In this document: one piece after another, positions 1-64,000 of the stretch
Position numbering within the stretch: the first letter of the stretch is position 1
How the letters are laid out: each line of letters begins with the position of its first letter
DNA from: Bacteroidales bacterium UBA7569
GTDB lineage: Bacteria; Bacteroidota; Bacteroidia; Bacteroidales; Paludibacteraceae
Reading direction: 5' to 3'
Length of the DNA stretch: 64,000 nucleotides
Assembly: GCA_002477945.1 (NCBI GenBank)
Contig: DLLF01000033.1
Span: 45,316 to 109,315, forward strand
Notes under the pieces: generated by a model
Told to the model about the DNA's origin: nothing
The model's database searches: none
The model's input: only the letters and a program-made list of their open reading frames with translations
Translations under genes and position numbers: made by a program

Positions 1-1
1 G

Positions 2-307
2 TGCAATGCACTCATAAAGCAAAATAAAGCAATGTTGGTTGAAAATGGGCATGACATTCTGCAAACAATGCAGTGGGAGACTGCCAAATCACCTGCATCT
101 TTGCAGACGAAACTGTTCACGGACTTAAGTGATGAGGAAAATTCTTTGCTCAGTTTGCTCCATGAAAGTGCGGAGGGTCTGCATATCAATCTCTTGGTAA
201 TGGAAACCAAAATGCCTTACTCCAAGGTCGCATCCCTGTTGCTGCAAATGGAATTCCGCGGAATCGTTAAGTCTCTTCCGGGCGGCATCTATCGGGCATT
301 GGAATAA
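2..307 (+). CDS. dprA: DNA-processing protein DprA/Smf, C-terminal fragment (5' end upstream of window)
   Basis: Frame is open from base 2 (CNALIKQNKAMLVENGHDIL...) with stop TAA at 305-307. The tail ...LLQMEFRGIVKSLPGGIYRALE looks like the DprA C-terminal winged-helix ending. Confidence 0.75.
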   Translation, partial: CNALIKQNKAMLVENGHDILQTMQWETAKSPASLQTKLFTDLSDEENSLLSLLHESAEGLHINLLVMETKMPYSKVASLLLQMEFRGIVKSLPGGIYRALE

Positions 308-491
308 CCATCCGTCCAATCCTTTTACCCATTGTCGTCACTGTTAGATTCAAAATACTTGATATACTCATTTATCTTGATCTCATCTTGGTGCCATACC
401 TCTTTGGACAAATGGTAAACCATACTTTTTGTTCCGGATATTAGGAGTAGCCATATCTTTGTTCTGCAAGAAATGAAAGGTCGCTCGGTGT

Positions 492-546
492 TAGCCGACC
501 TCGAGCCGACCTGGACGACCCCTGAAGCACCCCTCGACGAAAGATG
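492..546 (+). repeat. 11-bp periodic array, copy 1
   Basis: Units: tagccgacctc|gagccgacctg|gacgacccctg|aagcacccctc|gacgaaagatg. Lies in the dprA-to-kinase gap. Confidence 0.85.
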
Positions 547-636
547 ATATGCTTTATTACGGCGGTGACCGTTTGACTTATATGGGTATCATCGCCGGAA
601 CAAGGTGCTTATATTGTAGAAATGGAAAATATATAG

Positions 637-644
637 TACCTTTG
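637..644 (+). promoter_or_regulatory. Bacteroidetes -7 box TACCTTTG (kinase gene)
   Basis: Matches TAnnTTTG, 21 nt before ATG 666. Confidence 0.4.
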
Positions 645-665
645 CAAGTATAAAATTTCACCGCT

Positions 666-2348
666 ATGCAAAACGATATTACTATTTTCTGTAAGAATAC
701 ACGGCAATATCACAACGTCCCTCGGGGAAGTTCGGTATTGGAAGTGTATAAAATGTTGGGTATCAAATTACCATATCCCGTAGCGGCTGCGCGAGTGAAT
801 TACAAAGTCGAAGATCTCAATTTTACGCTCTATCGCCCCAAAGATATAGAATTTATAGATGTCAGTTGCCCCAGTGGAATGAGATGTTATGTGCGTACGC
901 TGAGTATGGTGCTTAGTTGCGCAATACATGAGTTGTACCCTCGTGCCGACCTGCGGATAGAGCACCCGATATCCAAAGGATATTATTGCACGATCCAGTG
1001 GCGCAAAGACAGTGAGTCTCATCCCGCTCTCGGCAAGAAGATGATTGCCGATATCCGCCGGAAAATGCAGCAGATTGTGGAAGAAGATCGTCCTATCATT
1101 ACAGAGGAGCGGAGAACGCAGGATGTCATTGAGATGTTCCATGAACATACGGATGGCGAATCCAATCTCTTTGAAACCTTTGGTGAACCATATACCCGTT
1201 ATTTCCGCATGGGAGACTATATTGACTATTACAATGGTGTCTTGATGCCGAGCACGGGATACATCTCCCTCTTTGATTTGGAACCGTACTATGATGGTAT
1301 GTTGTTGCGCATCCCTAATCGGGAAAAACCTGTACGGTTGGAGGATAACACGCCACAAGAGAAAACCTTTGGTATTTTCAATGAGTATATTGGTTGGAAT
1401 CAGTTGATGCATATCAACAATGTAGCCGACTTCAACATTGCCTGCAAAAAGCACGAAGCCTTTGATATGATCAAGTTGTCAGAGGCTCTCCATGAGAAAA
1501 AAGTGGCTCAAATCGCAGATATGATTGCCAATAGAAAGGGAGGAAGACCAAAGTTTGTCTTGATTTCAGGACCTAGTTCTTCCGGTAAAACCACTTTCTC
1601 GAAACGGCTCACCATACAGTTGCGGCTCAATGGTATTACACCCGTCGTAATCAGTATGGACAACTATTTCGTGAATCGTGAGGATACGCCTCGCGACGAA
1701 AACGGCGAATGGGATTTTGAAGACATCAACGCTTTGGACTTGGACCTTTTCCGCAGCCAACTCTCCGATTTGTTGCAAGGAAAAGAAATAAGTCTCCCTA
1801 CGTTTAATTTCGAGGATGGCAAGCGGCATTACTTGGGAAACAAACTGAAAATGGAGCAGGATAATATCGTGATTTTGGAAGGTATTCATGCACTCAATCC
1901 GTCTCTCATACCCAATATCCCAAAGGAAGCCACGTTCAAGATATATGTATCGGCACTCACTACCATTAACTTGGATAACCACAACTGGATCCCCACTACC
2001 GATACGCGATTGTTGCGCCGCATTATCCGTGACTATCGTTACCGCAACTACTCCGCTCGGGAGACCATCGCACGTTGCAACAGTGTGAAGCGCGGAGAGG
2101 AAAAGTGGATATATCCCTATCAGGAGAATGCCGATGCGATGTTCAATTCTGCTCTTCTCTTCGAATTGGCAGTCTTGAAACGTCATGCGGAGCCTATCTT
2201 GGCGGAAGTGCCCAAACATTGTGAGGAATATACGGAGGCTCACCGTCTTCTTAAATTCCTGCAGTACTTTGTGAGCATACCCGAAAAGGAAATCCCGCCT
2301 ACGTCTCTGTTGCGCGAGTTCGTCGGAGGAAGTTCGTTCCGCTACTAA
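666..2348 (+). CDS. uridine/nucleoside kinase family protein with N-terminal ThrRS-like TGS + SAD-like region
   Basis: 560-aa ORF. Walker A GPSSSGKTT is followed by a PRK/uridine-kinase-like region (ILEGIHALNP, RRIIRDYRYR). The N-terminus resembles a TGS fold plus HELYP...GYYC of the ThrRS second additional domain. TAnnTTTG box at 637-644. Confidence 0.75.
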   Translation: MQNDITIFCKNTRQYHNVPRGSSVLEVYKMLGIKLPYPVAAARVNYKVEDLNFTLYRPKDIEFIDVSCPSGMRCYVRTLSMVLSCAIHELYPRADLRIEHPISKGYYCTIQWRKDSESHPALGKKMIADIRRKMQQIVEEDRPIITEERRTQDVIEMFHEHTDGESNLFETFGEPYTRYFRMGDYIDYYNGVLMPSTGYISLFDLEPYYDGMLLRIPNREKPVRLEDNTPQEKTFGIFNEYIGWNQLMHINNVADFNIACKKHEAFDMIKLSEALHEKKVAQIADMIANRKGGRPKFVLISGPSSSGKTTFSKRLTIQLRLNGITPVVISMDNYFVNREDTPRDENGEWDFEDINALDLDLFRSQLSDLLQGKEISLPTFNFEDGKRHYLGNKLKMEQDNIVILEGIHALNPSLIPNIPKEATFKIYVSALTTINLDNHNWIPTTDTRLLRRIIRDYRYRNYSARETIARCNSVKRGEEKWIYPYQENADAMFNSALLFELAVLKRHAEPILAEVPKHCEEYTEAHRLLKFLQYFVSIPEKEIPPTSLLREFVGGSSFRY

Positions 2349-2362
2349 AAATAGGATTGTTA

Positions 2363-2836
2363 ATGAAGCGTTTGTTCATATTTGGTTTGCTGTTGCAGGT
2401 ATCCCTGCTATTGTGTGCTACGGCTGATGAAACCGCTATGGATTCTATAGCATCTCAGCGCGCAAGCATTTTTGAAGCGATGGGCGAAGAGGTCGTAGTC
2501 ATTTCCGATCCTTCTATTGATCGTGTTCTGCTCGACAAAATCAATAATGTCCATCGTGAGCAGGTCGCTATACAAGGTTTCCGTGTGCAGGTCTTTTCGA
2601 GCAACCGTCAGAAAACGGCGAAGGCGGATGCCTATAAAGTGGAAAAGTTAGTCAAGGAATCCACAATTGAAGCCCCTGTTTATGTAATCTACAATCCTCC
2701 TTTCTTCAAAGTGCGGCTGGGCGATTTTCGCACGAAGGACGAAGCGCAGGCATTCTTGGAAGAGGTCGTACGTACATTGCCGCAATTGCAATCAGAGACC
2801 TATGTCGTACGCGACCAAATACAGGTTATACAATAA
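2363..2836 (+). CDS. SPOR domain-containing secreted protein
   Basis: Signal peptide MKRLFIFGLLLQVSLLLCATA. C-terminal GFRVQVFSS...VRLGDFRTKDEAQAF is SPOR-like. ATG 2363 preferred over TTG 2357. Confidence 0.75.
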   Translation: MKRLFIFGLLLQVSLLLCATADETAMDSIASQRASIFEAMGEEVVVISDPSIDRVLLDKINNVHREQVAIQGFRVQVFSSNRQKTAKADAYKVEKLVKESTIEAPVYVIYNPPFFKVRLGDFRTKDEAQAFLEEVVRTLPQLQSETYVVRDQIQVIQ

Positions 2837-2851
2837 AGAGACTACAGACCT

Positions 2852-3436
2852 ATGGATATGCAATCTTTTACTCCATCTTCGGAGAAGACCGGCGAAATAG
2901 CAAACTCTGTAAGGCAGATACTCTGCTTGTTGGGAGAAGACCCTGATAGAGAGGGACTCTTGAAAACGCCGCAACGGGTCGGGGAGGCTTACCAGTTTCT
3001 CTGCAAAGGATATTCGGAAGACGCAGTGGCGATTCTGCGTTCCGCTCTCTTTCGTGAAGACTCCGGTCAAATGGTATGTGTGAAAGACATTGAATTCTAT
3101 TCCCTGTGTGAGCACCATTTGTTGCCGTTCTTCGGGAAAGTGCATATAGCCTATATTCCGGATGGGACTATCACGGGACTGAGCAAATTGGCACGCGTTG
3201 TTGACGTGTACGCACACCGTTTGCAGGTGCAGGAACGTATGACGCACGAAATATTGGACAGTGTCAATACCGCATTATCACCTGTTGGGGCAATGGTCGT
3301 CGTAGAAGCGCGGCACCTTTGTATGCAGATGAGAGGCGTGCAAAAAACAGATGCCGTCACAACCACAATGCAGTATTCAGGTGCATTCAACCAACCCGAA
3401 TTGAGAGAAGAGTTTCTTCAGCAGATTCGGTTGTGA
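2852..3436 (+). CDS. folE: GTP cyclohydrolase I
   Basis: 194 aa with the family signature [18 protein letters not shown] plus ERMT and [14 protein letters not shown]. Confidence 0.95.
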
Positions 3437-3450
3437 TCCTCACAATAGGT

Positions 3451-3473
3451 TCAGCGGTAAATAAACCGCTCAA
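3451..3473. terminator. weak shared hairpin between convergent folE and porZ
   Basis: ttcagcggt-aaataa-accgctcaa (8 of 9 bp). Confidence 0.3.
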
Positions 3474-3488
3474 CTTGTTCTTTGGCTA

Positions 3489-5780
3489 TTATTGTAAAAA
3501 GAGAATCTTGACCAAAGCGTATTCGTCTCCTGCTTCATTGTTGCAGTGGGCGTAGTAGATTCCGCTGCGGACTTTCTTGCCGTATGCATCATTTCCGTCC
3601 CATATAGCGATACCGCCGTTCGATAATGTGGTGCAAATGAGATTGCCTGCTGTATCTGTTATCTTGACGGTCGAATTGTCCGATAATTTCGCTATGGTAA
3701 TAACACCATCGAATCCGGGTCTTATGGGATTGGGATAAACGTATGCTTCGCTCAAATGGTTCATGCCTTTGGCTGCATCACTTTGATAGGACACCAACCC
3801 GCCGTCTGTTCCGATGAACACTTCGCCGTTTTCGTCATTCGTGGCAATCGCTATCACGTTATTGGATAGTAATGGGGAGTTTTCTGCGGTGAAATGCTCT
3901 ATTGTTTCTTTTCCGTCCGACGACATTAGATACAAACCCGAGGAGGCTGTGCCGATCCATTTCCTGTTTGCTCCGTCCACGGCAATGGCGTTGATACTTT
4001 CATCATTCAAGAGGTAGTCGGCAAGGTTTGTTCCGTCGTTCCTTCTTATCTTTATGCGTGTGCAGGCATTTGATGTGAAGAGGCTCTCCGGACTCTCAAA
4101 TGTCAGGATGCCGCTGTTTGTTCCAACCCAGAGAGCACCGGATTTGTCCTGGGCAATGGAGAGTATCAACTCTGGCGTGAGTTCATTCCCGTCTTGATCT
4201 ACAAAGGACGAATAGAATACCCCTTTGTCATCCTTGCTGTTGTCGATGGTTCCGTTATCATCAAATATACCTATTCCTGCTGCCGCTCGGGCACTGTTCA
4301 AGATCTTAACATTCGGGTTTTTATTCCAAATAAGCAGGTTTTTGCAACGGGCCAACTGGTCGGTGGCTGCATTTTCTATGGAATACCATTTTCCGGTGCT
4401 TGTTAGAACTTTTACTCCGTCTGCGGCTTTGTTGTACATCCAAAGGTTGTTGTTCCCGTCCACGGTCAACGCATCCACCCATGTATATTTCTCAGGAGAC
4501 TCTATCTGAGCAACCAATGGACTGTTCAGTTGGTTGTAACGGGCGTAAAATGCATTGTCCCTGAATTCTATCAAGCCATATCCGAACGAGGCAACGAAGA
4601 AATGGGATGGATCTCCGTTCAGGCAGATGACATCACTATAGTCCTCCGTATAGACACCTATCTTTTCTTGAAAGTACGTTTGCGGGAAGTTTGTCCATTC
4701 GCCGGAGTCATAGATCGCTACACTGCCGCTCCTGTTATAATATACGGTCAGATAACCGCCAGGGACAATAAATACTCTGTCTTCTTTTACTCGGATCCGA
4801 TATGCGCTATTACTTACCGGACCGGAAGGGATATAATGGTTTACACTCATATCCTTTGTGTCATATTTCCCTATACCGGCAGCGTGATAAGCAAACCAAT
4901 ATGTTCTGTTCAAAGCATCATATGCCACATCCGCCGCACCGATAAAAACAGAAAGAGGAGATGCCGTCATGTCATCATTTATTTCATATACAGATTGGCT
5001 CGTTAGTGCATACAATCTGTCTCCATAGGTTTTGATGCTTTCTATTTTATCTACTGCATTATATGTAATCCATTGATTTTGCTCTCTTGTGTAAAGTTTA
5101 CCGCCTCTCAAAACGCATAGTTGGTTGTTGAAAACCGTAATTTGTGTGATGTCTCCATTTCCGGGCATTCCTTTCCGCGCATTCCAATAAGCATAATCCA
5201 CCAAATTGTCCTGCAATCCTGCTGTGTAGATCGCATCGGAAGATGCAGCATAGATAGAGTCCCCTGCGATACAAATGGAACACACCTTCACTTTGGAGGC
5301 TTTGTTTCCGATATAGTATGTATCTTGTATTTCTTTTTGTCTCAAGTTTAATACCAGTACACCGAAATCCATAGATATATATGCTCTGTCCTTGTGCAGA
5401 TAAATGGAATTAGCCCTCTTGCTCATGTTGATTTGCGCATTGTATAAATCTGGTATGTTGTAAACGGAATTGTCATCATAGAGTATGTCTATGTTTCCGT
5501 CAGCATACATGAGTAAGAGCCCGTGTATATCTTCCGAATAACGCATTTGAGTGATGTTAAAATCATTCAAGCCCATCAGTTTGTCGCAACGCACTATAAC
5601 TTCAGTCTCTTTGTCTGTGTAATATAATGCACCTTCACTCAGGGCATACACGCGTTTTTCATTCTGTTCAATCAAAGTCACATCATTGTAGGCATAATGA
5701 ATGCGCCATCCATGCATTTCCGTTTGCGACCAAACCTGTGGACAAAGGAACAGCAAAACAACAAACAAATATCTTTTCAT
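3489..5780 (-). CDS. porZ: PorZ-like T9SS protein (beta-propeller regions with Reg_prop-type repeats plus C-terminal sorting domain)
   Basis: About 763 aa counted from MKRYLFVVLLFLCPQVWSQ. Repeated motifs ALWVGTNSGILTF, RKWIGTASSGLYLMS and EVFIGTDGGLVSY. C-terminal VYPNPIRPG...GIYYAH...VKILFLQ resembles a T9SS CTD. Its ATG overlaps the rdgB stop (ATGA). Confidence 0.55.
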   Translation of the reverse strand: MKRYLFVVLLFLCPQVWSQTEMHGWRIHYAYNDVTLIEQNEKRVYALSEGALYYTDKETEVIVRCDKLMGLNDFNITQMRYSEDIHGLLLMYADGNIDILYDDNSVYNIPDLYNAQINMSKRANSIYLHKDRAYISMDFGVLVLNLRQKEIQDTYYIGNKASKVKVCSICIAGDSIYAASSDAIYTAGLQDNLVDYAYWNARKGMPGNGDITQITVFNNQLCVLRGGKLYTREQNQWITYNAVDKIESIKTYGDRLYALTSQSVYEINDDMTASPLSVFIGAADVAYDALNRTYWFAYHAAGIGKYDTKDMSVNHYIPSGPVSNSAYRIRVKEDRVFIVPGGYLTVYYNRSGSVAIYDSGEWTNFPQTYFQEKIGVYTEDYSDVICLNGDPSHFFVASFGYGLIEFRDNAFYARYNQLNSPLVAQIESPEKYTWVDALTVDGNNNLWMYNKAADGVKVLTSTGKWYSIENAATDQLARCKNLLIWNKNPNVKILNSARAAAGIGIFDDNGTIDNSKDDKGVFYSSFVDQDGNELTPELILSIAQDKSGALWVGTNSGILTFESPESLFTSNACTRIKIRRNDGTNLADYLLNDESINAIAVDGANRKWIGTASSGLYLMSSDGKETIEHFTAENSPLLSNNVIAIATNDENGEVFIGTDGGLVSYQSDAAKGMNHLSEAYVYPNPIRPGFDGVITIAKLSDNSTVKITDTAGNLICTTLSNGGIAIWDGNDAYGKKVRSGIYYAHCNNEAGDEYALVKILFLQ

Positions 5781-6358
5781 AAGCAGTGATGATTGATATA
5801 TTCCCATAATGCAGCGATTGCCTTGCTGCGGTGACTTATATGGTTCTTTTCGGTATGCCCCAATTGAGCAAATGTCTGAGTGTATCCTTTTGGGATGAAT
5901 ATCGAATCATATCCAAAGCCCTGTTCTCCGTATTCTTGAGTGCTTATACTCCCTTCCGCAATCCCTTCAAATTGATGTACTTCGCCTTTTATGATCAATG
6001 TGATAACTGTTCTGAACCGTGCCACTCTGTTTGGGCAATCTTTCAACTCTTGTAACAACTTCTTCCTGTTTTGTTCGGGATTGCTTGGCTCTCCTGCATA
6101 TCGTGCCGAATATACACCGGGAGCGCCGCCTAAGGCGTCCACCTCCAGACCTGTGTCGTCTGAAAAGCAGTCTATACAGCATTGATCGTAAATGTAGCGT
6201 GCTTTCTGTAATGAATTACCCTCTATCGTGGGTGATGTCTCAGGTATCTCTGCTGTACAATTGATATCTTCCAAACTTAAAACTTCCACTTTCCCCGAGA
6301 ATATCTCACGGACTTCTTCCAGTTTCTGGGCGTTGTTGGTGGCAAATACTAACTTCAT
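5777..6358 (-). CDS. rdgB: non-canonical purine NTP (dITP/XTP) pyrophosphatase
   Basis: 193 aa with KLVFATNNAQKLEEV, DDTGLEVDALGGAPGVYSARY, FGYDSIF and SHR motifs of the RdgB/HAM1 family. Confidence 0.9.
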   Translation of the reverse strand: MKLVFATNNAQKLEEVREIFSGKVEVLSLEDINCTAEIPETSPTIEGNSLQKARYIYDQCCIDCFSDDTGLEVDALGGAPGVYSARYAGEPSNPEQNRKKLLQELKDCPNRVARFRTVITLIIKGEVHQFEGIAEGSISTQEYGEQGFGYDSIFIPKGYTQTFAQLGHTEKNHISHRSKAIAALWEYINHHCL

Positions 6359-6365
6359 ACGACTG

Positions 6366-6373
6366 CAAAGATA
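6366..6373 (-). promoter_or_regulatory. possible -7 box TATCTTTG (rdgB-porZ)
   Basis: Matches TAnnTTTG on the minus strand but lies only 7 nt from the rdgB ATG, which would imply a near-leaderless mRNA. Confidence 0.3.
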
Positions 6374-6399
6374 CTACTAATTATGTACTTTCAGAATAA

Positions 6400-6443
6400 A
6401 TATATCAAAAAACTGTTCCCCGCTGTTCTCTTTTTTGATATAT
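6400..6443. promoter_or_regulatory. AT-rich 13-bp inverted repeat enclosing a CTGTTC direct repeat (candidate operator)
   Basis: atatatcaaaaaa-ctgttccccgctgttctc-ttttttgatatat, in the divergent rdgB/uxaB control region. The function is inferred only. Confidence 0.3.
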
Positions 6444-6552
6444 AATGCGGATTGACAGTGCATTGTTTCTAATATATACAAATTTATAGAAGCCCCTTAA
6501 ATAATTCCACAAAAAATGTCAGTTTATGTGTGCAGCCTTGTTGGTTTAGCAG

Positions 6553-6560
6553 TACTTTTG
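6553..6560 (+). promoter_or_regulatory. -7 box TACTTTTG (uxaBA)
   Basis: Matches TAnnTTTG, 70 nt before ATG 6631. No well-spaced -33 TTTG. Confidence 0.4.
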
Positions 6561-6630
6561 TATCGCTTGTAAGGTTCACTCTTTGTTGTGGACAAATGGC
6601 GAATGTCTGTAACGTAAAAAAACAACTAAC

Positions 6631-8109
6631 ATGAAAGCATTAAACAAACTTACAGCTCCTAAGAGTGTTGCTCCGGAGCGAATTATCCAATTTGGTGAAG
6701 GTAATTTCTTGCGTGCATTTGTTGATTGGATTATCTATAACACAAACCAATGCACCGATTTCAATGCAAGTGTGGTCGTTGTACAACCGATTGACAAAGG
6801 AATGGTTGATTGGCTCAATGGGCAGGATTGCATGTATCATGTGAACTTGCAAGGAAGACTCAATGGTAAGGCTGTCAACACGATGACTCGAATTGATTGT
6901 ATTTCCAGGGCACTTAATCCTTATTCTCAAAATGCCGCTTTTATGGCGTTGGCAGACCAGCCGGAGATACGCTTTGTTATTTCCAATACCACGGAGGCAG
7001 GTATTGCTTTCGATCCAGAATGTAAATTCTCTGATGCACCTGCGTCTTCTTACCCAGGCAAACTAACCCAACTCCTCTATCGTCGGTTCAAAACTTTCAA
7101 TGGTGCACCCGACAAAGGTCTTATCATTATGCCCTGCGAATTGATTTTCCTCAACGGACATCATCTCAAAGATTGCATACATAAGTATATCGAACTCTGG
7201 AAAGATGATTTTGGAGCCGATTATGAGACATTCAAAAAGTGGTTCACCGACTATAACTACGTTTGTGCCACTTTGGTGGATCGTATCGTTCCGGGCTTCC
7301 CGCGTAAGGAAATCAAGCAGATACAGGAGAGAATATGCTATGCGGACAATCTTGTGGTGCAAGCGGAGATTTTCCATTTGTGGGTAATAGAAACTGCTGA
7401 GAATTTGCCGCTTGAACAATTGGCAAAAGAATTCCCTGCCGATAAAGCAGGTTTGAATGTCCTTTTCGTAAAGTCGGAGGCTCCTTATCACGAACGAAAG
7501 GTTACGTTGCTCAACGGGCCTCACACAGTATTGTCCCCCGTGGCATATCTTTCAGGGGTGGATATCGTTCGTGATGCTTGCAACCATCCTGTTATCGGAC
7601 GGTATATCCACAAAGTGCAGTTCGATGAACTTATGCAGACCCTCAATCTTCCGATGGACGAACTGAAGCAGTTTGCCGCCGATGTATTGGAGCGGTTCAA
7701 TAACCCGTATGTTGACCATCAAGTAACGTCAATTATGCTTAATTCTTTCCCGAAGTTCCAAACACGCGATTTGCCGGGGCTGAAAACGTACTTGCAACGC
7801 AAAGGAGAATTGCCTAAAGGACTTGTTTTGGGACTCGCTGCGATTATTACCTACTATAAAGGCGGCGTGAGAGAAGATGGTGCACCTATACAACCAAATG
7901 ACGATCCGCAGATAATGGAACTCCTGAAGAACTTGTGGGCTACCGCAGATTACCACAAGATCGCCGAAGGGGTGTTGGCTGCCAAAGACTTGATCTGGAC
8001 CGAACACGGAGATCTCAATCAAATACCCGGACTCACGGCTATGGTGGAGCAATTCCTTCGCGATATCCAAGAGAAAGGTATGCTCGAAACGGTTAAATCT
8101 ATTTTGTAA
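6631..8109 (+). CDS. uxaB: tagaturonate reductase (altronate oxidoreductase)
   Basis: 492 aa. Mannitol-dehydrogenase-family N-terminus ERIIQFGEGNFLRAFVDW. Sits immediately upstream of uxaA. Confidence 0.85.
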   Translation: MKALNKLTAPKSVAPERIIQFGEGNFLRAFVDWIIYNTNQCTDFNASVVVVQPIDKGMVDWLNGQDCMYHVNLQGRLNGKAVNTMTRIDCISRALNPYSQNAAFMALADQPEIRFVISNTTEAGIAFDPECKFSDAPASSYPGKLTQLLYRRFKTFNGAPDKGLIIMPCELIFLNGHHLKDCIHKYIELWKDDFGADYETFKKWFTDYNYVCATLVDRIVPGFPRKEIKQIQERICYADNLVVQAEIFHLWVIETAENLPLEQLAKEFPADKAGLNVLFVKSEAPYHERKVTLLNGPHTVLSPVAYLSGVDIVRDACNHPVIGRYIHKVQFDELMQTLNLPMDELKQFAADVLERFNNPYVDHQVTSIMLNSFPKFQTRDLPGLKTYLQRKGELPKGLVLGLAAIITYYKGGVREDGAPIQPNDDPQIMELLKNLWATADYHKIAEGVLAAKDLIWTEHGDLNQIPGLTAMVEQFLRDIQEKGMLETVKSIL

Positions 8110-8163
8110 TAATTTGTAGCAACAGGGAGAGGAATACTTTCCCTGTTGCCTTATTCTTTTTCT

Positions 8164-9657
8164 ATGATACCTGTTTTTCGCATCAATCCTGCCGATAATG
8201 TGGCTGTTGCCATCATTCCACAAACTGCAGGTTCCGTTGTTTCTATAGACGGACTTTGCATTACTTTGCGCCAAGATATTCCTGCGGGGCACAAAATTGC
8301 CTTGAAAAATCTCTCTGAGGGAGAAAATGTAATCAAATATGGGTATCCCATTGGGCATACACGTTGCCGGATTCTTGCAGGAGAGTGGGTGAACGAGCAT
8401 AATATCCAAACCAATTTGGCGGGGCTGCTCAACTATGAATATCACCCCGTCAAGTTCGAACACGTAGAACCACCTGCAAAACAACTTACATTCAGGGGAT
8501 TCCGGCGTCCTGATGGGCAAGTGGGTATTCGTAATGAAGTCTGGATTATTCCTACGGTGGGTTGTGTGAATGGTATTGTTTCGCAACTGGCGGAACGTCT
8601 GCGCCAAGAAACAAAGTGCCAGGGCGTGGATGCCATCGTCGCTTTTCCTCATAACTATGGTTGTTCCCAATTAGGTGGCGACCATGAGAATACCAAAAAG
8701 ATATTGCGTGATATGGTACTTCATCCCAATGCGGGTGCAGTGCTGGTTGTGGGGTTGGGATGTGAGAACAATCAGCCGGACGTCTTCCGTGAATTTTGTG
8801 GGGATTATAATACGGATCGTGTACGCTTTGTGGTGGCGCAGAAAATCCAAGGAGATGAGATTGAGTATTGTATGCCGATCTTGAGAGAATTATATCAAAA
8901 GGCAACGCAAGACAGGAAAGAAGATATTCCTCTGGCAGAACTGAAAGTAGGACTTAAGTGCGGCGGTTCCGATGGGTTTTCGGGAATAACGGCGAATCCG
9001 TTGTTGGGTATGTTCTCCGATTTCTTGGTGGAACAAGGAGGTACTACGGTGCTTACCGAAGTCCCGGAAATGTTTGGGGCGGAAACTATTTTGATGAATC
9101 GTTGTCGTACCAGGGAATTGTTCGACAAAACGGTAAGCCTTATCAATGATTTCAAGGAGTATTTCCTTTTTCATGGCGAACCTGTCGGCGAAAATCCTTC
9201 TCCGGGTAACAAGGCGGGAGGTATATCTACCCTCGAGGAAAAAGCATTGGGATGTACGCAGAAATGTGGAAAAGCACCTGTGTCGGGAGTCTTGTCTTAT
9301 GGCGAGAGACTGAATACAAAAGGACTGAATCTTCTGTCTGCACCGGGTAATGACCTCGTGGCGGCTTCTGCACTTGCGGCTTCCGGCTGCCATCTCGTAT
9401 TGTTTACTACGGGAAGAGGCACTCCGTTCGGTACTTTCGTACCAACGGTGAAGGTATCCACTAATTCTGCTTTGGCGGGTAATAAGCCAGCATGGATTGA
9501 CTTCAATGCAGGCACAATGGTTGAAGATGAACCTGTTGAGCAAGTCTTTGAACGCTTCGTGGACTATGTCATCAAGGTGGCAAGCGGAGAATATACCAAT
9601 AATGAACGTAAATCTTACCATGAAATTGCAATCTTCAAAAATGGAGTAACCTTGTAG
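8164..9657 (+). CDS. uxaA: altronate dehydratase (UxaA family)
   Basis: About 497 aa from ATG 8164 (the track ORF starts at TTG 8146). SAF-like N-terminus (NPADNVAVA...GHKIALKNL) and a UxaA-type C-terminal domain. Strong terminator follows. Confidence 0.88.
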   Translation: MIPVFRINPADNVAVAIIPQTAGSVVSIDGLCITLRQDIPAGHKIALKNLSEGENVIKYGYPIGHTRCRILAGEWVNEHNIQTNLAGLLNYEYHPVKFEHVEPPAKQLTFRGFRRPDGQVGIRNEVWIIPTVGCVNGIVSQLAERLRQETKCQGVDAIVAFPHNYGCSQLGGDHENTKKILRDMVLHPNAGAVLVVGLGCENNQPDVFREFCGDYNTDRVRFVVAQKIQGDEIEYCMPILRELYQKATQDRKEDIPLAELKVGLKCGGSDGFSGITANPLLGMFSDFLVEQGGTTVLTEVPEMFGAETILMNRCRTRELFDKTVSLINDFKEYFLFHGEPVGENPSPGNKAGGISTLEEKALGCTQKCGKAPVSGVLSYGERLNTKGLNLLSAPGNDLVAASALAASGCHLVLFTTGRGTPFGTFVPTVKVSTNSALAGNKPAWIDFNAGTMVEDEPVEQVFERFVDYVIKVASGEYTNNERKSYHEIAIFKNGVTL

Positions 9658-9695
9658 TTCCATAATCATAATTGATGTTATCTGTTGTTTGTGTC

Positions 9696-9734
9696 TCCCC
9701 TTGTAAGGACTGTCTTACAAGGGGATTTTATTTT
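9696..9734 (+). terminator. intrinsic terminator of uxaBA
   Basis: 12-bp stem tccccttgtaag/cttacaagggga, loop gactgt, then ttttatttt. Confidence 0.85.
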
Positions 9735-9889
9735 CTTGGATCCTGTGCGTATCAACCTGTTTGCCTGTATCTTTTCAGGTATCCCATAATTTGACTGTCA
9801 GTAAGGATTGATGAAATGGAATGGTATGAATCATTATTTTTCCTTATGTCAGATTATGTCTGACTCAAATGAGTATACTGTGAGGTTTC

Positions 9890-9933
9890 TACGACCCCTT
9901 AAGCCGACCTGACCGACCCCTCAACGAGATGTC
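9890..9933 (+). repeat. 11-bp periodic array, copy 2
   Basis: Units: tacgacccctt|aagccgacctg|accgacccctc|aacgagatgtc. Lies in the uxaA-to-glxK convergent gap. Confidence 0.85.
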
Positions 9934-10104
9934 GATAATATAGATCCCATCCCATCCTTTGGAGGGAATGGGAGATCCAAATTGTCCAATCGTAGATAAT
10001 ATACTCCATCAACGGTGCTCCCAAGAGCGTCTCGATAAAATAGAGTTAGAGTAAAATCCGAGTGTCAGCGGGTCTGCAACTTTGCGGCATAGTATCGGTA
10101 CGTC

Positions 10105-10144
10105 TTCCATTAAGACCGGTTGGATTGAACCGGTCTTAATGGAA
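10105..10144. repeat. perfect 17-bp inverted repeat with 6-nt loop
   Basis: ttccattaagaccggtt-ggattg-aaccggtcttaatggaa. Lies 99 nt beyond the glxK stop. No U/T tract on either strand. Confidence 0.9.
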
Positions 10145-10242
10145 CATCTTCTGTACGGCGGCTTTCGTAACATTGGAATTGCTCACGGTATGGATTACCA
10201 CCATTCCCGTTAGTGCCTTGGTTGGTGCGGGAGGCTATGGTG

Positions 10243-11304
10243 TTATGTCCCTTTTCTTGTGATATATTTCTCGACGGAAAGCCCCCTTGCACAGTTTTTG
10301 AGTTGTTTGTATGCGTAAGTTTCTTGCATGATGAGCCGCTTGTCTGTGTCCGATGTGTTAATGCATAGCACATCGGCAAAGCCTGCAGCGGATAGGTCCT
10401 CTTTGTCGCGGACTTCGCCGGCCATGACAACTACCGGCACACTATACTGTTTGGCGTGCTGAAGTACACCGAAAGGAACTTTTCCCGATAGAGTCTGTTT
10501 GTCCGAACGCCCCTCTGCCGTTACAATAAGATCCGCTTCTTTTGCCCGTCTGTCAAAGTCTGAGAGGTGAAGCAGATAGTCAATGCCGGAATATAGGTGG
10601 GCATGAAAGAATGTCAGAAAAGCATAGCCTAATCCTCCTGCCGCTCCTGCGCCTGGAGTGAAGGCATGTTTCTCTCCGTGTAATCGGGCAAAAGTGCGGA
10701 GATAATCATCTAATAACTTCACTTCCTCGGTGTTGGCTCCTTTTTGAGGGGCAAAGACGCAGGCGGCTCCGTCTTTGCCATACAAGGGATTGTTCACATC
10801 GCATAGTATTGTGTATGTACAGTTCAGAAGTTCTCCGAATCCGTTTCCGCCGATGGCTTCTATCATTCCTGCACCCGCATCACACGTGGCACTGCCACCC
10901 AATCCCACAATGAAATGCCTGTTGCCATCTCTGTAGGCAGCCGATAATTGCTCACCGAGACCGGATGTCGTTGCTCGCATTGGATCCCTTTCTTCCTGTG
11001 ACAATAAAGTTAAACCGCATGTCTCGGCCACTTCTATGACGGCCGTTTTCTTGTCGGGCAGTTGCAGGTATCGGGCCGTGTGTTTTCTCCTCAACGGGTC
11101 GCAGACTGCTGTCGTTTTGTATTCGCCGCCGCATATGGAACGGATAGCCTCCATCGTACCCTCGCCTCCGTCTGCCAACGGCATTTTCTTGAGGATGAGT
11201 TCATGGGAAGCCTGCCACAAACCTTCTGCTATGGCGTTGGCGGCCTGCTGTGCGGAACAACTTCCTTTCAGAGAGTCAGGAACGATTAGGATAGAGCGTA
11301 TCAC
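10243..11304 (-). CDS. glxK: glycerate kinase
   Basis: 353 aa. N-terminus ILIVPDSLKGSCSAQQAANAI, then PLADGGEGT and GLGGSATCDAGAGM, typical of glycerate kinase. Overlaps the upstream gene end by 29 nt. Confidence 0.88.
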   Translation of the reverse strand: MIRSILIVPDSLKGSCSAQQAANAIAEGLWQASHELILKKMPLADGGEGTMEAIRSICGGEYKTTAVCDPLRRKHTARYLQLPDKKTAVIEVAETCGLTLLSQEERDPMRATTSGLGEQLSAAYRDGNRHFIVGLGGSATCDAGAGMIEAIGGNGFGELLNCTYTILCDVNNPLYGKDGAACVFAPQKGANTEEVKLLDDYLRTFARLHGEKHAFTPGAGAAGGLGYAFLTFFHAHLYSGIDYLLHLSDFDRRAKEADLIVTAEGRSDKQTLSGKVPFGVLQHAKQYSVPVVVMAGEVRDKEDLSAAGFADVLCINTSDTDKRLIMQETYAYKQLKNCARGLSVEKYITRKGT

Positions 11305-11845
11305 AAAGATTGCGGATTATTTGGACGGTCGTATCAATGTCTATGGTTGTAGTGTTGATACATAAGTCATAGTTATTGGCTTCTCCCCATCTTCCGTTGG
11401 TATAGAAATTATAATATGCCTCTCTTTGCTTGTCGGTCTTTTCTATCAATTCTTCGGCGTGCTTGGCAGATAAAGAGAGCCTTTTCTCCAAGCGCTTGAC
11501 TCTCTCCGCCTTATTGCAGGAGAGAAAGATATTCAGGCAATCTTTCCTGTCGCGGAGAATATAATCCGCACATCTGCCCACAAAAATACAATTCCCCGCT
11601 GTGGCTAACTTCCGAATAACTTGACTCTGAATTTGAAACAACTCTGGATTACCCCCGCCAAGGGCGTACATGTAAGGATTGTAAACCTCGTCTGCTCGGA
11701 CAAACAAGTTGGCGTCGAAGTTACTTACTCGGGCAGCCTCAAGGAGAAGTTCTTTGTCATAGTATTTTAAAGAAAGAACCGCGGAAAGAGCCTGACCTAC
11801 TGCCCGTCCGCCCGCGGCAAGTTCTCTGCCTATGTTGATAATCAT
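11276..11845 (-). CDS. cytidylate kinase-like family protein
   Basis: Start moved to internal ATG 11845 (MIINIGRELAAGGRAVGQ...), which removes the overlap with dacB. A TAnnTTTG box lies 27 nt upstream. Resembles the Cytidylate_kin2-type family. Confidence 0.7.
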   Translation of the reverse strand: MIINIGRELAAGGRAVGQALSAVLSLKYYDKELLLEAARVSNFDANLFVRADEVYNPYMYALGGGNPELFQIQSQVIRKLATAGNCIFVGRCADYILRDRKDCLNIFLSCNKAERVKRLEKRLSLSAKHAEELIEKTDKQREAYYNFYTNGRWGEANNYDLCINTTTIDIDTTVQIIRNLCDTLYPNRS

Positions 11846-11871
11846 ACGGTTATTATGTAAGGTTACACTTG

Positions 11872-11879
11872 CAAAGGTA
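11872..11879 (-). promoter_or_regulatory. -7 box TACCTTTG (cytidylate-kinase-like/glxK operon)
   Basis: Matches TAnnTTTG on the minus strand, 27 nt upstream of ATG 11845. Confidence 0.4.
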
Positions 11880-11930
11880 ATATGTTTTTTGTAATTTCGC
11901 ACTCCCGAACGAAGAATATGAACGAAAGAA

Positions 11931-13352
11931 ATGAATAGAATCACGCTATTAGGTATTGGTTTATTGGTGAACGTGGCTCTGATGGCTCAAGCGGATCCTG
12001 TGCAGAAAATCCTTGCAAATGAATGTACTAAAAATGCCAATGTCAGCATTTGTGTGCAAAATCTTTCTACGGGAAAAACGTTGACAACCTGTCGGTCACA
12101 GGCAGTGGTACCGCCCGCTTCGGTTATGAAAGTTATCACATCGGCAACAGCGTTGGAAGTGCTTGGCGAAGATTTCCGGTTCTCTACATTCTTGGAAACC
12201 GACGGGGCAATAGAGAATGGTGTACTCAAAGGCAATCTCTATATACGGGGTACTGGAGATCCTACTCTCGGAAGTATGAAAGTAGGCAACCGCTCTTTCT
12301 TGTATAAATGGGTTCAAGCACTCAAAACGCTCGGGATACGGGAGATTCAAGGTGATGTTATTTCTGATGCATCTTTTTTTGATGGCGACGCAATCAATCC
12401 GCAATGGATATGGGAAGATATAGGTAACTACTATGCACCAGGCATATATGCCCTTCCCTATATGGACAATACCTTGAACGTACAACTGCGAAGTGCTGCG
12501 GTGGGGAGTGTTGCAGAAGTAGTGAAGACGATCCCGTATATAGAGGGACTTGCTTTCGAGAATCACATACGCTGTACCTCTATCACCTATGATGGAGCAT
12601 ACATTCACGGAGTTCCATACAGCAATGTGCGCTATTTGGTAGGGAGCGTTCCGAGCAATCGTGGCATATTTGGCGTCAGAGGAGACATTCCAAACCCTCC
12701 TCTTTTGCTGGCACAGCACTTCTGCATGCGCTTGCGTGAAGCGGGCATAATGGTACGCGGACATGCTGACTATCAAACAGAAACATCCGTTTCGCTACGC
12801 ACTGCCATTTATACACATTTCTCTGAACCGCTTCTTGATATAATCAAAGAAGTCAATCAACAATCTAACAACTTGTATGCGGAGCAAGTCTTCCGTTATT
12901 TGGGAAGTTTGATATCCACACCTTGCACTATTGCCAATTCAGTTGAAGTGGAACGTAATTGTTGGAGAAACAGGGGGATATTCTTGAATTCATCGTTCAT
13001 TATGGACGGCTGCGGCTTGGCTCCGCAAGATGCACTCTCTTCTGAAACATTGGTGCAAGTCCTTTCCTATATGTGGAGGGGAAATCACCGCCAGGCGTTT
13101 CTCGAATCGCTGCCGGTTGCAGGGAAATCTGGTACGTTGAAGTCATTCCTGTGTGGTACTCCTCTCGAAGGAAAAGTGCTGGCTAAAAGCGGAACTACCT
13201 CGCGCATAAAGAGTTATGCAGGTTATATTTATCTCCCGAACAACCAAACCTTGGCATTTGCAGTCATCGTCAACAATGCAAATTGCAAACCGAAGGTCGT
13301 GCAACATATAATAGAATCATTTCTGATAGATGTTTATCAAGCAAACCGATAG
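11931..13352 (+). CDS. dacB: D-alanyl-D-alanine carboxypeptidase/endopeptidase (PBP4, S13 family)
   Basis: 473 aa with signal peptide, SxxK motif SVMKVITS, a GDP motif (IRGTGDPTLGS) and KSGT (AKSGTTSRIKSYAGY). Confidence 0.88.
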   Translation: MNRITLLGIGLLVNVALMAQADPVQKILANECTKNANVSICVQNLSTGKTLTTCRSQAVVPPASVMKVITSATALEVLGEDFRFSTFLETDGAIENGVLKGNLYIRGTGDPTLGSMKVGNRSFLYKWVQALKTLGIREIQGDVISDASFFDGDAINPQWIWEDIGNYYAPGIYALPYMDNTLNVQLRSAAVGSVAEVVKTIPYIEGLAFENHIRCTSITYDGAYIHGVPYSNVRYLVGSVPSNRGIFGVRGDIPNPPLLLAQHFCMRLREAGIMVRGHADYQTETSVSLRTAIYTHFSEPLLDIIKEVNQQSNNLYAEQVFRYLGSLISTPCTIANSVEVERNCWRNRGIFLNSSFIMDGCGLAPQDALSSETLVQVLSYMWRGNHRQAFLESLPVAGKSGTLKSFLCGTPLEGKVLAKSGTTSRIKSYAGYIYLPNNQTLAFAVIVNNANCKPKVVQHIIESFLIDVYQANR

Positions 13353-14094
13353 TACCAATTCTTTGCTGTACAACTTGTCTGTTGCGCAGAATTTGCAGGA
13401 AGGATTTACTATCTATACCGATTTCCAAACGTCTGGTCGTGGGCAGCAGGGTAATTCGTGGGAAAGTGCAGAGGGCCAAAACCTCCTCTTTTCAACCCTC
13501 TTTTGTTTACGTGACCTCCCTATTCAACGGCAATTTCTTTTGTCTGAACTGGTTCCTTTGGCAATAGTGAATGTGTTGGAGCAATACGCGCCGGATATTA
13601 CTGTCAAGTGGCCCAATGACATCTATTGGAGAGATAATAAACTTGGTGGTATCCTTATTGAGAATTTTCTTCAAGGCGGTTACATTGAGAAAAGCATTGT
13701 CGGTGTGGGACTGAATATTAACCAGGTTAAATTCCTGAGTAATGCACCAAATCCGGTATCTCTGAAATGCATTCTCGGAAAAGACCTCTCACGGGAAAAA
13801 CTATTACATGAAATTCTCGATGAATTCAAAAATTTACGTCCTCTTTTGCATCAGCCCGAAGTGTTGAAACGACGTTATATGGAGTGTCTTTACCGCCGTG
13901 AGGGCTATTTCCCCTATGTGGAAGTTCCTTGCTCTTCCGAACCTATGCGAATTGCTCAACACGATGTCAACGGTAGTTTTTTGGCAAAGATTACAGATGT
14001 TTCAGAAACGGGATGTTTGGTTCTGCAGGATAAACAAGGAAAACAAAGGACCTACCATTTCAAGGAAGTACGATACATTATCGATCCGAGATGA
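13330..14094 (+). CDS. birA: biotin--[acetyl-CoA-carboxylase] ligase
   Basis: 254 aa with GRGQQGNSWES and KWPNDIYW..KLGGILIE motifs. No N-terminal HTH domain is apparent. Confidence 0.88.
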   Translation: MFIKQTDSTNSLLYNLSVAQNLQEGFTIYTDFQTSGRGQQGNSWESAEGQNLLFSTLFCLRDLPIQRQFLLSELVPLAIVNVLEQYAPDITVKWPNDIYWRDNKLGGILIENFLQGGYIEKSIVGVGLNINQVKFLSNAPNPVSLKCILGKDLSREKLLHEILDEFKNLRPLLHQPEVLKRRYMECLYRREGYFPYVEVPCSSEPMRIAQHDVNGSFLAKITDVSETGCLVLQDKQGKQRTYHFKEVRYIIDPR

Positions 14095-15619
14095 CAACAG
14101 GAAGACGCTCTCTGATTGTTTTTCCTGTGTTAGGATTGATAAATTCGCATTGCATTACGTATATGCCGATCTCTCCTACATGATTGTTTGTGAACGTTCC
14201 GTCCCAAATCAATACTCCTTCTGTGGATACAACGCTGTTTTTGTAAGGATATGCCACCAAGGTACCCCGTGGAGTAAAGATGCGCAGGGTGATGGTGTAT
14301 CCTTCTGTGGGTAGCAGATAATGAATGAGACAAACATCCTCTATGCCGTCACCATTGGGCGAAAAACTCTCTTGTTCAAGCCAAACGTGGTGTTCCGTGC
14401 CAAGATTTCCGGTATTTGATATATCTCTATATTGCGAGTTTTGTTCTCCCGGTGTCGCATAACCTCTATCTTTGCTTGCAGAATGCCATGAAGTGGATTC
14501 GTCGCTTGGCAGGTTGGGATTAATCTTTTCCAATGAAACGCCCTTTGTCTCGTCTAATAGCGGGTGATGCCATTTCGGGGAATAACCTACTGAATCCAAC
14601 ACTACGATACTGTCTTTTCTTTCCGTGGTTTTTATGAGATAAATAGTTGTCCCATTGTTTGACAGTTTCCTTGACCAAGTGCATGACCAAATATTATCGC
14701 TTTGTATGGTTCCGTGAAAAGCAATGAAGTTGTCTGCGTCTTTGCATAAAACGGCATAGTCATTAGCCTCCATAAATGAGAAAGAAGGGAATTTGTTGGG
14801 TGAAAGAAACTCTCCGTCTTGGTTTTTAGTGGTCAATCCTATTTGTGATAAGTCCGTTGCGAGACTGTCTTTGTTGTAGATCTCTATATATTCCTGCCCT
14901 CCTTCTGCGGGGTCAAACATGATTTCATTAATAACTAAATCTCCGTCACCTGTTTCCGTCTCTGCCGAATCATCAATATCTCCTTGTGCGATAATATCAT
15001 CTGCATAATAGCAGTCGCCTGTCTGTTTCGTGTTTCGTACAAGAATACTGAACCATTCACACCTCCCGATTTTCCCTATAAAACATTTGCCTTCCAAGAT
15101 GTAATCTGCATCTCTCCCAATTACTTTGCTGTATAAATATATTTCGCCCTTTTCATCGATAGAAATTCTAACTTGTACTTTGTTGTCTTCATTGGATAGT
15201 ATCTGTTTGCGTTCGTTGTTGGCGATGAGTAGTTTGCGCACATCTCCATGTTGCTGATAGAGGGCGATATTTTTGTCTGCTCCTCCTGCTTGCACATACA
15301 AACCATTACCTTGTACCGGATTTTCTGTGCTGGATACAATGTAAATGCGTATATAGTTGTATGATGAGGGTTCACATGCAATTCTGCACCAAAACGACCA
15401 TTCGGCATGCGAATTAACTTTACAGCGGGTGGAGAGATAACTTAGGGCTGCACCATTTGCTTTGGTTTGTAATTGTTTCCATGGGTTGATGGCAAAGTTC
15501 TCATATTGACCTACCCATTGGGGATCATTTGTATAATCACTATCGGTAAAACACTCGGTGAATTGGGCTTGTAAAGATGTACAGATTGACAATAGTATAA
15601 GTAAAAAGGACTTCTTCAT
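14078..15619 (-). CDS. lamin-tail-domain secreted protein with T9SS type-B (CHU_C-like) C-terminal domain
   Basis: Start at ATG 15619 (MKKSFLLILLSICTSLQAQ). LTD-like LVINEIMFDPAEGGQEYIEIYN. C-terminus SFSPNGDGIEDV...LRIFTPRGTLV...LIWDGT...GIYVMQ matches the gliding-motility-associated C-terminal domain pattern. Confidence 0.65.
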   Translation of the reverse strand: MKKSFLLILLSICTSLQAQFTECFTDSDYTNDPQWVGQYENFAINPWKQLQTKANGAALSYLSTRCKVNSHAEWSFWCRIACEPSSYNYIRIYIVSSTENPVQGNGLYVQAGGADKNIALYQQHGDVRKLLIANNERKQILSNEDNKVQVRISIDEKGEIYLYSKVIGRDADYILEGKCFIGKIGRCEWFSILVRNTKQTGDCYYADDIIAQGDIDDSAETETGDGDLVINEIMFDPAEGGQEYIEIYNKDSLATDLSQIGLTTKNQDGEFLSPNKFPSFSFMEANDYAVLCKDADNFIAFHGTIQSDNIWSCTWSRKLSNNGTTIYLIKTTERKDSIVVLDSVGYSPKWHHPLLDETKGVSLEKINPNLPSDESTSWHSASKDRGYATPGEQNSQYRDISNTGNLGTEHHVWLEQESFSPNGDGIEDVCLIHYLLPTEGYTITLRIFTPRGTLVAYPYKNSVVSTEGVLIWDGTFTNNHVGEIGIYVMQCEFINPNTGKTIRERLPVVISDR

Positions 15620-15889
15620 TGTGTGATATTCATGATATTTTTGTTGGAATGAATAAGCATACTGCAAATTTCGATAAAGTTCTTCATATTTGCAAATTGC
15701 GTTACGCCAATAGCAGGGCAATCCTGTCCTATGGTAACAAAAGGTTGAGTTTGAACGTAATGGAATGGTAGTACTGACGTAGTATTTGTTTTATGCCCGA
15801 GGTCTTATTCTAATAAGGTACTAAGAAGACCATTCATTAAGGGCTTTCGCTTCTTATTATGTCATGCGTTGTTGTCCCTGCCAGACTTC

Positions 15890-15944
15890 AAGGACACCTC
15901 AACGAGACCTGAAGCACACCTGAATGAGACCTGAAGCACGATAA
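15890..15944 (+). repeat. 11-bp periodic array, copy 3
   Basis: Units: aaggacacctc|aacgagacctg|aagcacacctg|aatgagacctg|aagcacgataa. A possible degenerate unit tgccagacttc lies just upstream. Sits between two minus-strand genes. Confidence 0.88.
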
Positions 15945-15980
15945 AAAAGGCTACTACTCTTTCAGAAAGTAGCAGCCTTT
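15941..15980 (-). terminator. intrinsic terminator of the OM beta-barrel gene
   Basis: Stem aaggctactact/agtagcagcctt with one mismatch. The minus-strand reading is followed by tttttt. Confidence 0.65.
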
Positions 15981-16000
15981 ATATAGCAATGAAAATGATT

Positions 16001-16942
16001 TTAGTAATTGCGGTAAATTCCGCGGTATCCGTCTCGGCAGATAACACAAGCCTTTCGTTCCGGCAATTGGAACAATACGGTGAACTTAACGCCAACCAGC
16101 AGGTTGTTAACGGCTTTGGGCGCGCGGTTTGTTGATAAAACATCGTTCATGCCGATATAGTTCAGGCAGTCATAATCTATCACTGCATCAGTCCATGTGA
16201 AAAATTCTTTCTGCCCGCGTTGATGCAAATCCAATAAGCCATAGTCGGCAAACAAGGCGATGCGGTAGATCGTTTTAGGTTTAGGTACATCGTACCCCGT
16301 CCCTTTGGCAACCAACCCTAAACGCCATCCTATTTCGGCAGAAGCCATTACATTAGGGTTGAATTGTATTTTTCCCTGTTGTGCATTAAACTCGGCATTC
16401 TCATAGAACCCGTGCTCAGGCATATTGGTGAACTTGTCTATAAAACCGAGTGTCTTCGTGTAGTCGCCAACTGTCCGGACCGTTGCCTTTACATTGGTGG
16501 CGCAATTCACGCTCAAATCAAACTTGGCACCGGCTAAGAAGTAAAAACGTCCGAATTCACCGCCTATCATCAAGGGAACTTGAATACTGGTGTTGGTATA
16601 TACATCTTTCCTCTTGTTGGTGGAAATGATGAATTCCAAAGGATCTCCTTGTGTGTCAATAGCATTAAATGTCGATTCTCCCCCGCTTAAATTGAAAGCG
16701 GAGTGGGCTATATTTGCAGATAAACCGACTGTAAATAGAAAATGATTGGCATTCAATTCATAACCGACACCCAATCCTCCGCCGACACCCATACTCCCAT
16801 TGGTTGGCATATTGTCCAACTTACTCAAGAGTGATGCTTCTCCCACATTCCCCCACAGCGAAATGTAGTTTTTCACTTGAGCCGTTGCAATCACACTGTA
16901 ACACAATAGTAAGCCGATAACTGTGTATAATCTCCTTTTCAT
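16001..16942 (-). CDS. outer-membrane beta-barrel (porin-family) protein
   Basis: Start at ATG 16942 (MKRRLYTVIGLLLCYSVIATAQ). Alternating Gly/aromatic-rich strands and a C-terminal aromatic region. Terminator follows downstream. Confidence 0.6.
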   Translation of the reverse strand: MKRRLYTVIGLLLCYSVIATAQVKNYISLWGNVGEASLLSKLDNMPTNGSMGVGGGLGVGYELNANHFLFTVGLSANIAHSAFNLSGGESTFNAIDTQGDPLEFIISTNKRKDVYTNTSIQVPLMIGGEFGRFYFLAGAKFDLSVNCATNVKATVRTVGDYTKTLGFIDKFTNMPEHGFYENAEFNAQQGKIQFNPNVMASAEIGWRLGLVAKGTGYDVPKPKTIYRIALFADYGLLDLHQRGQKEFFTWTDAVIDYDCLNYIGMNDVLSTNRAPKAVNNLLVGVKFTVLFQLPERKACVICRDGYRGIYRNY

Positions 16943-17108
16943 GATGCCTTCTTGTTTTCTTCCTTGCATATTTGCAAAACTTACACTACCTTTGCGCAAA
17001 GTTTCAGTGTACAAAAATACGACAAAAGATTGAAGCAAGCAAAAAAATAGAAGAAAGTCTGCATTTTTGCTCATTTTTTATACCTTTTGATGCCGCAATC
17101 ATTCTAAA

Positions 17109-19172
17109 ATGACATTTATGAAATTCAAAAGAACACTTGTAACCTCGGCTCTTCCCTATGCGAATGGTCCTGTGCATATCGGACACCTCGCAGGTGTGTA
17201 TGTACCGGCTGACATCTATGTGCGCTATTTGAGGCTGAAGGGAGAGGAGGTTATGTTTATTGGTGGTAGCGACGAACATGGCGTGCCAATCACTATCAAG
17301 GCACGCCGTGAGGGCGTTTCCCCGCAAGACATAGTGGACCGCTATCATACGCTGATTAAAAAATCATTCGAAGAGTTCGGCATCTCTTTCGATATCTACT
17401 CTCGTACAACCTCTGCGCAGCATTGCAAAACGGCATCACAATTCTTCAAGACACTTTACGATAAGGGGGAATTTATTACCAAAACCTCAATGCAGTATTA
17501 TGATGAGGAGGCAAAAACCTTCCTTGCGGATCGCTATATAGTGGGCGAATGTCCTCATTGTCATGCGCAGGGTGCCTATGGTGACCAATGTGAAAAGTGC
17601 GGTTCGTCTTTGTCACCGGATGAATTGATCAACCCTAAATCTGCCATATCGGGTAGCCCGCTCGTAAAACGGGAAACGAAGCATTGGTATCTGCCTCTTG
17701 ATAAACATGAGGCATGGTTGCGCAAGTGGATCTTGGAGGGACATAAAGAGTGGCGTCCGAATGTTTACGGGCAATGTAAGTCTTGGCTGGATCAGGGGCT
17801 GCAACCGCGTGCCGTTAGCCGTGACCTGGATTGGGGAATTCCATTGCCGATAGAAGGAGCGGAAGGAAAAGTTTTGTATGTTTGGTTCGATGCCCCGATT
17901 GGTTACATTTCTAATACGCAGGAACTCTGTGCGGCGAAACCTGAGCGGTTTGGCGACTGGAAAACTTGGTGGAAGTCCGAAGATACCCGCTTGATCCATT
18001 TCATTGGAAAAGACAATATCGTTTTCCATTGTATTGTCTTTCCTGCGATGCTTAAGGCGGAAGGAACTTTTATATTGCCCGATAATGTACCTTCCAACGA
18101 GTTCTTGAACCTGGAAGGTGATAAAATTTCCACATCTCGCAACTGGGCGGTCTGGTTGCATGAGTACCTGCGCGATTTCCCCGGAAAGCAGGATGTCTTG
18201 CGTTATGTTCTCACTGCCAACGCACCGGAAACAAAAGACAATGATTTCACTTGGACTGATTTCCAGGCACGGAATAACAATGAGTTGGTAGCAATCTTTG
18301 GCAACTTCATCAACCGGGCAATGGTTCTTACCCATAAGTATTTCTCTGGGAAAGTGCCTGTCGCGGCTTGGTTTAATGAATATGACCGTCAGACGATTCG
18401 GGAATTCAGTGATGTGAAGCAGCGGCTGGAAGAAAATTTGGATCAGTTCCGTTTCCGCGAAGCGCAAAAAGAGGCTATGAATCTTGCGCGGATTGGAAAT
18501 AAATATCTGGCTGACACCGAACCGTGGAAGTTGGCAAAAACAGATATGGATAGGGTGGGGACTATTCTAAACCTCAGTTTGCAGATTGCGGCAAACTTGA
18601 GCATTGCTTTCGAACCCTTCCTCCCGTTCTCTTCCGCCAAATTGCGTACGATGCTTAATTCGGATGAAGTGCTTTGGAACAGATTGGGAGATACCGACCT
18701 TTTGGAGACCGGACACCAATTGAATGAACCTCAGTTGCTGTTCGAGAAGATAGAGAATGATGCAATACAGGCGCAACTTGACCGCTTGGCACGGATCAAA
18801 GAGGAAAATCAAGTGAAGTTGTTCCAACCCGAAGCCCTGAAAAAGGCGGTAACTATTGATGATTTCGATAAAATTGATATCCGCGTGGGGACTGTGTTGG
18901 AGTGTCAAAAGGTGAAGAAGTCGGATAAACTCCTTCAGTTCCGCATTGATGATGGCATGGGAGGACGAACCATTTTGTCGGGTATTGCTCATAGTTATCC
19001 GGATCCGCAGGTCTTGGTTGGCAAGCAGGTGCTTTTTGTGGCAAATTTCCCACCACGGAAAATGATGGGCATGGAGTCGGAAGGTATGATTCTTTCTGCC
19101 GTGAATGCCGATGGAAAATTGGTGGTAACGACACCTTCAGTGCCTGTGGCAAATGGTGCTTGTGTCGGGTAG
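17109..19172 (+). CDS. metG: methionine--tRNA ligase
   Basis: 687 aa. HIGH motif ([12 protein letters not shown]), Zn-knuckle [23 protein letters not shown]-like KISTSR, and a C-terminal tRNA-binding (EMAP-like) domain. Confidence 0.95.
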
Positions 19173-19193
19173 CACAAGAAAATAGGTAAAGGC

Positions 19194-19224
19194 TTGCACA
19201 TTTCAAAAACTTGTTGTACCTTTG
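19194..19224 (+). promoter_or_regulatory. -33 TTG / -7 TACCTTTG promoter for tRNA(CAT)
   Basis: TTG at 19194-96 and TACCTTTG at 19217-24 with a 20-nt spacer. The tRNA starts at 19277. Confidence 0.45.
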
Positions 19225-19276
19225 CAACTGTTTCCTCTATGAGATGTATGAAAAGTCTCGTGCAATGAGGGGAAAT

Positions 19277-19350
19277 GGCGGGATAGCTCAGCTGGTTAGA
19301 GCGCATGATTCATAATCATGAGGTCCCCGGTTCAATCCCGGGTCCCGCTA
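19277..19350 (+). tRNA. tRNA with anticodon CAT (elongator tRNA-Met, or tRNA-Ile2 if lysidine-modified); no encoded CCA
   Basis: Hand-folded cloverleaf. Acceptor 19277-83 pairs with 19343-49 (G1:U72 wobble). D arm GCTC/GAGC. Anticodon stem CATGA/TCATG with loop TTCATAA (CAT at 19311-13). T arm CCCGG-TTCAATC-CCGGG. No initiator features (no 1:72 mismatch, no three-G:C anticodon stem). Confidence 0.9.
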
Positions 19351-19351
19351 C

Positions 19352-19390
19352 AAAGAGTTCTGTCTTATGCAGAACTCTTTTGTTGTTATT
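19352..19390 (+). terminator. intrinsic terminator after tRNA(CAT)
   Basis: 11-bp stem aaagagttctg/cagaactcttt, 7-nt loop, then a T-rich tail tgttgttatt. Confidence 0.8.
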
Positions 19391-19470
19391 CTTGAACCTG
19401 CTGATTTGTGAATATGGCTTGAAAGTATTACCTTTACACGCTAAATTATACAACGCCGAATCTGCTTTTT

Positions 19471-21228
19471 ATGCAATCTGTTTGGGAAATACATGAATTG
19501 TCCTATGCGGAAAAACAAACTGCAAAGGAGTTGGCTGGCGAACTGCACATCAACTTGGTGTCAGCCTCTGTCCTTGTCAGGAGAGGGCTGCTTACCCCGC
19601 AAGCGGCACGTGAATTTATCTCGCCGAAACTGAGCGGTTTGCCCGATCCGTTTCTTATGAAAGATATGGATAAGGCTGTACAGCGCTTGTCGGCGGCGAT
19701 AGAGGGGAATGAAAAAATTCTGATATACGGCGATTACGATGTGGACGGAACAACAGCGGTTGCTTTGGTGTATCGTTTCCTGAGAAAACACTATTCTGCC
19801 ATTGATTTCTATATCCCCGACAGATATACGGAAGGGTATGGCGTGTCCTGTAAAGGGGTGGATTACGCGGAACAAAATGGATGTACTCTCATTATAGCGT
19901 TGGATTGTGGTATTCGCAATAATGAACAAGTCCGATACGCAGCGGAGAAGAACATCGATTTCATTATATGTGATCACCATTTGCCGGGGGCGGAATTGCC
20001 GGAGGCTGTTGCTGTCTTGGACCCGAAACAGGTGGATTGTGCATTTCCGTGCAAGGACTTGTCGGGTTGTGGGGTGGGCTTCTGCTTGGTGCAAGCCTTT
20101 GCTAAGGAGAAAAATATCAGTTCTGATGAACTGTTGCCTTTGCTTGAACTGACGGCTATGAGCATAGCCTCTGATATTGTCCCTGTTGTAGGGGAGAACA
20201 GAATTCTTGCATATCATGGTCTGAAAATGATAAATACCTGCCCTTCAATAGGCGTAAGGAATTTGTTGCAGATAACTGATTTGCAGCAAGGAAAGGTGAC
20301 AATTTCAGATCTTGTGTATCGTATCGGACCGCGTTTGAATGCGTGTGGAAGGATTGAGTCGGGGCGGGAAGCCGTTCAATTGTTGATCACGCAAGATGAA
20401 GAGGAAGCAAGCAGAATAAGTAAGGCAATCAATGAACATAATCAAACCCGCAAGGATTTGGATCAAACAACAACCAACGAGGCGTTGCAACTCTTGGAGG
20501 CAGATCCCGATAACTCGCAAAGACGGACAAATGTAGTGTGTGGGAAGGATTGGCATAAGGGGGTGATAGGTATTGTGGCTTCAAGATTGACTGAAAAGTA
20601 CTATCGACCCACGATAGTGCTTACTGAGTGCGATGGAATTGTTTCGGGGTCTGCACGGTCAGTAGCGGGATTTGATATATACACAGCCATTGACTCTTGT
20701 CGCGATTTGCTGGACAACTTCGGAGGGCATATCTTTGCAGCGGGCTTGTCTATGAAAGCAGAAAACTATCCTGCTTTTAGGGAAAGATTTGAGCAGTATG
20801 TGCGGCAGCATATACTGCCGGAACAGTTATTGCATACTATTCCGGTGGAATATGAACTGTCTTTTGCAGATATTACGAGTCAATTCTTCAATATATTGCA
20901 GCATTTGGAGCCTTTTGGACCGGGAAATCCACGCCCTCTCTTTGTGACACAAAATGTATCCAATTATCGTTACACAAGAGCGGTTGGGAAATCTGCGGAG
21001 CATCTGCGGTTGGATGTGACGGACGATGGACAACATGCAATGGCAGGAATCGCTTTTGGTAAAGGAGATTTAGCGAACTGCCTCCTTTCCGGGGATAAGG
21101 TGGATATATGTTATAGCATAGAGAAAAATGTGTATAAGGGGACAACGTCATTGCAAATGATGGTACAAGATGTGCATTTTCCTGCTGACAAAAAGAAAAT
21201 CATATATACAAACAATTGTCATAAGTAA
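19471..21228 (+). CDS. recJ: single-stranded-DNA-specific exonuclease RecJ
   Basis: 585 aa with DHH-family motifs GDYDVDGTT, ALDCG, ICDHH and a DHHA1-like GGHIFAAG. Confidence 0.92.
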   Translation: MQSVWEIHELSYAEKQTAKELAGELHINLVSASVLVRRGLLTPQAAREFISPKLSGLPDPFLMKDMDKAVQRLSAAIEGNEKILIYGDYDVDGTTAVALVYRFLRKHYSAIDFYIPDRYTEGYGVSCKGVDYAEQNGCTLIIALDCGIRNNEQVRYAAEKNIDFIICDHHLPGAELPEAVAVLDPKQVDCAFPCKDLSGCGVGFCLVQAFAKEKNISSDELLPLLELTAMSIASDIVPVVGENRILAYHGLKMINTCPSIGVRNLLQITDLQQGKVTISDLVYRIGPRLNACGRIESGREAVQLLITQDEEEASRISKAINEHNQTRKDLDQTTTNEALQLLEADPDNSQRRTNVVCGKDWHKGVIGIVASRLTEKYYRPTIVLTECDGIVSGSARSVAGFDIYTAIDSCRDLLDNFGGHIFAAGLSMKAENYPAFRERFEQYVRQHILPEQLLHTIPVEYELSFADITSQFFNILQHLEPFGPGNPRPLFVTQNVSNYRYTRAVGKSAEHLRLDVTDDGQHAMAGIAFGKGDLANCLLSGDKVDICYSIEKNVYKGTTSLQMMVQDVHFPADKKKIIYTNNCHK

Positions 21229-21234
21229 CACATT

Positions 21235-21834
21235 ATGTTTTCAGAAAGAGATCAGCAGTCGCCTAAGCAGCGGATAGGAAGTATAGAGGTTATCTGTGGG
21301 AGTATGTTCTCTGGTAAAACGGAAGAACTTATCCGGAGGATGAAACGTGCTCAGTTCGCTAAGCAGAAAGTGGAGATATTCAAGCCCGCTTTGGATGTCC
21401 GCTATTCAGATGTGGATGTTGTTTCGCACGATAGAAACACCATACCTTCCACTCCGGTGGACTCTTCAGGCAATATCCTTCTTATGGCAACGGATGTAGA
21501 GGTGGTTGGTATTGACGAAGCGCAGTTCTTTGACGATGGCATAGTGGACGTGTGTATGCAGTTGGCAAACTCGGGCGTTCGTGTGATTGTGGCTGGTTTG
21601 GATATGGACTTCTTAGGGCATCCTTTCGGCGCAATGCCTGCATTGATGGCAATTGCAGAGGATGTGTACAAAGTACACGCTATATGTGTTCGTTGTGGAG
21701 ATCTTGCCTATATCTCGCATCGGTTGGTGGATAGTACCAAACAGATTTTGCTTGGCGAAACGGCTGAGTACGAACCTGTTTGTCGTCATTGTTATGAGCA
21801 GTTGAAGATTTCGGAATCACAACCGGCAGAGTAG
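21235..21834 (+). CDS. tdk: thymidine kinase
   Basis: 199 aa. P-loop [24 protein letters not shown], and Zn-ribbon cysteines CVRCG...CRHC. Confidence 0.93.
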
Positions 21835-21853
21835 TTCTTCTTTTCGCGCTTAT

Positions 21854-24316
21854 ATGTTTGCTAACTTTATTCTTCCTCTTGCCATTGAGGGCACATTTAC
21901 CTATAATATACCCGATGAAATGGTCGATTTGGCTCATGTTGGAATGCGTGCCTTGTTGCCTGTAGGTAACAAAATCTTTACGGGTATCATGCAATCTGCA
22001 TTGCTCGAGTTCCCTGAAGAGTTGGAAGGAGTGAAAATAAAGGATGTGATTTGCTTTTTGGATAAGGAACCTGTTCTTACAAAGCGGCAATTAGATCTTT
22101 GGCAATGGTTGTCTGCCTACTACCTTTGTTCTGTGGGGGAAGTCATGAAAGCCGCTTTGCCTGCCGTTTTCAAGTTGGAAAGTGAAACACGGATCTCTGT
22201 AAATAAGGAAGTGACTATATCCTTGGAACGATTGTCTGCAACGCAGCGTCGCATATTGACTTTGCTTGCTGATAGCAAGCCGAGAGAAGTTCGGGAATTG
22301 GGGAAGATTATGGGGATCAAGTCAGTCGCACAAGCTATAAAACGTTTGATAGATGAAGAATATGTGCTAGTGGAGGAGAATGTTAAAGAGCGTCTTGTCG
22401 GAACGACAGAGAGATTCTATTCTTTAACGGTTAACTATTTGGAAGAAAATCAATTCCGACATACATTTCTATTGTTAAAGAATGCTCCGAAGCAACGTGA
22501 AATACTGCAGCAATTTTGCCAAGAGCAGTGCAATGGAGGATTGTCTCCTTCAGAAAAAAAAATCAGCAGGAAAGTGCTGTCTCAGTATGAGGATTTCTCA
22601 GAATCTGCATTGAAGGGTCTTGTGGAAAAAGAGATTCTGAAAGAAGAACGATTGCGAATAAACGAACCGATAAATTTAGCCGGTTCGCTTCAAAAGAAAA
22701 AAGAACTTAATCCGTTTCAGCAAGAGGCACTCTCTCAAATAAAAGAACAATGGCGTACCAAAGATGTGGTTCTGCTCCATGGGGTGACTTCAAGTGGAAA
22801 AACGGAAGTATATATCCATCTGATTGAGGAGATATTGGCAAGAGGGAAGCAGGTCCTCTATCTTGTTCCGGAAATAGCACTCACAGCCCAATTGAGTGAA
22901 CGCTTGTCTTCTGTGTTTGGGAAACAGTTAGGGGTATATCATTCCCGTTTGTCTGAACGGGAACGGGGAGAAATCTACCATCGCTTGCAGCATGGTGAGA
23001 TAAAACTGTTGTTAGGAGTTCGGTCTGCCCTGTTTCTTGCTTTCAGGGAATTGGGGCTTATAATTGTGGATGAAGAACATGATTCCTCTTATAAACAGCA
23101 AGATACTTCTCCTCGTTATCATGCACGTACGGTTGCGTTTTATCTTGCTCGTTTACACGGCGCAAAAGTTCTATTAGGTTCTGCCACTCCTTCCATCGAA
23201 AGTTATTATAACGCCATGCAGGGAAAGATTGGTCTGGTAAAGTTGATGCATCGTCATAATGATGCGCCTTTGCCGCATATATCTCTTGTGGATCTCAAGG
23301 AAAACTATCGTCGTAAAGAAATGAATGGGCATTTCGCATGGTCTTTGATTGAAAAGATAAAAGAACAAACCGGCAAACACAAGCAGGTGATTATCTTCCA
23401 AAATCGAAGGGGCTATGCATCGCAAATTGAATGTAAACAATGCGGCTATGTACCGAAATGTGTGAATTGTGATGTAACGCTCACTGTACACCAGCACCAA
23501 GGAAAACTTGTTTGTCATTATTGCGGTTACACTATTCCTATTCCTGTTCAATGTCCGTCATGTGGTGCAGGTCCTCTTTTTGCAAAAGGATTTGGGACGG
23601 AACAGATTGAAGATGAAGTAAAAACGCTGTTCCCTGAAGCGAAAGTAGTGCGGATGGATTTGGATACTACACGTAGGAAAAATGCATATCAACAGATCCT
23701 TGATGGTTTTGCCAATCATGAGGCAGATGTATTGATAGGAACGCAGATGGTGAGCAAGGGATTGCATTTCCCGGATGTTAGTTTGGTTGCGGTACTCAAT
23801 GCGGATAACTTGATGAATCAACCGTCTTTCCGTTCTTATGAGTACGCTTTTCAGCAATTGGAGCAGGTTAGTGGGCGGGCAGGACGACAAGGATGTGAAG
23901 GAGAGGTATATATTCAGACCTATCAGTTGGATAATCCTGTTTTTCAGCAGATAATAAAACACGACTATGTGGCTTTCTATCAGCAGCAGATCAAAGAAAG
24001 AAAATTGTTCAAATATCCTCCCTTTTATCGTTTGTTGGAAGTATATATCCGTCATAGAGATATGAGGAAAGTGGAGGTTATTGCATCTGCCTTGCAGCAG
24101 CAATTGTTCCAAGTCTTTGGACGACGTTGTTCTTCTGTGATTACGCCTGTCATCAGCAAACTATATAACCAATATGAACGGCGGATCATGCTGAAGATAG
24201 AAATCAGTGGCTCCTTTGCCAAAGCAAAAGAACTTCTGTCGCAGTGTATAAAAGTGGTACGTGAATTACCTGATGCCAAGGCTGCAATTGTTTTTACGGA
24301 TGTAGAACCTTTGTAA
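21854..24316 (+). CDS. priA: primosomal replication-restart helicase PriA
   Basis: 820 aa. Walker A GVTSSGKTEVY, DEEH box (VDEEHDSSYKQ), and a Cys-rich Zn region (CKQCGYVPKCVNCDV...CHYCG...CPSCG). Confidence 0.93.
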   Translation: MFANFILPLAIEGTFTYNIPDEMVDLAHVGMRALLPVGNKIFTGIMQSALLEFPEELEGVKIKDVICFLDKEPVLTKRQLDLWQWLSAYYLCSVGEVMKAALPAVFKLESETRISVNKEVTISLERLSATQRRILTLLADSKPREVRELGKIMGIKSVAQAIKRLIDEEYVLVEENVKERLVGTTERFYSLTVNYLEENQFRHTFLLLKNAPKQREILQQFCQEQCNGGLSPSEKKISRKVLSQYEDFSESALKGLVEKEILKEERLRINEPINLAGSLQKKKELNPFQQEALSQIKEQWRTKDVVLLHGVTSSGKTEVYIHLIEEILARGKQVLYLVPEIALTAQLSERLSSVFGKQLGVYHSRLSERERGEIYHRLQHGEIKLLLGVRSALFLAFRELGLIIVDEEHDSSYKQQDTSPRYHARTVAFYLARLHGAKVLLGSATPSIESYYNAMQGKIGLVKLMHRHNDAPLPHISLVDLKENYRRKEMNGHFAWSLIEKIKEQTGKHKQVIIFQNRRGYASQIECKQCGYVPKCVNCDVTLTVHQHQGKLVCHYCGYTIPIPVQCPSCGAGPLFAKGFGTEQIEDEVKTLFPEAKVVRMDLDTTRRKNAYQQILDGFANHEADVLIGTQMVSKGLHFPDVSLVAVLNADNLMNQPSFRSYEYAFQQLEQVSGRAGRQGCEGEVYIQTYQLDNPVFQQIIKHDYVAFYQQQIKERKLFKYPPFYRLLEVYIRHRDMRKVEVIASALQQQLFQVFGRRCSSVITPVISKLYNQYERRIMLKIEISGSFAKAKELLSQCIKVVRELPDAKAAIVFTDVEPL

Positions 24317-24318
24317 CT

Positions 24319-25248
24319 ATGATGAAAATGAAAACCTTAAAAGGAAGAGCAGAGAATGTCCATTCTATGTGGAGGATGCTTATGTTGGTACTGCTTATGC
24401 TGTTATCTTCGTTTTTGGTTGTCATTTTCTATGGGGTGTTGTGTGGGACGAGACAAGATGTGGGTGCTCTGAAATTTTTGCAGACTTTGCAGACAGTAGG
24501 TGTGTTTATTCTTCCTTGCCTTCTTTGCGCATATCTGTGGGACACTCATCCTATGCATTATTTGCAAATAGACAGGATTCCGTCATTGCCCGTTGCGGGA
24601 TTTACGGTTCTTATAATGCTGCTTGCATTGCCGGGAATCAATCTGTTGAGTTGGTGTAATCAGCAGATGCAACTTCCTGCTTTTCTTGCCGGATTGGAGC
24701 AGTGGATGCAAACACAGGAAGATAATGCTGCCATACTGACAGAACGATTTATTAGGGCGGATTCGGTGAGTGTATTACTCGCAAATCTCTTTATTATGGC
24801 ATTTTTGCCTGCAATAGGCGAAGAACTTTGCTTTCGTGGTGTGATACAGAAACTCTTTCAAACGGTTGCATCTTCTCATGGGGAGAAACAGATTTCAAAA
24901 ATAGCAATCCATTTGTCGGTTTGGGTATCGGCTGTCCTGTTTTCGGCGATGCACCTCCAATTTTATGGGTTTATCCCTCGTATGCTTTTAGGTGCTTTCT
25001 TTGGGTATTTGCTGGTCTGGTCCGGAAGTTTGTGGCTGCCTGTATTGGCGCATTTTACGAACAATGCAATGGCTGTGTTGCTCTATAATTTTTATTACAT
25101 GCGAGGAATTTCTACCGATGAAATCAATATGTTCGGAACAGAACAGACTCTTTGGGCTGGGTGTGTGAGTGTTGTTCTGACATTGTTCTGTATATGGGGG
25201 CTATACCACTTCTGCTTCTTTAAGAAAACAAGACAAGATCCCTTATAA
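24319..25248 (+). CDS. CPBP-family intramembrane glutamic endopeptidase (CAAX protease-like)
   Basis: Polytopic membrane protein with EELCFRG, FSAMH and HFTNN motifs. The exact start among the first Met codons is uncertain. Confidence 0.8.
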   Translation: MMKMKTLKGRAENVHSMWRMLMLVLLMLLSSFLVVIFYGVLCGTRQDVGALKFLQTLQTVGVFILPCLLCAYLWDTHPMHYLQIDRIPSLPVAGFTVLIMLLALPGINLLSWCNQQMQLPAFLAGLEQWMQTQEDNAAILTERFIRADSVSVLLANLFIMAFLPAIGEELCFRGVIQKLFQTVASSHGEKQISKIAIHLSVWVSAVLFSAMHLQFYGFIPRMLLGAFFGYLLVWSGSLWLPVLAHFTNNAMAVLLYNFYYMRGISTDEINMFGTEQTLWAGCVSVVLTLFCIWGLYHFCFFKKTRQDPL

Positions 25249-26469
25249 AGTGTCTAAATGTACATCTCGGAATCCCAGGAAATAGAGTATTCCGTCCAAA
25301 CCTATGGTTGAAATGGACTGCTGGGCATTGGCTTTCACTTTTGGTTTTGCATGGAAAGCAATGCCTAAGCCTGCCAAGTTCAGCATAGGCAGATCATTCG
25401 CACCGTCACCTACGGCTATCACTTGTGCCAAATCTATTTTCTCCACTTGAGCAATCAGATTGAGAAGTTCCGCTTTTCTCTTCCCGTCAACAATGTCGCC
25501 GAGATAGCGTCCCGTGAGTTTCCCGTTTTCTATTTCTAAATTGTTTGCATAGACATAATCAACTCCGAAGCGTTCTTGTAAGTACTTGCCGAAATAGGTG
25601 AAACCTCCCGATAGAATGGCTATTTTCATGCCGCATTTTTTCAATACGGACATTACGCGGTCTGCGCCTTCCATAATAGGGAGATGTTCGGCGATGTCTT
25701 TCATCACGGATTCGTCCAACCCTCTCAATAGGGATACACGACGTGTGAAACTTTCTTTGAAATCTATCTCACCGCGCATGGCGGATTCCGTGATGGCTCT
25801 CACTTCTTCGCCCACACCAGCCCTGTCTGCTAATTCATCAATCACTTCCGTCTTTATTAGGGTCGAATCCATATCGAAGCAGATCAAACGTCTGTTGCGG
25901 CGGTATATATCATCGCGCTGGAAAGAGATGTCTATCCCTTCCTTGGCGGATATGTCCAGAAATTCTGCGGCCAAGGCATGCTTGTCTTGGACATCGCCTC
26001 TTACCGAAAATTCCACGCACGAGCGAGGATGTTCCGCTGCCGAAAGGTTTAGAGGAGGTCTCCCCGTTAAACGTGTAATGGAGTCAATGTTCAAATTTCT
26101 GTCTGCTACAGCCTTGGTTACAAGAGATATTTGTTTCGCGGTAATTTCCTGACCTAACAGAGTGACAACATGGCGCGGCTTGCCGTGCCGCATTACCCAT
26201 GCCGAGTACTCTTCGTCTGAGATCGGCGTGAATCGGACTTGCATACCCAATTCCGTACAGCGGAACAGAATCTCTTTGAGCATGTCTCCGGAGTGGAGCA
26301 CATTTTCTATCTTGAACATCAGTCCTAACGATAGTTGGTGATGAAGATTGGCTTGTCCTATATCCAAAATCACGGCATTGTATTTCCCCAAGATCTGTGT
26401 AATAGACGAGGTGACACCGGGATGATCTTCTCCGGAAATGGTGATTAGAATGATTTCGTGTCGCTTCAT
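25243..26469 (-). CDS. serB: phosphoserine phosphatase SerB with N-terminal ACT-like domains
   Basis: 408 aa. HAD motifs FDMDSTLI and GDGANDLPM. N-terminal ISGEDHPGVTSSI is ACT-like. Confidence 0.88.
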   Translation of the reverse strand: MKRHEIILITISGEDHPGVTSSITQILGKYNAVILDIGQANLHHQLSLGLMFKIENVLHSGDMLKEILFRCTELGMQVRFTPISDEEYSAWVMRHGKPRHVVTLLGQEITAKQISLVTKAVADRNLNIDSITRLTGRPPLNLSAAEHPRSCVEFSVRGDVQDKHALAAEFLDISAKEGIDISFQRDDIYRRNRRLICFDMDSTLIKTEVIDELADRAGVGEEVRAITESAMRGEIDFKESFTRRVSLLRGLDESVMKDIAEHLPIMEGADRVMSVLKKCGMKIAILSGGFTYFGKYLQERFGVDYVYANNLEIENGKLTGRYLGDIVDGKRKAELLNLIAQVEKIDLAQVIAVGDGANDLPMLNLAGLGIAFHAKPKVKANAQQSISTIGLDGILYFLGFRDVHLDTL

Positions 26470-26495
26470 AGGGTCTAATGGATGTATTGTAAGTG

Positions 26496-26503
26496 CAAAT
26501 GTA
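26496..26503 (-). promoter_or_regulatory. -7 box TACATTTG (serB)
   Basis: Matches TAnnTTTG on the minus strand, 27 nt upstream of ATG 26469. Confidence 0.4.
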
Positions 26504-26652
26504 CAACAAAAAAGACATATTCCAATCTTTTGGAATAATTACTTTATACAAACTTATGTAGGCTTTCTTCGTATCTTTCTGTTATCTGTTTCCCGACTTC
26601 CGGACCGCACACAAGACATTGCTGTATCTTTCAAAAACAAGGAACAGATTTC

Positions 26653-26707
26653 TACGACCCCTCATCGAGACCTGAACGACCCCTTGACGGGAAACCGACA
26701 CGGAGAC
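26653..26707 (+). repeat. 11-bp periodic array, copy 4
   Basis: Units: tacgacccctc|atcgagacctg|aacgacccctt|gacgggaaacc|gacacggagac. Lies in the serB/rfbB divergent gap. Confidence 0.8.
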
Positions 26708-26785
26708 CAATAGATTATTTTGGATAGTGTCACATCTCCGGAATGGTCATTGTCTGTTATATCTCGTATGCCCTTTTTGCGCAAA

Positions 26786-26817
26786 TTTGTATAAGTATGG
26801 GGAAAATGTTACCTTTG
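26786..26817 (+). promoter_or_regulatory. -33 TTTG / -7 TACCTTTG promoter (rfbB)
   Basis: TTTG at 26786-89 and TACCTTTG at 26810-17 with a 20-nt spacer. ATG at 26843. Confidence 0.55.
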
Positions 26818-26842
26818 CAATCATAAACATTATCTCATAAAG

Positions 26843-27898
26843 ATGAAAACGATATTCATAACAGGAGGCGCAGGATTCATTGGATCGCATGTCGTACGGC
26901 GCCTGGTGAAACGTTATCCGGATTATAGAATCGTAAATGTTGATGTCCTCACTTATGCCGGTAATCTCGAAAACCTGAAAGATATTGACGCATTGCCTAA
27001 CTATGTTTTCGAAAAGGCCGATATTACGGATGAACTGCAGATTAACCGGTTATTCGCTCAATATAATCCCGATGGAATCATCCATTTGGCTGCGGAAAGC
27101 CACGTGGATAGAAGTATTGCCGATCCGTTTGCTTTTGTGCGTACAAATGTGTTTGGAACCTGTAATCTTCTTTTGGCGGCAAAGAATGCTTGGAAAAACG
27201 ATTATAGAGGGAAACGCTTTTATCATATCTCCACCGATGAAGTATATGGCGCATTGAAAAAAGACGATGAGCCTTTCACGGAAACAACCCGCTATCAGCC
27301 GCATTCACCCTATTCCGCGGCAAAAGCATCTTCCGATCACTTCGTTCGTGCCTTTCATGATACGTATGGTCTGCCTGTGGTTATTTCCAATTGCTCCAAT
27401 AATTATGGTTCGCATCAGTTCCCTGAGAAACTCATACCGTTGGTGATAAACAATATACAGCATAACCTTCCCATTCCGGTCTATGGTACGGGAGAAAATG
27501 TGCGTGATTGGCTTTTTGTTGAGGATCATGCGGCGGCAATCGATCTAATCTTCCATGAGGGAAAGGATGGAGAAACCTATAACATCGGCGGTAATAACGA
27601 AAAGACCAATATAGAACTTATTCGTCAACTTTGCAAAATAATGGACGATAGGTTAGGACGTCCGCTCGGTACTTCGGAAAATTTGATAACGTTTGTAACC
27701 GACCGTGCAGGACACGATCTCCGTTATGCAATCAATTCTTGCAAACTCCAACACGAATTAGGGTGGAAACCGGGCGTAACATTTGAAGAGGGACTTGCCC
27801 GGACGGTGGATTGGTATCTCGCAAACCGGGAATGGCTGAACCACGTAACATCAGGAGATTACCAGTCCTATTATGAACGGATGTATGGGAATAAATAA
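26843..27898 (+). CDS. rfbB: dTDP-glucose 4,6-dehydratase
   Basis: 351 aa. GGAGFIGSH Rossmann motif, catalytic YSAAKASSDH, and a typical RfbB C-terminus. Confidence 0.92.
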   Translation: MKTIFITGGAGFIGSHVVRRLVKRYPDYRIVNVDVLTYAGNLENLKDIDALPNYVFEKADITDELQINRLFAQYNPDGIIHLAAESHVDRSIADPFAFVRTNVFGTCNLLLAAKNAWKNDYRGKRFYHISTDEVYGALKKDDEPFTETTRYQPHSPYSAAKASSDHFVRAFHDTYGLPVVISNCSNNYGSHQFPEKLIPLVINNIQHNLPIPVYGTGENVRDWLFVEDHAAAIDLIFHEGKDGETYNIGGNNEKTNIELIRQLCKIMDDRLGRPLGTSENLITFVTDRAGHDLRYAINSCKLQHELGWKPGVTFEEGLARTVDWYLANREWLNHVTSGDYQSYYERMYGNK

Positions 27899-27932
27899 CG
27901 GATAGTGTTTTTTGCAACGTGCAGGGAAACTC

Positions 27933-28520
27933 ATGAATGAAATAGTTGAAAAATACGATTCGGATGATTTCCGTGAAGCCTTGTCCGTACTTCGGGCGGG
28001 AGGCGTCATTCTCTATCCTACCGACACGGTTTGGGGAATAGGATGCGATGCAACCAATCCTGAGGCGGTGGAACGTATCTATTCTATCAAGCGGCGATCC
28101 GACTCCAAGGCGATGCTGTGCCTTTTGGATGCTCCGGGCAAGTTGCAGGGGTATGTCAAGGATATCCCTTCGATTGCTTGGGATTTGATAGATTGTGCTA
28201 CGCGTCCTCTGACGCTCATTTATCCGAAAGGACGTAATCTGGCGCACAATCTTTTGGCGGAAGATGGCAGCATCGGTATCCGTATTACGAATGAATTGTT
28301 TTCCAAGAAACTCTGTGAGGCGTTGCATGCTCCGCTTGTCTCCACTTCTGCTAATGTAAGCGGAGAACCTGCGGCAAGAAATTTCGGACAGATCACACCG
28401 CATATTCTGAGTTCTGTGGATTATGTGGTGCGCTATAGAAGAAATGATGTAAGTGAACCTTTGCCCTCATCCATTATAAAGATAGGAGAAGGTAATGTAT
28501 TTCATATCATTCGGGCGTAA
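27933..28520 (+). CDS. tsaC: L-threonylcarbamoyladenylate synthase (YrdC/TsaC type)
   Basis: About 195 aa from ATG 27933. YrdC-domain motifs GGVILYPTDTVWGIGCDA and STSANVSGEP. Confidence 0.82.
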   Translation: MNEIVEKYDSDDFREALSVLRAGGVILYPTDTVWGIGCDATNPEAVERIYSIKRRSDSKAMLCLLDAPGKLQGYVKDIPSIAWDLIDCATRPLTLIYPKGRNLAHNLLAEDGSIGIRITNELFSKKLCEALHAPLVSTSANVSGEPAARNFGQITPHILSSVDYVVRYRRNDVSEPLPSSIIKIGEGNVFHIIRA

Positions 28521-28541
28521 CACTGTTTGCTTTTTCTCTGC

Positions 28542-29918
28542 ATGACTTCACAAAAAGCAACATATCGGAAACAGCAACTGAAATATGTTTCGGTTGATTT
28601 GTTGTCCGCAGAGTGTGTCTGGCTGCTTTTCCTTTTCTTCCGTTGGCTGGTGTATGAAGGACGTATCTTTGGTGTCAATACGGTGCTTATACCGGCCTTT
28701 AATTTCTATCAGCCTTTGTTGCTCTATCCCTTGGGAAGTGTCATTGTGTACTACCTTGCAGGATTCTATCTTCGTCCGCAGCCGCAGCACAAACGCATTC
28801 CGCAAGTCTTGGGGAGTACGTTTGTCTGCGCTTTCATAATCAGTATCGTAGCATTCTTTTGCGTCATAATCAACGATGAAATCACCAGTTATACCTATTA
28901 TTATGTGTCTTTGTTGGTGCTTTTTTCTATCCAGTTTTTGGTTTCTTTCTTGTTTCGATTATGTGTCAAGTTGAACGATTATATCAGTTGGAGAAAAGGA
29001 TTGGTCCAAACGCGTACACTGATTATTGGTGACGGAAAATTGTCTCGGCAGGTCGCACAAGATCTTCATGACGATGAATATATTGTTTTCCTTGCTTTGT
29101 CGGAGTTGGATAGGCTGTCCGATAAAATCCTTTCAGAAAAAATCCAGCGTGTGATAATAGCCGTCGAAGGTGATGTCTCCAAAGAATTCTTATACCAAAT
29201 AATCAACAAAATCTACCCCTTGCAGGTAGAGATAAGTTTCACCCCGAGCGTCTATGATATGCTGATCGGGGCGGCGCGTATCAACGATCTTGCAGGCACA
29301 CCGTTGGTCACGATCACCGATCCATCTATGAGCGATTGGCAAATTTGTGTTAAACGGGCGACCGACATAACCGTTTCTTTCCTCTGTCTTGTCGTGTTTT
29401 CACCTCTCTATTTGGTGCTTGCTGCTTTGGTGAAATTCACTTCTGCAGGGCCTGTCATTTATAAACAGGAGCGTATCGGATTGTATGGACGGCCGTTCAT
29501 GATATGGAAATTTCGGACAATGAAGAATAATGCGGAGATGCAACTCCCTCAACTGACCTCTCCTGACGACGATCGTGTCACTCCAATTGGGCATTGGTTG
29601 AGAAAGTACCGGTTGGATGAATTGCCGCAGTTCTGGAATATCCTTCGTGGGGATATGTCTATCGTTGGACCGCGTCCGGAGCGTGCCTATTATATCCGCC
29701 AGATTATGCAACGGGCACCATACTATTGTCTTCTCTATAAGATTCGTCCGGGGCTTACCTCATGGGGACCTATTCGTGTTGGTTATACCGATACCATCGA
29801 AAAAATGATTGACCGGCTCAACTTCGATATGGTCTATATGGAGAATATGTCTCTTCTCTTGGACTTGAAGATTTTGTTCTATACGATACGTGTAATTGTG
29901 GATGGTGAGGGACAGTAA
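28542..29918 (+). CDS. polyprenyl-phosphate glycosyl-1-phosphate transferase (WbaP/bacterial sugar transferase family)
   Basis: N-terminal TM helices and a C-terminal bacterial sugar transferase domain (GPVIYKQERIG, WKFRTM, DELPQFWNILRGDMSIVGPRPE). ATG 28542 preferred over TTG 28527. Confidence 0.85.
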   Translation: MTSQKATYRKQQLKYVSVDLLSAECVWLLFLFFRWLVYEGRIFGVNTVLIPAFNFYQPLLLYPLGSVIVYYLAGFYLRPQPQHKRIPQVLGSTFVCAFIISIVAFFCVIINDEITSYTYYYVSLLVLFSIQFLVSFLFRLCVKLNDYISWRKGLVQTRTLIIGDGKLSRQVAQDLHDDEYIVFLALSELDRLSDKILSEKIQRVIIAVEGDVSKEFLYQIINKIYPLQVEISFTPSVYDMLIGAARINDLAGTPLVTITDPSMSDWQICVKRATDITVSFLCLVVFSPLYLVLAALVKFTSAGPVIYKQERIGLYGRPFMIWKFRTMKNNAEMQLPQLTSPDDDRVTPIGHWLRKYRLDELPQFWNILRGDMSIVGPRPERAYYIRQIMQRAPYYCLLYKIRPGLTSWGPIRVGYTDTIEKMIDRLNFDMVYMENMSLLLDLKILFYTIRVIVDGEGQ

Positions 29919-29931
29919 ACTATATAACCGG

Positions 29932-31680
29932 ATGATCCAATGGAGGGAGGAACACATCCAGGAGCGGCATTTCATATTGTTGCTCAGTTTCTTTGTGGGC
30001 TTTTTCTCCTCTGTTGCGGCACTTGTCCTCAAAACACTGATACATTTCTTCCAGCATCTCATTGAGAGTAACATTATTGCTACGGGGCATACCTTCTGGT
30101 ATCTTGTGTGTCCTACAATTGGTATTGCACTCTCCGCAGTCTTTGTTAAGTATGTCGTGCGTGATGATATTTCACATGGTATTACCAAGATCCTGTATGC
30201 CATTTCTCAACGTAAATCCATCATCAAGCCGCACAATATGTGGAGTAGTATTGTCGGAAGTTCCATTACAATCGGTTTTGGTGGTTCTGTGGGTGCCGAG
30301 GCGCCTATTGTCCTTACGGGTGCTGCTATTGGTTCCAATCTCGCCAAGTTCTTCAGGCTCGATCAGAAAACGATGATGCTGATGATTGCCTGCGGTGCAG
30401 CCGGTGCTATAGGGGGTATCTTCAAGGCTCCGATAGCAGGTCTTGTCTTCACATTGGAAGTCTTGATGATTGATCTTACCATGGCATCCGTCTCTCCTCT
30501 CATCATTGCCAGTACAACGGCTACGGCATTCACTTATATCTTCTCGGGGATGGAACCGATGTTTCCTTTGACTGTTATTGAGCCTTTTGCGGTAGAACGT
30601 ATTCCTTTCTTCCTCTTGTTGGGTGTTGTTTGTGGTCTGGTTTCTCTCTATTTTACAAGAGGTATGAACTATTTGGAGGGTAAGTTTAAGGATGTTCATC
30701 AGACCTACCTGAAAGTCATCCTCGGTGGATGTACATTAGGCCTGCTGGTCTTTCTTTTTCCGCCTCTCTATGGAGAAGGATATGACACTATAACCGAACT
30801 TATCAACGGACAATATGCGGAAACTGTTTTACAGAGTCCCTTTGAGTCCGTCGGTAAATACGAATGGGGATTGCTGTGTTATCTTGCTTTCATCATCCTC
30901 TTCAAGATAGTGGCATCCGTGGCAACCAATGGTGGTGGCGGTGTGGGAGGTATCTTTGCACCTTCTCTCTTTATTGGGAGTATTACAGGTTTTATTGTGG
31001 CACATCTTCTCAATATGTCAGGGATGAATGTGTCTGAGGCTAACTTTGCCTTGGCAGGTATGGCTGGTCTTATGTCCGGAGTCATGCATGCCCCTCTCAC
31101 AGGTATATTCCTTATTGCCGAACTCACAGGTGGCTACCATTTGCTCATGCCTCTGATGATTGTCTCTGTTTTGTCTTATCTTACGATAATGCTCTTTGAA
31201 CCGCATTCCCTTTATGCCATGCGTTTGGCGCAAAAGGGTGAATTGCTCACTCATAACAAAGACCGATCAGTACTTACATTGCTGAAAATGGACGTGGTCT
31301 TGGAGACTGATTTCACAGTGTTGCCGCCAGATATGAACTTGGGAGGGTTGGTTAAGGTCATATCTCAAAGCAGCAGAAATACGTTCCCCGTTGTTAATTC
31401 CGAAGGAAAACTGATGGGTGTCCTTTTGTTGGACGAAGTACGTAATATCATGTTCCAACCGCGCTTGTACAAGCGTTTTACGGTCGGACAACTTATGACA
31501 TCCCCTCCTGCAGTTTTGGAATATGGTATGCCTATGGAGAAAGTGATGGAGGTCTTTGAAGATACAGGGGCATGGAATCTCCCTGTAGTGGATTCCGAGA
31601 AGCATTATATGGGCTTTGTCAGCAAATCTAAGATATTCAACTCTTATCGGCACGTACTTGTGCATTTCTCCGATGAATAA
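29932..31680 (+). CDS. ClC-family chloride channel/antiporter with C-terminal CBS pair
   Basis: Multi-TM protein with GGSVGAEAP and GGIFAPSLFIG motifs, followed by two CBS-like repeats. ATG 29932 avoids overlap with the upstream gene. Confidence 0.82.
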   Translation: MIQWREEHIQERHFILLLSFFVGFFSSVAALVLKTLIHFFQHLIESNIIATGHTFWYLVCPTIGIALSAVFVKYVVRDDISHGITKILYAISQRKSIIKPHNMWSSIVGSSITIGFGGSVGAEAPIVLTGAAIGSNLAKFFRLDQKTMMLMIACGAAGAIGGIFKAPIAGLVFTLEVLMIDLTMASVSPLIIASTTATAFTYIFSGMEPMFPLTVIEPFAVERIPFFLLLGVVCGLVSLYFTRGMNYLEGKFKDVHQTYLKVILGGCTLGLLVFLFPPLYGEGYDTITELINGQYAETVLQSPFESVGKYEWGLLCYLAFIILFKIVASVATNGGGGVGGIFAPSLFIGSITGFIVAHLLNMSGMNVSEANFALAGMAGLMSGVMHAPLTGIFLIAELTGGYHLLMPLMIVSVLSYLTIMLFEPHSLYAMRLAQKGELLTHNKDRSVLTLLKMDVVLETDFTVLPPDMNLGGLVKVISQSSRNTFPVVNSEGKLMGVLLLDEVRNIMFQPRLYKRFTVGQLMTSPPAVLEYGMPMEKVMEVFEDTGAWNLPVVDSEKHYMGFVSKSKIFNSYRHVLVHFSDE

Positions 31681-31755
31681 ATGCTTTGTTGTACTTGCTG
31701 TTATGTGCCTTGCTGGCGATTTCTTTTTCTGATTAACCATTTATAATAATTGAAT

Positions 31756-33663
31756 ATGGAAACAAATAGAATTACTATCATTGACTTTGTGGAGCGTTAT
31801 ACGCACCAATTCTCCGAACACACATTCCTTAGGGAGAAAGTGAATGGAAAATGGACGGAAACTACTTTCGCACAAACTCGCGAACAGGCCTATTGCATAG
31901 GTGCAGGTCTTATGGCGTTGGGATTGCAAAAAGGCGATCGCGTGGCGTTGTTGTCAGAAGGAAGGAATATGTGGGTAATCGGCGAATTGGGTATTTTGTA
32001 TGCAGGAGGTGTCAATGTGCCATTAAGTATAAAGTTGGAGGAGAGTAACGACCTCCTGTTTCGTTTGCAACATTCAGATGCGCGGTTCCTTTTTGTCTCG
32101 GCAGGGCAGTTGCCGAAGATCCGGCGTATTGTCAACGAACTGCCTGAATTGGAAAAAATCATAGTGTTGGATCCTGTTGAATTGAAGGATAAAGAATTGA
32201 GTCTGCAATCTTTGCAACAAATGGGCAATGATTTCCTTAAAGAGCATGGCGATTTGTTCAAAGAGCGTTATCAAAGCGTGCAGCCCGATGATTATGCCAA
32301 TATCAGTTATACTTCCGGAACTACTGCCGATCCGAAAGGTATTTTGCTCACACATAGAAACTATACGGCAAACGTGGAGCAGGCGCATTCCGTCATCAGT
32401 ATCGATGTGGATGATGTCATGCTGATAATTCTTCCTCTGGATCATTGTTTTGCTCATGTGGCTGGATTCTATACAATGATGTCCTATGGCGGAAGTATTG
32501 CAACCGTACCTGTCGGAAAGACCGCCTTGGCTACTTTGAAGAATATACCTGTCGCCATTCAGGAAATCAAACCGATGGTTATGCTTTCCGTTCCGGCATT
32601 GGCTCGCAATTTCAAAAAGAATATCGAAACAGGCATACAGAAGAAAGGGGCGAAAGTGGAGAAACTCTACAATTTTGCACTCAATATGGCGATTTCTTAC
32701 AATAGGGAATACTACAACCGTGGCGGTTTTTGCCAAGCATGGAAACGGCCTTTCATGGCATTGTTCGACAAACTTGTTTTCAAGCAGGTCCGACAAGGAC
32801 TCGGCGGTCGTATGAAGTTCTTTGTCGGAGGCGGTGCCTTGCTTGACATTGAGTTGCAACGCTATTTCAATGCCATTGGAATACCCATGTTCCAAGGCTA
32901 CGGACTTTCAGAGGCAACGCCTATAATATGTGCAAATGCACCCGGTCATTGCATTTTTGGTTCATCTGGTCGTGTGGTGAAGCCGCTGGATATAAAAATA
33001 TGTGATTCTGAAGGAAAAGAAGTCGCTCCCGGAGAGAAGGGAGAAATCGTTATTAGGGGCGAAAATGTGATGGCTGGCTATTGGAAAAACCCAACCGCTA
33101 CGGCCGCTACGGTTGTCGATGGTTGGCTGCACACGGGAGATATGGGCTATATTACGGCTGAACATCCCGATTATCTCTATGTGACGGGCCGCTTCAAATC
33201 GCTGCTTATCTCTTCAGATGGAGAAAAGTATAGCCCGGAAGGCTTCGAAGATTCTCTTACCGATGGATCAAAATACATTGAGCAAGTGATTCTTCACAAC
33301 AACCAGGATCCCTACACGATTGTTCTTATTGTGCCAAATAAGGAGGCTCTGAAAGCCTATGTTAAGAGTGCAGGAAAAGATGCGGCTGAAGAGGAGGGAA
33401 AACGACTTATGTTGCAGAAAATCCAGGATGAAGTCGATGCTTACCGGCGTGGCGGTGTTCACGAAGGTATGTTCCCCGAACGATGGTTGCCCGCGGCGGT
33501 TGTTGTGTTGCCCGAACCTTTCACAGAGCAGAATCACATGGTCAATAGTACTATGAAGATTGTGCGGGGCAAGGTGGAAAACTTCTATCAAGATAGGATT
33601 GACTATGCTTATACTCCCGAAGGAAAAGCACTGTTTAATAAGAAAAATATAGAGTCTGTCTAA
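31756..33663 (+). CDS. long-chain fatty acid--CoA ligase (AMP-binding enzyme)
   Basis: About 635 aa. AMP-binding signature YTSGTTADPKGILLTHRN, plus GYGLSEA and GWLHTGDMG motifs. Confidence 0.85.
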   Translation: METNRITIIDFVERYTHQFSEHTFLREKVNGKWTETTFAQTREQAYCIGAGLMALGLQKGDRVALLSEGRNMWVIGELGILYAGGVNVPLSIKLEESNDLLFRLQHSDARFLFVSAGQLPKIRRIVNELPELEKIIVLDPVELKDKELSLQSLQQMGNDFLKEHGDLFKERYQSVQPDDYANISYTSGTTADPKGILLTHRNYTANVEQAHSVISIDVDDVMLIILPLDHCFAHVAGFYTMMSYGGSIATVPVGKTALATLKNIPVAIQEIKPMVMLSVPALARNFKKNIETGIQKKGAKVEKLYNFALNMAISYNREYYNRGGFCQAWKRPFMALFDKLVFKQVRQGLGGRMKFFVGGGALLDIELQRYFNAIGIPMFQGYGLSEATPIICANAPGHCIFGSSGRVVKPLDIKICDSEGKEVAPGEKGEIVIRGENVMAGYWKNPTATAATVVDGWLHTGDMGYITAEHPDYLYVTGRFKSLLISSDGEKYSPEGFEDSLTDGSKYIEQVILHNNQDPYTIVLIVPNKEALKAYVKSAGKDAAEEEGKRLMLQKIQDEVDAYRRGGVHEGMFPERWLPAAVVVLPEPFTEQNHMVNSTMKIVRGKVENFYQDRIDYAYTPEGKALFNKKNIESV

Positions 33664-33688
33664 TATCAGGTGATATTTCAACTAACTA

Positions 33689-33735
33689 AGAACCTTCCTC
33701 TATCCGTATGGAGATAGAGGAGGTTCTTGTGTATT
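33689..33735 (+). terminator. intrinsic terminator of the acyl-CoA ligase gene
   Basis: Stem aagaaccttcctctatc/gatagaggaggttctt with a 1-nt bulge, then gtgtatt. Confidence 0.7.
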
Positions 33736-33907
33736 AAAAGGATAGTCTCAATCTGTTTGCTCTGTTGGGAAGTATTTCTTTGTATTCGGCTGTGGGTAAA
33801 AGTGTGATGGGCGGAGATATTTTCGTGATGGAACAAAACGGCTGTTACAGGTTAATTCCCGTTAGGCATTTCTCGTATGCTTTTTTATGAATCAGGAGCA
33901 ACAAACC

Positions 33908-33962
33908 TACGACCCCTCATCGGAACCTCAAGCACACCTGAACGAGAGACTAAGCGGGGGAA
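33908..33962 (+). repeat. 11-bp periodic array, copy 5
   Basis: Units: tacgacccctc|atcggaacctc|aagcacacctg|aacgagagact|aagcgggggaa. Lies in the convergent gap between the acyl-CoA ligase and lipoprotein genes. Confidence 0.82.
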
Positions 33963-34097
33963 ACATTTCTTTGGTAAGGATACAATGAACGCAATCTCTT
34001 GAACTTTTCAGTTTTTTCAATCACAAATCAACCTGTAAACTAATTGGAAGGTCAATCACGGAAGTCGTTGTGTAGAATGGTATTGCTAATTCTGGTT

Positions 34098-34136
34098 TAA
34101 TACAAAGGGGGCATCGTTCTTTCGAGCGATGCCCCC
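34098..34136 (-). terminator. GC-rich hairpin terminator of the Cys-rich lipoprotein gene (possibly bidirectional)
   Basis: gggggcatcg...cgatgccccc with inner pairs. The minus-strand reading is followed by tttgtatt. Confidence 0.7.
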
Positions 34137-34154
34137 TTGTTCAAAGTGGTGAAG

Positions 34155-34385
34155 TTATTCTGCAACAACTTCCTCTGCAGCCTCAGCAACTACGCTGTCA
34201 ACAGCGGCAGTGTCTTCTGCAACTGGTTCAACCTCAGCAACACAACTGTCTGCCTTGGCAGCGCAACTGTCTGCTTTCTCACAGCACTCTTTGTTCTCGC
34301 AGCAAGCACCTTCAGCCTTCTCTGCTTTCTTGCAGCAACCCATTGCTAAGCAAGCGATTGCAGCCACAAATAAAATCTTTTTCAT
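34155..34385 (-). CDS. small Cys-rich acidic putative lipoprotein (function unknown)
   Basis: 76 aa with a signal peptide ending LAMGC. The mature part has 8 Cys including three CC pairs (CCKKAEKAEGACCENKECCEKADSCAAKADSC), then an acidic Ala/Val/Glu tail. Has its own TTTG/TAnnTTTG promoter and a terminator. Confidence 0.6.
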   Translation of the reverse strand: MKKILFVAAIACLAMGCCKKAEKAEGACCENKECCEKADSCAAKADSCVAEVEPVAEDTAAVDSVVAEAAEEVVAE

Positions 34386-34419
34386 CTTAGTATTAATACA
34401 ATGATTAAAAATAACGCCG

Positions 34420-34450
34420 CAAAAGTACTGCCTTTTTCTGAATATACAAA
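34420..34450 (-). promoter_or_regulatory. -33 TTTG / -7 TACTTTTG promoter (Cys-rich lipoprotein)
   Basis: Minus strand: TACTTTTG at 34427-20 and TTTG at 34450-47 with a 19-nt spacer. ATG at 34385. Confidence 0.5.
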
Positions 34451-34490
34451 GGATGCTGACTTTTTTTACTGATTTTTCGCCGAATTATCT

Positions 34491-35813
34491 TCATTTTTTC
34501 TTGCCTCGACGGTAATTCGTCTGTAAATGCCGTTTCTTTAGAATTCTGAAAACCACAAAAACTGCAATACCGCCTAACACTACCAAAATAAAGAGTACTT
34601 TCCCCATAGAGAGATTATCACCCTTTACACGGTTCCACATACGAACCAACTCCTCGTTCATATCGCCGGCATCGTGCATTAAGGCACATTTGGACACTAC
34701 GCTCTTGTCAGGGTACATCACTTGGTTGGCATATACTTTTGTAGCACCTTCCCCAAAGAAATAACTCAAATCCACGCTTTCTTTCCATTCATTGGAATCA
34801 TTGGCCCATTCCAGAATTTCCGGAGTCCCGATAACAGATACGTAACCGATGAACTCCATATTTTTGATGGCATTCTCCGGCATACACAAATAGTTGATAA
34901 ACCATGATGCCGCTTTCGGGTTCTTTGCATAAATAGGAATACACCAACCGTCAAACCATACGTTCGAACCTTCCTGAGGCACTATGTACTCAAGCGTAAC
35001 ACCCATTTCCTTGGCTTCATCGATCGCCCACTGGGCATCACCGCTCCATGACAGATTCATCCAGGTCTTTCCTTTGGTCATCTCCTCTTTGCCAAAGTCC
35101 ACTTCCCAACCGGCTACATTCTCTTTGGCCTCAAGCAGAACTCCTTCCACGCGTGCAATACGCTCGGGGGTAATGTCTCTCACCAATTCATCGCGGGTCA
35201 CTCTTCCCGCTGCTATCTCATCCCTGTAGGCATATAGAACAATCACTGAATACACATCTCGGAAAGCATCTTTCATGTATATTTTCCCCTTGAACTTCGG
35301 ATTAAGCAATGCACCCCACGAATTCAGATCTTCGCGTTCCACCCATTGGGGGTTATATATGAAACCCGTCGTTCCCCACATATAACCTGTCGCGTAATCC
35401 GATACGGTCTTTGTCGAACTCATCTGTTGGAATTTGTCCACCACAAACGGGGCGACATTGTTGAAGTACTGCAACGAATCCGGAATGATTTCCTTTTGTA
35501 TCTTTTGCAGCAAGTTCAGTTTGAGCATTCGCTCTATGATGTACTCCGAGGGACAGATAACATCATAATCTTCGTGTCCCACTTCAATCTCGGTAAGCAT
35601 AGACTCGTTGATGTCGAAAGTCTGGTAGATGATTTCCACTTCTTCCCCTGTCATCTGCTTATACCAACTGGGAAATGTATTCAAAACATCTTCATCTATA
35701 TAGTCCGCCCAGTTGTACACTTTAAGAGTATGCGCTCTGTCTATGGCAGAGGCGGAAAAACAAACCGTACATGCAAATAGTACGGCAAACAACTTTTGTA
35801 AGTTCTTTTTCAT
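34491..35813 (-). CDS. potD: spermidine/putrescine ABC transporter substrate-binding protein with C-terminal TM anchor
   Basis: 440 aa with N-terminal signal peptide. PotD-like body (LKVYNWADYIDEDVL...). Last gene of the potABCD-ordered operon. C-terminal hydrophobic helix VLFILVVLGGIAVFVVF plus a basic tail. Confidence 0.8.
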   Translation of the reverse strand: MKKNLQKLFAVLFACTVCFSASAIDRAHTLKVYNWADYIDEDVLNTFPSWYKQMTGEEVEIIYQTFDINESMLTEIEVGHEDYDVICPSEYIIERMLKLNLLQKIQKEIIPDSLQYFNNVAPFVVDKFQQMSSTKTVSDYATGYMWGTTGFIYNPQWVEREDLNSWGALLNPKFKGKIYMKDAFRDVYSVIVLYAYRDEIAAGRVTRDELVRDITPERIARVEGVLLEAKENVAGWEVDFGKEEMTKGKTWMNLSWSGDAQWAIDEAKEMGVTLEYIVPQEGSNVWFDGWCIPIYAKNPKAASWFINYLCMPENAIKNMEFIGYVSVIGTPEILEWANDSNEWKESVDLSYFFGEGATKVYANQVMYPDKSVVSKCALMHDAGDMNEELVRMWNRVKGDNLSMGKVLFILVVLGGIAVFVVFRILKKRHLQTNYRRGKKK

Positions 35814-35825
35814 TATTATATACTG

Positions 35826-36668
35826 TTATTTTTTGGTTTCTTTGGCTTGTTTGTCTGCCCTCCAGTTGACAATGATGAGCAGGGCAAGCATTGTAATAAA
35901 GATCAGCGAAAACAGAGGTCTGAGTTCGGGTGTCAGTCCGCCTTTGCGGGCGTCGGCATAGATAAAAGTGGAGAGCGTATTCAGTCCGCCGCTTCCCTTG
36001 GTAAAGAATGTTACGCCGAAATCATCTATGGAAAGAGTGATGGAGAGTATAAACCCGCTTATCATACCCTGCCACAATTCCGGAATGAGAATTTTCCGCA
36101 ACGCTTGAAACGGGGTCGCTCCCAAATCAAGTGCCGCCTCATAAAGATTGGGATTCATCTTGGTTAGTCGTGGCATGACTGACAAAACAACATAGGGAGT
36201 ACAAAACACCACGTGAGCGATTATTACTGTCGTCAGACCGCGACTGATACCTAAGAATACAAATAGAAGAAACAGCGATATACCGGTCAGTATATCGGGG
36301 TTGATCATGGGAATGCTGTTGATAAACTGAACGATCTTCCTGTCCCGTTGTCGCATGTTGTAGATGCCGATGGCTGCCAGTGTACCGAGCAAGGTGGCAA
36401 TGGTGGCTGAAATAAGAGCAATAATCACGGTATAAAAAATCGCATGATACAAGTTCGGATCCACATGCACTTGTGCCACACGGTCATAACCCGTGAAGAG
36501 ATTCTCATATAGAGCGAATGTAAAGCCCGTCCAGTTGCCGAATACTTTGCTTTTCGTGAACGAAAATACAATGATCAGTACAATCGGTGCATACAGAACC
36601 AACAGTATCAACCAAAGGTAAGTCTGCGAGAGAAAGCGGGACCATGAGAATGTGCCGGTCTTTTTCAT
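35826..36668 (-). CDS. potC: spermidine/putrescine ABC transporter permease
   Basis: 280-aa polytopic permease with an EAA-like loop (YEAALDLGATPFQALRKILIP). 4-nt overlap with potB. Confidence 0.82.
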   Translation of the reverse strand: MKKTGTFSWSRFLSQTYLWLILLVLYAPIVLIIVFSFTKSKVFGNWTGFTFALYENLFTGYDRVAQVHVDPNLYHAIFYTVIIALISATIATLLGTLAAIGIYNMRQRDRKIVQFINSIPMINPDILTGISLFLLFVFLGISRGLTTVIIAHVVFCTPYVVLSVMPRLTKMNPNLYEAALDLGATPFQALRKILIPELWQGMISGFILSITLSIDDFGVTFFTKGSGGLNTLSTFIYADARKGGLTPELRPLFSLIFITMLALLIIVNWRADKQAKETKK

Positions 36669-37468
36669 AACAGACCTCCTTTCTGTGCATCGGTTTCCTC
36701 ATCATTGTTGCCGAAGAAACTCGTCAGGGCTATGATAACAAGCATGATGAGTGACAAGGCGGCTCCGTAATTCCACATACTCAATCCTCCCTCTCCGAAT
36801 GCGCGTTGTATGAGCGAACCGAATAAAGTAATCTTGTTCCGTGTCAGAAGTTCCGAGATGGCAAAAGTGCTAACGGTCGGCATGAAAACCATGATAACAC
36901 CGCTGTATATACCTGGCGTGGAGAGGGGAAGAACCACTTTCTGGAATATCTCCCTTCGGTTGGCTCCCAAATCCGAGGCCGCCTCAATCAGCGAACGATC
37001 CATCTTTTGAAGCGTGTTGTATATCGGATAAATCATAAAGGGAAGGAAATCATAACACATACCGAAAAGCAAAGCCCCCTCTCCTAAAGGGAGGGAAAAC
37101 ATATTAAAAAGTTCCACGGTCGCAATCGTACGTAGCAGGAAGTTTATCCACATCGGCAAAATGAAGAGCATTGCCATCACTTTGGGGGTCGAAAACTCTT
37201 CTGCGGCCATGATATAGGCTGCCGGATAACCTATTAAAAGACATATAAAGGTCGTAATCAACGCAATGGCCAATGAGTAAATGAACGTGTTAACCGCTTC
37301 GGAGGTCGAAAAAAACTGCGTGAAATTACGAAGTGTGAAGTTTCCTTGCGGATCCTGAAATGCGTAGAACAGAATCAGCAGAAGGGGTAAAATCACAAAT
37401 AGGATGAGAAACAATATATATGGCCATGCCCACGAACGGCGGCTGCCGAACAATACGGATAGTTTCAT
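36665..37468 (-). CDS. potB: spermidine/putrescine ABC transporter permease
   Basis: 267-aa polytopic permease with an EAA loop ([21 protein letters not shown]). 4-nt overlaps on both sides. Confidence 0.82.
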
Positions 37469-38925
37469 GCTTGTCCCTTTCTGATTTGGATGCTATTGGG
37501 AGCAATCTCTATTCCCACTCTGTCCCCGTCGTCCCAAACATCGTTGGTGTCAACATACAGGTCGTCTCCGTCGTCTGTGCGGATAGTCAAATGATAGTGA
37601 TCTCCTTTGTACAGGATGAAATGCACCTCGCCGGAAAGAGTCCCGTCTTCCTCATAGTCTTGCAGATTGATCTTGTCGAAATCTACAGCGACTTCCACCG
37701 GTTGCCCAACGTCAAACTGTCGCGCCTTTTCTTCTCCTATTTCCCATTCTGCACCCAGGAAACGTACCTTGTTATCCGCTGTAATCTCACCTTCAAAGCG
37801 GTTATGCAGACGCTCTTTCTTCATCACTTGTATGTCCTCTGGCTTTACGAGCATACCCACTTCCATTCCGGCAGGAAAGGCGTGGTAATCTTGCACCATG
37901 AATTCATAACCGTTTTCGGTGTTGATGAGCATTTCATAGTGTACGCCTTTGAAGATGCAACTCTCCACTTTGCCGTAGAAATGGGTGAAGTTTCCTTTAG
38001 GGATACGGTCGTCGGGGTCATAGTCGGCCTGCTGTTCTGCGATGGTTGTCTTGGTGGAGTTGTCCCAAATATATATGTCTTCCGGGCGGATGACAACATC
38101 TACGGGAGTGTTTTCGCCAAAACCCTCGTCAATACAGTCAAATTCCAAGTCGCAGAAACGGACACGTCTGTCACGTACCATTACGGCATTCAGGATGTTG
38201 CTTTCTCCTATGAAGTCCGCCACAAAAGCATTCTGAGGCTCATTGTACACGTCTGTGGGCACACCGATTTGCTGTATCTTCCCCTCGTTCATGACAACCA
38301 CCCTGTCCGATAGCGTTAAAGCCTCCTCTTGATCGTGAGTTACATAGATGAACGTGATGCCCAATCGCTTGTGCATCTCCTTGAGTTCTATCTGCATATC
38401 TTTGCGCATCTTCAGGTCCAAAGCGGCTAAAGGTTCGTCTAATAAGAGTACTTCGGGTTGGTTCACAATCGCTCTGGCAATGGCTACACGCTGCTGCTGA
38501 CCGCCCGATAAACTGTTTACATCGCGTGCTTCATAATCAGTCATGCCCACTGTTTTAAGGGCTGTACGGACACGTTTCGCAATAACGGCTTTGTTCAGAC
38601 GGCGAAGTTTTAAGCCGAAAGCCACATTGTCAAATACGTTGAGATGGGGAAAAAGGGCGTATTTCTGGAATACTGTATTTACCGGACGTTTGTGCGGTGG
38701 CGTTTTGGTCACGTCCTGCCCGTTCAGAAGTATATCACCGCTCGTGGCAACCTGGAAACCTGCTATGCAGCGCAGCAAGGTGGTCTTACCACAGCCCGAA
38801 GGCCCGAGAATTGTTACAAACTCGCCTTTCTCTACCGAAAGGCTTACATCGTCCAAGGCGAACTTCCCGTCCTCGAACTGTTTGGACACATGGTTCACCT
38901 CAATAATGTAATTTGGTTCTTGCAT
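37465..38925 (-). CDS. potA: spermidine/putrescine ABC transporter ATP-binding protein with extended C-terminal region
   Basis: Start at ATG 38925 ([17 protein letters not shown]). Walker [10 protein letters not shown], signature [14 protein letters not shown], Walker B LLLDEPL. About 240 aa follow the ABC core. Confidence 0.88.
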
Positions 38926-38991
38926 TATCGTTAAATCTACTATGGAACACAAAAGGTAAATCTCATAAATACGCTGTTTGTAAACGCACCG

Positions 38992-39023
38992 CAAAGGTAC
39001 AAACTGTTTTCCGTTTCTGCAAA
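38992..39023 (-). promoter_or_regulatory. -33 TTTG / -7 TACCTTTG promoter (potABCD)
   Basis: Minus strand: TACCTTTG at 38999-92 and TTTG at 39023-20 with a 20-nt spacer. ATG at 38925. Confidence 0.5.
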
Positions 39024-39199
39024 CCCCTCTTGTTCGCTCGTGTTGTCATGATCCCCGTCTTCTTCGATACGCTCCCCAATGAGTGTTGGTATATGTCTTG
39101 TCATCTTTTCTTGGTCAAAACAAATTGCCCGCATCTCCTTTCTGACATTCAGAAGAATACGCAGGCAATTCACCACAAAATATATCTGTCAAATGTTTT

Positions 39200-41389
39200 T
39201 CAATTTGCATTGTTGCCTAAAATATCATACAATGCTTCCCCTCTTTGGATGAACACACGCCCGTTAACTAACCGTTTCATAGGCATATCATTGGTCTCCG
39301 CCTGGTCTATGGCGGTGGTATTCTTTACTAAGCATGACACAGGAATACGGATTGTGGCGGCACCTTTGGAATTCATTGTCATATAGGCTTCGTACACTCC
39401 CTCTGCGTCTTGCAGCAAAGCAATTGCGGCTACGCCTCCTTCGGCGGGCAATTCAATCGTTGTGGAGGGGTTTGTCGTAGTAGCAGTTGCCATGGCAAAA
39501 CTGTTTGGATTGGCTCCTCCCAATGTTATCTTGATTGGCTCTGTCAGGTTTTGTCCTGTTACCTTAAACTCTACTCCGCCCGCAACACTCGGTTTTGTTT
39601 GGAAAGCCACTTGAGAATGGTCGCAAGTGATTATGGGAAGGTTGGGATTTCCCCATGTAATGTCATCCACATAATAGGTCACAGCACCATTGGTGCCGCT
39701 CGGACCGACATAACGGAACGCCATATAGAAGACATCGGCTATATTGTCCGAACCTGCTAGATTGACGTGGATATCCACCCATTTGCCTTTCTCATCCGCA
39801 GTGGACGGAATGCCTGCTGCTATTTTCTCCTTATGAACATTCGCAGGATCTGTAGCGTCTATATAATAGAGTTCTAAAGCGGTAGTCATTCCGTCAAACA
39901 GATAATCCCCTCGCACACGGAAGGTAAAGACTTGGTTGGCGGCATTTTTGTAGTCCAGAGCAGGTGTTACAAGCCATATTTCCCATTCAGTGTCGTCTGT
40001 CTGTCCGCTGACAAAAGCCGTTGCTTTGGCGCAATCCATCTGTTCGCCATTGAGTTCATCAATACTCAACCATGGTTTTTTACCTTCCACCACCACATTC
40101 TGCCAATTCGCCAACTGTAGTTGCTCGTTATGTCCGGCGTTGTCAAAACGCTCTATCAGAACACGTTGAGGGCTTTTGTTGTCGAAAACAAACTCTGTGT
40201 TGAAGTCGTCTGGCTTCTCTTCTCCTGAGGTAGCCGTCCCGCGTAGGGCAATGCGTTGCGCTGTCCCGCCTTCAGTCTGATAATATACGGTAGCACTGTA
40301 TTCGCCCGCTGCGAGAGGATGGAATGTGATAACTGACCTGCCGTTCTGCACATTGGCAGGCATCAATGTGTTATTGATGGTGAATACACCTGGGGATTGG
40401 TTGTTCAATAGGGAGATCTCTATGTTTCCGGTACAGTTGATACCATTGACCAGTATGGTTTTCGTTATAGTTTCTCCCGCTGTACACTCGAATTCTTCAA
40501 GTGTTGTAGGGGTAATGGTTATTTCGGGCTTGAGTGTTGGATCACTCGCCGAGCCGGACACCGAAAGAGTCTGATTGAGCGTCGGCACTTCTGAAGACTC
40601 TATAATGAGCATGGCTCTGTGCTGTCCTGCCGCCGTAGGCGTATATGTCAGTTTGACCACCTCTTCTGCCGCCGACACCTGTTGCTTGTCTAATGAGAAC
40701 ATCGCACTGCCTGTCCCTGTCAGATAAACCGATACGGGTTGAGTGAGGTGGCCTTGACGGATAGTGATGTTCCCGACCGTTTTGGTTTCTCCTACTTTGG
40801 CGTCCGATTTAGGCAGTGTGGCAGGCGAAACGGTCAGCCATGGTTCTGTAGCCTCTGTGCGTTCCAAACGCCAATCGTCTAACAGAAGCAAGGTCTTTTT
40901 GGCGTATGCCATACTCACCACCAACTTGGTCGCACCGACAGGTTTCGAAGTCTTGATTGTCACTGTCTGCCAACCGTCTCCCTTGCTCAATGTTTGTGTC
41001 AGCACTTCTTCGTCGTGATTGAGTACTCCGTCCCTCGGGTGTTCCCATACGCAGTTGAGCCAAACGGGTTTCTCTGCTGTGTAACTGAGCAGTTTGTAAC
41101 GGAACGTGAGTTCAAAAATTTGCCCGTCTGCCTCATTGGTCATGCTCACTTCTTGGGTTATATTGCTTGCCGTATTGGCTTCTGTAAAGCGCAGAGCCTG
41201 CTCTCCTTCAAGGATATCTGTTGTCTCAATGGTTGTAATGGCTTTGCATTGCCATGAATCCCAATCATATCCGTAAAGGGCATTGGCCTTGGCAGACTCG
41301 AATCCTCCGTTGTCAAGCAGGTTGTCAGCCGCGGTAGCCGGTATGCACATTGCGCTGCAAAGGAGGAAGAATAATAGTACTTTCTTCAT
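39200..41389 (-). CDS. large secreted multidomain surface protein (CBM-like N-domain, Ig-like repeats, choice-of-anchor-J-like domain)
   Basis: 729 aa. Signal peptide MKKVLLFFLLCSAMCIPATA. N-terminus DNLLDNGGFE as in CBM4/9-type modules. Repeated Ig-like segments (..PVSVYLTGTGSAMFSL.., ..IEISLLNNQSPGVFTI..). A W/G-rich block ending YYVDDITWG. The function call is tentative. Confidence 0.5.
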   Translation of the reverse strand: MKKVLLFFLLCSAMCIPATAADNLLDNGGFESAKANALYGYDWDSWQCKAITTIETTDILEGEQALRFTEANTASNITQEVSMTNEADGQIFELTFRYKLLSYTAEKPVWLNCVWEHPRDGVLNHDEEVLTQTLSKGDGWQTVTIKTSKPVGATKLVVSMAYAKKTLLLLDDWRLERTEATEPWLTVSPATLPKSDAKVGETKTVGNITIRQGHLTQPVSVYLTGTGSAMFSLDKQQVSAAEEVVKLTYTPTAAGQHRAMLIIESSEVPTLNQTLSVSGSASDPTLKPEITITPTTLEEFECTAGETITKTILVNGINCTGNIEISLLNNQSPGVFTINNTLMPANVQNGRSVITFHPLAAGEYSATVYYQTEGGTAQRIALRGTATSGEEKPDDFNTEFVFDNKSPQRVLIERFDNAGHNEQLQLANWQNVVVEGKKPWLSIDELNGEQMDCAKATAFVSGQTDDTEWEIWLVTPALDYKNAANQVFTFRVRGDYLFDGMTTALELYYIDATDPANVHKEKIAAGIPSTADEKGKWVDIHVNLAGSDNIADVFYMAFRYVGPSGTNGAVTYYVDDITWGNPNLPIITCDHSQVAFQTKPSVAGGVEFKVTGQNLTEPIKITLGGANPNSFAMATATTTNPSTTIELPAEGGVAAIALLQDAEGVYEAYMTMNSKGAATIRIPVSCLVKNTTAIDQAETNDMPMKRLVNGRVFIQRGEALYDILGNNAN

Positions 41390-41432
41390 AACTGCTATAT
41401 GTAATATGTTATAGGTTTGCTGTAGTGATAAT

Positions 41433-41469
41433 ATACCCCAAGAGTATTGTTCCGATGCTCTTGGGGTAT
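41433..41469 (-). terminator. hairpin between the two tandem secreted-protein genes
   Basis: Perfect 12-bp stem ataccccaagag/ctcttggggtat with a 13-nt loop. The downstream T tract is weak. Confidence 0.45.
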
Positions 41470-41478
41470 GAGGATAAA

Positions 41479-43329
41479 TTAGCGAACCACCTTGTAGGTA
41501 GTCTTGCCTTGACGGACAATATTCACGCCGGGTTGAAGTGCAGAAACGCGAATACCCGATGGGGTATAGATTTCCATTTCATCTTCCGTCGTTGTATTCT
41601 CTATAGCCGTAGGAGGTCCCGCAATTTTCTCAATGTCTTTGTCTGTGCGGAGTTGCAGATAATAAGAACCGAAACTCGTATTCCATATACCCGTGATATT
41701 GGCTTTGACAGGTTTTGCTTCCCCTGCCAGGACTGCCGCATTCACTTTGATCGTCTCATCACCTTGGGCGCAATCGGTTTGTGTGCTTGCAAACTCTCCT
41801 GATTCAAAGGTCACGCCCTCTATCTTCAGCAAACGATAGAGATAGTTCGCCTTGTTGGCATTCAGTTCTGCCAAAGTTACAACGGTAGGAATAGTAGTAT
41901 ATCCCGAGCCTTCTATCTCAAAGTATGTCGCGTAGTAGGTGCCATAATCATAAACCGCTATCACATCCATAACTCTGTCTCCCATAACCAAGGGTATATT
42001 CACATCCCCTAAATACAAGTTGCGATCCAGCCGCATAGCCCCTGTCTCATCTTCTATATAAACAATGCCTGCTTTCGAAAATGTAACGATAGCCGTACCG
42101 GTGAACATAAGACCCTCTTCGTGAGTGGAAGTTTGCAAAGCCTCTTTCCAACTTGCTATGGTGGGATATGTCGGTGTCGGAGCGGTCACGGTCCATGCGT
42201 ATTTGATTTCTTTCTTGGTATCTCCTTGTGCAACGGTTATGGTAATTTGATTCTCGCCACTGGTTGCTGCGGTGTTCCGGATAATCACGGTATCACCTGT
42301 CTCCGACATCACTTTGTCTTTGTCTAAGGTAGCACCTTTGATGATTGTGATATTCTCATGTACACATGTCGTGGTGATGGCATCGTCACTCAGGTTCGCA
42401 CCTTTCACTACAAACGTATCCACGAATACTTCGTTCTGAACGTGATACTCTGAGGTGGCACTCGTCTTTTCTATCGACAAGGTCGCAACCGGCTTGGGGT
42501 CATCGCCTCCGCTTGTCTCAAAAAGGTCTGCCCACGCAGTTGCCACACGAATGGCATCAATCGTCATTGCTGCCATAGCCTTGGAAGCGGTAGTGCCTTG
42601 CCGCAGTTCAATGCCTTGCAAACCGTTCTTTGTGCTGGCATCGCCTTGGGAAACATCAGCAGAAATGGTGGCTGCAGGTTCTGCTGTAGCATCTGTTGTC
42701 GGGTTTACCCACAAGGTAACGACGTCATTCGTTGCTCCATCCACAAACTCATATTTGATAACCATAAGATAAGTCTCACCCACGTTCAGTTCCTCGGTTG
42801 TCTCGCTCGGGGCGGCATTGTTCTTACTGACACCAAACTTGAACTTGGTATCGTCTGAACCTGCCATTACAAAGGCTCGACCGTATTCTGTAGCATTTAC
42901 ACCATCAACCCAGCCTTTTGAGGTCTTCCCTGTGAACCCTGTAAAATAAGTATTGGCATTGGTGGCATTCGTTACTTTTACCAGCATGGCGGCATATATA
43001 GTACCCGATACAAATGCCTCCTCCGATGTTGCAAAAGCAATCTGCAAATCTTCACCTAGGTTCGTACCTTTCAACTCGACAGCCTTCCCTGCCGCCGTAT
43101 TCTGATAGCCGGTGTATGTCAAAGCCCTGTCAACCACTTGAATAGGGTCTTCCGAGTTCGTACCATATTTAATCCACCCCAAACCGGTCGGATCTATTGT
43201 CTTGCCTTGACCATATAGACCGCCTGCAGCATAGTCAAAGTTCTCTGTCAGTAGTGTAGTAGCCCGTGACGTGCAGGGCATCGATACCATGGCTGCAAGT
43301 AGCAGCCCGAGAAGTAATTTTTGTTTCAT
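41479..43329 (-). CDS. secreted protein with putative T9SS C-terminal sorting tail (function unknown)
   Basis: 616 aa. Signal peptide MKQKLLLGLLLAAMVSMPCTSRA. C-terminus ...EIYTPSGIRVSALQPGVNIVRQGKTTYKVVR resembles the last strands of a type-A CTD. Confidence 0.5.
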   Translation of the reverse strand: MKQKLLLGLLLAAMVSMPCTSRATTLLTENFDYAAGGLYGQGKTIDPTGLGWIKYGTNSEDPIQVVDRALTYTGYQNTAAGKAVELKGTNLGEDLQIAFATSEEAFVSGTIYAAMLVKVTNATNANTYFTGFTGKTSKGWVDGVNATEYGRAFVMAGSDDTKFKFGVSKNNAAPSETTEELNVGETYLMVIKYEFVDGATNDVVTLWVNPTTDATAEPAATISADVSQGDASTKNGLQGIELRQGTTASKAMAAMTIDAIRVATAWADLFETSGGDDPKPVATLSIEKTSATSEYHVQNEVFVDTFVVKGANLSDDAITTTCVHENITIIKGATLDKDKVMSETGDTVIIRNTAATSGENQITITVAQGDTKKEIKYAWTVTAPTPTYPTIASWKEALQTSTHEEGLMFTGTAIVTFSKAGIVYIEDETGAMRLDRNLYLGDVNIPLVMGDRVMDVIAVYDYGTYYATYFEIEGSGYTTIPTVVTLAELNANKANYLYRLLKIEGVTFESGEFASTQTDCAQGDETIKVNAAVLAGEAKPVKANITGIWNTSFGSYYLQLRTDKDIEKIAGPPTAIENTTTEDEMEIYTPSGIRVSALQPGVNIVRQGKTTYKVVR

Positions 43330-43576
43330 AGGTTAGTGTTTTTTATTGTTTGTACCTGCAGTATCTCACTGCATTAAACTGATGTCTGTGCAAAGGTGGT
43401 GAAAATAATCTATATGCACAAATTTTGCATGGCATATTTTCCAAGGCAACTGTATTAAGACGGATAGTACTCAGGGTAGTTTCCAGATGAAGCCTCAAAG
43501 AAAAAACTAAAATTCTTATGGTCATACTGCGGTTGCCTTGTGGTATATTCCTGTTCTGTACCGAGTCGCTTGATTT

Positions 43577-43631
43577 TACGAGACCTCAAGCACCCCTGAA
43601 GCACCCCTCAACGAGTCCTGAACCATAGTTT
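43577..43631 (+). repeat. 11-bp periodic array, copy 6
   Basis: Units: tacgagacctc|aagcacccctg|aagcacccctc|aacgagtcctg|aaccatagttt. Sits between two minus-strand genes. Confidence 0.88.
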
Positions 43632-43680
43632 GAACCGCAATAGGCAGATATATATGATAGTCTCCGTTCGCCTTTTGTAG

Positions 43681-43732
43681 AAGAAAAACAAGAAACCCTC
43701 CTCATTCCCTCTTCGGAATAAGATGGGTTTCT
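43681..43732 (-). terminator. probable aspA terminator
   Basis: Stem agaaaccc/gggtttct encloses an inner attcc/ggaat hairpin. The minus-strand reading is followed by tgtttttctt. Confidence 0.55.
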
Positions 43733-43813
43733 GCTTGTCTCTGCATATCCTTACGGCATATCCAATCTCACACATACAGCCTTTTTAGGAGGGCTGTGTG
43801 ATTTCTTTTCCTC

Positions 43814-45226
43814 TTATCGTTTGATTCCTAACTTTACGGGATGGATCATATTTTCAGGGGATAATATGGTATCCAACTCTTCTTTGGTCAGTACTCCGTG
43901 CTCCAGCACCAAGTCATATACTGATCGTCCCGTCTGCAAAGCCTCTTTCGCTATCTTGGTGGAGTTTTTGTAGCCGATCACGGGATTCAGGGCCGTAACG
44001 ATTCCGATGGAGTCTTTTACGTATTGTTGGCATCTTGCCTTGTTGGCTTCTATACCTTCAATGCAGTATTTGCGTAACACGTCAAACCCGTTCATCATCA
44101 GTTGTATGGATTCGAAGCAGCATTGTGCCATAACGGGTTCCATCGCATTAAGTTCCATTTGTGCCGCCTCGTTGGCTATCGTAACGCACGTATCATTGCC
44201 GATCACCTTGAATGCGATTTGTGTCATCACCTCCGGCATTACGGGGTTCACTTTCCCTGGCATGATCGAAGAACCCGGTTGGCGGGCAGGCAAGTCTATC
44301 TCATGCAATCCGCAGCGTGGACCGGAACCCAAAAGACGCAGGTCATTGCAGATCTTGCTTATTTTTGTGGCAAGGCGTTTCAGACAGGAGGAATAACCTA
44401 CCATGCATGATGTGTCCGAGGTGGCTGCCACTAAGTTGGCTGCTAATCGGACATCCCAACCGGTCACATCGTGAAGAGCCTTTATACACAACTCCGCATA
44501 CTCTGGCTCCGAACATATTCCCGTGCCTATGGCTGTTGCACCCATGTTTACGGTTAGAAACTCTTCTGCGGCTCTGTCCAATCGGACAATTTCCTCCTCT
44601 AATATCTGGGCAAAGGCTCCGAATGTCTGACCCAAAGTCATCGGCACTGCATCTTCCAATTGCGTCCGACCCATTTTCAAAATATCCGCAAAAGCCTTTT
44701 CCTTCGTTCTGAAAGCGGCAATAAGTTCCTGAAGATGTTTTTTGAACACCGAATGAGTGGCATATAAACCCAAATGAATGGCAGTAGGATAGGCATCATT
44801 GGTCGATTGCGAGCAGTTTACGTGATCGTTCGGCGAGCAGTATTGATACTCGCCCGCCTGGTGTCCCATAAGTTGCAAGGCTCTGTTGGCAATCACTTCA
44901 TTGGCATTCATGTTCGTGCTGGTGCCTGCACCGCCTTGTATCATATCCACGGGAAATTGGTCAAGATACTTTCCGTCCTCTATTTCCTGACACGCTTGCG
45001 CAATTGCTGCAAATTGTTCATCGGTGAGCAAACCTAATGTGTGGTTGGCTATGGCGGCAGCCTGCTTGGTCAGAGCCAAACCGCGGACAAAAGCAGGGAA
45101 ATCATAAAGATGATACTGACTGATGGGGAAGTTCTCAATGGCGCGCATCGTCTGTATGCCATATAGCACGTCTATAGGCAGTTGTTTTTCACCAAGGAGA
45201 TCCGACTCAATGCGATATTCTTGCAT
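43814..45226 (-). CDS. aspA: aspartate ammonia-lyase
   Basis: Start at ATG 45226 (MQEYRIESDLLGEKQLP). Fumarate-lyase signature GSSIMPGKVNP. The N-terminus YGIQTMRAIENFPIS favours aspartase over class II fumarase. Confidence 0.8.
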   Translation of the reverse strand: MQEYRIESDLLGEKQLPIDVLYGIQTMRAIENFPISQYHLYDFPAFVRGLALTKQAAAIANHTLGLLTDEQFAAIAQACQEIEDGKYLDQFPVDMIQGGAGTSTNMNANEVIANRALQLMGHQAGEYQYCSPNDHVNCSQSTNDAYPTAIHLGLYATHSVFKKHLQELIAAFRTKEKAFADILKMGRTQLEDAVPMTLGQTFGAFAQILEEEIVRLDRAAEEFLTVNMGATAIGTGICSEPEYAELCIKALHDVTGWDVRLAANLVAATSDTSCMVGYSSCLKRLATKISKICNDLRLLGSGPRCGLHEIDLPARQPGSSIMPGKVNPVMPEVMTQIAFKVIGNDTCVTIANEAAQMELNAMEPVMAQCCFESIQLMMNGFDVLRKYCIEGIEANKARCQQYVKDSIGIVTALNPVIGYKNSTKIAKEALQTGRSVYDLVLEHGVLTKEELDTILSPENMIHPVKLGIKR

Positions 45227-45303
45227 AATAACACGATTATGGATGGTTTCTGACCGCAAAGATACTTCTTTTATTCATAATGCCCAACAGACCTCCCTGT
45301 TAT

Positions 45304-45335
45304 TTTGGCAATCTGTCAGAAATGTACTACCTTTG
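45304..45335 (+). promoter_or_regulatory. -33 TTTG / -7 TACCTTTG promoter (ychF)
   Basis: TTTG at 45304-07 and TACCTTTG at 45328-35 with a 20-nt spacer. ATG at 45364. Confidence 0.55.
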
Positions 45336-45363
45336 CTCCTCGAAATAAAATACGATACGTAAT

Positions 45364-46467
45364 ATGTCATTGAGATGTGGTATAGTGGGGCTGCCTAATG
45401 TCGGCAAGTCAACTCTTTTCAATTGCCTGAGCAATGCAAAGGCGCAAGCCGCAAATTTTCCTTTCTGCACAATAGAACCTAATGTCGGTATGATTACCGT
45501 TCCCGATGAACGTCTGCAGCGTCTGGCGGAACTGTGCCATCCGGAGCGTGTCATACCAACCACAATTGAGATCGTCGATATAGCGGGTCTCGTGCAGGGG
45601 GCAAGCAGAGGAGAAGGTCTTGGAAACAAGTTCCTGGCTAACATTCGGGAAACCGATGCCATTCTGCATGTCCTCCGTTGTTTCGACGATGCCAACGTAG
45701 TGCATGTCGATGGTAGCGTTAATCCCATGCGCGACAAGGAAATTATTGACACCGAACTCCAACTTAAAGATTTGGAAACGGTTGAGAGCCGTATCCAAAA
45801 GACCGAGAAACAGGCAAAATCCGGTGGTGATAAGCAGGCTAAAATAGCCTTGGAGGTTCTTCTTCGCTATCAGGCTGCTCTCCGGGAGGGGAAAAATGCA
45901 CGTTCCGTGGCGTTGGAAACAAAAGAGGAAGAGGCTGTAGCGCGCGAGATGTTCCTGCTTACCAATAAGCCTGTATTGTATGTCTGCAATGTGGATGAAG
46001 GCTCTGCACTCACTGGAAATCAATATGTAGAGCAGGTTAAAGAAGCCGTTAAGGACGAACAGGCGGAATTGCTTGTCCTTGCGGCGAAGACGGAAAGCGA
46101 AATAGCGGAACTCGACACCTATGAAGAACGGCGGATGTTCCTCGAAGAAATAGGTTTGCAGGAGTCTGGCGTGAATCGTTTGATCAAGGCGGCTTATGCC
46201 TTGCTCGGACTGCGTACCTTCCTTACTGCCGGTAGCGATGAAGTCCGTGCCTGGACGTTCCGCGAAGGAAGCAAGGCTCCTCAGTGTGCCGGAGTCATTC
46301 ACACCGATTTCGAACGGGGCTTCATTCGTGCCGAGGTGATTAAGTATGATGATTTTGTCTCGCTTGGAAGTGAGGCGGCGTGCCGGGAGGCGGGGAAATT
46401 GTCCATCGAAGGCAAAGACTATGTCGTGCAGGATGGCGACATTATGCACTTCCGGTTCAATGTATGA
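45364..46467 (+). CDS. ychF: redox-regulated ATPase YchF
   Basis: 367 aa. G1 motif GIVGLPNVGKSTLFN, a coiled-coil insert and a C-terminal TGS-like domain (DGDIMHFRFNV). Confidence 0.93.
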   Translation: MSLRCGIVGLPNVGKSTLFNCLSNAKAQAANFPFCTIEPNVGMITVPDERLQRLAELCHPERVIPTTIEIVDIAGLVQGASRGEGLGNKFLANIRETDAILHVLRCFDDANVVHVDGSVNPMRDKEIIDTELQLKDLETVESRIQKTEKQAKSGGDKQAKIALEVLLRYQAALREGKNARSVALETKEEEAVAREMFLLTNKPVLYVCNVDEGSALTGNQYVEQVKEAVKDEQAELLVLAAKTESEIAELDTYEERRMFLEEIGLQESGVNRLIKAAYALLGLRTFLTAGSDEVRAWTFREGSKAPQCAGVIHTDFERGFIRAEVIKYDDFVSLGSEAACREAGKLSIEGKDYVVQDGDIMHFRFNV

Positions 46468-46489
46468 TAACTGACTAAAAAGGTATAAT

Positions 46490-47470
46490 ATGTTTGATGT
46501 TCTTTTCTCAAACCCATGGTTGTTGGCACTCTCCCTTGTTCTGGGTTTGGTCTTGCTTGTCAAGGGTGCCGATTGGTTGGTGGATGGTGCTTCCGCCATT
46601 GCCAAGCGTTTTCATATTTCTGATATCGTCATCGGTCTCACGGTTGTCGCATTTGGCACTTCCATGCCCGAGTTTGTGGTCAATATGGTGGCTGTTGCCA
46701 ATGGAACAACCGACCTTGCTATAACCAATATACTGGGAAGCAACATCATTAATGTCTTTGTCATTCTCGGAATATCTGCACTGATATGTCCTATCGCCAG
46801 TCAGAAACACTGCCGCGATTTCGATATCCCGATGAGTATTATTGCAGGTCTTCTTGTCCTTGCTTTCGCTACGGTGACTATGTCGGGGGAGGTCAAGGCT
46901 ATACAGCGCTGGGAAGGGGCGGTTCTGCTTATTTTCTTTATTATCTTCATGGTGTCCAATGTGCGCCATGCAAAGACGGATGTTCAGGAAACGGAATCGG
47001 AAAATGTAGTGGTAATGAATGTCTGGAAGGCCGTCCTTGGGGTCGTGGTAGGTTTGATATGTTTGGTGATAGGAGGAGAACTGATTGTGCGAAGTTCCGT
47101 TTCCATTGCTACACGCTTGGGAGTAAGCGAAGCGATTATTGGTCTTACCATTGTGGCTTTGGGAACCTCATTGCCCGAACTTGCTACATCGGTTGTTGCC
47201 GCTATGAAGAAGAATGTGGATATTGCCCTGGGTAATGTGATAGGTAGCAATATCTTCAATGTGTTCTTTATCCTCGGTACCAGTGCCGTAATTCGTCCTC
47301 TTCCTGCCTACAAAGGCTTGTCCGTGGACGCTCTTATGGCTGCTCTGGGCTGTGCTTTGGTCTGGCTGTTTATCAAGACAAACGCCAAACGGGAACTCAA
47401 ATGGTGGCATGGGGCTTGTCTTTTGCTTGTGTATGCGGGCTATCTGGCTTATCGGTTGATGACAATGTAG
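46490..47470 (+). CDS. calcium/sodium antiporter (CaCA / YrbG-like)
   Basis: 326 aa polytopic protein with two alpha-repeats, GTSMPEF and GTSLPEL. Confidence 0.85.
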   Translation: MFDVLFSNPWLLALSLVLGLVLLVKGADWLVDGASAIAKRFHISDIVIGLTVVAFGTSMPEFVVNMVAVANGTTDLAITNILGSNIINVFVILGISALICPIASQKHCRDFDIPMSIIAGLLVLAFATVTMSGEVKAIQRWEGAVLLIFFIIFMVSNVRHAKTDVQETESENVVVMNVWKAVLGVVVGLICLVIGGELIVRSSVSIATRLGVSEAIIGLTIVALGTSLPELATSVVAAMKKNVDIALGNVIGSNIFNVFFILGTSAVIRPLPAYKGLSVDALMAALGCALVWLFIKTNAKRELKWWHGACLLLVYAGYLAYRLMTM

Positions 47471-48266
47471 TACGGTTCACTTCCTTGCGCTCCCTGTCAA
47501 AGAACCACCCCCACTTGTTGAAGTAACGGCACATGTTCACGATGTGAATCCAAAGAAGGTTCATGCTGTGATATGAGCCTTTCTTATGCTTGTGTACAAT
47601 GGTTACTTCCGGATAGTACAGCGTCACATAGCGGTGGTGTATCCTGCGGGTCAGGTCAATATCCTCAGGGTACATGAAGTAACGCTCGTCAAATAACCCT
47701 GCCTTTTGTGCGGCTTCCGTACGCAATAACATAAAGCAACCGCTCAGGTAGGGTACATTCATAGGCGTGTTGTATCCGGAATCTCGCAACTCGTATCGGG
47801 CATTGCGTGTCTTTGTCCAACGCTGTGGAAGAAATCTCCTGCCGAATACATCCATAGGCGTAGGCAATAGTTTGCAGAGATATTGCAATTCTCCGTTGGG
47901 ATATACCACCTTGGGCATGAGTTGCCCTACGTCTGGTCGGTTCTCCATAAAGCGGCATAGTCGGTCTATATCTTCGGCTCTCACGGCAATGTCAGCATTC
48001 ATTACCAGGTGGTATCGTATGCCGTCATGCACACTTTCTCGCAACGCCATATTATGCCCGCGCCCGTATCCTGTATTCTTTCCGGGGAAAACATACTGCA
48101 CTCTTCCGTCTTTCCATCGTCCCCATACACTTTCTTCTGCTCTCTTTTCCGAGTTGTCCACAAGATACAGTTTGTTGAGGCACTGCACTTTGAGCAATTC
48201 CCCGACCAATGGTAGCACCTCATTCTCCCAATCCGGGTTATATAGCACGATGGAAACGTTCAGCAT
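47397..48266 (-). CDS. glycosyltransferase family 2 (rhamnosyltransferase-like)
   Basis: 289 aa. N-terminus VSIVLYNPD...LVDNSE plus KWGWFFD near the C-terminus. The last 74 nt overlap the convergent antiporter gene. Confidence 0.75.
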   Translation of the reverse strand: MLNVSIVLYNPDWENEVLPLVGELLKVQCLNKLYLVDNSEKRAEESVWGRWKDGRVQYVFPGKNTGYGRGHNMALRESVHDGIRYHLVMNADIAVRAEDIDRLCRFMENRPDVGQLMPKVVYPNGELQYLCKLLPTPMDVFGRRFLPQRWTKTRNARYELRDSGYNTPMNVPYLSGCFMLLRTEAAQKAGLFDERYFMYPEDIDLTRRIHHRYVTLYYPEVTIVHKHKKGSYHSMNLLWIHIVNMCRYFNKWGWFFDRERKEVNRTTLSSTDKPDSPHTQAKDKPHATI

Positions 48267-48269
48267 CTC

Positions 48270-49028
48270 CTATTTCCTGTACTTGAGAAAACCATTCACT
48301 GCCCAATGGGCTAAGTAGTACAGACTGCGAATCAATCCTAATTTCTCCACGCGGTAATAGACCAGAAACTGCGGTTTGATCATCTTCCTCTTGTTCGCTG
48401 TGGCTCCGTTTAGGTTTAGTCTGTAACTGGCTAATACTTTCGGATTGCCGTAAGCGTAATCCGTCTGTTTCAGCAGCGAAAGCCACAGCACGTAATCATC
48501 ACGCAAACTGCGTAACTCTTCATGGAAATATACATCTCGGAATGTGCTGCGGTCAATCATGGTTGTCAGGCATGGCAGACTGCAGGTCTTGAGCAGGTCA
48601 CGGTAGTTCATTCGGTTGGGTACAATCAGCGGACGCAGCACCTCTTTGCCGTTTTCGTCCACTCTTCGGCACGATGCCGCCACAATAGAAGCGTTCTTGG
48701 CGTTCATAAAGCGCAACTGATCCTCTAAGAAAGTCGGATCCCAATAGTCGTCAGCGTCAAGAAATACCATATATCTGCCCTTCGCTTCTCGGATGCCGTG
48801 GTTTCTTGCCGACGCACTGCCTCCGTTCGCTTGTGAAAACACGTGAATACGATGGTCTTTTCGGGCATATTCCAAGGCAATTTCCTCACTCCTGTCTTTG
48901 CTCCCGTCGTTCACAATCAGCATCTCCCATTCGGGATATGTCTGAGCCAACACGCTCTCTATGGTTTGTCTGACAAACTTCTCGCCGTTGTATAATGGCG
49001 TAACAATGCTCACTAAGTTATCTTGCAT
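48270..49028 (-). CDS. glycosyltransferase family 2
   Basis: Start at ATG 49028 (MQDNLVSIVTPLYNGEKFV). DGS and DADD motifs. Confidence 0.8.
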   Translation of the reverse strand: MQDNLVSIVTPLYNGEKFVRQTIESVLAQTYPEWEMLIVNDGSKDRSEEIALEYARKDHRIHVFSQANGGSASARNHGIREAKGRYMVFLDADDYWDPTFLEDQLRFMNAKNASIVAASCRRVDENGKEVLRPLIVPNRMNYRDLLKTCSLPCLTTMIDRSTFRDVYFHEELRSLRDDYVLWLSLLKQTDYAYGNPKVLASYRLNLNGATANKRKMIKPQFLVYYRVEKLGLIRSLYYLAHWAVNGFLKYRK

Positions 49029-49737
49029 ACTGAATACGGAATTTACAAACATAATACAGCAACACGATCCGGTTCCACACTTTTTTCCATATCGGGCGGT
49101 TGCTCCGCCGGAGCAAACCGGTTGTCCTCGTGCTGGTTCCCTCGTGCCGGCGGTATAATAAATAGGGTTTCTGGATAAATAGGGTTCTTCCTGTCATTTC
49201 AGCCACCAACCCAAGCCAGACATCGTGTCCGATCTCATTCGTGGGTGGTAAAGGTAATGCATACTCCAATAAAGTCCGTCGGAATGCCATGCACGATCCG
49301 TAATACGTATTATTGAAGATGTTCTTCAATATACCATGCCCGGAATGATACAATGAAAAGAAGTTGTCATGGATAATGTTCAAGTTCTCATCGGTCATTT
49401 TACTGTTGGTGCAAACCAAATCCGCTGTCTTTAATGCCTCTATGCATGTATTATATTTGCCTTCCAGCCACACGTCATCTTGGTCGCTTAGAAAAATCAT
49501 CTCGCCCCGTGCATGCTGTAGCGCATTAGCGAAGTTGTCCCTTACGCAGTGATACCGGCTGTGTAAGATCTTGATTCGATTGTCCCCAAAAGATGCTATG
49601 ATGTCCAACGTCTTGTCCGTTGAACCGTCGTCCGACACAATAACCTCGTCATCAGCCATCAGTTGCGCTAAGATGGAGCGCAATTGTGCCTCAATAAACC
49701 TCTCTCCGTTATATGTTGCTATGCATACCGAGTTCAT
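49018..49737 (-). CDS. glycosyltransferase family 2
   Basis: 239 aa. VCIATYNGERFIEAQLRSILAQ, DDGSTD and SDQDD motifs. Confidence 0.8.
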   Translation of the reverse strand: MNSVCIATYNGERFIEAQLRSILAQLMADDEVIVSDDGSTDKTLDIIASFGDNRIKILHSRYHCVRDNFANALQHARGEMIFLSDQDDVWLEGKYNTCIEALKTADLVCTNSKMTDENLNIIHDNFFSLYHSGHGILKNIFNNTYYGSCMAFRRTLLEYALPLPPTNEIGHDVWLGLVAEMTGRTLFIQKPYLLYRRHEGTSTRTTGLLRRSNRPIWKKVWNRIVLLYYVCKFRIQYAR

Positions 49738-49740
49738 TTC

Positions 49741-50556
49741 CTACAGATGTTCTGCGCAGAAACTGCGCATTTTCCAATATATAAATGCTGCCACATTCGG
49801 AAAAATATCCGGATGATAAGCCCTGTAATGTTCTTTCGCCTCTTGGTATCGTTGGGAAAAACTGCGCCACAGATCGTATTTCACAGCCCCCGATGCATTG
49901 TCCCCGTGTTGTCTGTAGTATAACGTCGCTTCGTCTATAGGCACCACTTGTCCCCCTCTTTGCTTTACACTCACCGCAATGGCAGAATCGTGCATCAATG
50001 CTTTTCCGCGGAATGGTAAAGACACCCTCTTGGCGGCTTGGTTCAGCAACAGGGTACACCCCGTAACGCTGTTGTAGATTGCCAGATATTCTGCCTTCTT
50101 GTTCAAGATATGTGGTTTAATCCCTGCATAATCCCAATAGGATTTCGAAATCTCCTGCAATTGTTCGTCTGCCACAATCAAGTCCGTATGTACCGCAATC
50201 GGAGTACTTTTTCCATACTCTTTTTCGGCACGTTGTATCGTTTCAGTGCTGATTCTCAGTTTGTTTGGTAACCACACATCGTCCTGGTCGGCGAAAGCAA
50301 TATATTCTCCCGTCCCGTAATGCTGCAAAAGATATTCAAACGATCGTATCACGCCCATATTCTGTCCGTCGGCTACCACCTGCACTCTCTCGTCCTTTGC
50401 TGCATATCGTTGCAGTATTTTTATCGTATCATCTGCCGACCCGTCGTCGCGCACAACCAGACGCCATTCCTGCATATCCTGCCCTATGATGGAATCCAAT
50501 TGCTCCGCCAGGTACCTCTCCCCGTTATATGTTGACATCAATATGGTTACGCTCAT
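49741..50556 (-). CDS. glycosyltransferase family 2
   Basis: Start at ATG 50556 (MSVTILMSTYNGERYLAEQLDSI), directly abutting the upstream stop. DDGSAD and ADQDD motifs. Confidence 0.8.
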   Translation of the reverse strand: MSVTILMSTYNGERYLAEQLDSIIGQDMQEWRLVVRDDGSADDTIKILQRYAAKDERVQVVADGQNMGVIRSFEYLLQHYGTGEYIAFADQDDVWLPNKLRISTETIQRAEKEYGKSTPIAVHTDLIVADEQLQEISKSYWDYAGIKPHILNKKAEYLAIYNSVTGCTLLLNQAAKRVSLPFRGKALMHDSAIAVSVKQRGGQVVPIDEATLYYRQHGDNASGAVKYDLWRSFSQRYQEAKEHYRAYHPDIFPNVAAFIYWKMRSFCAEHL

Positions 50557-51746
50557 TGCAGTCCTCGTTTTATCATTTCCTTGTAATCGTAATCCCAATA
50601 TAGTTCTGCCTGTGCCATTTGCCTTTTCTGCAATTCTTCTTCCGAATATTTACAACGCTCCACAACCAACGATATTGAGTCTGTCGGATAACGCATTTGT
50701 TTGTTCCTCTGTGGAATGTCAATCATTAAAACCACAGAGTACATAACCAGTATCGTGGCATATACTTGTTTCATCAGCACGTCTTTCTTTTCTGACGATT
50801 GGACAGTGTTGGCTATGTAAACAATTAAAAATGGTAAGAAGAACGAACGTAGGCGGTTTAGCAAAAACCAATAGGGGTATAGGCAAACCAGTAATGCCAC
50901 ACCGCACCATATCAGCCAATGATGCCGTGTGTTGCCTCCTTGGGGAATTGAATAGTATGCCAAGCAGAGGATAGATGCCAAGTAAACAATTAATATCTTC
51001 TGGAAGGACACCCCTACCATCAAGTGATGCTTTGCGGAAACCAATTGTGTGGGAGATAGAGGCAACATCTCCACAACTTTTAGCAGTAGTGGCTGTAATG
51101 GAATACAAAGCAGACCGATGATTAAAGCCGCCAACAAGATATATTCTTGTTTTGACACTTGCACTTTGCCCACCAGATATAGAAGCCCGAATAATGCCAA
51201 GACAATGATAGCCGACTTATGCATAGTACTTGAAAGTATTGCCATCAGCATAGCCCAACCGTATTTCTTTTTCTCCGATAGTAGAATGAATAGGTAGAAA
51301 AACGACACCGCCAAGCATTGGCGGAATTCCATCAATATGAGATTATAATCCAAACATACCAACATTAGGAGTGCCAATGTTTGGTAGCCTCGGATTTTCT
51401 TGAACAATTGGAATATAACTGCAAAATAAAAGATGGATATGATGGCGGTCATGCCCCAAAAACTGATTCCGCACGTATGCAACAGACTGCAAAAAATAAC
51501 AAAACCGGGCTCGAACAACGATTCATGTAGATGCGATGGAACCTGCAAAAACGAGTAGGATGCATTGTAGAAAGGTATGTAGTGTTGAATATCGGGACCT
51601 ATGGCATACTTCAGAGTACACCATATAGCCACCGCTGCAAACGTAAGGTGATATATCTGCCGTTGCAAAAGCGTATGCCGAGATGCTGATAATTCTGCAA
51701 TCATCCCGATAAAGGCTATCAGTATAAGGACAACAATGTAACTCAT
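50553..51746 (-). CDS. EpsG/Wzy-like polysaccharide polymerase membrane protein
   Basis: Start at ATG 51746 (MSYIVVLILIAF...). About 11 predicted TM segments by eye. First gene of the GT2 cluster. TAnnTTTG box 22 nt upstream. Confidence 0.65.
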   Translation of the reverse strand: MSYIVVLILIAFIGMIAELSASRHTLLQRQIYHLTFAAVAIWCTLKYAIGPDIQHYIPFYNASYSFLQVPSHLHESLFEPGFVIFCSLLHTCGISFWGMTAIISIFYFAVIFQLFKKIRGYQTLALLMLVCLDYNLILMEFRQCLAVSFFYLFILLSEKKKYGWAMLMAILSSTMHKSAIIVLALFGLLYLVGKVQVSKQEYILLAALIIGLLCIPLQPLLLKVVEMLPLSPTQLVSAKHHLMVGVSFQKILIVYLASILCLAYYSIPQGGNTRHHWLIWCGVALLVCLYPYWFLLNRLRSFFLPFLIVYIANTVQSSEKKDVLMKQVYATILVMYSVVLMIDIPQRNKQMRYPTDSISLVVERCKYSEEELQKRQMAQAELYWDYDYKEMIKRGLQ

Positions 51747-51767
51747 GGCGTACGCATAAATAATCTG

Positions 51768-51797
51768 CAAAGATAACTATTTTTGTGCTATTTCAAA
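51768..51797 (-). promoter_or_regulatory. -33 TTTG / -7 TATCTTTG promoter (wzy-GT2 cluster)
   Basis: Minus strand: TATCTTTG at 51775-68 and TTTG at 51797-94 with an 18-nt spacer. ATG at 51746. Confidence 0.45.
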
Positions 51798-51834
51798 ATC
51801 ATTCTTTTTTTGACAAGAAGTCTTCTCCTCTGTG

Positions 51835-51866
51835 TTTGCAAGTGTGATAATTCTTGTGTAACTTTG
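51835..51866 (+). promoter_or_regulatory. -33 TTTG / -7 TAACTTTG promoter (adk-obg-xseB)
   Basis: TTTG at 51835-38 and TAACTTTG at 51859-66 with a 20-nt spacer. ATG at 51967, giving a long leader. Confidence 0.45.
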
Positions 51867-51966
51867 CAACGTATATATACTCGGGCGTTGCCTTTGCTTG
51901 TGCTTGTATTTGTGTTAAGTCGGAAAATGCCCGAAAGAGAGAAAAACGTAAATAAAAGAATAAACT

Positions 51967-52536
51967 ATGCTGAATATCGTTTTATGCGGTGCCCCTGGAA
52001 GCGGCAAAGGTACCCAAAGCCAATTTATTGTCGATAAATACGGATTAGACCATCTTTCTACAGGCGACCTTCTCCGTAAAGAAATTGCAGAAAAAAGTGA
52101 GATCGGTAAGAAAGTGGAGACTATCATCTCGCATGGCGATTTGGTGCCGGATTCCATTATAATGGAACTGATAGCAAACTATTTGGATGCGATGCCGAAA
52201 TCTGCTAAAGGAGTTATTTTCGATGGCTTCCCTCGCACTGTCCACCAGGCGGAAGAATTGGAGAAACTGTTGGCAAATCGTGGCGAACGTGTCACGGTGA
52301 TAGATCTTTTTGTGGAAGAGGCGGAACTGATCAACCGCTTGCTTAATCGTGGCAAAACTTCCGGACGTGCCGACGACAATCTGGATACCATCAAAAAACG
52401 ATTGGAAGTGTTCCACCGGCAAACGAAACCTGTATGTGCCTACTATCGTGACCTCGGAAAATACAATGCAGTGGACGGTATGGGAACGATGGAACAGATT
52501 TTTGCCAAGATTGACGGCATTCTGTCTAATATATAA
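51967..52536 (+). CDS. adk: adenylate kinase
   Basis: 189 aa. P-loop [15 protein letters not shown], and a short lid (no Zn cysteines). Confidence 0.93.
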
Positions 52537-52562
52537 TTCTGTTTCTGTTAGGTAACGTTGCT

Positions 52563-53726
52563 ATGGCACAGTCCAATTTTATAGATTATGTGAAGATCTA
52601 CTGCCGCTCGGGAAAGGGTGGGGCGGGGTCTCTGCATTTCCATCGTGCCAAGTATGTGCCTAAGGGTGGACCCGACGGAGGAGACGGAGGGCGTGGCGGA
52701 CACATCATTCTGCGGGGAAATCGCAATCTGTGGACATTGCTCCATTTGAAGTATCAGCGCCATATTATGGCAACCGATGGAACAGGGGGGGGCGAAAGTC
52801 GCAGTTTCGGTAAAAACGGGGAGGACAAGTATATTGATGTCCCCTGCGGAACGGTCGTTTACGATGGCAATACGGGAGAATTCCTTTGCGAGATAAAAGA
52901 GGATAAGGAAGAAATCATCCTCCTGAAAGGCGGGCGTGGCGGATTGGGCAATTGGCATTTCCGTACGGCTACCAATCAGGCTCCGCGCTATGCACAGCCT
53001 GGCGAACCCTGCGAGGAACGGAATATCATTCTGCAACTCAAGGTGCTTGCCGATGTTGGGCTGGTAGGTTTTCCCAATGCGGGAAAGTCCACGCTCTTGT
53101 CTGTCGTTTCTGCTGCGAAACCCGAGATTGCTGACTATCCTTTCACTACATTGGTGCCTAATCTCGGAATCGTCTCCTATCGGGATAACCAATCATTCTG
53201 TATGGCGGATATCCCGGGTATCATAGAGGGGGCGGCGGAAGGAAAAGGTTTGGGCTTACGTTTCCTTCGGCATATAGAGCGCAATGCAGTGCTGCTGTTC
53301 ATGGTGCCGGCGGATACACGGGATATCAAGAGAGAATACAATATCCTCTTGGAAGAATTGCGAAAGTATAACCCTGAACTATTGCGGAAACAACGGGTAT
53401 TGGCTGTCTCCAAGTGCGATATGTTGGATGATGTCCTGATGGAGCAAATGCGTGCGGAACTGCCTGCGGATATCCCGTCGGTCTTTATTTCATCGGTGTC
53501 AGGCTTGGGGATAGAGCAACTCAAAGATATCCTTTGGACAGAACTCAATAAGGAAAGCAACAAGGTGATTGAAATTTCGCATAGTCCTATTGATGTGAAG
53601 ATTATAGAACAGGAGGAAAATTCTTCTGAGGAAGACGATACGCCCGAAACCATCTATCTCAATGAAGTGGACGAAGATTGGGATCTCAGTAAGTACAAGG
53701 GAATAGGTTGGGATGATGTGGATTGA
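52563..53726 (+). CDS. obg: GTPase Obg/CgtA
   Basis: 387 aa. Obg fold with GGDGGRGG glycine-rich repeats. G domain with [13 protein letters not shown] and SKCD. Confidence 0.93.
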
Positions 53727-53739
53727 TTCTTGGCGTGTC

Positions 53740-53934
53740 ATGGAGAACAATATGAAATATGATGATGCTTTGAAGCAATTGGAAACGATTGTGGATAATC
53801 TTGAGGAGGGACAGGCTCTGTCTATGGAAGAATTCAAAAAACAGGCGGAAGAGGCTAAGAAATTGTTGGACTATTGCCGGAAACAACTGACCGACTTTGA
53901 AGCCGACATAAATAGCATAATCTCCAATGAATAA
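53740..53934 (+). CDS. xseB: exodeoxyribonuclease VII small subunit
   Basis: About 64 aa. KYDDALKQLETIVDNLEEGQALSMEE is the typical XseB helix. Start could be 53740 or 53752. Confidence 0.75.
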   Translation: MENNMKYDDALKQLETIVDNLEEGQALSMEEFKKQAEEAKKLLDYCRKQLTDFEADINSIISNE

Positions 53935-53995
53935 ACGTTTTTCCCACCGGGAATTGTAAGAAACAGGGCTTGCATAACCTCTAAATAACTGATAC

Positions 53996-56674
53996 ATGAA
54001 ACACAAATCTACTCTCTTAACCGTATTCTTTCTGTTCTGTACAATCGTTCTTATGCTTGCATCTAACCCTAAGCAGGAGTTCCGTGCCTCATGGGTGGCT
54101 ACTGTTTGGGGAATTGATTGGCCGCATACAAAAGGAAATGTGTCTGCACAGAAAGCGGAGATGGATCTTATCTTGGATCGTGCCAAGGCTGCTAACATGA
54201 CTGCTGTCATGCTGCAAGTACGTAGTTACTCCGATGCATTGTATTGTTCCACGGTGGGCGAACCGTGGAGTTCTGTCCTTACGGGAACGCGTGGCAAAGA
54301 CCCGGGCTACGATCCTCTTGCCTACGCTGTAGAGCAGGCGCATGCGCGCGGATTGGAACTCCATGCTTGGATCAATCCGTATCGTCTCGGGAACAACAGT
54401 CTTCGCTCAAGTCAAATCCAAGATAACTGGATATTGCTCTCCGGAACATCGCAAATCCTTGACCCTGGAAACTCTGCCGTACGTGGCTATGTACTCTCGG
54501 TGATAGAAGATATTATCGACCATTATGACATTGACGGTATCATTTTCGACGACTATTTCTATAATGGCATAAAGTCTTCCTATTCCGCCACGCAAGCCCC
54601 TAACGAAACGCCGATGACAGCGGCGAACAATCCTCACAACTTGTCATTGGGTGATTGGCGCCGTGAGAATGTGAACTTGTTTGTCAAGTCTGTTATGCAG
54701 AGCATTGCAGCGAAAAAACCTTATCTGCGTTTCGGTATAGGACCTGCTGGCGTTTGGAGTACGTCTGCACATAGCGTGTACAACGAAGATTACACATCTT
54801 CCGACTACATTTCCTCTTGCCCGGGTTCTTGGGATGTCTATTCCGATTTGTTCTGCGATGGAGCCGCATGGTTGAAACGTGGGTATATCGACTATATCTC
54901 GCCGCAACTCTATTGGCCCATGCTCCCGACATCGGATAAATACTATGCATCCAGTTCTTTCAGCAAGTTATGCCCTTGGTGGGCTAACCTCGCTTTCCGC
55001 TACAATCGCCATTTCTATGTGAGTCAGGATGTGGCAAACAATAAGAATGACAAAGCGCCGGATGCACGGTTTAATTCTCCCGATGAAATCAAAGCGCAGA
55101 TGAATGAATTGCGGAGCAATGGAAAAGTGAAAGGAAGTATATTCTACAATACAAAGTATCTCTTCAATATCGGTGGCTGCAATAGTTATTTTTCTTCCTC
55201 TGAGGGATACCATACTTTCTTGGTGAATGATTGGTACTCTACCAAGTCTGTCGTGCCGCCAATTGATTGGCGTGAAGCACCCGAATTGGCAAAGCCCTCC
55301 GAAATATCATTGGTGGGTGCCAACCTGATGTGGACACATCCTTCTTCGCCTCGTTTCACGGTCTATGCCTATCCTAAGGGTATGGACACAGAGTCCGCTC
55401 TGGAGGATCCTGCCTGTCTGTTAGGGATTACTTATACAACAAGTTTCGATGTGAGCAGTGTGGGAGACATTGCTAATACCACTTTTGCCGTCTGTCCCTA
55501 CGACCGGTATGGCAACGAATACGAACCGATAGTGTACAACGAAGGGGAGAGTACACTGCCAATGGGTACGGTCTCCATAACGCCGTTGTGGTCAAAGACT
55601 GTCTCGGAAGCGGCATATCTGACGACAGGAGCCGTTAACCGCAGTATGGCGTACTATAATGGTCAATTGTATATTCCTGATAAGAATGCAGGTGCCTTTG
55701 CTGTAGTTAATGCCGAAACAGGTTCTTTGCAGGCTACCCGCACTATTGGTTCCTCTGCTTTCTGGCAGCACAACCTGCGCATCACCGATGACGGGCAATT
55801 GCTCATGGGTAACACAGCGTCTGGCAGCACTTCGATGCAGATGAAAATGGGTTCCGTTGCATCCGATGGTTATGCTGACCTGGCTTCTGTCGCTATTGCG
55901 GGACGATGCGACTATTTCTATCCTTATGGTACTTGGAGTAATAAGGGTTTTGCATTGGCATTGAGCAATACGGGACACTTGGTGAAAATCCCGTTTGCCG
56001 GTGGCAGTCTGCAGACGGCTGTGGCGGTGGATAACGACGGTTTGCCGAGTGGAACGTCTGCCAAGGCTGTTCCATTGGATGCGGGCAGTTTCTATGCTTC
56101 TGTGGCAGGGCAGTTGCCTACACGCCACTTGATTGCAACGGGCGAAAAGATGGAAGAGTTTCCTGCTAACACATCGGCTGTTGCGGTAAATGCTTCTGGC
56201 GTTTGTACGTTCACTCTCCTCGGGCATCGCTATTTGGTGCTTCCTGCCGATGTAAATGGTGGTTTCGAGGTCTATGAGACAACCTACGGACTTGGTAACG
56301 CACGGCGGGTCATATCTGCAACACCGCCTCTCGGAAGTGCTGCGAATGCGTCCTATACTGTTGATTTCTGTACAGCGGTCAGTGACAATGATGCCTGTAT
56401 CTATGTGTTGGCACCGGATAATGGTCTTGCTGCTTACAAGTTTACTTTCACACCTGTTGCCGACGGTGTGCAGGAGGTTCTTGACAATCTGTTCGTTCTT
56501 TCCACACCGCAAGGATTGGCACTCTCGTTTGATGGTACACAAGTGGTGGAAATCTATGGTATCAATGGTGTCCTCATCTCCAGAGAAACGGCTGTCGGCT
56601 CTTTCACTTGTGCTTTGCCGCATGGTGCCTACATCGTCAGGGTGGGGGAACAAGTCAGGAAGTTTATACATTGA
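53996..56674 (+). CDS. GHL10-type (glycosyl hydrolase-like 10, YngK-like) secreted protein with C-terminal propeller-like region and T9SS type-A sorting domain
   Basis: 892 aa with signal peptide. EFRASWVATVWGIDWP...NMTAVMLQVRS...ELHAWINPYR matches the GHL10 TIM-barrel family. C-terminus ...VEIYGINGVLISRE...LPHGAYIVRVGEQVRKFIH is CTD-like. Confidence 0.7.
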   Translation: MKHKSTLLTVFFLFCTIVLMLASNPKQEFRASWVATVWGIDWPHTKGNVSAQKAEMDLILDRAKAANMTAVMLQVRSYSDALYCSTVGEPWSSVLTGTRGKDPGYDPLAYAVEQAHARGLELHAWINPYRLGNNSLRSSQIQDNWILLSGTSQILDPGNSAVRGYVLSVIEDIIDHYDIDGIIFDDYFYNGIKSSYSATQAPNETPMTAANNPHNLSLGDWRRENVNLFVKSVMQSIAAKKPYLRFGIGPAGVWSTSAHSVYNEDYTSSDYISSCPGSWDVYSDLFCDGAAWLKRGYIDYISPQLYWPMLPTSDKYYASSSFSKLCPWWANLAFRYNRHFYVSQDVANNKNDKAPDARFNSPDEIKAQMNELRSNGKVKGSIFYNTKYLFNIGGCNSYFSSSEGYHTFLVNDWYSTKSVVPPIDWREAPELAKPSEISLVGANLMWTHPSSPRFTVYAYPKGMDTESALEDPACLLGITYTTSFDVSSVGDIANTTFAVCPYDRYGNEYEPIVYNEGESTLPMGTVSITPLWSKTVSEAAYLTTGAVNRSMAYYNGQLYIPDKNAGAFAVVNAETGSLQATRTIGSSAFWQHNLRITDDGQLLMGNTASGSTSMQMKMGSVASDGYADLASVAIAGRCDYFYPYGTWSNKGFALALSNTGHLVKIPFAGGSLQTAVAVDNDGLPSGTSAKAVPLDAGSFYASVAGQLPTRHLIATGEKMEEFPANTSAVAVNASGVCTFTLLGHRYLVLPADVNGGFEVYETTYGLGNARRVISATPPLGSAANASYTVDFCTAVSDNDACIYVLAPDNGLAAYKFTFTPVADGVQEVLDNLFVLSTPQGLALSFDGTQVVEIYGINGVLISRETAVGSFTCALPHGAYIVRVGEQVRKFIH

Positions 56675-56720
56675 CAATAACAATACTATAAGTAAAACAA
56701 AACCTTAAATTCACATCAGT

Positions 56721-57638
56721 ATGAAAAAAATCTTATTTATGCTCATGGCGTTTGCGACATGGTCGGCAAATGCTCAACTGATTGAGGTGGCGTCTGTCGA
56801 ACAACTCAAGATGCCGTCAAACTTAGAAAACACCAAAGTGGCGGGAGTCAGTCCCGATGGTGCTTATATTTTGCTCACCGGTATGAATAATGCAGGTTTG
56901 CAAAAGTACGACGTGGCAACCGGCAAAGTGGAAACAATCTCCACGGCAGCGGGAGCAGGCTACAATGTGGTTATTTCTTCCGATGGAAACAATGTCGTTT
57001 ATCGTGAGACAACAATGGGAAAAGACAAATTGAACCGTTCTTCCCTTGTTCGCAAAGATCTGACAACGAAGAAGACAACGACATTGGTGAAACCCACTCG
57101 CAACCTGAATGGCTACACTCTGAAAGGCAATTCCATCTTGTCGGTAGAAAAACGCCAACTCCGAGTACAGGCGTTGAATAAAAAACAGCCTGTTGAGAAG
57201 AGCGTTCCTGTTGTCTCTATTCAAGATCGCCAACTCATGCTGACCATCAACGGAGAAACCCGTGTACTCTCGCCAAATGGTCAGGACAAGAGTTATATAT
57301 GGCCGTCCGTTTCTCCCGATGGAACCAAGGTTTGCTACTATGTGGCAGGTAATGGCGCATGGGTGGCTGATATAGACGGAAGCAATCCCCGTTTCATTGC
57401 TCGCGACTGCCGTGCCGCAAAGTGGTACAACAACGAGATTATCATCGGTATGGCAGATGAGGATGACGGCTATGTGCAGACAGCATCGGATATTGTGGCG
57501 TACAACCTTAAGGGAGAACATCAGGTTCTTACGTCGGGTCTGATAGCCATGTATCCTTATGTGGCAGCCAACGGAAGCCAAATAGTGTTCTCCACCGATG
57601 AGGGCGATACTTACCTTATTCGTATTAACAAGAAATAA
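56721..57638 (+). CDS. PD40/TolB-like beta-propeller secreted protein
   Basis: 305 aa with signal peptide MKKILFMLMAFATWSANAQ. Repeated SPDG-type blades (VSPDGAYILL, SSDGNNVVYRE, VSPDGTKVCYY, AANGSQIVFST). Confidence 0.65.
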   Translation: MKKILFMLMAFATWSANAQLIEVASVEQLKMPSNLENTKVAGVSPDGAYILLTGMNNAGLQKYDVATGKVETISTAAGAGYNVVISSDGNNVVYRETTMGKDKLNRSSLVRKDLTTKKTTTLVKPTRNLNGYTLKGNSILSVEKRQLRVQALNKKQPVEKSVPVVSIQDRQLMLTINGETRVLSPNGQDKSYIWPSVSPDGTKVCYYVAGNGAWVADIDGSNPRFIARDCRAAKWYNNEIIIGMADEDDGYVQTASDIVAYNLKGEHQVLTSGLIAMYPYVAANGSQIVFSTDEGDTYLIRINKK

Positions 57639-60600
57639 TGAATACCATGAAACGATATCTTTTAGTGGTGGTCACCACTTTGTTGGCTCTGCCTTTTGCC
57701 AATGCTTCCGACCTCACGGGCAAGCGTATCTATGTCAATCCCGGACACGGCTCATTCGGATCCGATGACCGTCCTATGGCGACCATTCCTTATCCTGCAT
57801 TGTCATCCACAGGTATGCCCGATACATGCGGTTTCTATGAGACGAACACCAACCTTTGGAAGTGTCTCTACCTCGGCAAGAAACTTGAGGCTGCAGGTGC
57901 CACCGTCCTTTATTCCCGCACGGAATGTGGTCCCTGGCCTTATGCAAAAGTGAACGGACAGTATCCTGATTACACCCCAGAAGGCTATAAGGCTTTACCC
58001 GATTACGCCCAATACAATCGCAAACTGAGTGAAATCTGCGAAGAAGTGGAAGCCAATAATATCGACTACTTCATTTCCGTCCACTCCAATGCGGCTACTG
58101 AGGGTTCAAATACCAATTACCCGTTGGTTATCTATCGCGGTTATGATGACATAACCAAGACATCCGAAGATGGTGCTAACACGTATGTAGAGGGCAGCCG
58201 TGAAAAGGCTGAGGCTGTTTGGGCATACCGTTTTGGTATTATGGCAAGTGGCATAGACCCTGCTTCATCCTACTCAATCACCAACAAGAATATCCGTGGT
58301 GACTTTGATTTCTACTTGAAGAATAACAAAACTACTCGTACAGACCCCGTAACGGGCAATGCATACAAAGGCTACCTAAGTGTACTGAAACATGGTGCTC
58401 CAGGCTTCTTGGTAGAGGGCTATTTCCATACCTATCAGCCGGCACGCCACCGCGCATTGAACCACGACTATTGCCACCAAGAGGGCTTGGCATACTATCG
58501 TGGTATCGTGGACTACTATGGGGCTGACAAAGAGACAACGGGCTACATTATGGGTACCGTCAAAGACCTGCATCGCAAGATGAGCAACCCGCTGTTCAAT
58601 TATGCACCCAAGACCAACGACCAGTGGATACCTTGCAACGGCGCAGAGGTCACACTGCTCAAGGGCGGTGTAGAGGTGGCTAAATACAATGTGGACACGC
58701 TGTACAACGGCATCTTCGTATTCGAGAACCTCATCCCGGGTGATGACTACACCTTGGACGCTACTTGCAAAGGCTACAATCCTTTGACCGACGACCAGAA
58801 AGTAAAGTTCTCGGTGAAAGCCAACGAGACCACCTATCAGATGATTTACCTGTCCGACACCTCGTATGTGCCGCCCACGGTAACCTACTACAACTACCCC
58901 GAGCCTGAGCAGCCTGCTTACCTGCAGTTGGCAGGCACATACGAGATGAAGCAGTCCTTTATTGGCAAGAAGTTGGCAGATGTATTGGTGGGCAAGACCG
59001 TTCGCCGCGTACTCTACCGCAATGGCAATATGTACATCTTGGCTATTGATGCTGCCAAGGATCCTACCCTTATAGAGGTGGATGCCGAGAAGCAGACCGT
59101 ACTCCATACCCTGCCCACAGACTTCTGTTCGGTAGTCTCTGCCGACGGTTACAAACTGAGCGACATCACCTTCACCGCCGACGGCTACTTGGTAGGTTGC
59201 AATATGGAGCATACTACGTTTACTCCTGCTAACAAGTGGAATATCTATAAGTGGGAGTCTGATGCTACAGGGTGGGAAGGTGCGTTGTGGTTCAACAATA
59301 CCAACAATGAGGCAGCCGGCAACTACTCTAATGCAATGGTTGGTTCCACATTGGCATACTCGGGAACAACAGAGGATGGTATGATTGCTTCCACTGCATA
59401 TACTACCGGTGCCGCTTCCCATGGTGTACGTTTTGTTATATACACTATTTACCAAAACAACTACGCAGGTGCATTGCGCAACCAACCTGCTGGCATTACC
59501 TTGACTGAATATGGTCATGATGTACAGATGGTAGTTTCACCACGTGACGACAAGAGTTTCATCTTCTCATCGCCCAATAAGAACGCCATTGAGTGGCAGG
59601 TAGTAAACACCACAAAATCCGAACCCAAAATAATGGGTACACTGCCTTTCCACACCAATGTGGCCAACTACTTCAAGTACGCACATCGTGATATAATGGT
59701 TACTCCTGCTGAGGACGCAGACGGTAAGAACATCGGCGTAGCACTCTACGACATCACCGATGGCCTTGACAAGGCTGCTCTCATTAAGACTACCAACACC
59801 ACTTTGGATGCCGCAGACGCAACCTATACGATGGCAGCGAGTGTAGTAAAGGACGCAGATATCACCTTATACTTGGTACGTGACAGTCTCATCAGCAAGT
59901 TCACCACCGTGGGTGTTGACCAACCTGCCGTTGCTTCTATTATGGCATACAACCTCAATGTGGTAGAGAGCGGAGATAACTATGTATTCTCCTTCAATGC
60001 CAACTCGGACGCCGTGAGTGCCAACCTTATCTTCTACGCAGCAGACAATACCGAAGTAGGTGCTGTAGAGTTGGCTAATGTAGTGAAAGGTGCAAACTCA
60101 TTTACCATTGCCAAGGACGAACTCCCTGGTGATGTAGGTGCTACCATGACATGGGCAGTGGAGTTGCAAGGGCAATCCATCAGCAATATCAGCACCTTGT
60201 ACAAAGCGACTTCGAAATCATTAGGTTTGACACGTCCATTCATTTCTATCAACAACTCACCTGAGTCCGAGTACTTCCAGTATCTCTACCTTATGGATAG
60301 GGTTGGGAGTTCTAAAGCAAATAGTGGGTTATATGCATTCAAGCCTGACTACACCCGTATCAACACCACTCCATATAAAGGCGGACGTGCAATGTACGGT
60401 TCTCCGTATCGTACTTTTGTGGATGACCAAGGCTACATCTGGATTTCTGACGGTTCCGATGGATACTCCAATGTGATAGTAGCAGACCCTGCTAACTTAG
60501 AAAATGGTAAGTACGAGGAATTCTTCCAAGGCACGCGTGATAAAAATGGTATCATCACCAATAATGGTGTCGAGGTAGGTTCTTCTTCGTTAGGTATATC

Positions 60601-61360
60601 CATCTATGGTACGGGCAAAGAAACGAAACTACTTTCTCTCAATGAGGATGGCGGCACATCGTTGGTGGCCAACTCTATTACCATCTACAATATTGGCACA
60701 GAAGAGGGTACTTACAAGCATTCATGGAATGAGGCTCCTTCTGCTGTAATCAAAACACAAGGTATTGTATATGACGGCTATCCACTTGGATGCACACATG
60801 GTATATGGGTGGCTTCGCGTCGTGCAGCAGGACAAAACAACACAGGTTATACTGCTCTCAAATTCTACGATTGGGAAGGAAATGAGCAAATGAACTCTGC
60901 CAAAGATCCTTATAAGGATATTATTAACGGAGGCTTTTCCGGAGCATGTGCACTGAGTACAGATGAATCCGTATTGTATTTCATTGATGGTTCCAAGCAT
61001 ATTATGGTATGGGACATTGTATGGGAAGGCAACAAGCCCGTGATGACACTGCGTTATATGTTTGATTGCGGTCTCTCATCTATTCGAGAAATGCACCTTG
61101 ACTATGCAGGCAACTTGGTATGCTCAGGAGAAGATGCAGTTGCTGTTTTCTCTCTGCCGAAGGCTGACAACACCACCATCATCCCTGCCCGCAAGGCACT
61201 GACAGTGGTTAAAAGCGGCATAGGATCTGCTATTGACGATGTGGAGAATTCTACCCATTTGGATGTGGCTCTACCGATGTACGATGTATTGGGTCGCCAA
61301 GTGGACGAAACATACAGAGGCATTGTGATCCAGAAAGGCAAGAAGTTCCTGCGCCAATAG
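57638..61360 (+). CDS. N-acetylmuramoyl-L-alanine amidase (Amidase_3) domain protein with CarboxypepD_reg-like domain, long unknown region and T9SS sorting tail
   Basis: 1240 aa with signal peptide. Amidase_3 pattern IYVNPGHGSFG...ETNTNL...ISVHSNA. GTVKD...VTLLKGG...FVFENL resembles a carboxypeptidase-regulatory fold. C-terminus PMYDVLGRQVDETYRGIVIQKGKKFLRQ. Start overlaps the upstream stop (TAATG). Confidence 0.7.
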   Translation: MNTMKRYLLVVVTTLLALPFANASDLTGKRIYVNPGHGSFGSDDRPMATIPYPALSSTGMPDTCGFYETNTNLWKCLYLGKKLEAAGATVLYSRTECGPWPYAKVNGQYPDYTPEGYKALPDYAQYNRKLSEICEEVEANNIDYFISVHSNAATEGSNTNYPLVIYRGYDDITKTSEDGANTYVEGSREKAEAVWAYRFGIMASGIDPASSYSITNKNIRGDFDFYLKNNKTTRTDPVTGNAYKGYLSVLKHGAPGFLVEGYFHTYQPARHRALNHDYCHQEGLAYYRGIVDYYGADKETTGYIMGTVKDLHRKMSNPLFNYAPKTNDQWIPCNGAEVTLLKGGVEVAKYNVDTLYNGIFVFENLIPGDDYTLDATCKGYNPLTDDQKVKFSVKANETTYQMIYLSDTSYVPPTVTYYNYPEPEQPAYLQLAGTYEMKQSFIGKKLADVLVGKTVRRVLYRNGNMYILAIDAAKDPTLIEVDAEKQTVLHTLPTDFCSVVSADGYKLSDITFTADGYLVGCNMEHTTFTPANKWNIYKWESDATGWEGALWFNNTNNEAAGNYSNAMVGSTLAYSGTTEDGMIASTAYTTGAASHGVRFVIYTIYQNNYAGALRNQPAGITLTEYGHDVQMVVSPRDDKSFIFSSPNKNAIEWQVVNTTKSEPKIMGTLPFHTNVANYFKYAHRDIMVTPAEDADGKNIGVALYDITDGLDKAALIKTTNTTLDAADATYTMAASVVKDADITLYLVRDSLISKFTTVGVDQPAVASIMAYNLNVVESGDNYVFSFNANSDAVSANLIFYAADNTEVGAVELANVVKGANSFTIAKDELPGDVGATMTWAVELQGQSISNISTLYKATSKSLGLTRPFISINNSPESEYFQYLYLMDRVGSSKANSGLYAFKPDYTRINTTPYKGGRAMYGSPYRTFVDDQGYIWISDGSDGYSNVIVADPANLENGKYEEFFQGTRDKNGIITNNGVEVGSSSLGISIYGTGKETKLLSLNEDGGTSLVANSITIYNIGTEEGTYKHSWNEAPSAVIKTQGIVYDGYPLGCTHGIWVASRRAAGQNNTGYTALKFYDWEGNEQMNSAKDPYKDIINGGFSGACALSTDESVLYFIDGSKHIMVWDIVWEGNKPVMTLRYMFDCGLSSIREMHLDYAGNLVCSGEDAVAVFSLPKADNTTIIPARKALTVVKSGIGSAIDDVENSTHLDVALPMYDVLGRQVDETYRGIVIQKGKKFLRQ

Positions 61361-61423
61361 GGGACAATACCCCATATATGGTTGAGAGATAAAGAAGAAC
61401 TCCTTGTTATCTTCAATCGATGA

Positions 61424-61465
61424 GAAACAGGGGTGTGTACGGAAACCAGTACACACCCCTGTTTC
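61424..61465 (+). terminator. 17-bp perfect hairpin downstream of the amidase gene
   Basis: gaaacaggggtgtgtac-ggaaacca-gtacacacccctgtttc, 64 nt after the stop. No clear U tract. Confidence 0.5.
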
Positions 61466-61587
61466 CATATACAAACGATTATGGCAAACCATCAGAAGAG
61501 TTGCGCAGACAGGATGTTCCGCCAGGTCGCGATTGTCGTGACGGAGTTGTGCCACCCATAGACAGTATTTCTTTTGAGAGAGAAGCA

Positions 61588-61619
61588 TTTGCAGCAATGG
61601 CGGGAAATGGTTACATTTG
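61588..61619 (+). promoter_or_regulatory. -33 TTTG / -7 TACATTTG promoter (dgt)
   Basis: TTTG at 61588-91 and TACATTTG at 61612-19 with a 20-nt spacer. ATG at 61652. Confidence 0.5.
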
Positions 61620-61651
61620 CGTGATAAAACAATGAAATGAAAGGAACAGTT

Positions 61652-62977
61652 ATGCAATGGGAACAACTCTTAACCACTATCCGATTCGGACAAGAGGAAT
61701 GGTATAATCCGTCGGTCGGTCATGATGCCCGCACCGAATTCCAGAGAGATTTTGACCGTCTTATTTTTTCCGCACCTTTCAGACGTTTGCAGAACAAGAC
61801 ACAAGTATTTCCTCTTCCCGGTTCCATATTCGTTCATAACCGCCTTACACACAGTTTGGAGGTTTCCTGTGTGGGCAGATCATTAGGGAACAGGGTATCC
61901 AGCGCATTAAAAGGGATATATCCTCTCCGTGGATCGCAATTGGACTTGATCGGTCCAATTGTTTCGGCAGCATGTTTGGCTCATGATATGGGTAATCCTC
62001 CTTTCGGTCATTCCGGTGAGCAGGCAATAGGTACATATTTCTCAGAAGGGGAAGGGCAGATATGGAAGGACATATTATCTGAAAACCAGTGGTCAGACTG
62101 CATTCATTTTGAGGGCAATGCCAATGTTTTCCGACTGCTTACCCACCAATTCCAAGGCCGAAGGAGAGGAGGTTTTGTACTGACATACAGTACGCTTGCT
62201 TCCATTGTGAAATATCCTTATCTTTCGGTACTTTCGCCAAAAGGCAAATTCGGTTTCTTTGACTCGGACAAAGACAATTACCGGATCATAGCCTCCCAAT
62301 TGGGTATTCCTCTTGCCGACGGCAAGGAAGGAATGTATGCACGTTTTCCGTTGGTTTATCTTGTGGAAGCCGCGGACGATATTTGCTATCAGATTATGGA
62401 TATAGAAGATGCAACGAAACTGAGAATACTGACAGTCGATGAAACAAAGGATTTGCTTTTAGGGTTCTTTCCGTCTCCCCGCAAGGATAAGATTTTGAAA
62501 ACGATGGCATTTGTTGATGATACGAATGAACAGATTGCTTATTTGCGTTCTTGTGTGATTGGGTGTTTGGTGGATAGTTGTACCGATGTTTTCATGGAGA
62601 ACGAGGAAACAATTATGCGTGGTGATTTTACGGGGTCACTTATCAAACATATAGAAACTCCCATAGCAGAGGCTTATGCCCGTTGTGCGGATGTGTCGAG
62701 AGCAAAGATTTATCGTTCGCAGGAAGTGTTGGATGTGGAATTAGCCGGTTATAAAATCATATCCACCTTAATGAATGAATTGGTGGAGGCCGCATTTCAC
62801 CCGAACAAAGCCTATTCAAGGCAGTTATTGCAACGTATTCCGGCGCAGTATTCCATCAATTCGGAAGTTCCTTACTTGAAGTTACAGGCAATGTTGGATT
62901 ACATATCGGGTATGACGGATGTCTATGCGCTTGACCTGTATCAGAAAATAACAGGTATGAGTCTGCCTGCCATATAA
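61652..62977 (+). CDS. dgt: dGTP triphosphohydrolase family (HD-domain) protein
   Basis: About 441 aa from ATG 61652. RTEFQRDFDRLIFSAPFRRLQNKTQVF, HNRLTHSLEV and AHDMGNPPFGH motifs. Confidence 0.88.
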   Translation: MQWEQLLTTIRFGQEEWYNPSVGHDARTEFQRDFDRLIFSAPFRRLQNKTQVFPLPGSIFVHNRLTHSLEVSCVGRSLGNRVSSALKGIYPLRGSQLDLIGPIVSAACLAHDMGNPPFGHSGEQAIGTYFSEGEGQIWKDILSENQWSDCIHFEGNANVFRLLTHQFQGRRRGGFVLTYSTLASIVKYPYLSVLSPKGKFGFFDSDKDNYRIIASQLGIPLADGKEGMYARFPLVYLVEAADDICYQIMDIEDATKLRILTVDETKDLLLGFFPSPRKDKILKTMAFVDDTNEQIAYLRSCVIGCLVDSCTDVFMENEETIMRGDFTGSLIKHIETPIAEAYARCADVSRAKIYRSQEVLDVELAGYKIISTLMNELVEAAFHPNKAYSRQLLQRIPAQYSINSEVPYLKLQAMLDYISGMTDVYALDLYQKITGMSLPAI

Positions 62978-63003
62978 GTTGCGAAATGATAGTAGAATAC
63001 AGG

Positions 63004-63040
63004 AAAAACACCTGATGAAATCGGGTGTTTTCTTTCTTTG
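63004..63040 (+). terminator. intrinsic terminator of dgt (shared gap with convergent glgB)
   Basis: Stem aaaacacctga/tcgggtgtttt (one G-U pair), loop tgaaa, then a ctttctttg T-run. Confidence 0.75.
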
Positions 63041-63093
63041 TCAGTGTTGCATACCGCGATAGTGGCACAGCAATGTTCCGTACTCATATTCCT

Positions 63094-64000
63094 TTAATCC
63101 ATTTTCTTAAGTACGATTGCGCTTCGGGCAGGGATATACAATTTGAGCCATCCTTTGTGATCCGCCTTATAGAGGGGATCGTATTGTGTGAAATGCTCCA
63201 CTTTATCATCAGAGAGTCCGAAGCCGGCAAACTCTTTGGCGTCGGTGTTGAGCAGGGTGGTATATTTGCCTTCCGGTGCCAGAATACCATAGTCGGAAAA
63301 TGATTTCTCCCCATTCCAATTGAAAACAAAAACCAATTCTCCACGCCGGTAGGCAATAATTTGGTCTCCTTCGTTATCGCAAAGCGTGTAGATCCATGGC
63401 AGGTGTTTCCCATTTTTATCGGAAACAGCGTGCAGGTGTTCTTTCAGCAGGTGTACCATGGCAGCATCGAACCGATTTAAGTCGTGATAATAGAAATCGG
63501 GGTTATCCACGAGGCTCCATTGACGTCGTGCATACTTGTAACTCCACCCGTTACCTTCACGGGGGAAGTCGATCCACTCGGGATGTCCGAATTCGTTCCC
63601 CATGAAGTTGAGATAGCCTCCATTGATAGTAGATGCTGTTATGAGCCGTATCATTTTATGCAATGCTATTCCCCGATCCACCATATAGGTGTTGGAACCA
63701 TGCTGCATGTGCCAATACATTTCGGCATCAATAAGACGGAAAATGATGGTTTTGTCACCGACCAATGCCTGATCGTGGCTTTCTGCATAGGAGATTGTTT
63801 TCTCGTCCTGTCGCCGGTTGGTCATTTCGTAGAGTATATGCCCTACTTTCCAATCTTCGTCTTTTACTTCTTTGATGTATTTAATCCAAAAGTCCGGAAT
63901 TCCCATTGCCAATCGATAGTCGAACCCCATTCCCCCGTCTTTGACGGGTGTTGCCAGTCCTGGCATACCGGACATTTCCTCCGCAATGGTGATAGCATGC
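63094..64000 (-). CDS. glgB: 1,4-alpha-glucan branching enzyme (GH13), C-terminal part; 5' end beyond window
   Basis: Frame stays open to base 64000 (..HAITIAEEMSGMPGLATPV..). GFDYRLAMGIPDFWIK and ESHDQALVGDKT are typical of GH13 branching enzymes. Confidence 0.8.
   Translation of the reverse strand, partial: HAITIAEEMSGMPGLATPVKDGGMGFDYRLAMGIPDFWIKYIKEVKDEDWKVGHILYEMTNRRQDEKTISYAESHDQALVGDKTIIFRLIDAEMYWHMQHGSNTYMVDRGIALHKMIRLITASTINGGYLNFMGNEFGHPEWIDFPREGNGWSYKYARRQWSLVDNPDFYYHDLNRFDAAMVHLLKEHLHAVSDKNGKHLPWIYTLCDNEGDQIIAYRRGELVFVFNWNGEKSFSDYGILAPEGKYTTLLNTDAKEFAGFGLSDDKVEHFTQYDPLYKADHKGWLKLYIPARSAIVLKKMD

Follow-up and report, generated by a model that had tools for sequence, protein, structure and literature searches.

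Dispersed 45-55-base arrays with an 11-base rhythm in Bacteroidales: probable copies of a mosaic repeat of intergenic DNA

Introduction

What kind of element leaves a short array of degenerate 11-nt units in one intergenic gap after another, and why does it stay there? The question is raised by a stretch of 64,000 nucleotides from Bacteroidales bacterium UBA7569 (the window), for which a preliminary description reported six such loci. To our knowledge, repeats interspersed in intergenic DNA have been studied well in Proteobacteria and Firmicutes and are barely described in Bacteroidota, where BrickBuilt of P. gingivalis is the main example. We confirm here that the six arrays are true copies of a dispersed 45-55-base repeat family with an internal 11-base rhythm. 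The system is lineage-restricted and occurs in a few uncultured Bacteroidales genomes related to Paludibacteraceae.

Results

Reading the sequence at each locus placed all six arrays where they had been reported, on the plus strand. Array c1 (492..546, +; identified by PWM and pattern matches) reads TAGCCGACCTC GAGCCGACCTG GACGACCCCTG AAGCACCCCTC GACGAAAGATG and has dprA (+) on one side and a PRK-family gene (+) on the other. Array c2 (9890..9933, +; pattern matches) consists of TACGACCCCTT AAGCCGACCTG ACCGACCCCTC and the tail AACGAGATGTC and lies in a convergent gap, flanked by the genes for altronate dehydratase and for glycerate kinase. Two minus-strand genes flank c3 (15890..15944, +; AAGGACACCTC AACGAGACCTG AAGCACACCTG AATGAGACCTG AAGCACGAT), which adjoins their terminator hairpin (15946-15980), while c4 (26653..26707, +), beginning with TACGACCCCTC ATCGAGACCTG AACGACCCCTT GACGGGAAACC, sits between the divergent promoters of serB and an rmlB-like gene. 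Array c5 (33908..33962, +; TACGACCCCTC ATCGGAACCTC AAGCACACCTG AACGAGAGACT AAGCGGGGG) is found in a convergent gap 3' of an AMP-binding enzyme gene, and c6 (43577..43631, +; TACGAGACCTC AAGCACCCCTG AAGCACCCCTC AACGAGTCCTG AACCATAG) is neighboured by a fumarase (-) and a DUF5689 (-) gene. The degenerate three-unit pattern CCTBDHBSVVHCCTBDHBSVVHCCTB gave nine matches in the window, all inside the six loci; 100 dinucleotide shuffles gave 0.00. A second pattern, fitted to the whole set of six copies, gave seven matches, with 0 in the control. Tandem Repeats Finder independently reported period 11 at 510-540, 15883-15936 and 43584-43611, and period 22 at 15883-15939. The long identical strings noticed earlier were recovered as well: an 18-mer at 518 and 43592, a 16-mer at 26652 and 33907, and a 14-mer at 15904 and 15926 within c3. 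The units are contiguous and in phase, as had been proposed; their number per array is three to five.

None of the six arrays lies inside an ORF, in agreement with their description as non-coding and strictly intergenic, and in three genomes the count of copies inside ORFs is 0/44, although at least 82% of the examined DNA is ORF. The array-bearing gaps measure about 358, 585, 279, 373, about 410-480 and 484 nt (c1 to c6), so that the reported restriction to gaps longer than about 350 nt is roughly true; the exact cut-off fails, however, at c3, whose gap of 279 nt, counted to the ATG at 15721, falls short of an array-free tRNA gap of 298 nt. A common strand is not a rule either, since another copy, the seventh (L022 193-225), is oppositely oriented and was found 9.8 kb to the left of the window. 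The density is about one array per 9 kb, and strict matches number 31 in two assemblies of one other genome. Convergent gaps hold nine copies and divergent gaps 11; in tandem gaps, eight copies are co-oriented with the genes and seven anti-oriented. The neighbours are unrelated housekeeping genes.

The picture of a free-standing tandem array is not supported, because the copies share position-specific, ordered units and defined ends. The element begins with U1 (TACGACCCCTC, the first unit in 33 of 47 arrays), continues with a variable U2 (A[AT]SSVVACCTS), U3 (AAGCACCCCTS; shared among copies as AAGCACCCCTC) and an optional extra unit, and ends with the tail AACGAGAGATG. Unit order is conserved and the tail is kept between genomes. 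Each 11-bp direct repeat has a conserved core of 7-8 bp and a variable spacer, and neighbouring cores are exactly 11 nt apart in 107 of 118 cases. A plain minisatellite or VNTR, which would have near-identical units in freely variable number, was rejected, the units being position-specific (U1, U2, U3, tail) and only three to five in number; orthologs differ by a whole unit in one case. In CRISPR arrays, unique spacers stand between repeats of 23-50 nt and are about as long as these, and the CRISPR reading fails, as anticipated, because the 11-nt units are contiguous without spacers. The earlier statement on terminal inverted repeats also stands for the family as a whole: in the window, the flanks of the six copies are unalignable and no inverted-repeat pair is common to the gaps. 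In composites of another genome, unit 2 of the array could pair imperfectly with the tail of partner module B, but this pairing is internal and not at the ends, where MITE copies have their shared terminal inverted repeats. The left end often follows the trinucleotide YTC, which keeps to the periodicity of the units and has no second copy at the right end. Among the array copies examined we found no mobility agent, no terminal inverted repeat and no evident target duplication. Ordered units of this kind bear on the idea that the arrays are operators: an OmpR/PhoB-type response regulator with a winged helix would occupy the 11-bp direct repeats head-to-tail and control the adjacent promoters. 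The core-and-spacer design suits such a regulator, and in this genome five of the seven copies have a promoter-like TAnnTTTG box 90-240 bp downstream of them. However, the nine copies in convergent gaps have no promoter to serve, the density is about one array per 9 kb, the housekeeping genes alongside include no cognate binding-protein gene and form no coherent regulon, and conserved ends and ordered units point to one copied master sequence rather than to independently evolved operators. We consider operator arrays very unlikely.

The array is module A, the core of a mosaic repeat system with partner modules B (a hairpin with a G-rich tail), C (ATCGTAAAT repeats), D and E (CCTAT-type arrays). 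The evidence comes from other Bacteroidota genomes, from the sister species and from the second array of the window. Modules occur in the orders C-A-B, A-B, A-C, A-D and D-C-A-B in other Bacteroidota genomes, all co-oriented, and the ortholog of c4 in the sister species, where a 132-nt module block stands within the array, reads A-C'-hairpin-B-C-A'. In the window, c2 is an A-B-C composite with a near parallel in L032 of another genome. Its array is followed by a B-like module (9945..9973, +), a small hairpin CCCATCCCATCC ttt GGAGGGAATGGG that shares 12 nt exactly with module B and whose fold (-8 kcal/mol, z-score -1.05) is weak taken alone, and by a C-like module (9979..9999, +; AAATTGTCCAATCGTAGATAA) that matches module C at 20/21 positions (E = 8e-5). 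In the manner of MITEs, the family is multicopy, intergenic and non-coding and differs in presence between lineages, being absent from 60 kb of the next relatives.

Could the arrays act as RNA? The strand bias in composition invites the question, as arrays are 65% A+C, with C at 35% against 22% G and 13% T. A sense transcript would be C-rich, G-poor and unstructured, with CCU every 11 nt, and might load Rho or titrate an RRM-type Rbp, thereby insulating neighbouring transcription units or ending antisense and read-through transcripts. A rut site is a C-rich, G-poor, unstructured stretch of 60-80 nt of transcript, in sense orientation 3' of a transcribed unit. In line with this, the arrays lack stable structure (z-scores of -1.26 to +0.38 for the six arrays on both strands, about 0 overall), their span of 44-55 nt is near the footprint of Rho primary sites, as generally known, and convergent gaps place many copies behind co-oriented genes. 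RbpB of B. thetaiotaomicron, moreover, binds multicopy sRNAs at single-stranded 5' regions, which speaks in favour of binding of this type (PMC11697453). On the other hand, orientation is unrelated to flanking transcription, as the near-even split in tandem gaps indicates, and the flanks have no such compositional skew. The copies also have no promoter of their own: within 150 nt upstream, the TAnnTTTG (Bacteroidetes -7) box was found in 3/46 copies in sense and 1/46 in antisense. As had been supposed, Rfam gave no match for the arrays at the gathering threshold or at E<=10, neither with the FopS model nor with any other, and no matching repeat is described in the searched literature. The conservation of idiosyncratic units, finally, goes beyond the needs of a compositional rut site, and we regard an RNA-level role as unlikely. 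A small RNA gene family of the FopS/GibS kind, with a promoter of its own at a fixed distance and a terminator, was likewise rejected, given the lack of an Rfam match, the box near only 3/46 copies and upstream flanks that are less conserved than any other part of the gaps.

The copies descend from a common source, are restricted to intergenic DNA, are modular and persist at orthologous sites. In two related species at about 84-88% DNA identity, arrays are kept at 4/4 testable orthologous gaps, where they form the best-conserved islands of otherwise poorly alignable gaps. Pooled identity to the orthologs is 139/165 (84%), compared with 52% and 59% in the adjoining 100 nt on each side, a comparison that rests on four pairs. 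Array c3 is identical at 39/40 positions in the sister species, c5 at 34/41 in the third species (flanks 40-48%) and c6 at 33/44 in the third species (flanks 42-51%); c4 is the exception with a modest margin, 82% against 67-70% in its promoter-holding flanks. Substitutions spare the phased CCT..A.SS positions: differences amount to 3/83 at unit positions 1, 2, 3, 7, 8 and 9 and to 21/70 at positions 0, 4, 5, 6 and 10. This split was chosen post hoc and has a Fisher p of 8e-6; with the core A1+CCT, defined a priori, p = 0.018. No indel breaking the 11-nt phase appeared in the ortholog or unit-spacing comparisons. Homogenisation to a consensus does not explain the conservation, because the idiosyncratic sequence of c3 is itself conserved. 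The best reading of these comparisons is that the copies are probably retained by purifying selection. One may ask whether the arrays are instead functionless relics, left solo and decaying after a single expansion of a MITE-like mosaic element in the lineage, so that apparent conservation would come from alignments anchored on low-complexity sequence, from gene conversion or from a mutation rate that is low at these sites. Several observations fit such decay. The window copies diverge from each other and mostly lack partner modules, c4 resembles a deletion derivative of a longer composite, and three arrays coincide with synteny breakpoints; the array family was not found in 60 kb of the next relatives, and the many near-identical copies of the other genome look like a recent burst. 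Persistence at every testable orthologous gap, a conservation that exceeds the rest of these gaps, position-specific differences inside the unit and a phase unbroken by indels argue against relics, however, and we find them an improbable explanation.

Discussion

Our preferred explanation, to which we give about an even chance, is that the arrays are copies of one interspersed mosaic-repeat element, spread by copying and retained by selection as a putative helically phased platform on duplex DNA. Copies would have dispersed by copy-and-paste or by recombination, and those retained would probably present one 8-bp CCTsaASS site per turn over three to five successive turns, serving a putative sequence-specific binding protein or a DNA-structural effect; the element would act neither as RNA nor as gene. 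We favour action at the DNA level over the RNA level because orientation is gene-independent, the -7 box is rare, fold z-scores are about 0 and the spacing is 11 nt. As in phased operators, the direct repeats lie about one helical turn apart and share a conserved core. Comparable platforms are the parC centromere of plasmid R1, with 10 x 11 bp bound by ParR, and the 7+4 bp repeats of Pho boxes or SARP sites. They are similar in their 11-bp direct repeats with conserved core and variable spacer, three to five or more units and one helix face, but they are limited to one or a few loci that belong with a partition operon or a regulon, whereas the arrays recur about every 9 kb in all gap types. 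Two observations stand as counterpoints to a duplex platform: the strand skew is easier to rationalise with a single-stranded reader (RNA or ssDNA), and the exact 11-nt period could be mere inheritance from tandem duplication.

The array family is best read as an undescribed repeat of the known mosaic kind (BIME, BOX, BrickBuilt), nearer to those than to a gene or an RNA. The preliminary description had held it to be unlike REP/BIME and the P. gingivalis minisatellite element; a mosaic of modules in fixed order and orientation is, however, the same principle. The REPs of enterobacteria, known from the work of Gilson, Bachellier and Hofnung, are imperfect palindromes (stem-loops) of 20-40 nt in alternating orientation, are mobilised by RAYTs and, with BIMEs, are docking sites for DNA-binding proteins (gyrase, IHF). 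Short, dense extragenic repeats, mosaics of regular order, placement in convergent and tandem gaps and conservation at some orthologous sites are common to both systems, but the array module is non-palindromic (fold z-score about 0) and all modules share one orientation. In Streptococcus pneumoniae, BOX elements (boxA-boxB(n)-boxC) have a 45-nt boxB unit, stable folds and MITE-like ends. They are likewise modular, intergenic and without coding capacity, with a central module in variable tandem number; unit length, stable structures, ends and host phylum set them apart. BrickBuilt, a P. gingivalis MITE, has a 23-nt unit in 1-22.8 copies and small terminal inverted repeats; like the arrays, it belongs to Bacteroidales, is always intergenic in tens of copies, and has an imperfect short tandem core without spacers, a unit number that varies by locus and separate 'leader' and 'tail' modules that are partly or wholly absent (PMC4596501). 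The present arrays differ in their 11-nt unit, their three to five units of fixed order and the absence of shared terminal inverted repeats in the window; in this comparison of described organisation, no similarity in sequence was noted. The TAACTGA direct repeats of Beggiatoaceae and the cyanobacterial STRR are intergenic heptamers that resemble the arrays in forming many dispersed sets of few direct copies of a short, lineage-specific unit, and differ in their 7-nt period, near-identical units and the lack, in the abstract, of described mosaic partners (PMC4679880).

To these systems the family adds a module that is short, non-palindromic and phased at 11 bp and on which purifying selection is measurable, together with a mosaic grammar of partner modules. 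If the platform is true, an abundant DNA-binding factor or a DNA-shape signal would organise intergenic regions in a major lineage of the gut and of anaerobic digesters; if it is false, the family still serves to mark genome rearrangements, to mask repeats and to type strains of uncultured organisms. The next relatives carry a different dispersed 11-nt array, TCATCCTATAT; in this sister clade, another 11-bp unit has an equal positional role. More speculatively, and with low probability in our view, both kinds of array might be 'punctuation' elements of intergenic DNA, phased to the helix and maintained by selection, in which one short site per 11-bp turn over three to five turns would be read by a putative lineage-specific DNA-binding protein or as DNA shape; Bacteroidales would then have a class of architectural or insulator elements of the chromosome that is so far undescribed. 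The period would then have been kept between the clades while the unit sequence turned over.

Results

Six arrays of degenerate 11-nt units had been recognized from the sequence alone, and all of them are present on the + strand, at 492-546, 9890-9933, 15890-15944, 26653-26707, 33908-33962 and 43577-43631 (first to sixth array), as are the 18-, 16- and 14-nt strings reported within them, each where it had been placed. Within the window, a position weight matrix built from 21 in-phase units gives three or more consecutive 11-nt hits at these six loci only. The period of 11 was called independently by Tandem Repeats Finder, with a period of 22 at the third array. An excess over shuffled sequence, which the preliminary description had asked for as a check, is clear: degenerate three-unit patterns match 7-9 times, compared to 0.00 in 100 dinucleotide-preserving shuffles. 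A seventh copy lies on the opposite strand ~180 nt upstream of mreB, at 193-225 of L022, a contig of the same organism that extends the window leftwards.

The intergenic location holds throughout, since 0 of 44 arrays overlap an ORF in DNA of which ORFs make up at least 82%. The arrays do sit in the largest intergenic gaps of the window, but the proposed threshold of 350 nt is only approximate, as the gap of the third array measures 279 nt and an array-free gap at a tRNA gene 298 nt. The tRNA is a tRNA-Met (CAT) at 19277-19351, inside this 298-nt gap ahead of recJ, and neither Rfam nor ARAGORN reports anything else in the window.

The anatomy of the array, here termed module A (A-type or CCT-SAA type), was derived from 162 units in 47 arrays, which come from the window, from its relatives and from two further genomes. 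The unit reads [A/T]A[C/G][C/G]A[C/G][A/C]CCT[C/G] with a nearly invariant CCT, and the core-to-core spacing is exactly 11 nt in 107 of 118 cases. Three strict units are found in 28 arrays, four in 17 and five in 2. The first unit is TACGACCCCTC in 33/47 arrays; AAGCCGACCTC and ATCGAGACCTC are among the variants of the second, AAGCACCCCTC is the usual third, and a degenerate tail, AACGAGAGATG, closes the element. Because the units are position-specific, the array is one ordered element of 45-55 bp with internal periodicity that was copied many times, and this series rules out independently grown microsatellites. On the + strand the arrays contain 65% A+C and 13% T, while their flanks are unskewed. 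The arrays do not fold on either strand (z-scores between -1.26 and +0.38), and terminal inverted repeats common to the copies are absent, as had been stated before.

The genes beside the arrays are unrelated housekeeping genes, and the gaps comprise 11 divergent, 9 convergent, 8 co-oriented tandem and 7 anti-oriented tandem arrangements. Since all gap types and both orientations are seen, the orientation of an array bears no relation to the transcription of its neighbours. A canonical Bacteroidetes -7 box (TAnnTTTG) occurs within 150 nt upstream of only 3/46 arrays and on the antisense side of 1/46. Replication-strand polarity was considered and rejected, as orientation is uncorrelated with local GC skew, GC3 skew and gene-strand bias (35 loci). 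Neighbouring arrays 5-11 kb apart point the same way in 10 of 11 pairs (binomial p ~0.006; pairs drawn from the window and loci L026, L028, L029, L040 and L047), and this coexists with the missing match to local GC skew or gene strand.

Module A also occurs in other genomes. When one genome was scanned for each species, four copies of the same architecture were recovered in JBNMIS01, a MAG labelled Bacteroidales, and a metagenome scan gave 31 strict matches, every one of them in assemblies ERZ808277/8. These represent a Bacteroidota genome that encodes SusC/RagA and a long SecA, and a single 397-kb contig of it holds up to 12 of the strict matches. In this genome module A is joined to recurrent partner modules, always co-oriented, in the orders C-A-B, A-B, A-C, A-D and D-C-A-B. 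Module B is a hairpin (CCCCTCC-ttt-GGAGGGG) with a G-rich tail, module C reads AAAATCGTACATCGTAAATnnTCCAATCGTAAATAA, module D includes CTCGAACAACTATAACGTCTAT, and a further module, E, consists of pyrimidine-rich ATTCGTCC/ATCTGTCC repeats. The tail of module B is an imperfect reverse complement of the array units; for instance, GAGACCTC and GAGGTCTC pair in predicted folds. The second array is the only one in the window with partners, a hairpin like B and a segment like C; the other five gaps share the array alone. The window comes from an uncultured Bacteroidales bacterium, as its glycerate kinase is identical to a protein that NCBI lists under 'MAG TPA ... Bacteroidales bacterium', and SerB homologues at 76-78% identity bear the Paludibacteraceae name.

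Two related species keep arrays at 4/4 examinable orthologous gaps. In the sister species (sample ERR2145023), whose DNA is 87-88.5% identical to the window, the third array is identical at 39/40 positions, compared to 60-68% identity in the remainder of the gap; this copy differs by one in its number of units and closes with the canonical tail. The third array is idiosyncratic and that very sequence is conserved, thus homogenisation to a family consensus is not the explanation. The fourth array of the sister species carries a 132-nt block (C fragment, hairpin, B, C) between array units, implying that the window copy either arose by deletion or represents the uninserted state. A block at 26565-26590 (CTTCGTATCTTTCTGTTATCTG), ~65 nt upstream of the fourth array, shows no difference in the sister species and includes a near-consensus -7-like box, TAtcTTTC. 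In a third species, with 84.4% identity over 20.7 kb, the fifth and sixth arrays persist and stand out as conserved islands from the remainder of their gaps (40-51% identity). A block of ~60 nt immediately downstream of the fifth array, at 33963-34030 (AAACATTTCTTTGGTAAGGATACAATGAACGCAATCTCTTGAACTT), is moderately conserved in this species, the rest of the gap not, and the functional unit at the fifth array may extend past the array.

Pooled array identity is 139/165 (84%), compared to 52% in the 100 nt upstream and 59% in the 100 nt downstream. Of 24 differences, 3 fall at unit positions 1, 2, 3, 7, 8 and 9 (83 sites) and 21 at positions 0, 4, 5, 6 and 10 (70 sites; Fisher p = 8e-6 for a split chosen post hoc). 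With an a priori core, A1 plus CCT, p is 0.018. Indels breaking the 11-nt phase are absent among the orthologous arrays compared. This substitution pattern shows selection on a phased 8-nt site (CCTsaASS), with successive sites 3 freer positions apart. It is against this pattern that a rival explanation, in which the arrays are functionless relics, has to be weighed.

A-type arrays are absent from ~60 kb of the next relatives, GCA_963648685.1 and ERZ15610561 (SerB 89-91% identical), a stretch covering the orthologous mreB-upstream, dprA-downstream, serB, LTD-upstream and fifth-array gaps. They carry another dispersed 11-nt array (E-type) with the unit TCATCCTATAT in 4-6 copies, two arrays per 21 kb, located at different, unalignable positions in the gap of the fifth array and the LTD-upstream gap, both of which hold CCT-SAA arrays in the window lineage (L060 3024-3072 and 17418-17462; L061 3178-3240 and 17305-17360; L064 2723-2770 and 15011-15055). 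The ends of these arrays are defined, running from ggttca directly followed by TCCTATAT to TATAAAACCTTCGAAA, and module E of the ERZ808277/8 genome resembles their unit. Replacement of an A-type by an E-type array at the same site was rejected, because the fifth-array gap has both at different, unalignable positions. A TCCTATAT-type 11-nt pattern also occurs in two IMG/VR viral contigs (L068 1280-1307; L069 303-330).

Compared to these relatives, the gene order of the window is rearranged, and the dprA, PRK-to-uxaA and serB-to-glycerate-kinase blocks are joined differently. The breakpoints between dprA and PRK (308-665), uxaA and glycerate kinase (9658-10242), and serB and rmlB (26470-26842) are the gaps of the first, second and fourth arrays. 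By a rough estimate, the chance that three breakpoints all fall into six of ~55 gaps is ~1e-3, although breakpoints and repeats alike tend to fall in long gaps.

Discussion

We show here that the copies of module A, a lineage-restricted interspersed repeat, go back to a master sequence, and that the module is confined to intergenic DNA, can be combined with other modules, and is long-lived at given sites. Among the mosaic intergenic repeats of bacteria it is a variant that had not been described before. The preliminary description had set the arrays apart from REP/BIME elements and the P. gingivalis MITE, implying that they were free-standing. Non-membership stands; the organisation does not, as the mosaic of modules resembles BIMEs, BOX elements and BrickBuilt. 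BrickBuilt, which belongs to the same order, combines a 23-nt minisatellite with a leader and a tail module and has 19 copies, all of them intergenic (PMC4596501). In contrast to these families, the arrays are non-palindromic, lack terminal inverted repeats, have 11-nt units in fixed order and use other partner modules, hence they belong to none of the three. The evidence that purifying selection acts in phase is unusually clear for this family, and the counterpart in the sister clade is intriguing.

The copies would have spread by a copy-and-paste or recombinational process, and the many identical copies in the ERZ808277/8 genome suggest bursts of spread. The copies that are retained probably work at the level of duplex DNA, as a platform offering one site per helical turn over 3-5 turns. 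An RNA-level platform for Rho or an RNA-binding protein is a rival explanation, and the asymmetry in composition between the strands would fit a reader of single strands. However, orientation is independent of transcription, the arrays have no promoters of their own and the period is strict, all of which argues for duplex DNA over RNA. The phased direct-repeat geometry is common to the arrays and to parC, iterons and Pho boxes, and a set of response-regulator operators is a further alternative to the platform. Yet parC, iterons and Pho boxes are tied to a cognate operon or regulon, while the arrays are not.

Other identities were tried and rejected. Rfam was empty for arrays and modules at the gathering threshold, at E<=10 for the window and at E<=5 for four related loci, in line with the earlier impression that the arrays match no published Bacteroidales RNA motif. 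FopS, a Bacteroides sRNA family, was deposited in Rfam by its authors (PMC11697453), so the arrays are not FopS. An sRNA gene in general fails the promoter, terminator and Rfam tests. Coding is rejected by the period of 11 and by substitutions that do not follow a codon-like pattern, a three-frame stop function by the many units that read CCTCAA and have no stop codon, and phage origin by the absence of the A-type pattern from IMG/VR. The six array strings were unmatched as exact text in the literature, and keyword searches returned analogues only.

Arrays of 11-nt units, such as AAGGAGACCTG, AAGGACACCTC and AAGCAGCCCTG, also occur elsewhere, mostly in non-coding DNA (L001-L006, L008, L009, L011-L013, L015-L019 and L021). 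The hosts are four Flavobacteriaceae, a Planctomycetota MAG (3 loci), a Hyphomicrobiales MAG (5 loci, up to 12 units) and several Actinobacteria, and several of these genomes hold multiple dispersed loci. We do not count these arrays as homologues, as the search pattern probably picked them and they may be unrelated: it admits 32 units for a perfect tandem repeat, and by our estimate generic 11-nt microsatellite hits are therefore expected in 596 Gb.

About 5 kb left of the window, a 746-nt divergent gap (L022 4878-5623) is dense with other repeats. These include CATAAGAATCA in 2.8 perfect copies, GCGAGATATAT in three, and TTTGCAAAnnAATTCCGCnAACGGGT in three copies, two direct and one inverted, together with an inverted copy of module B (GACCTCTCCAACCCCTCCAAAGGAGAG) and a second small hairpin.
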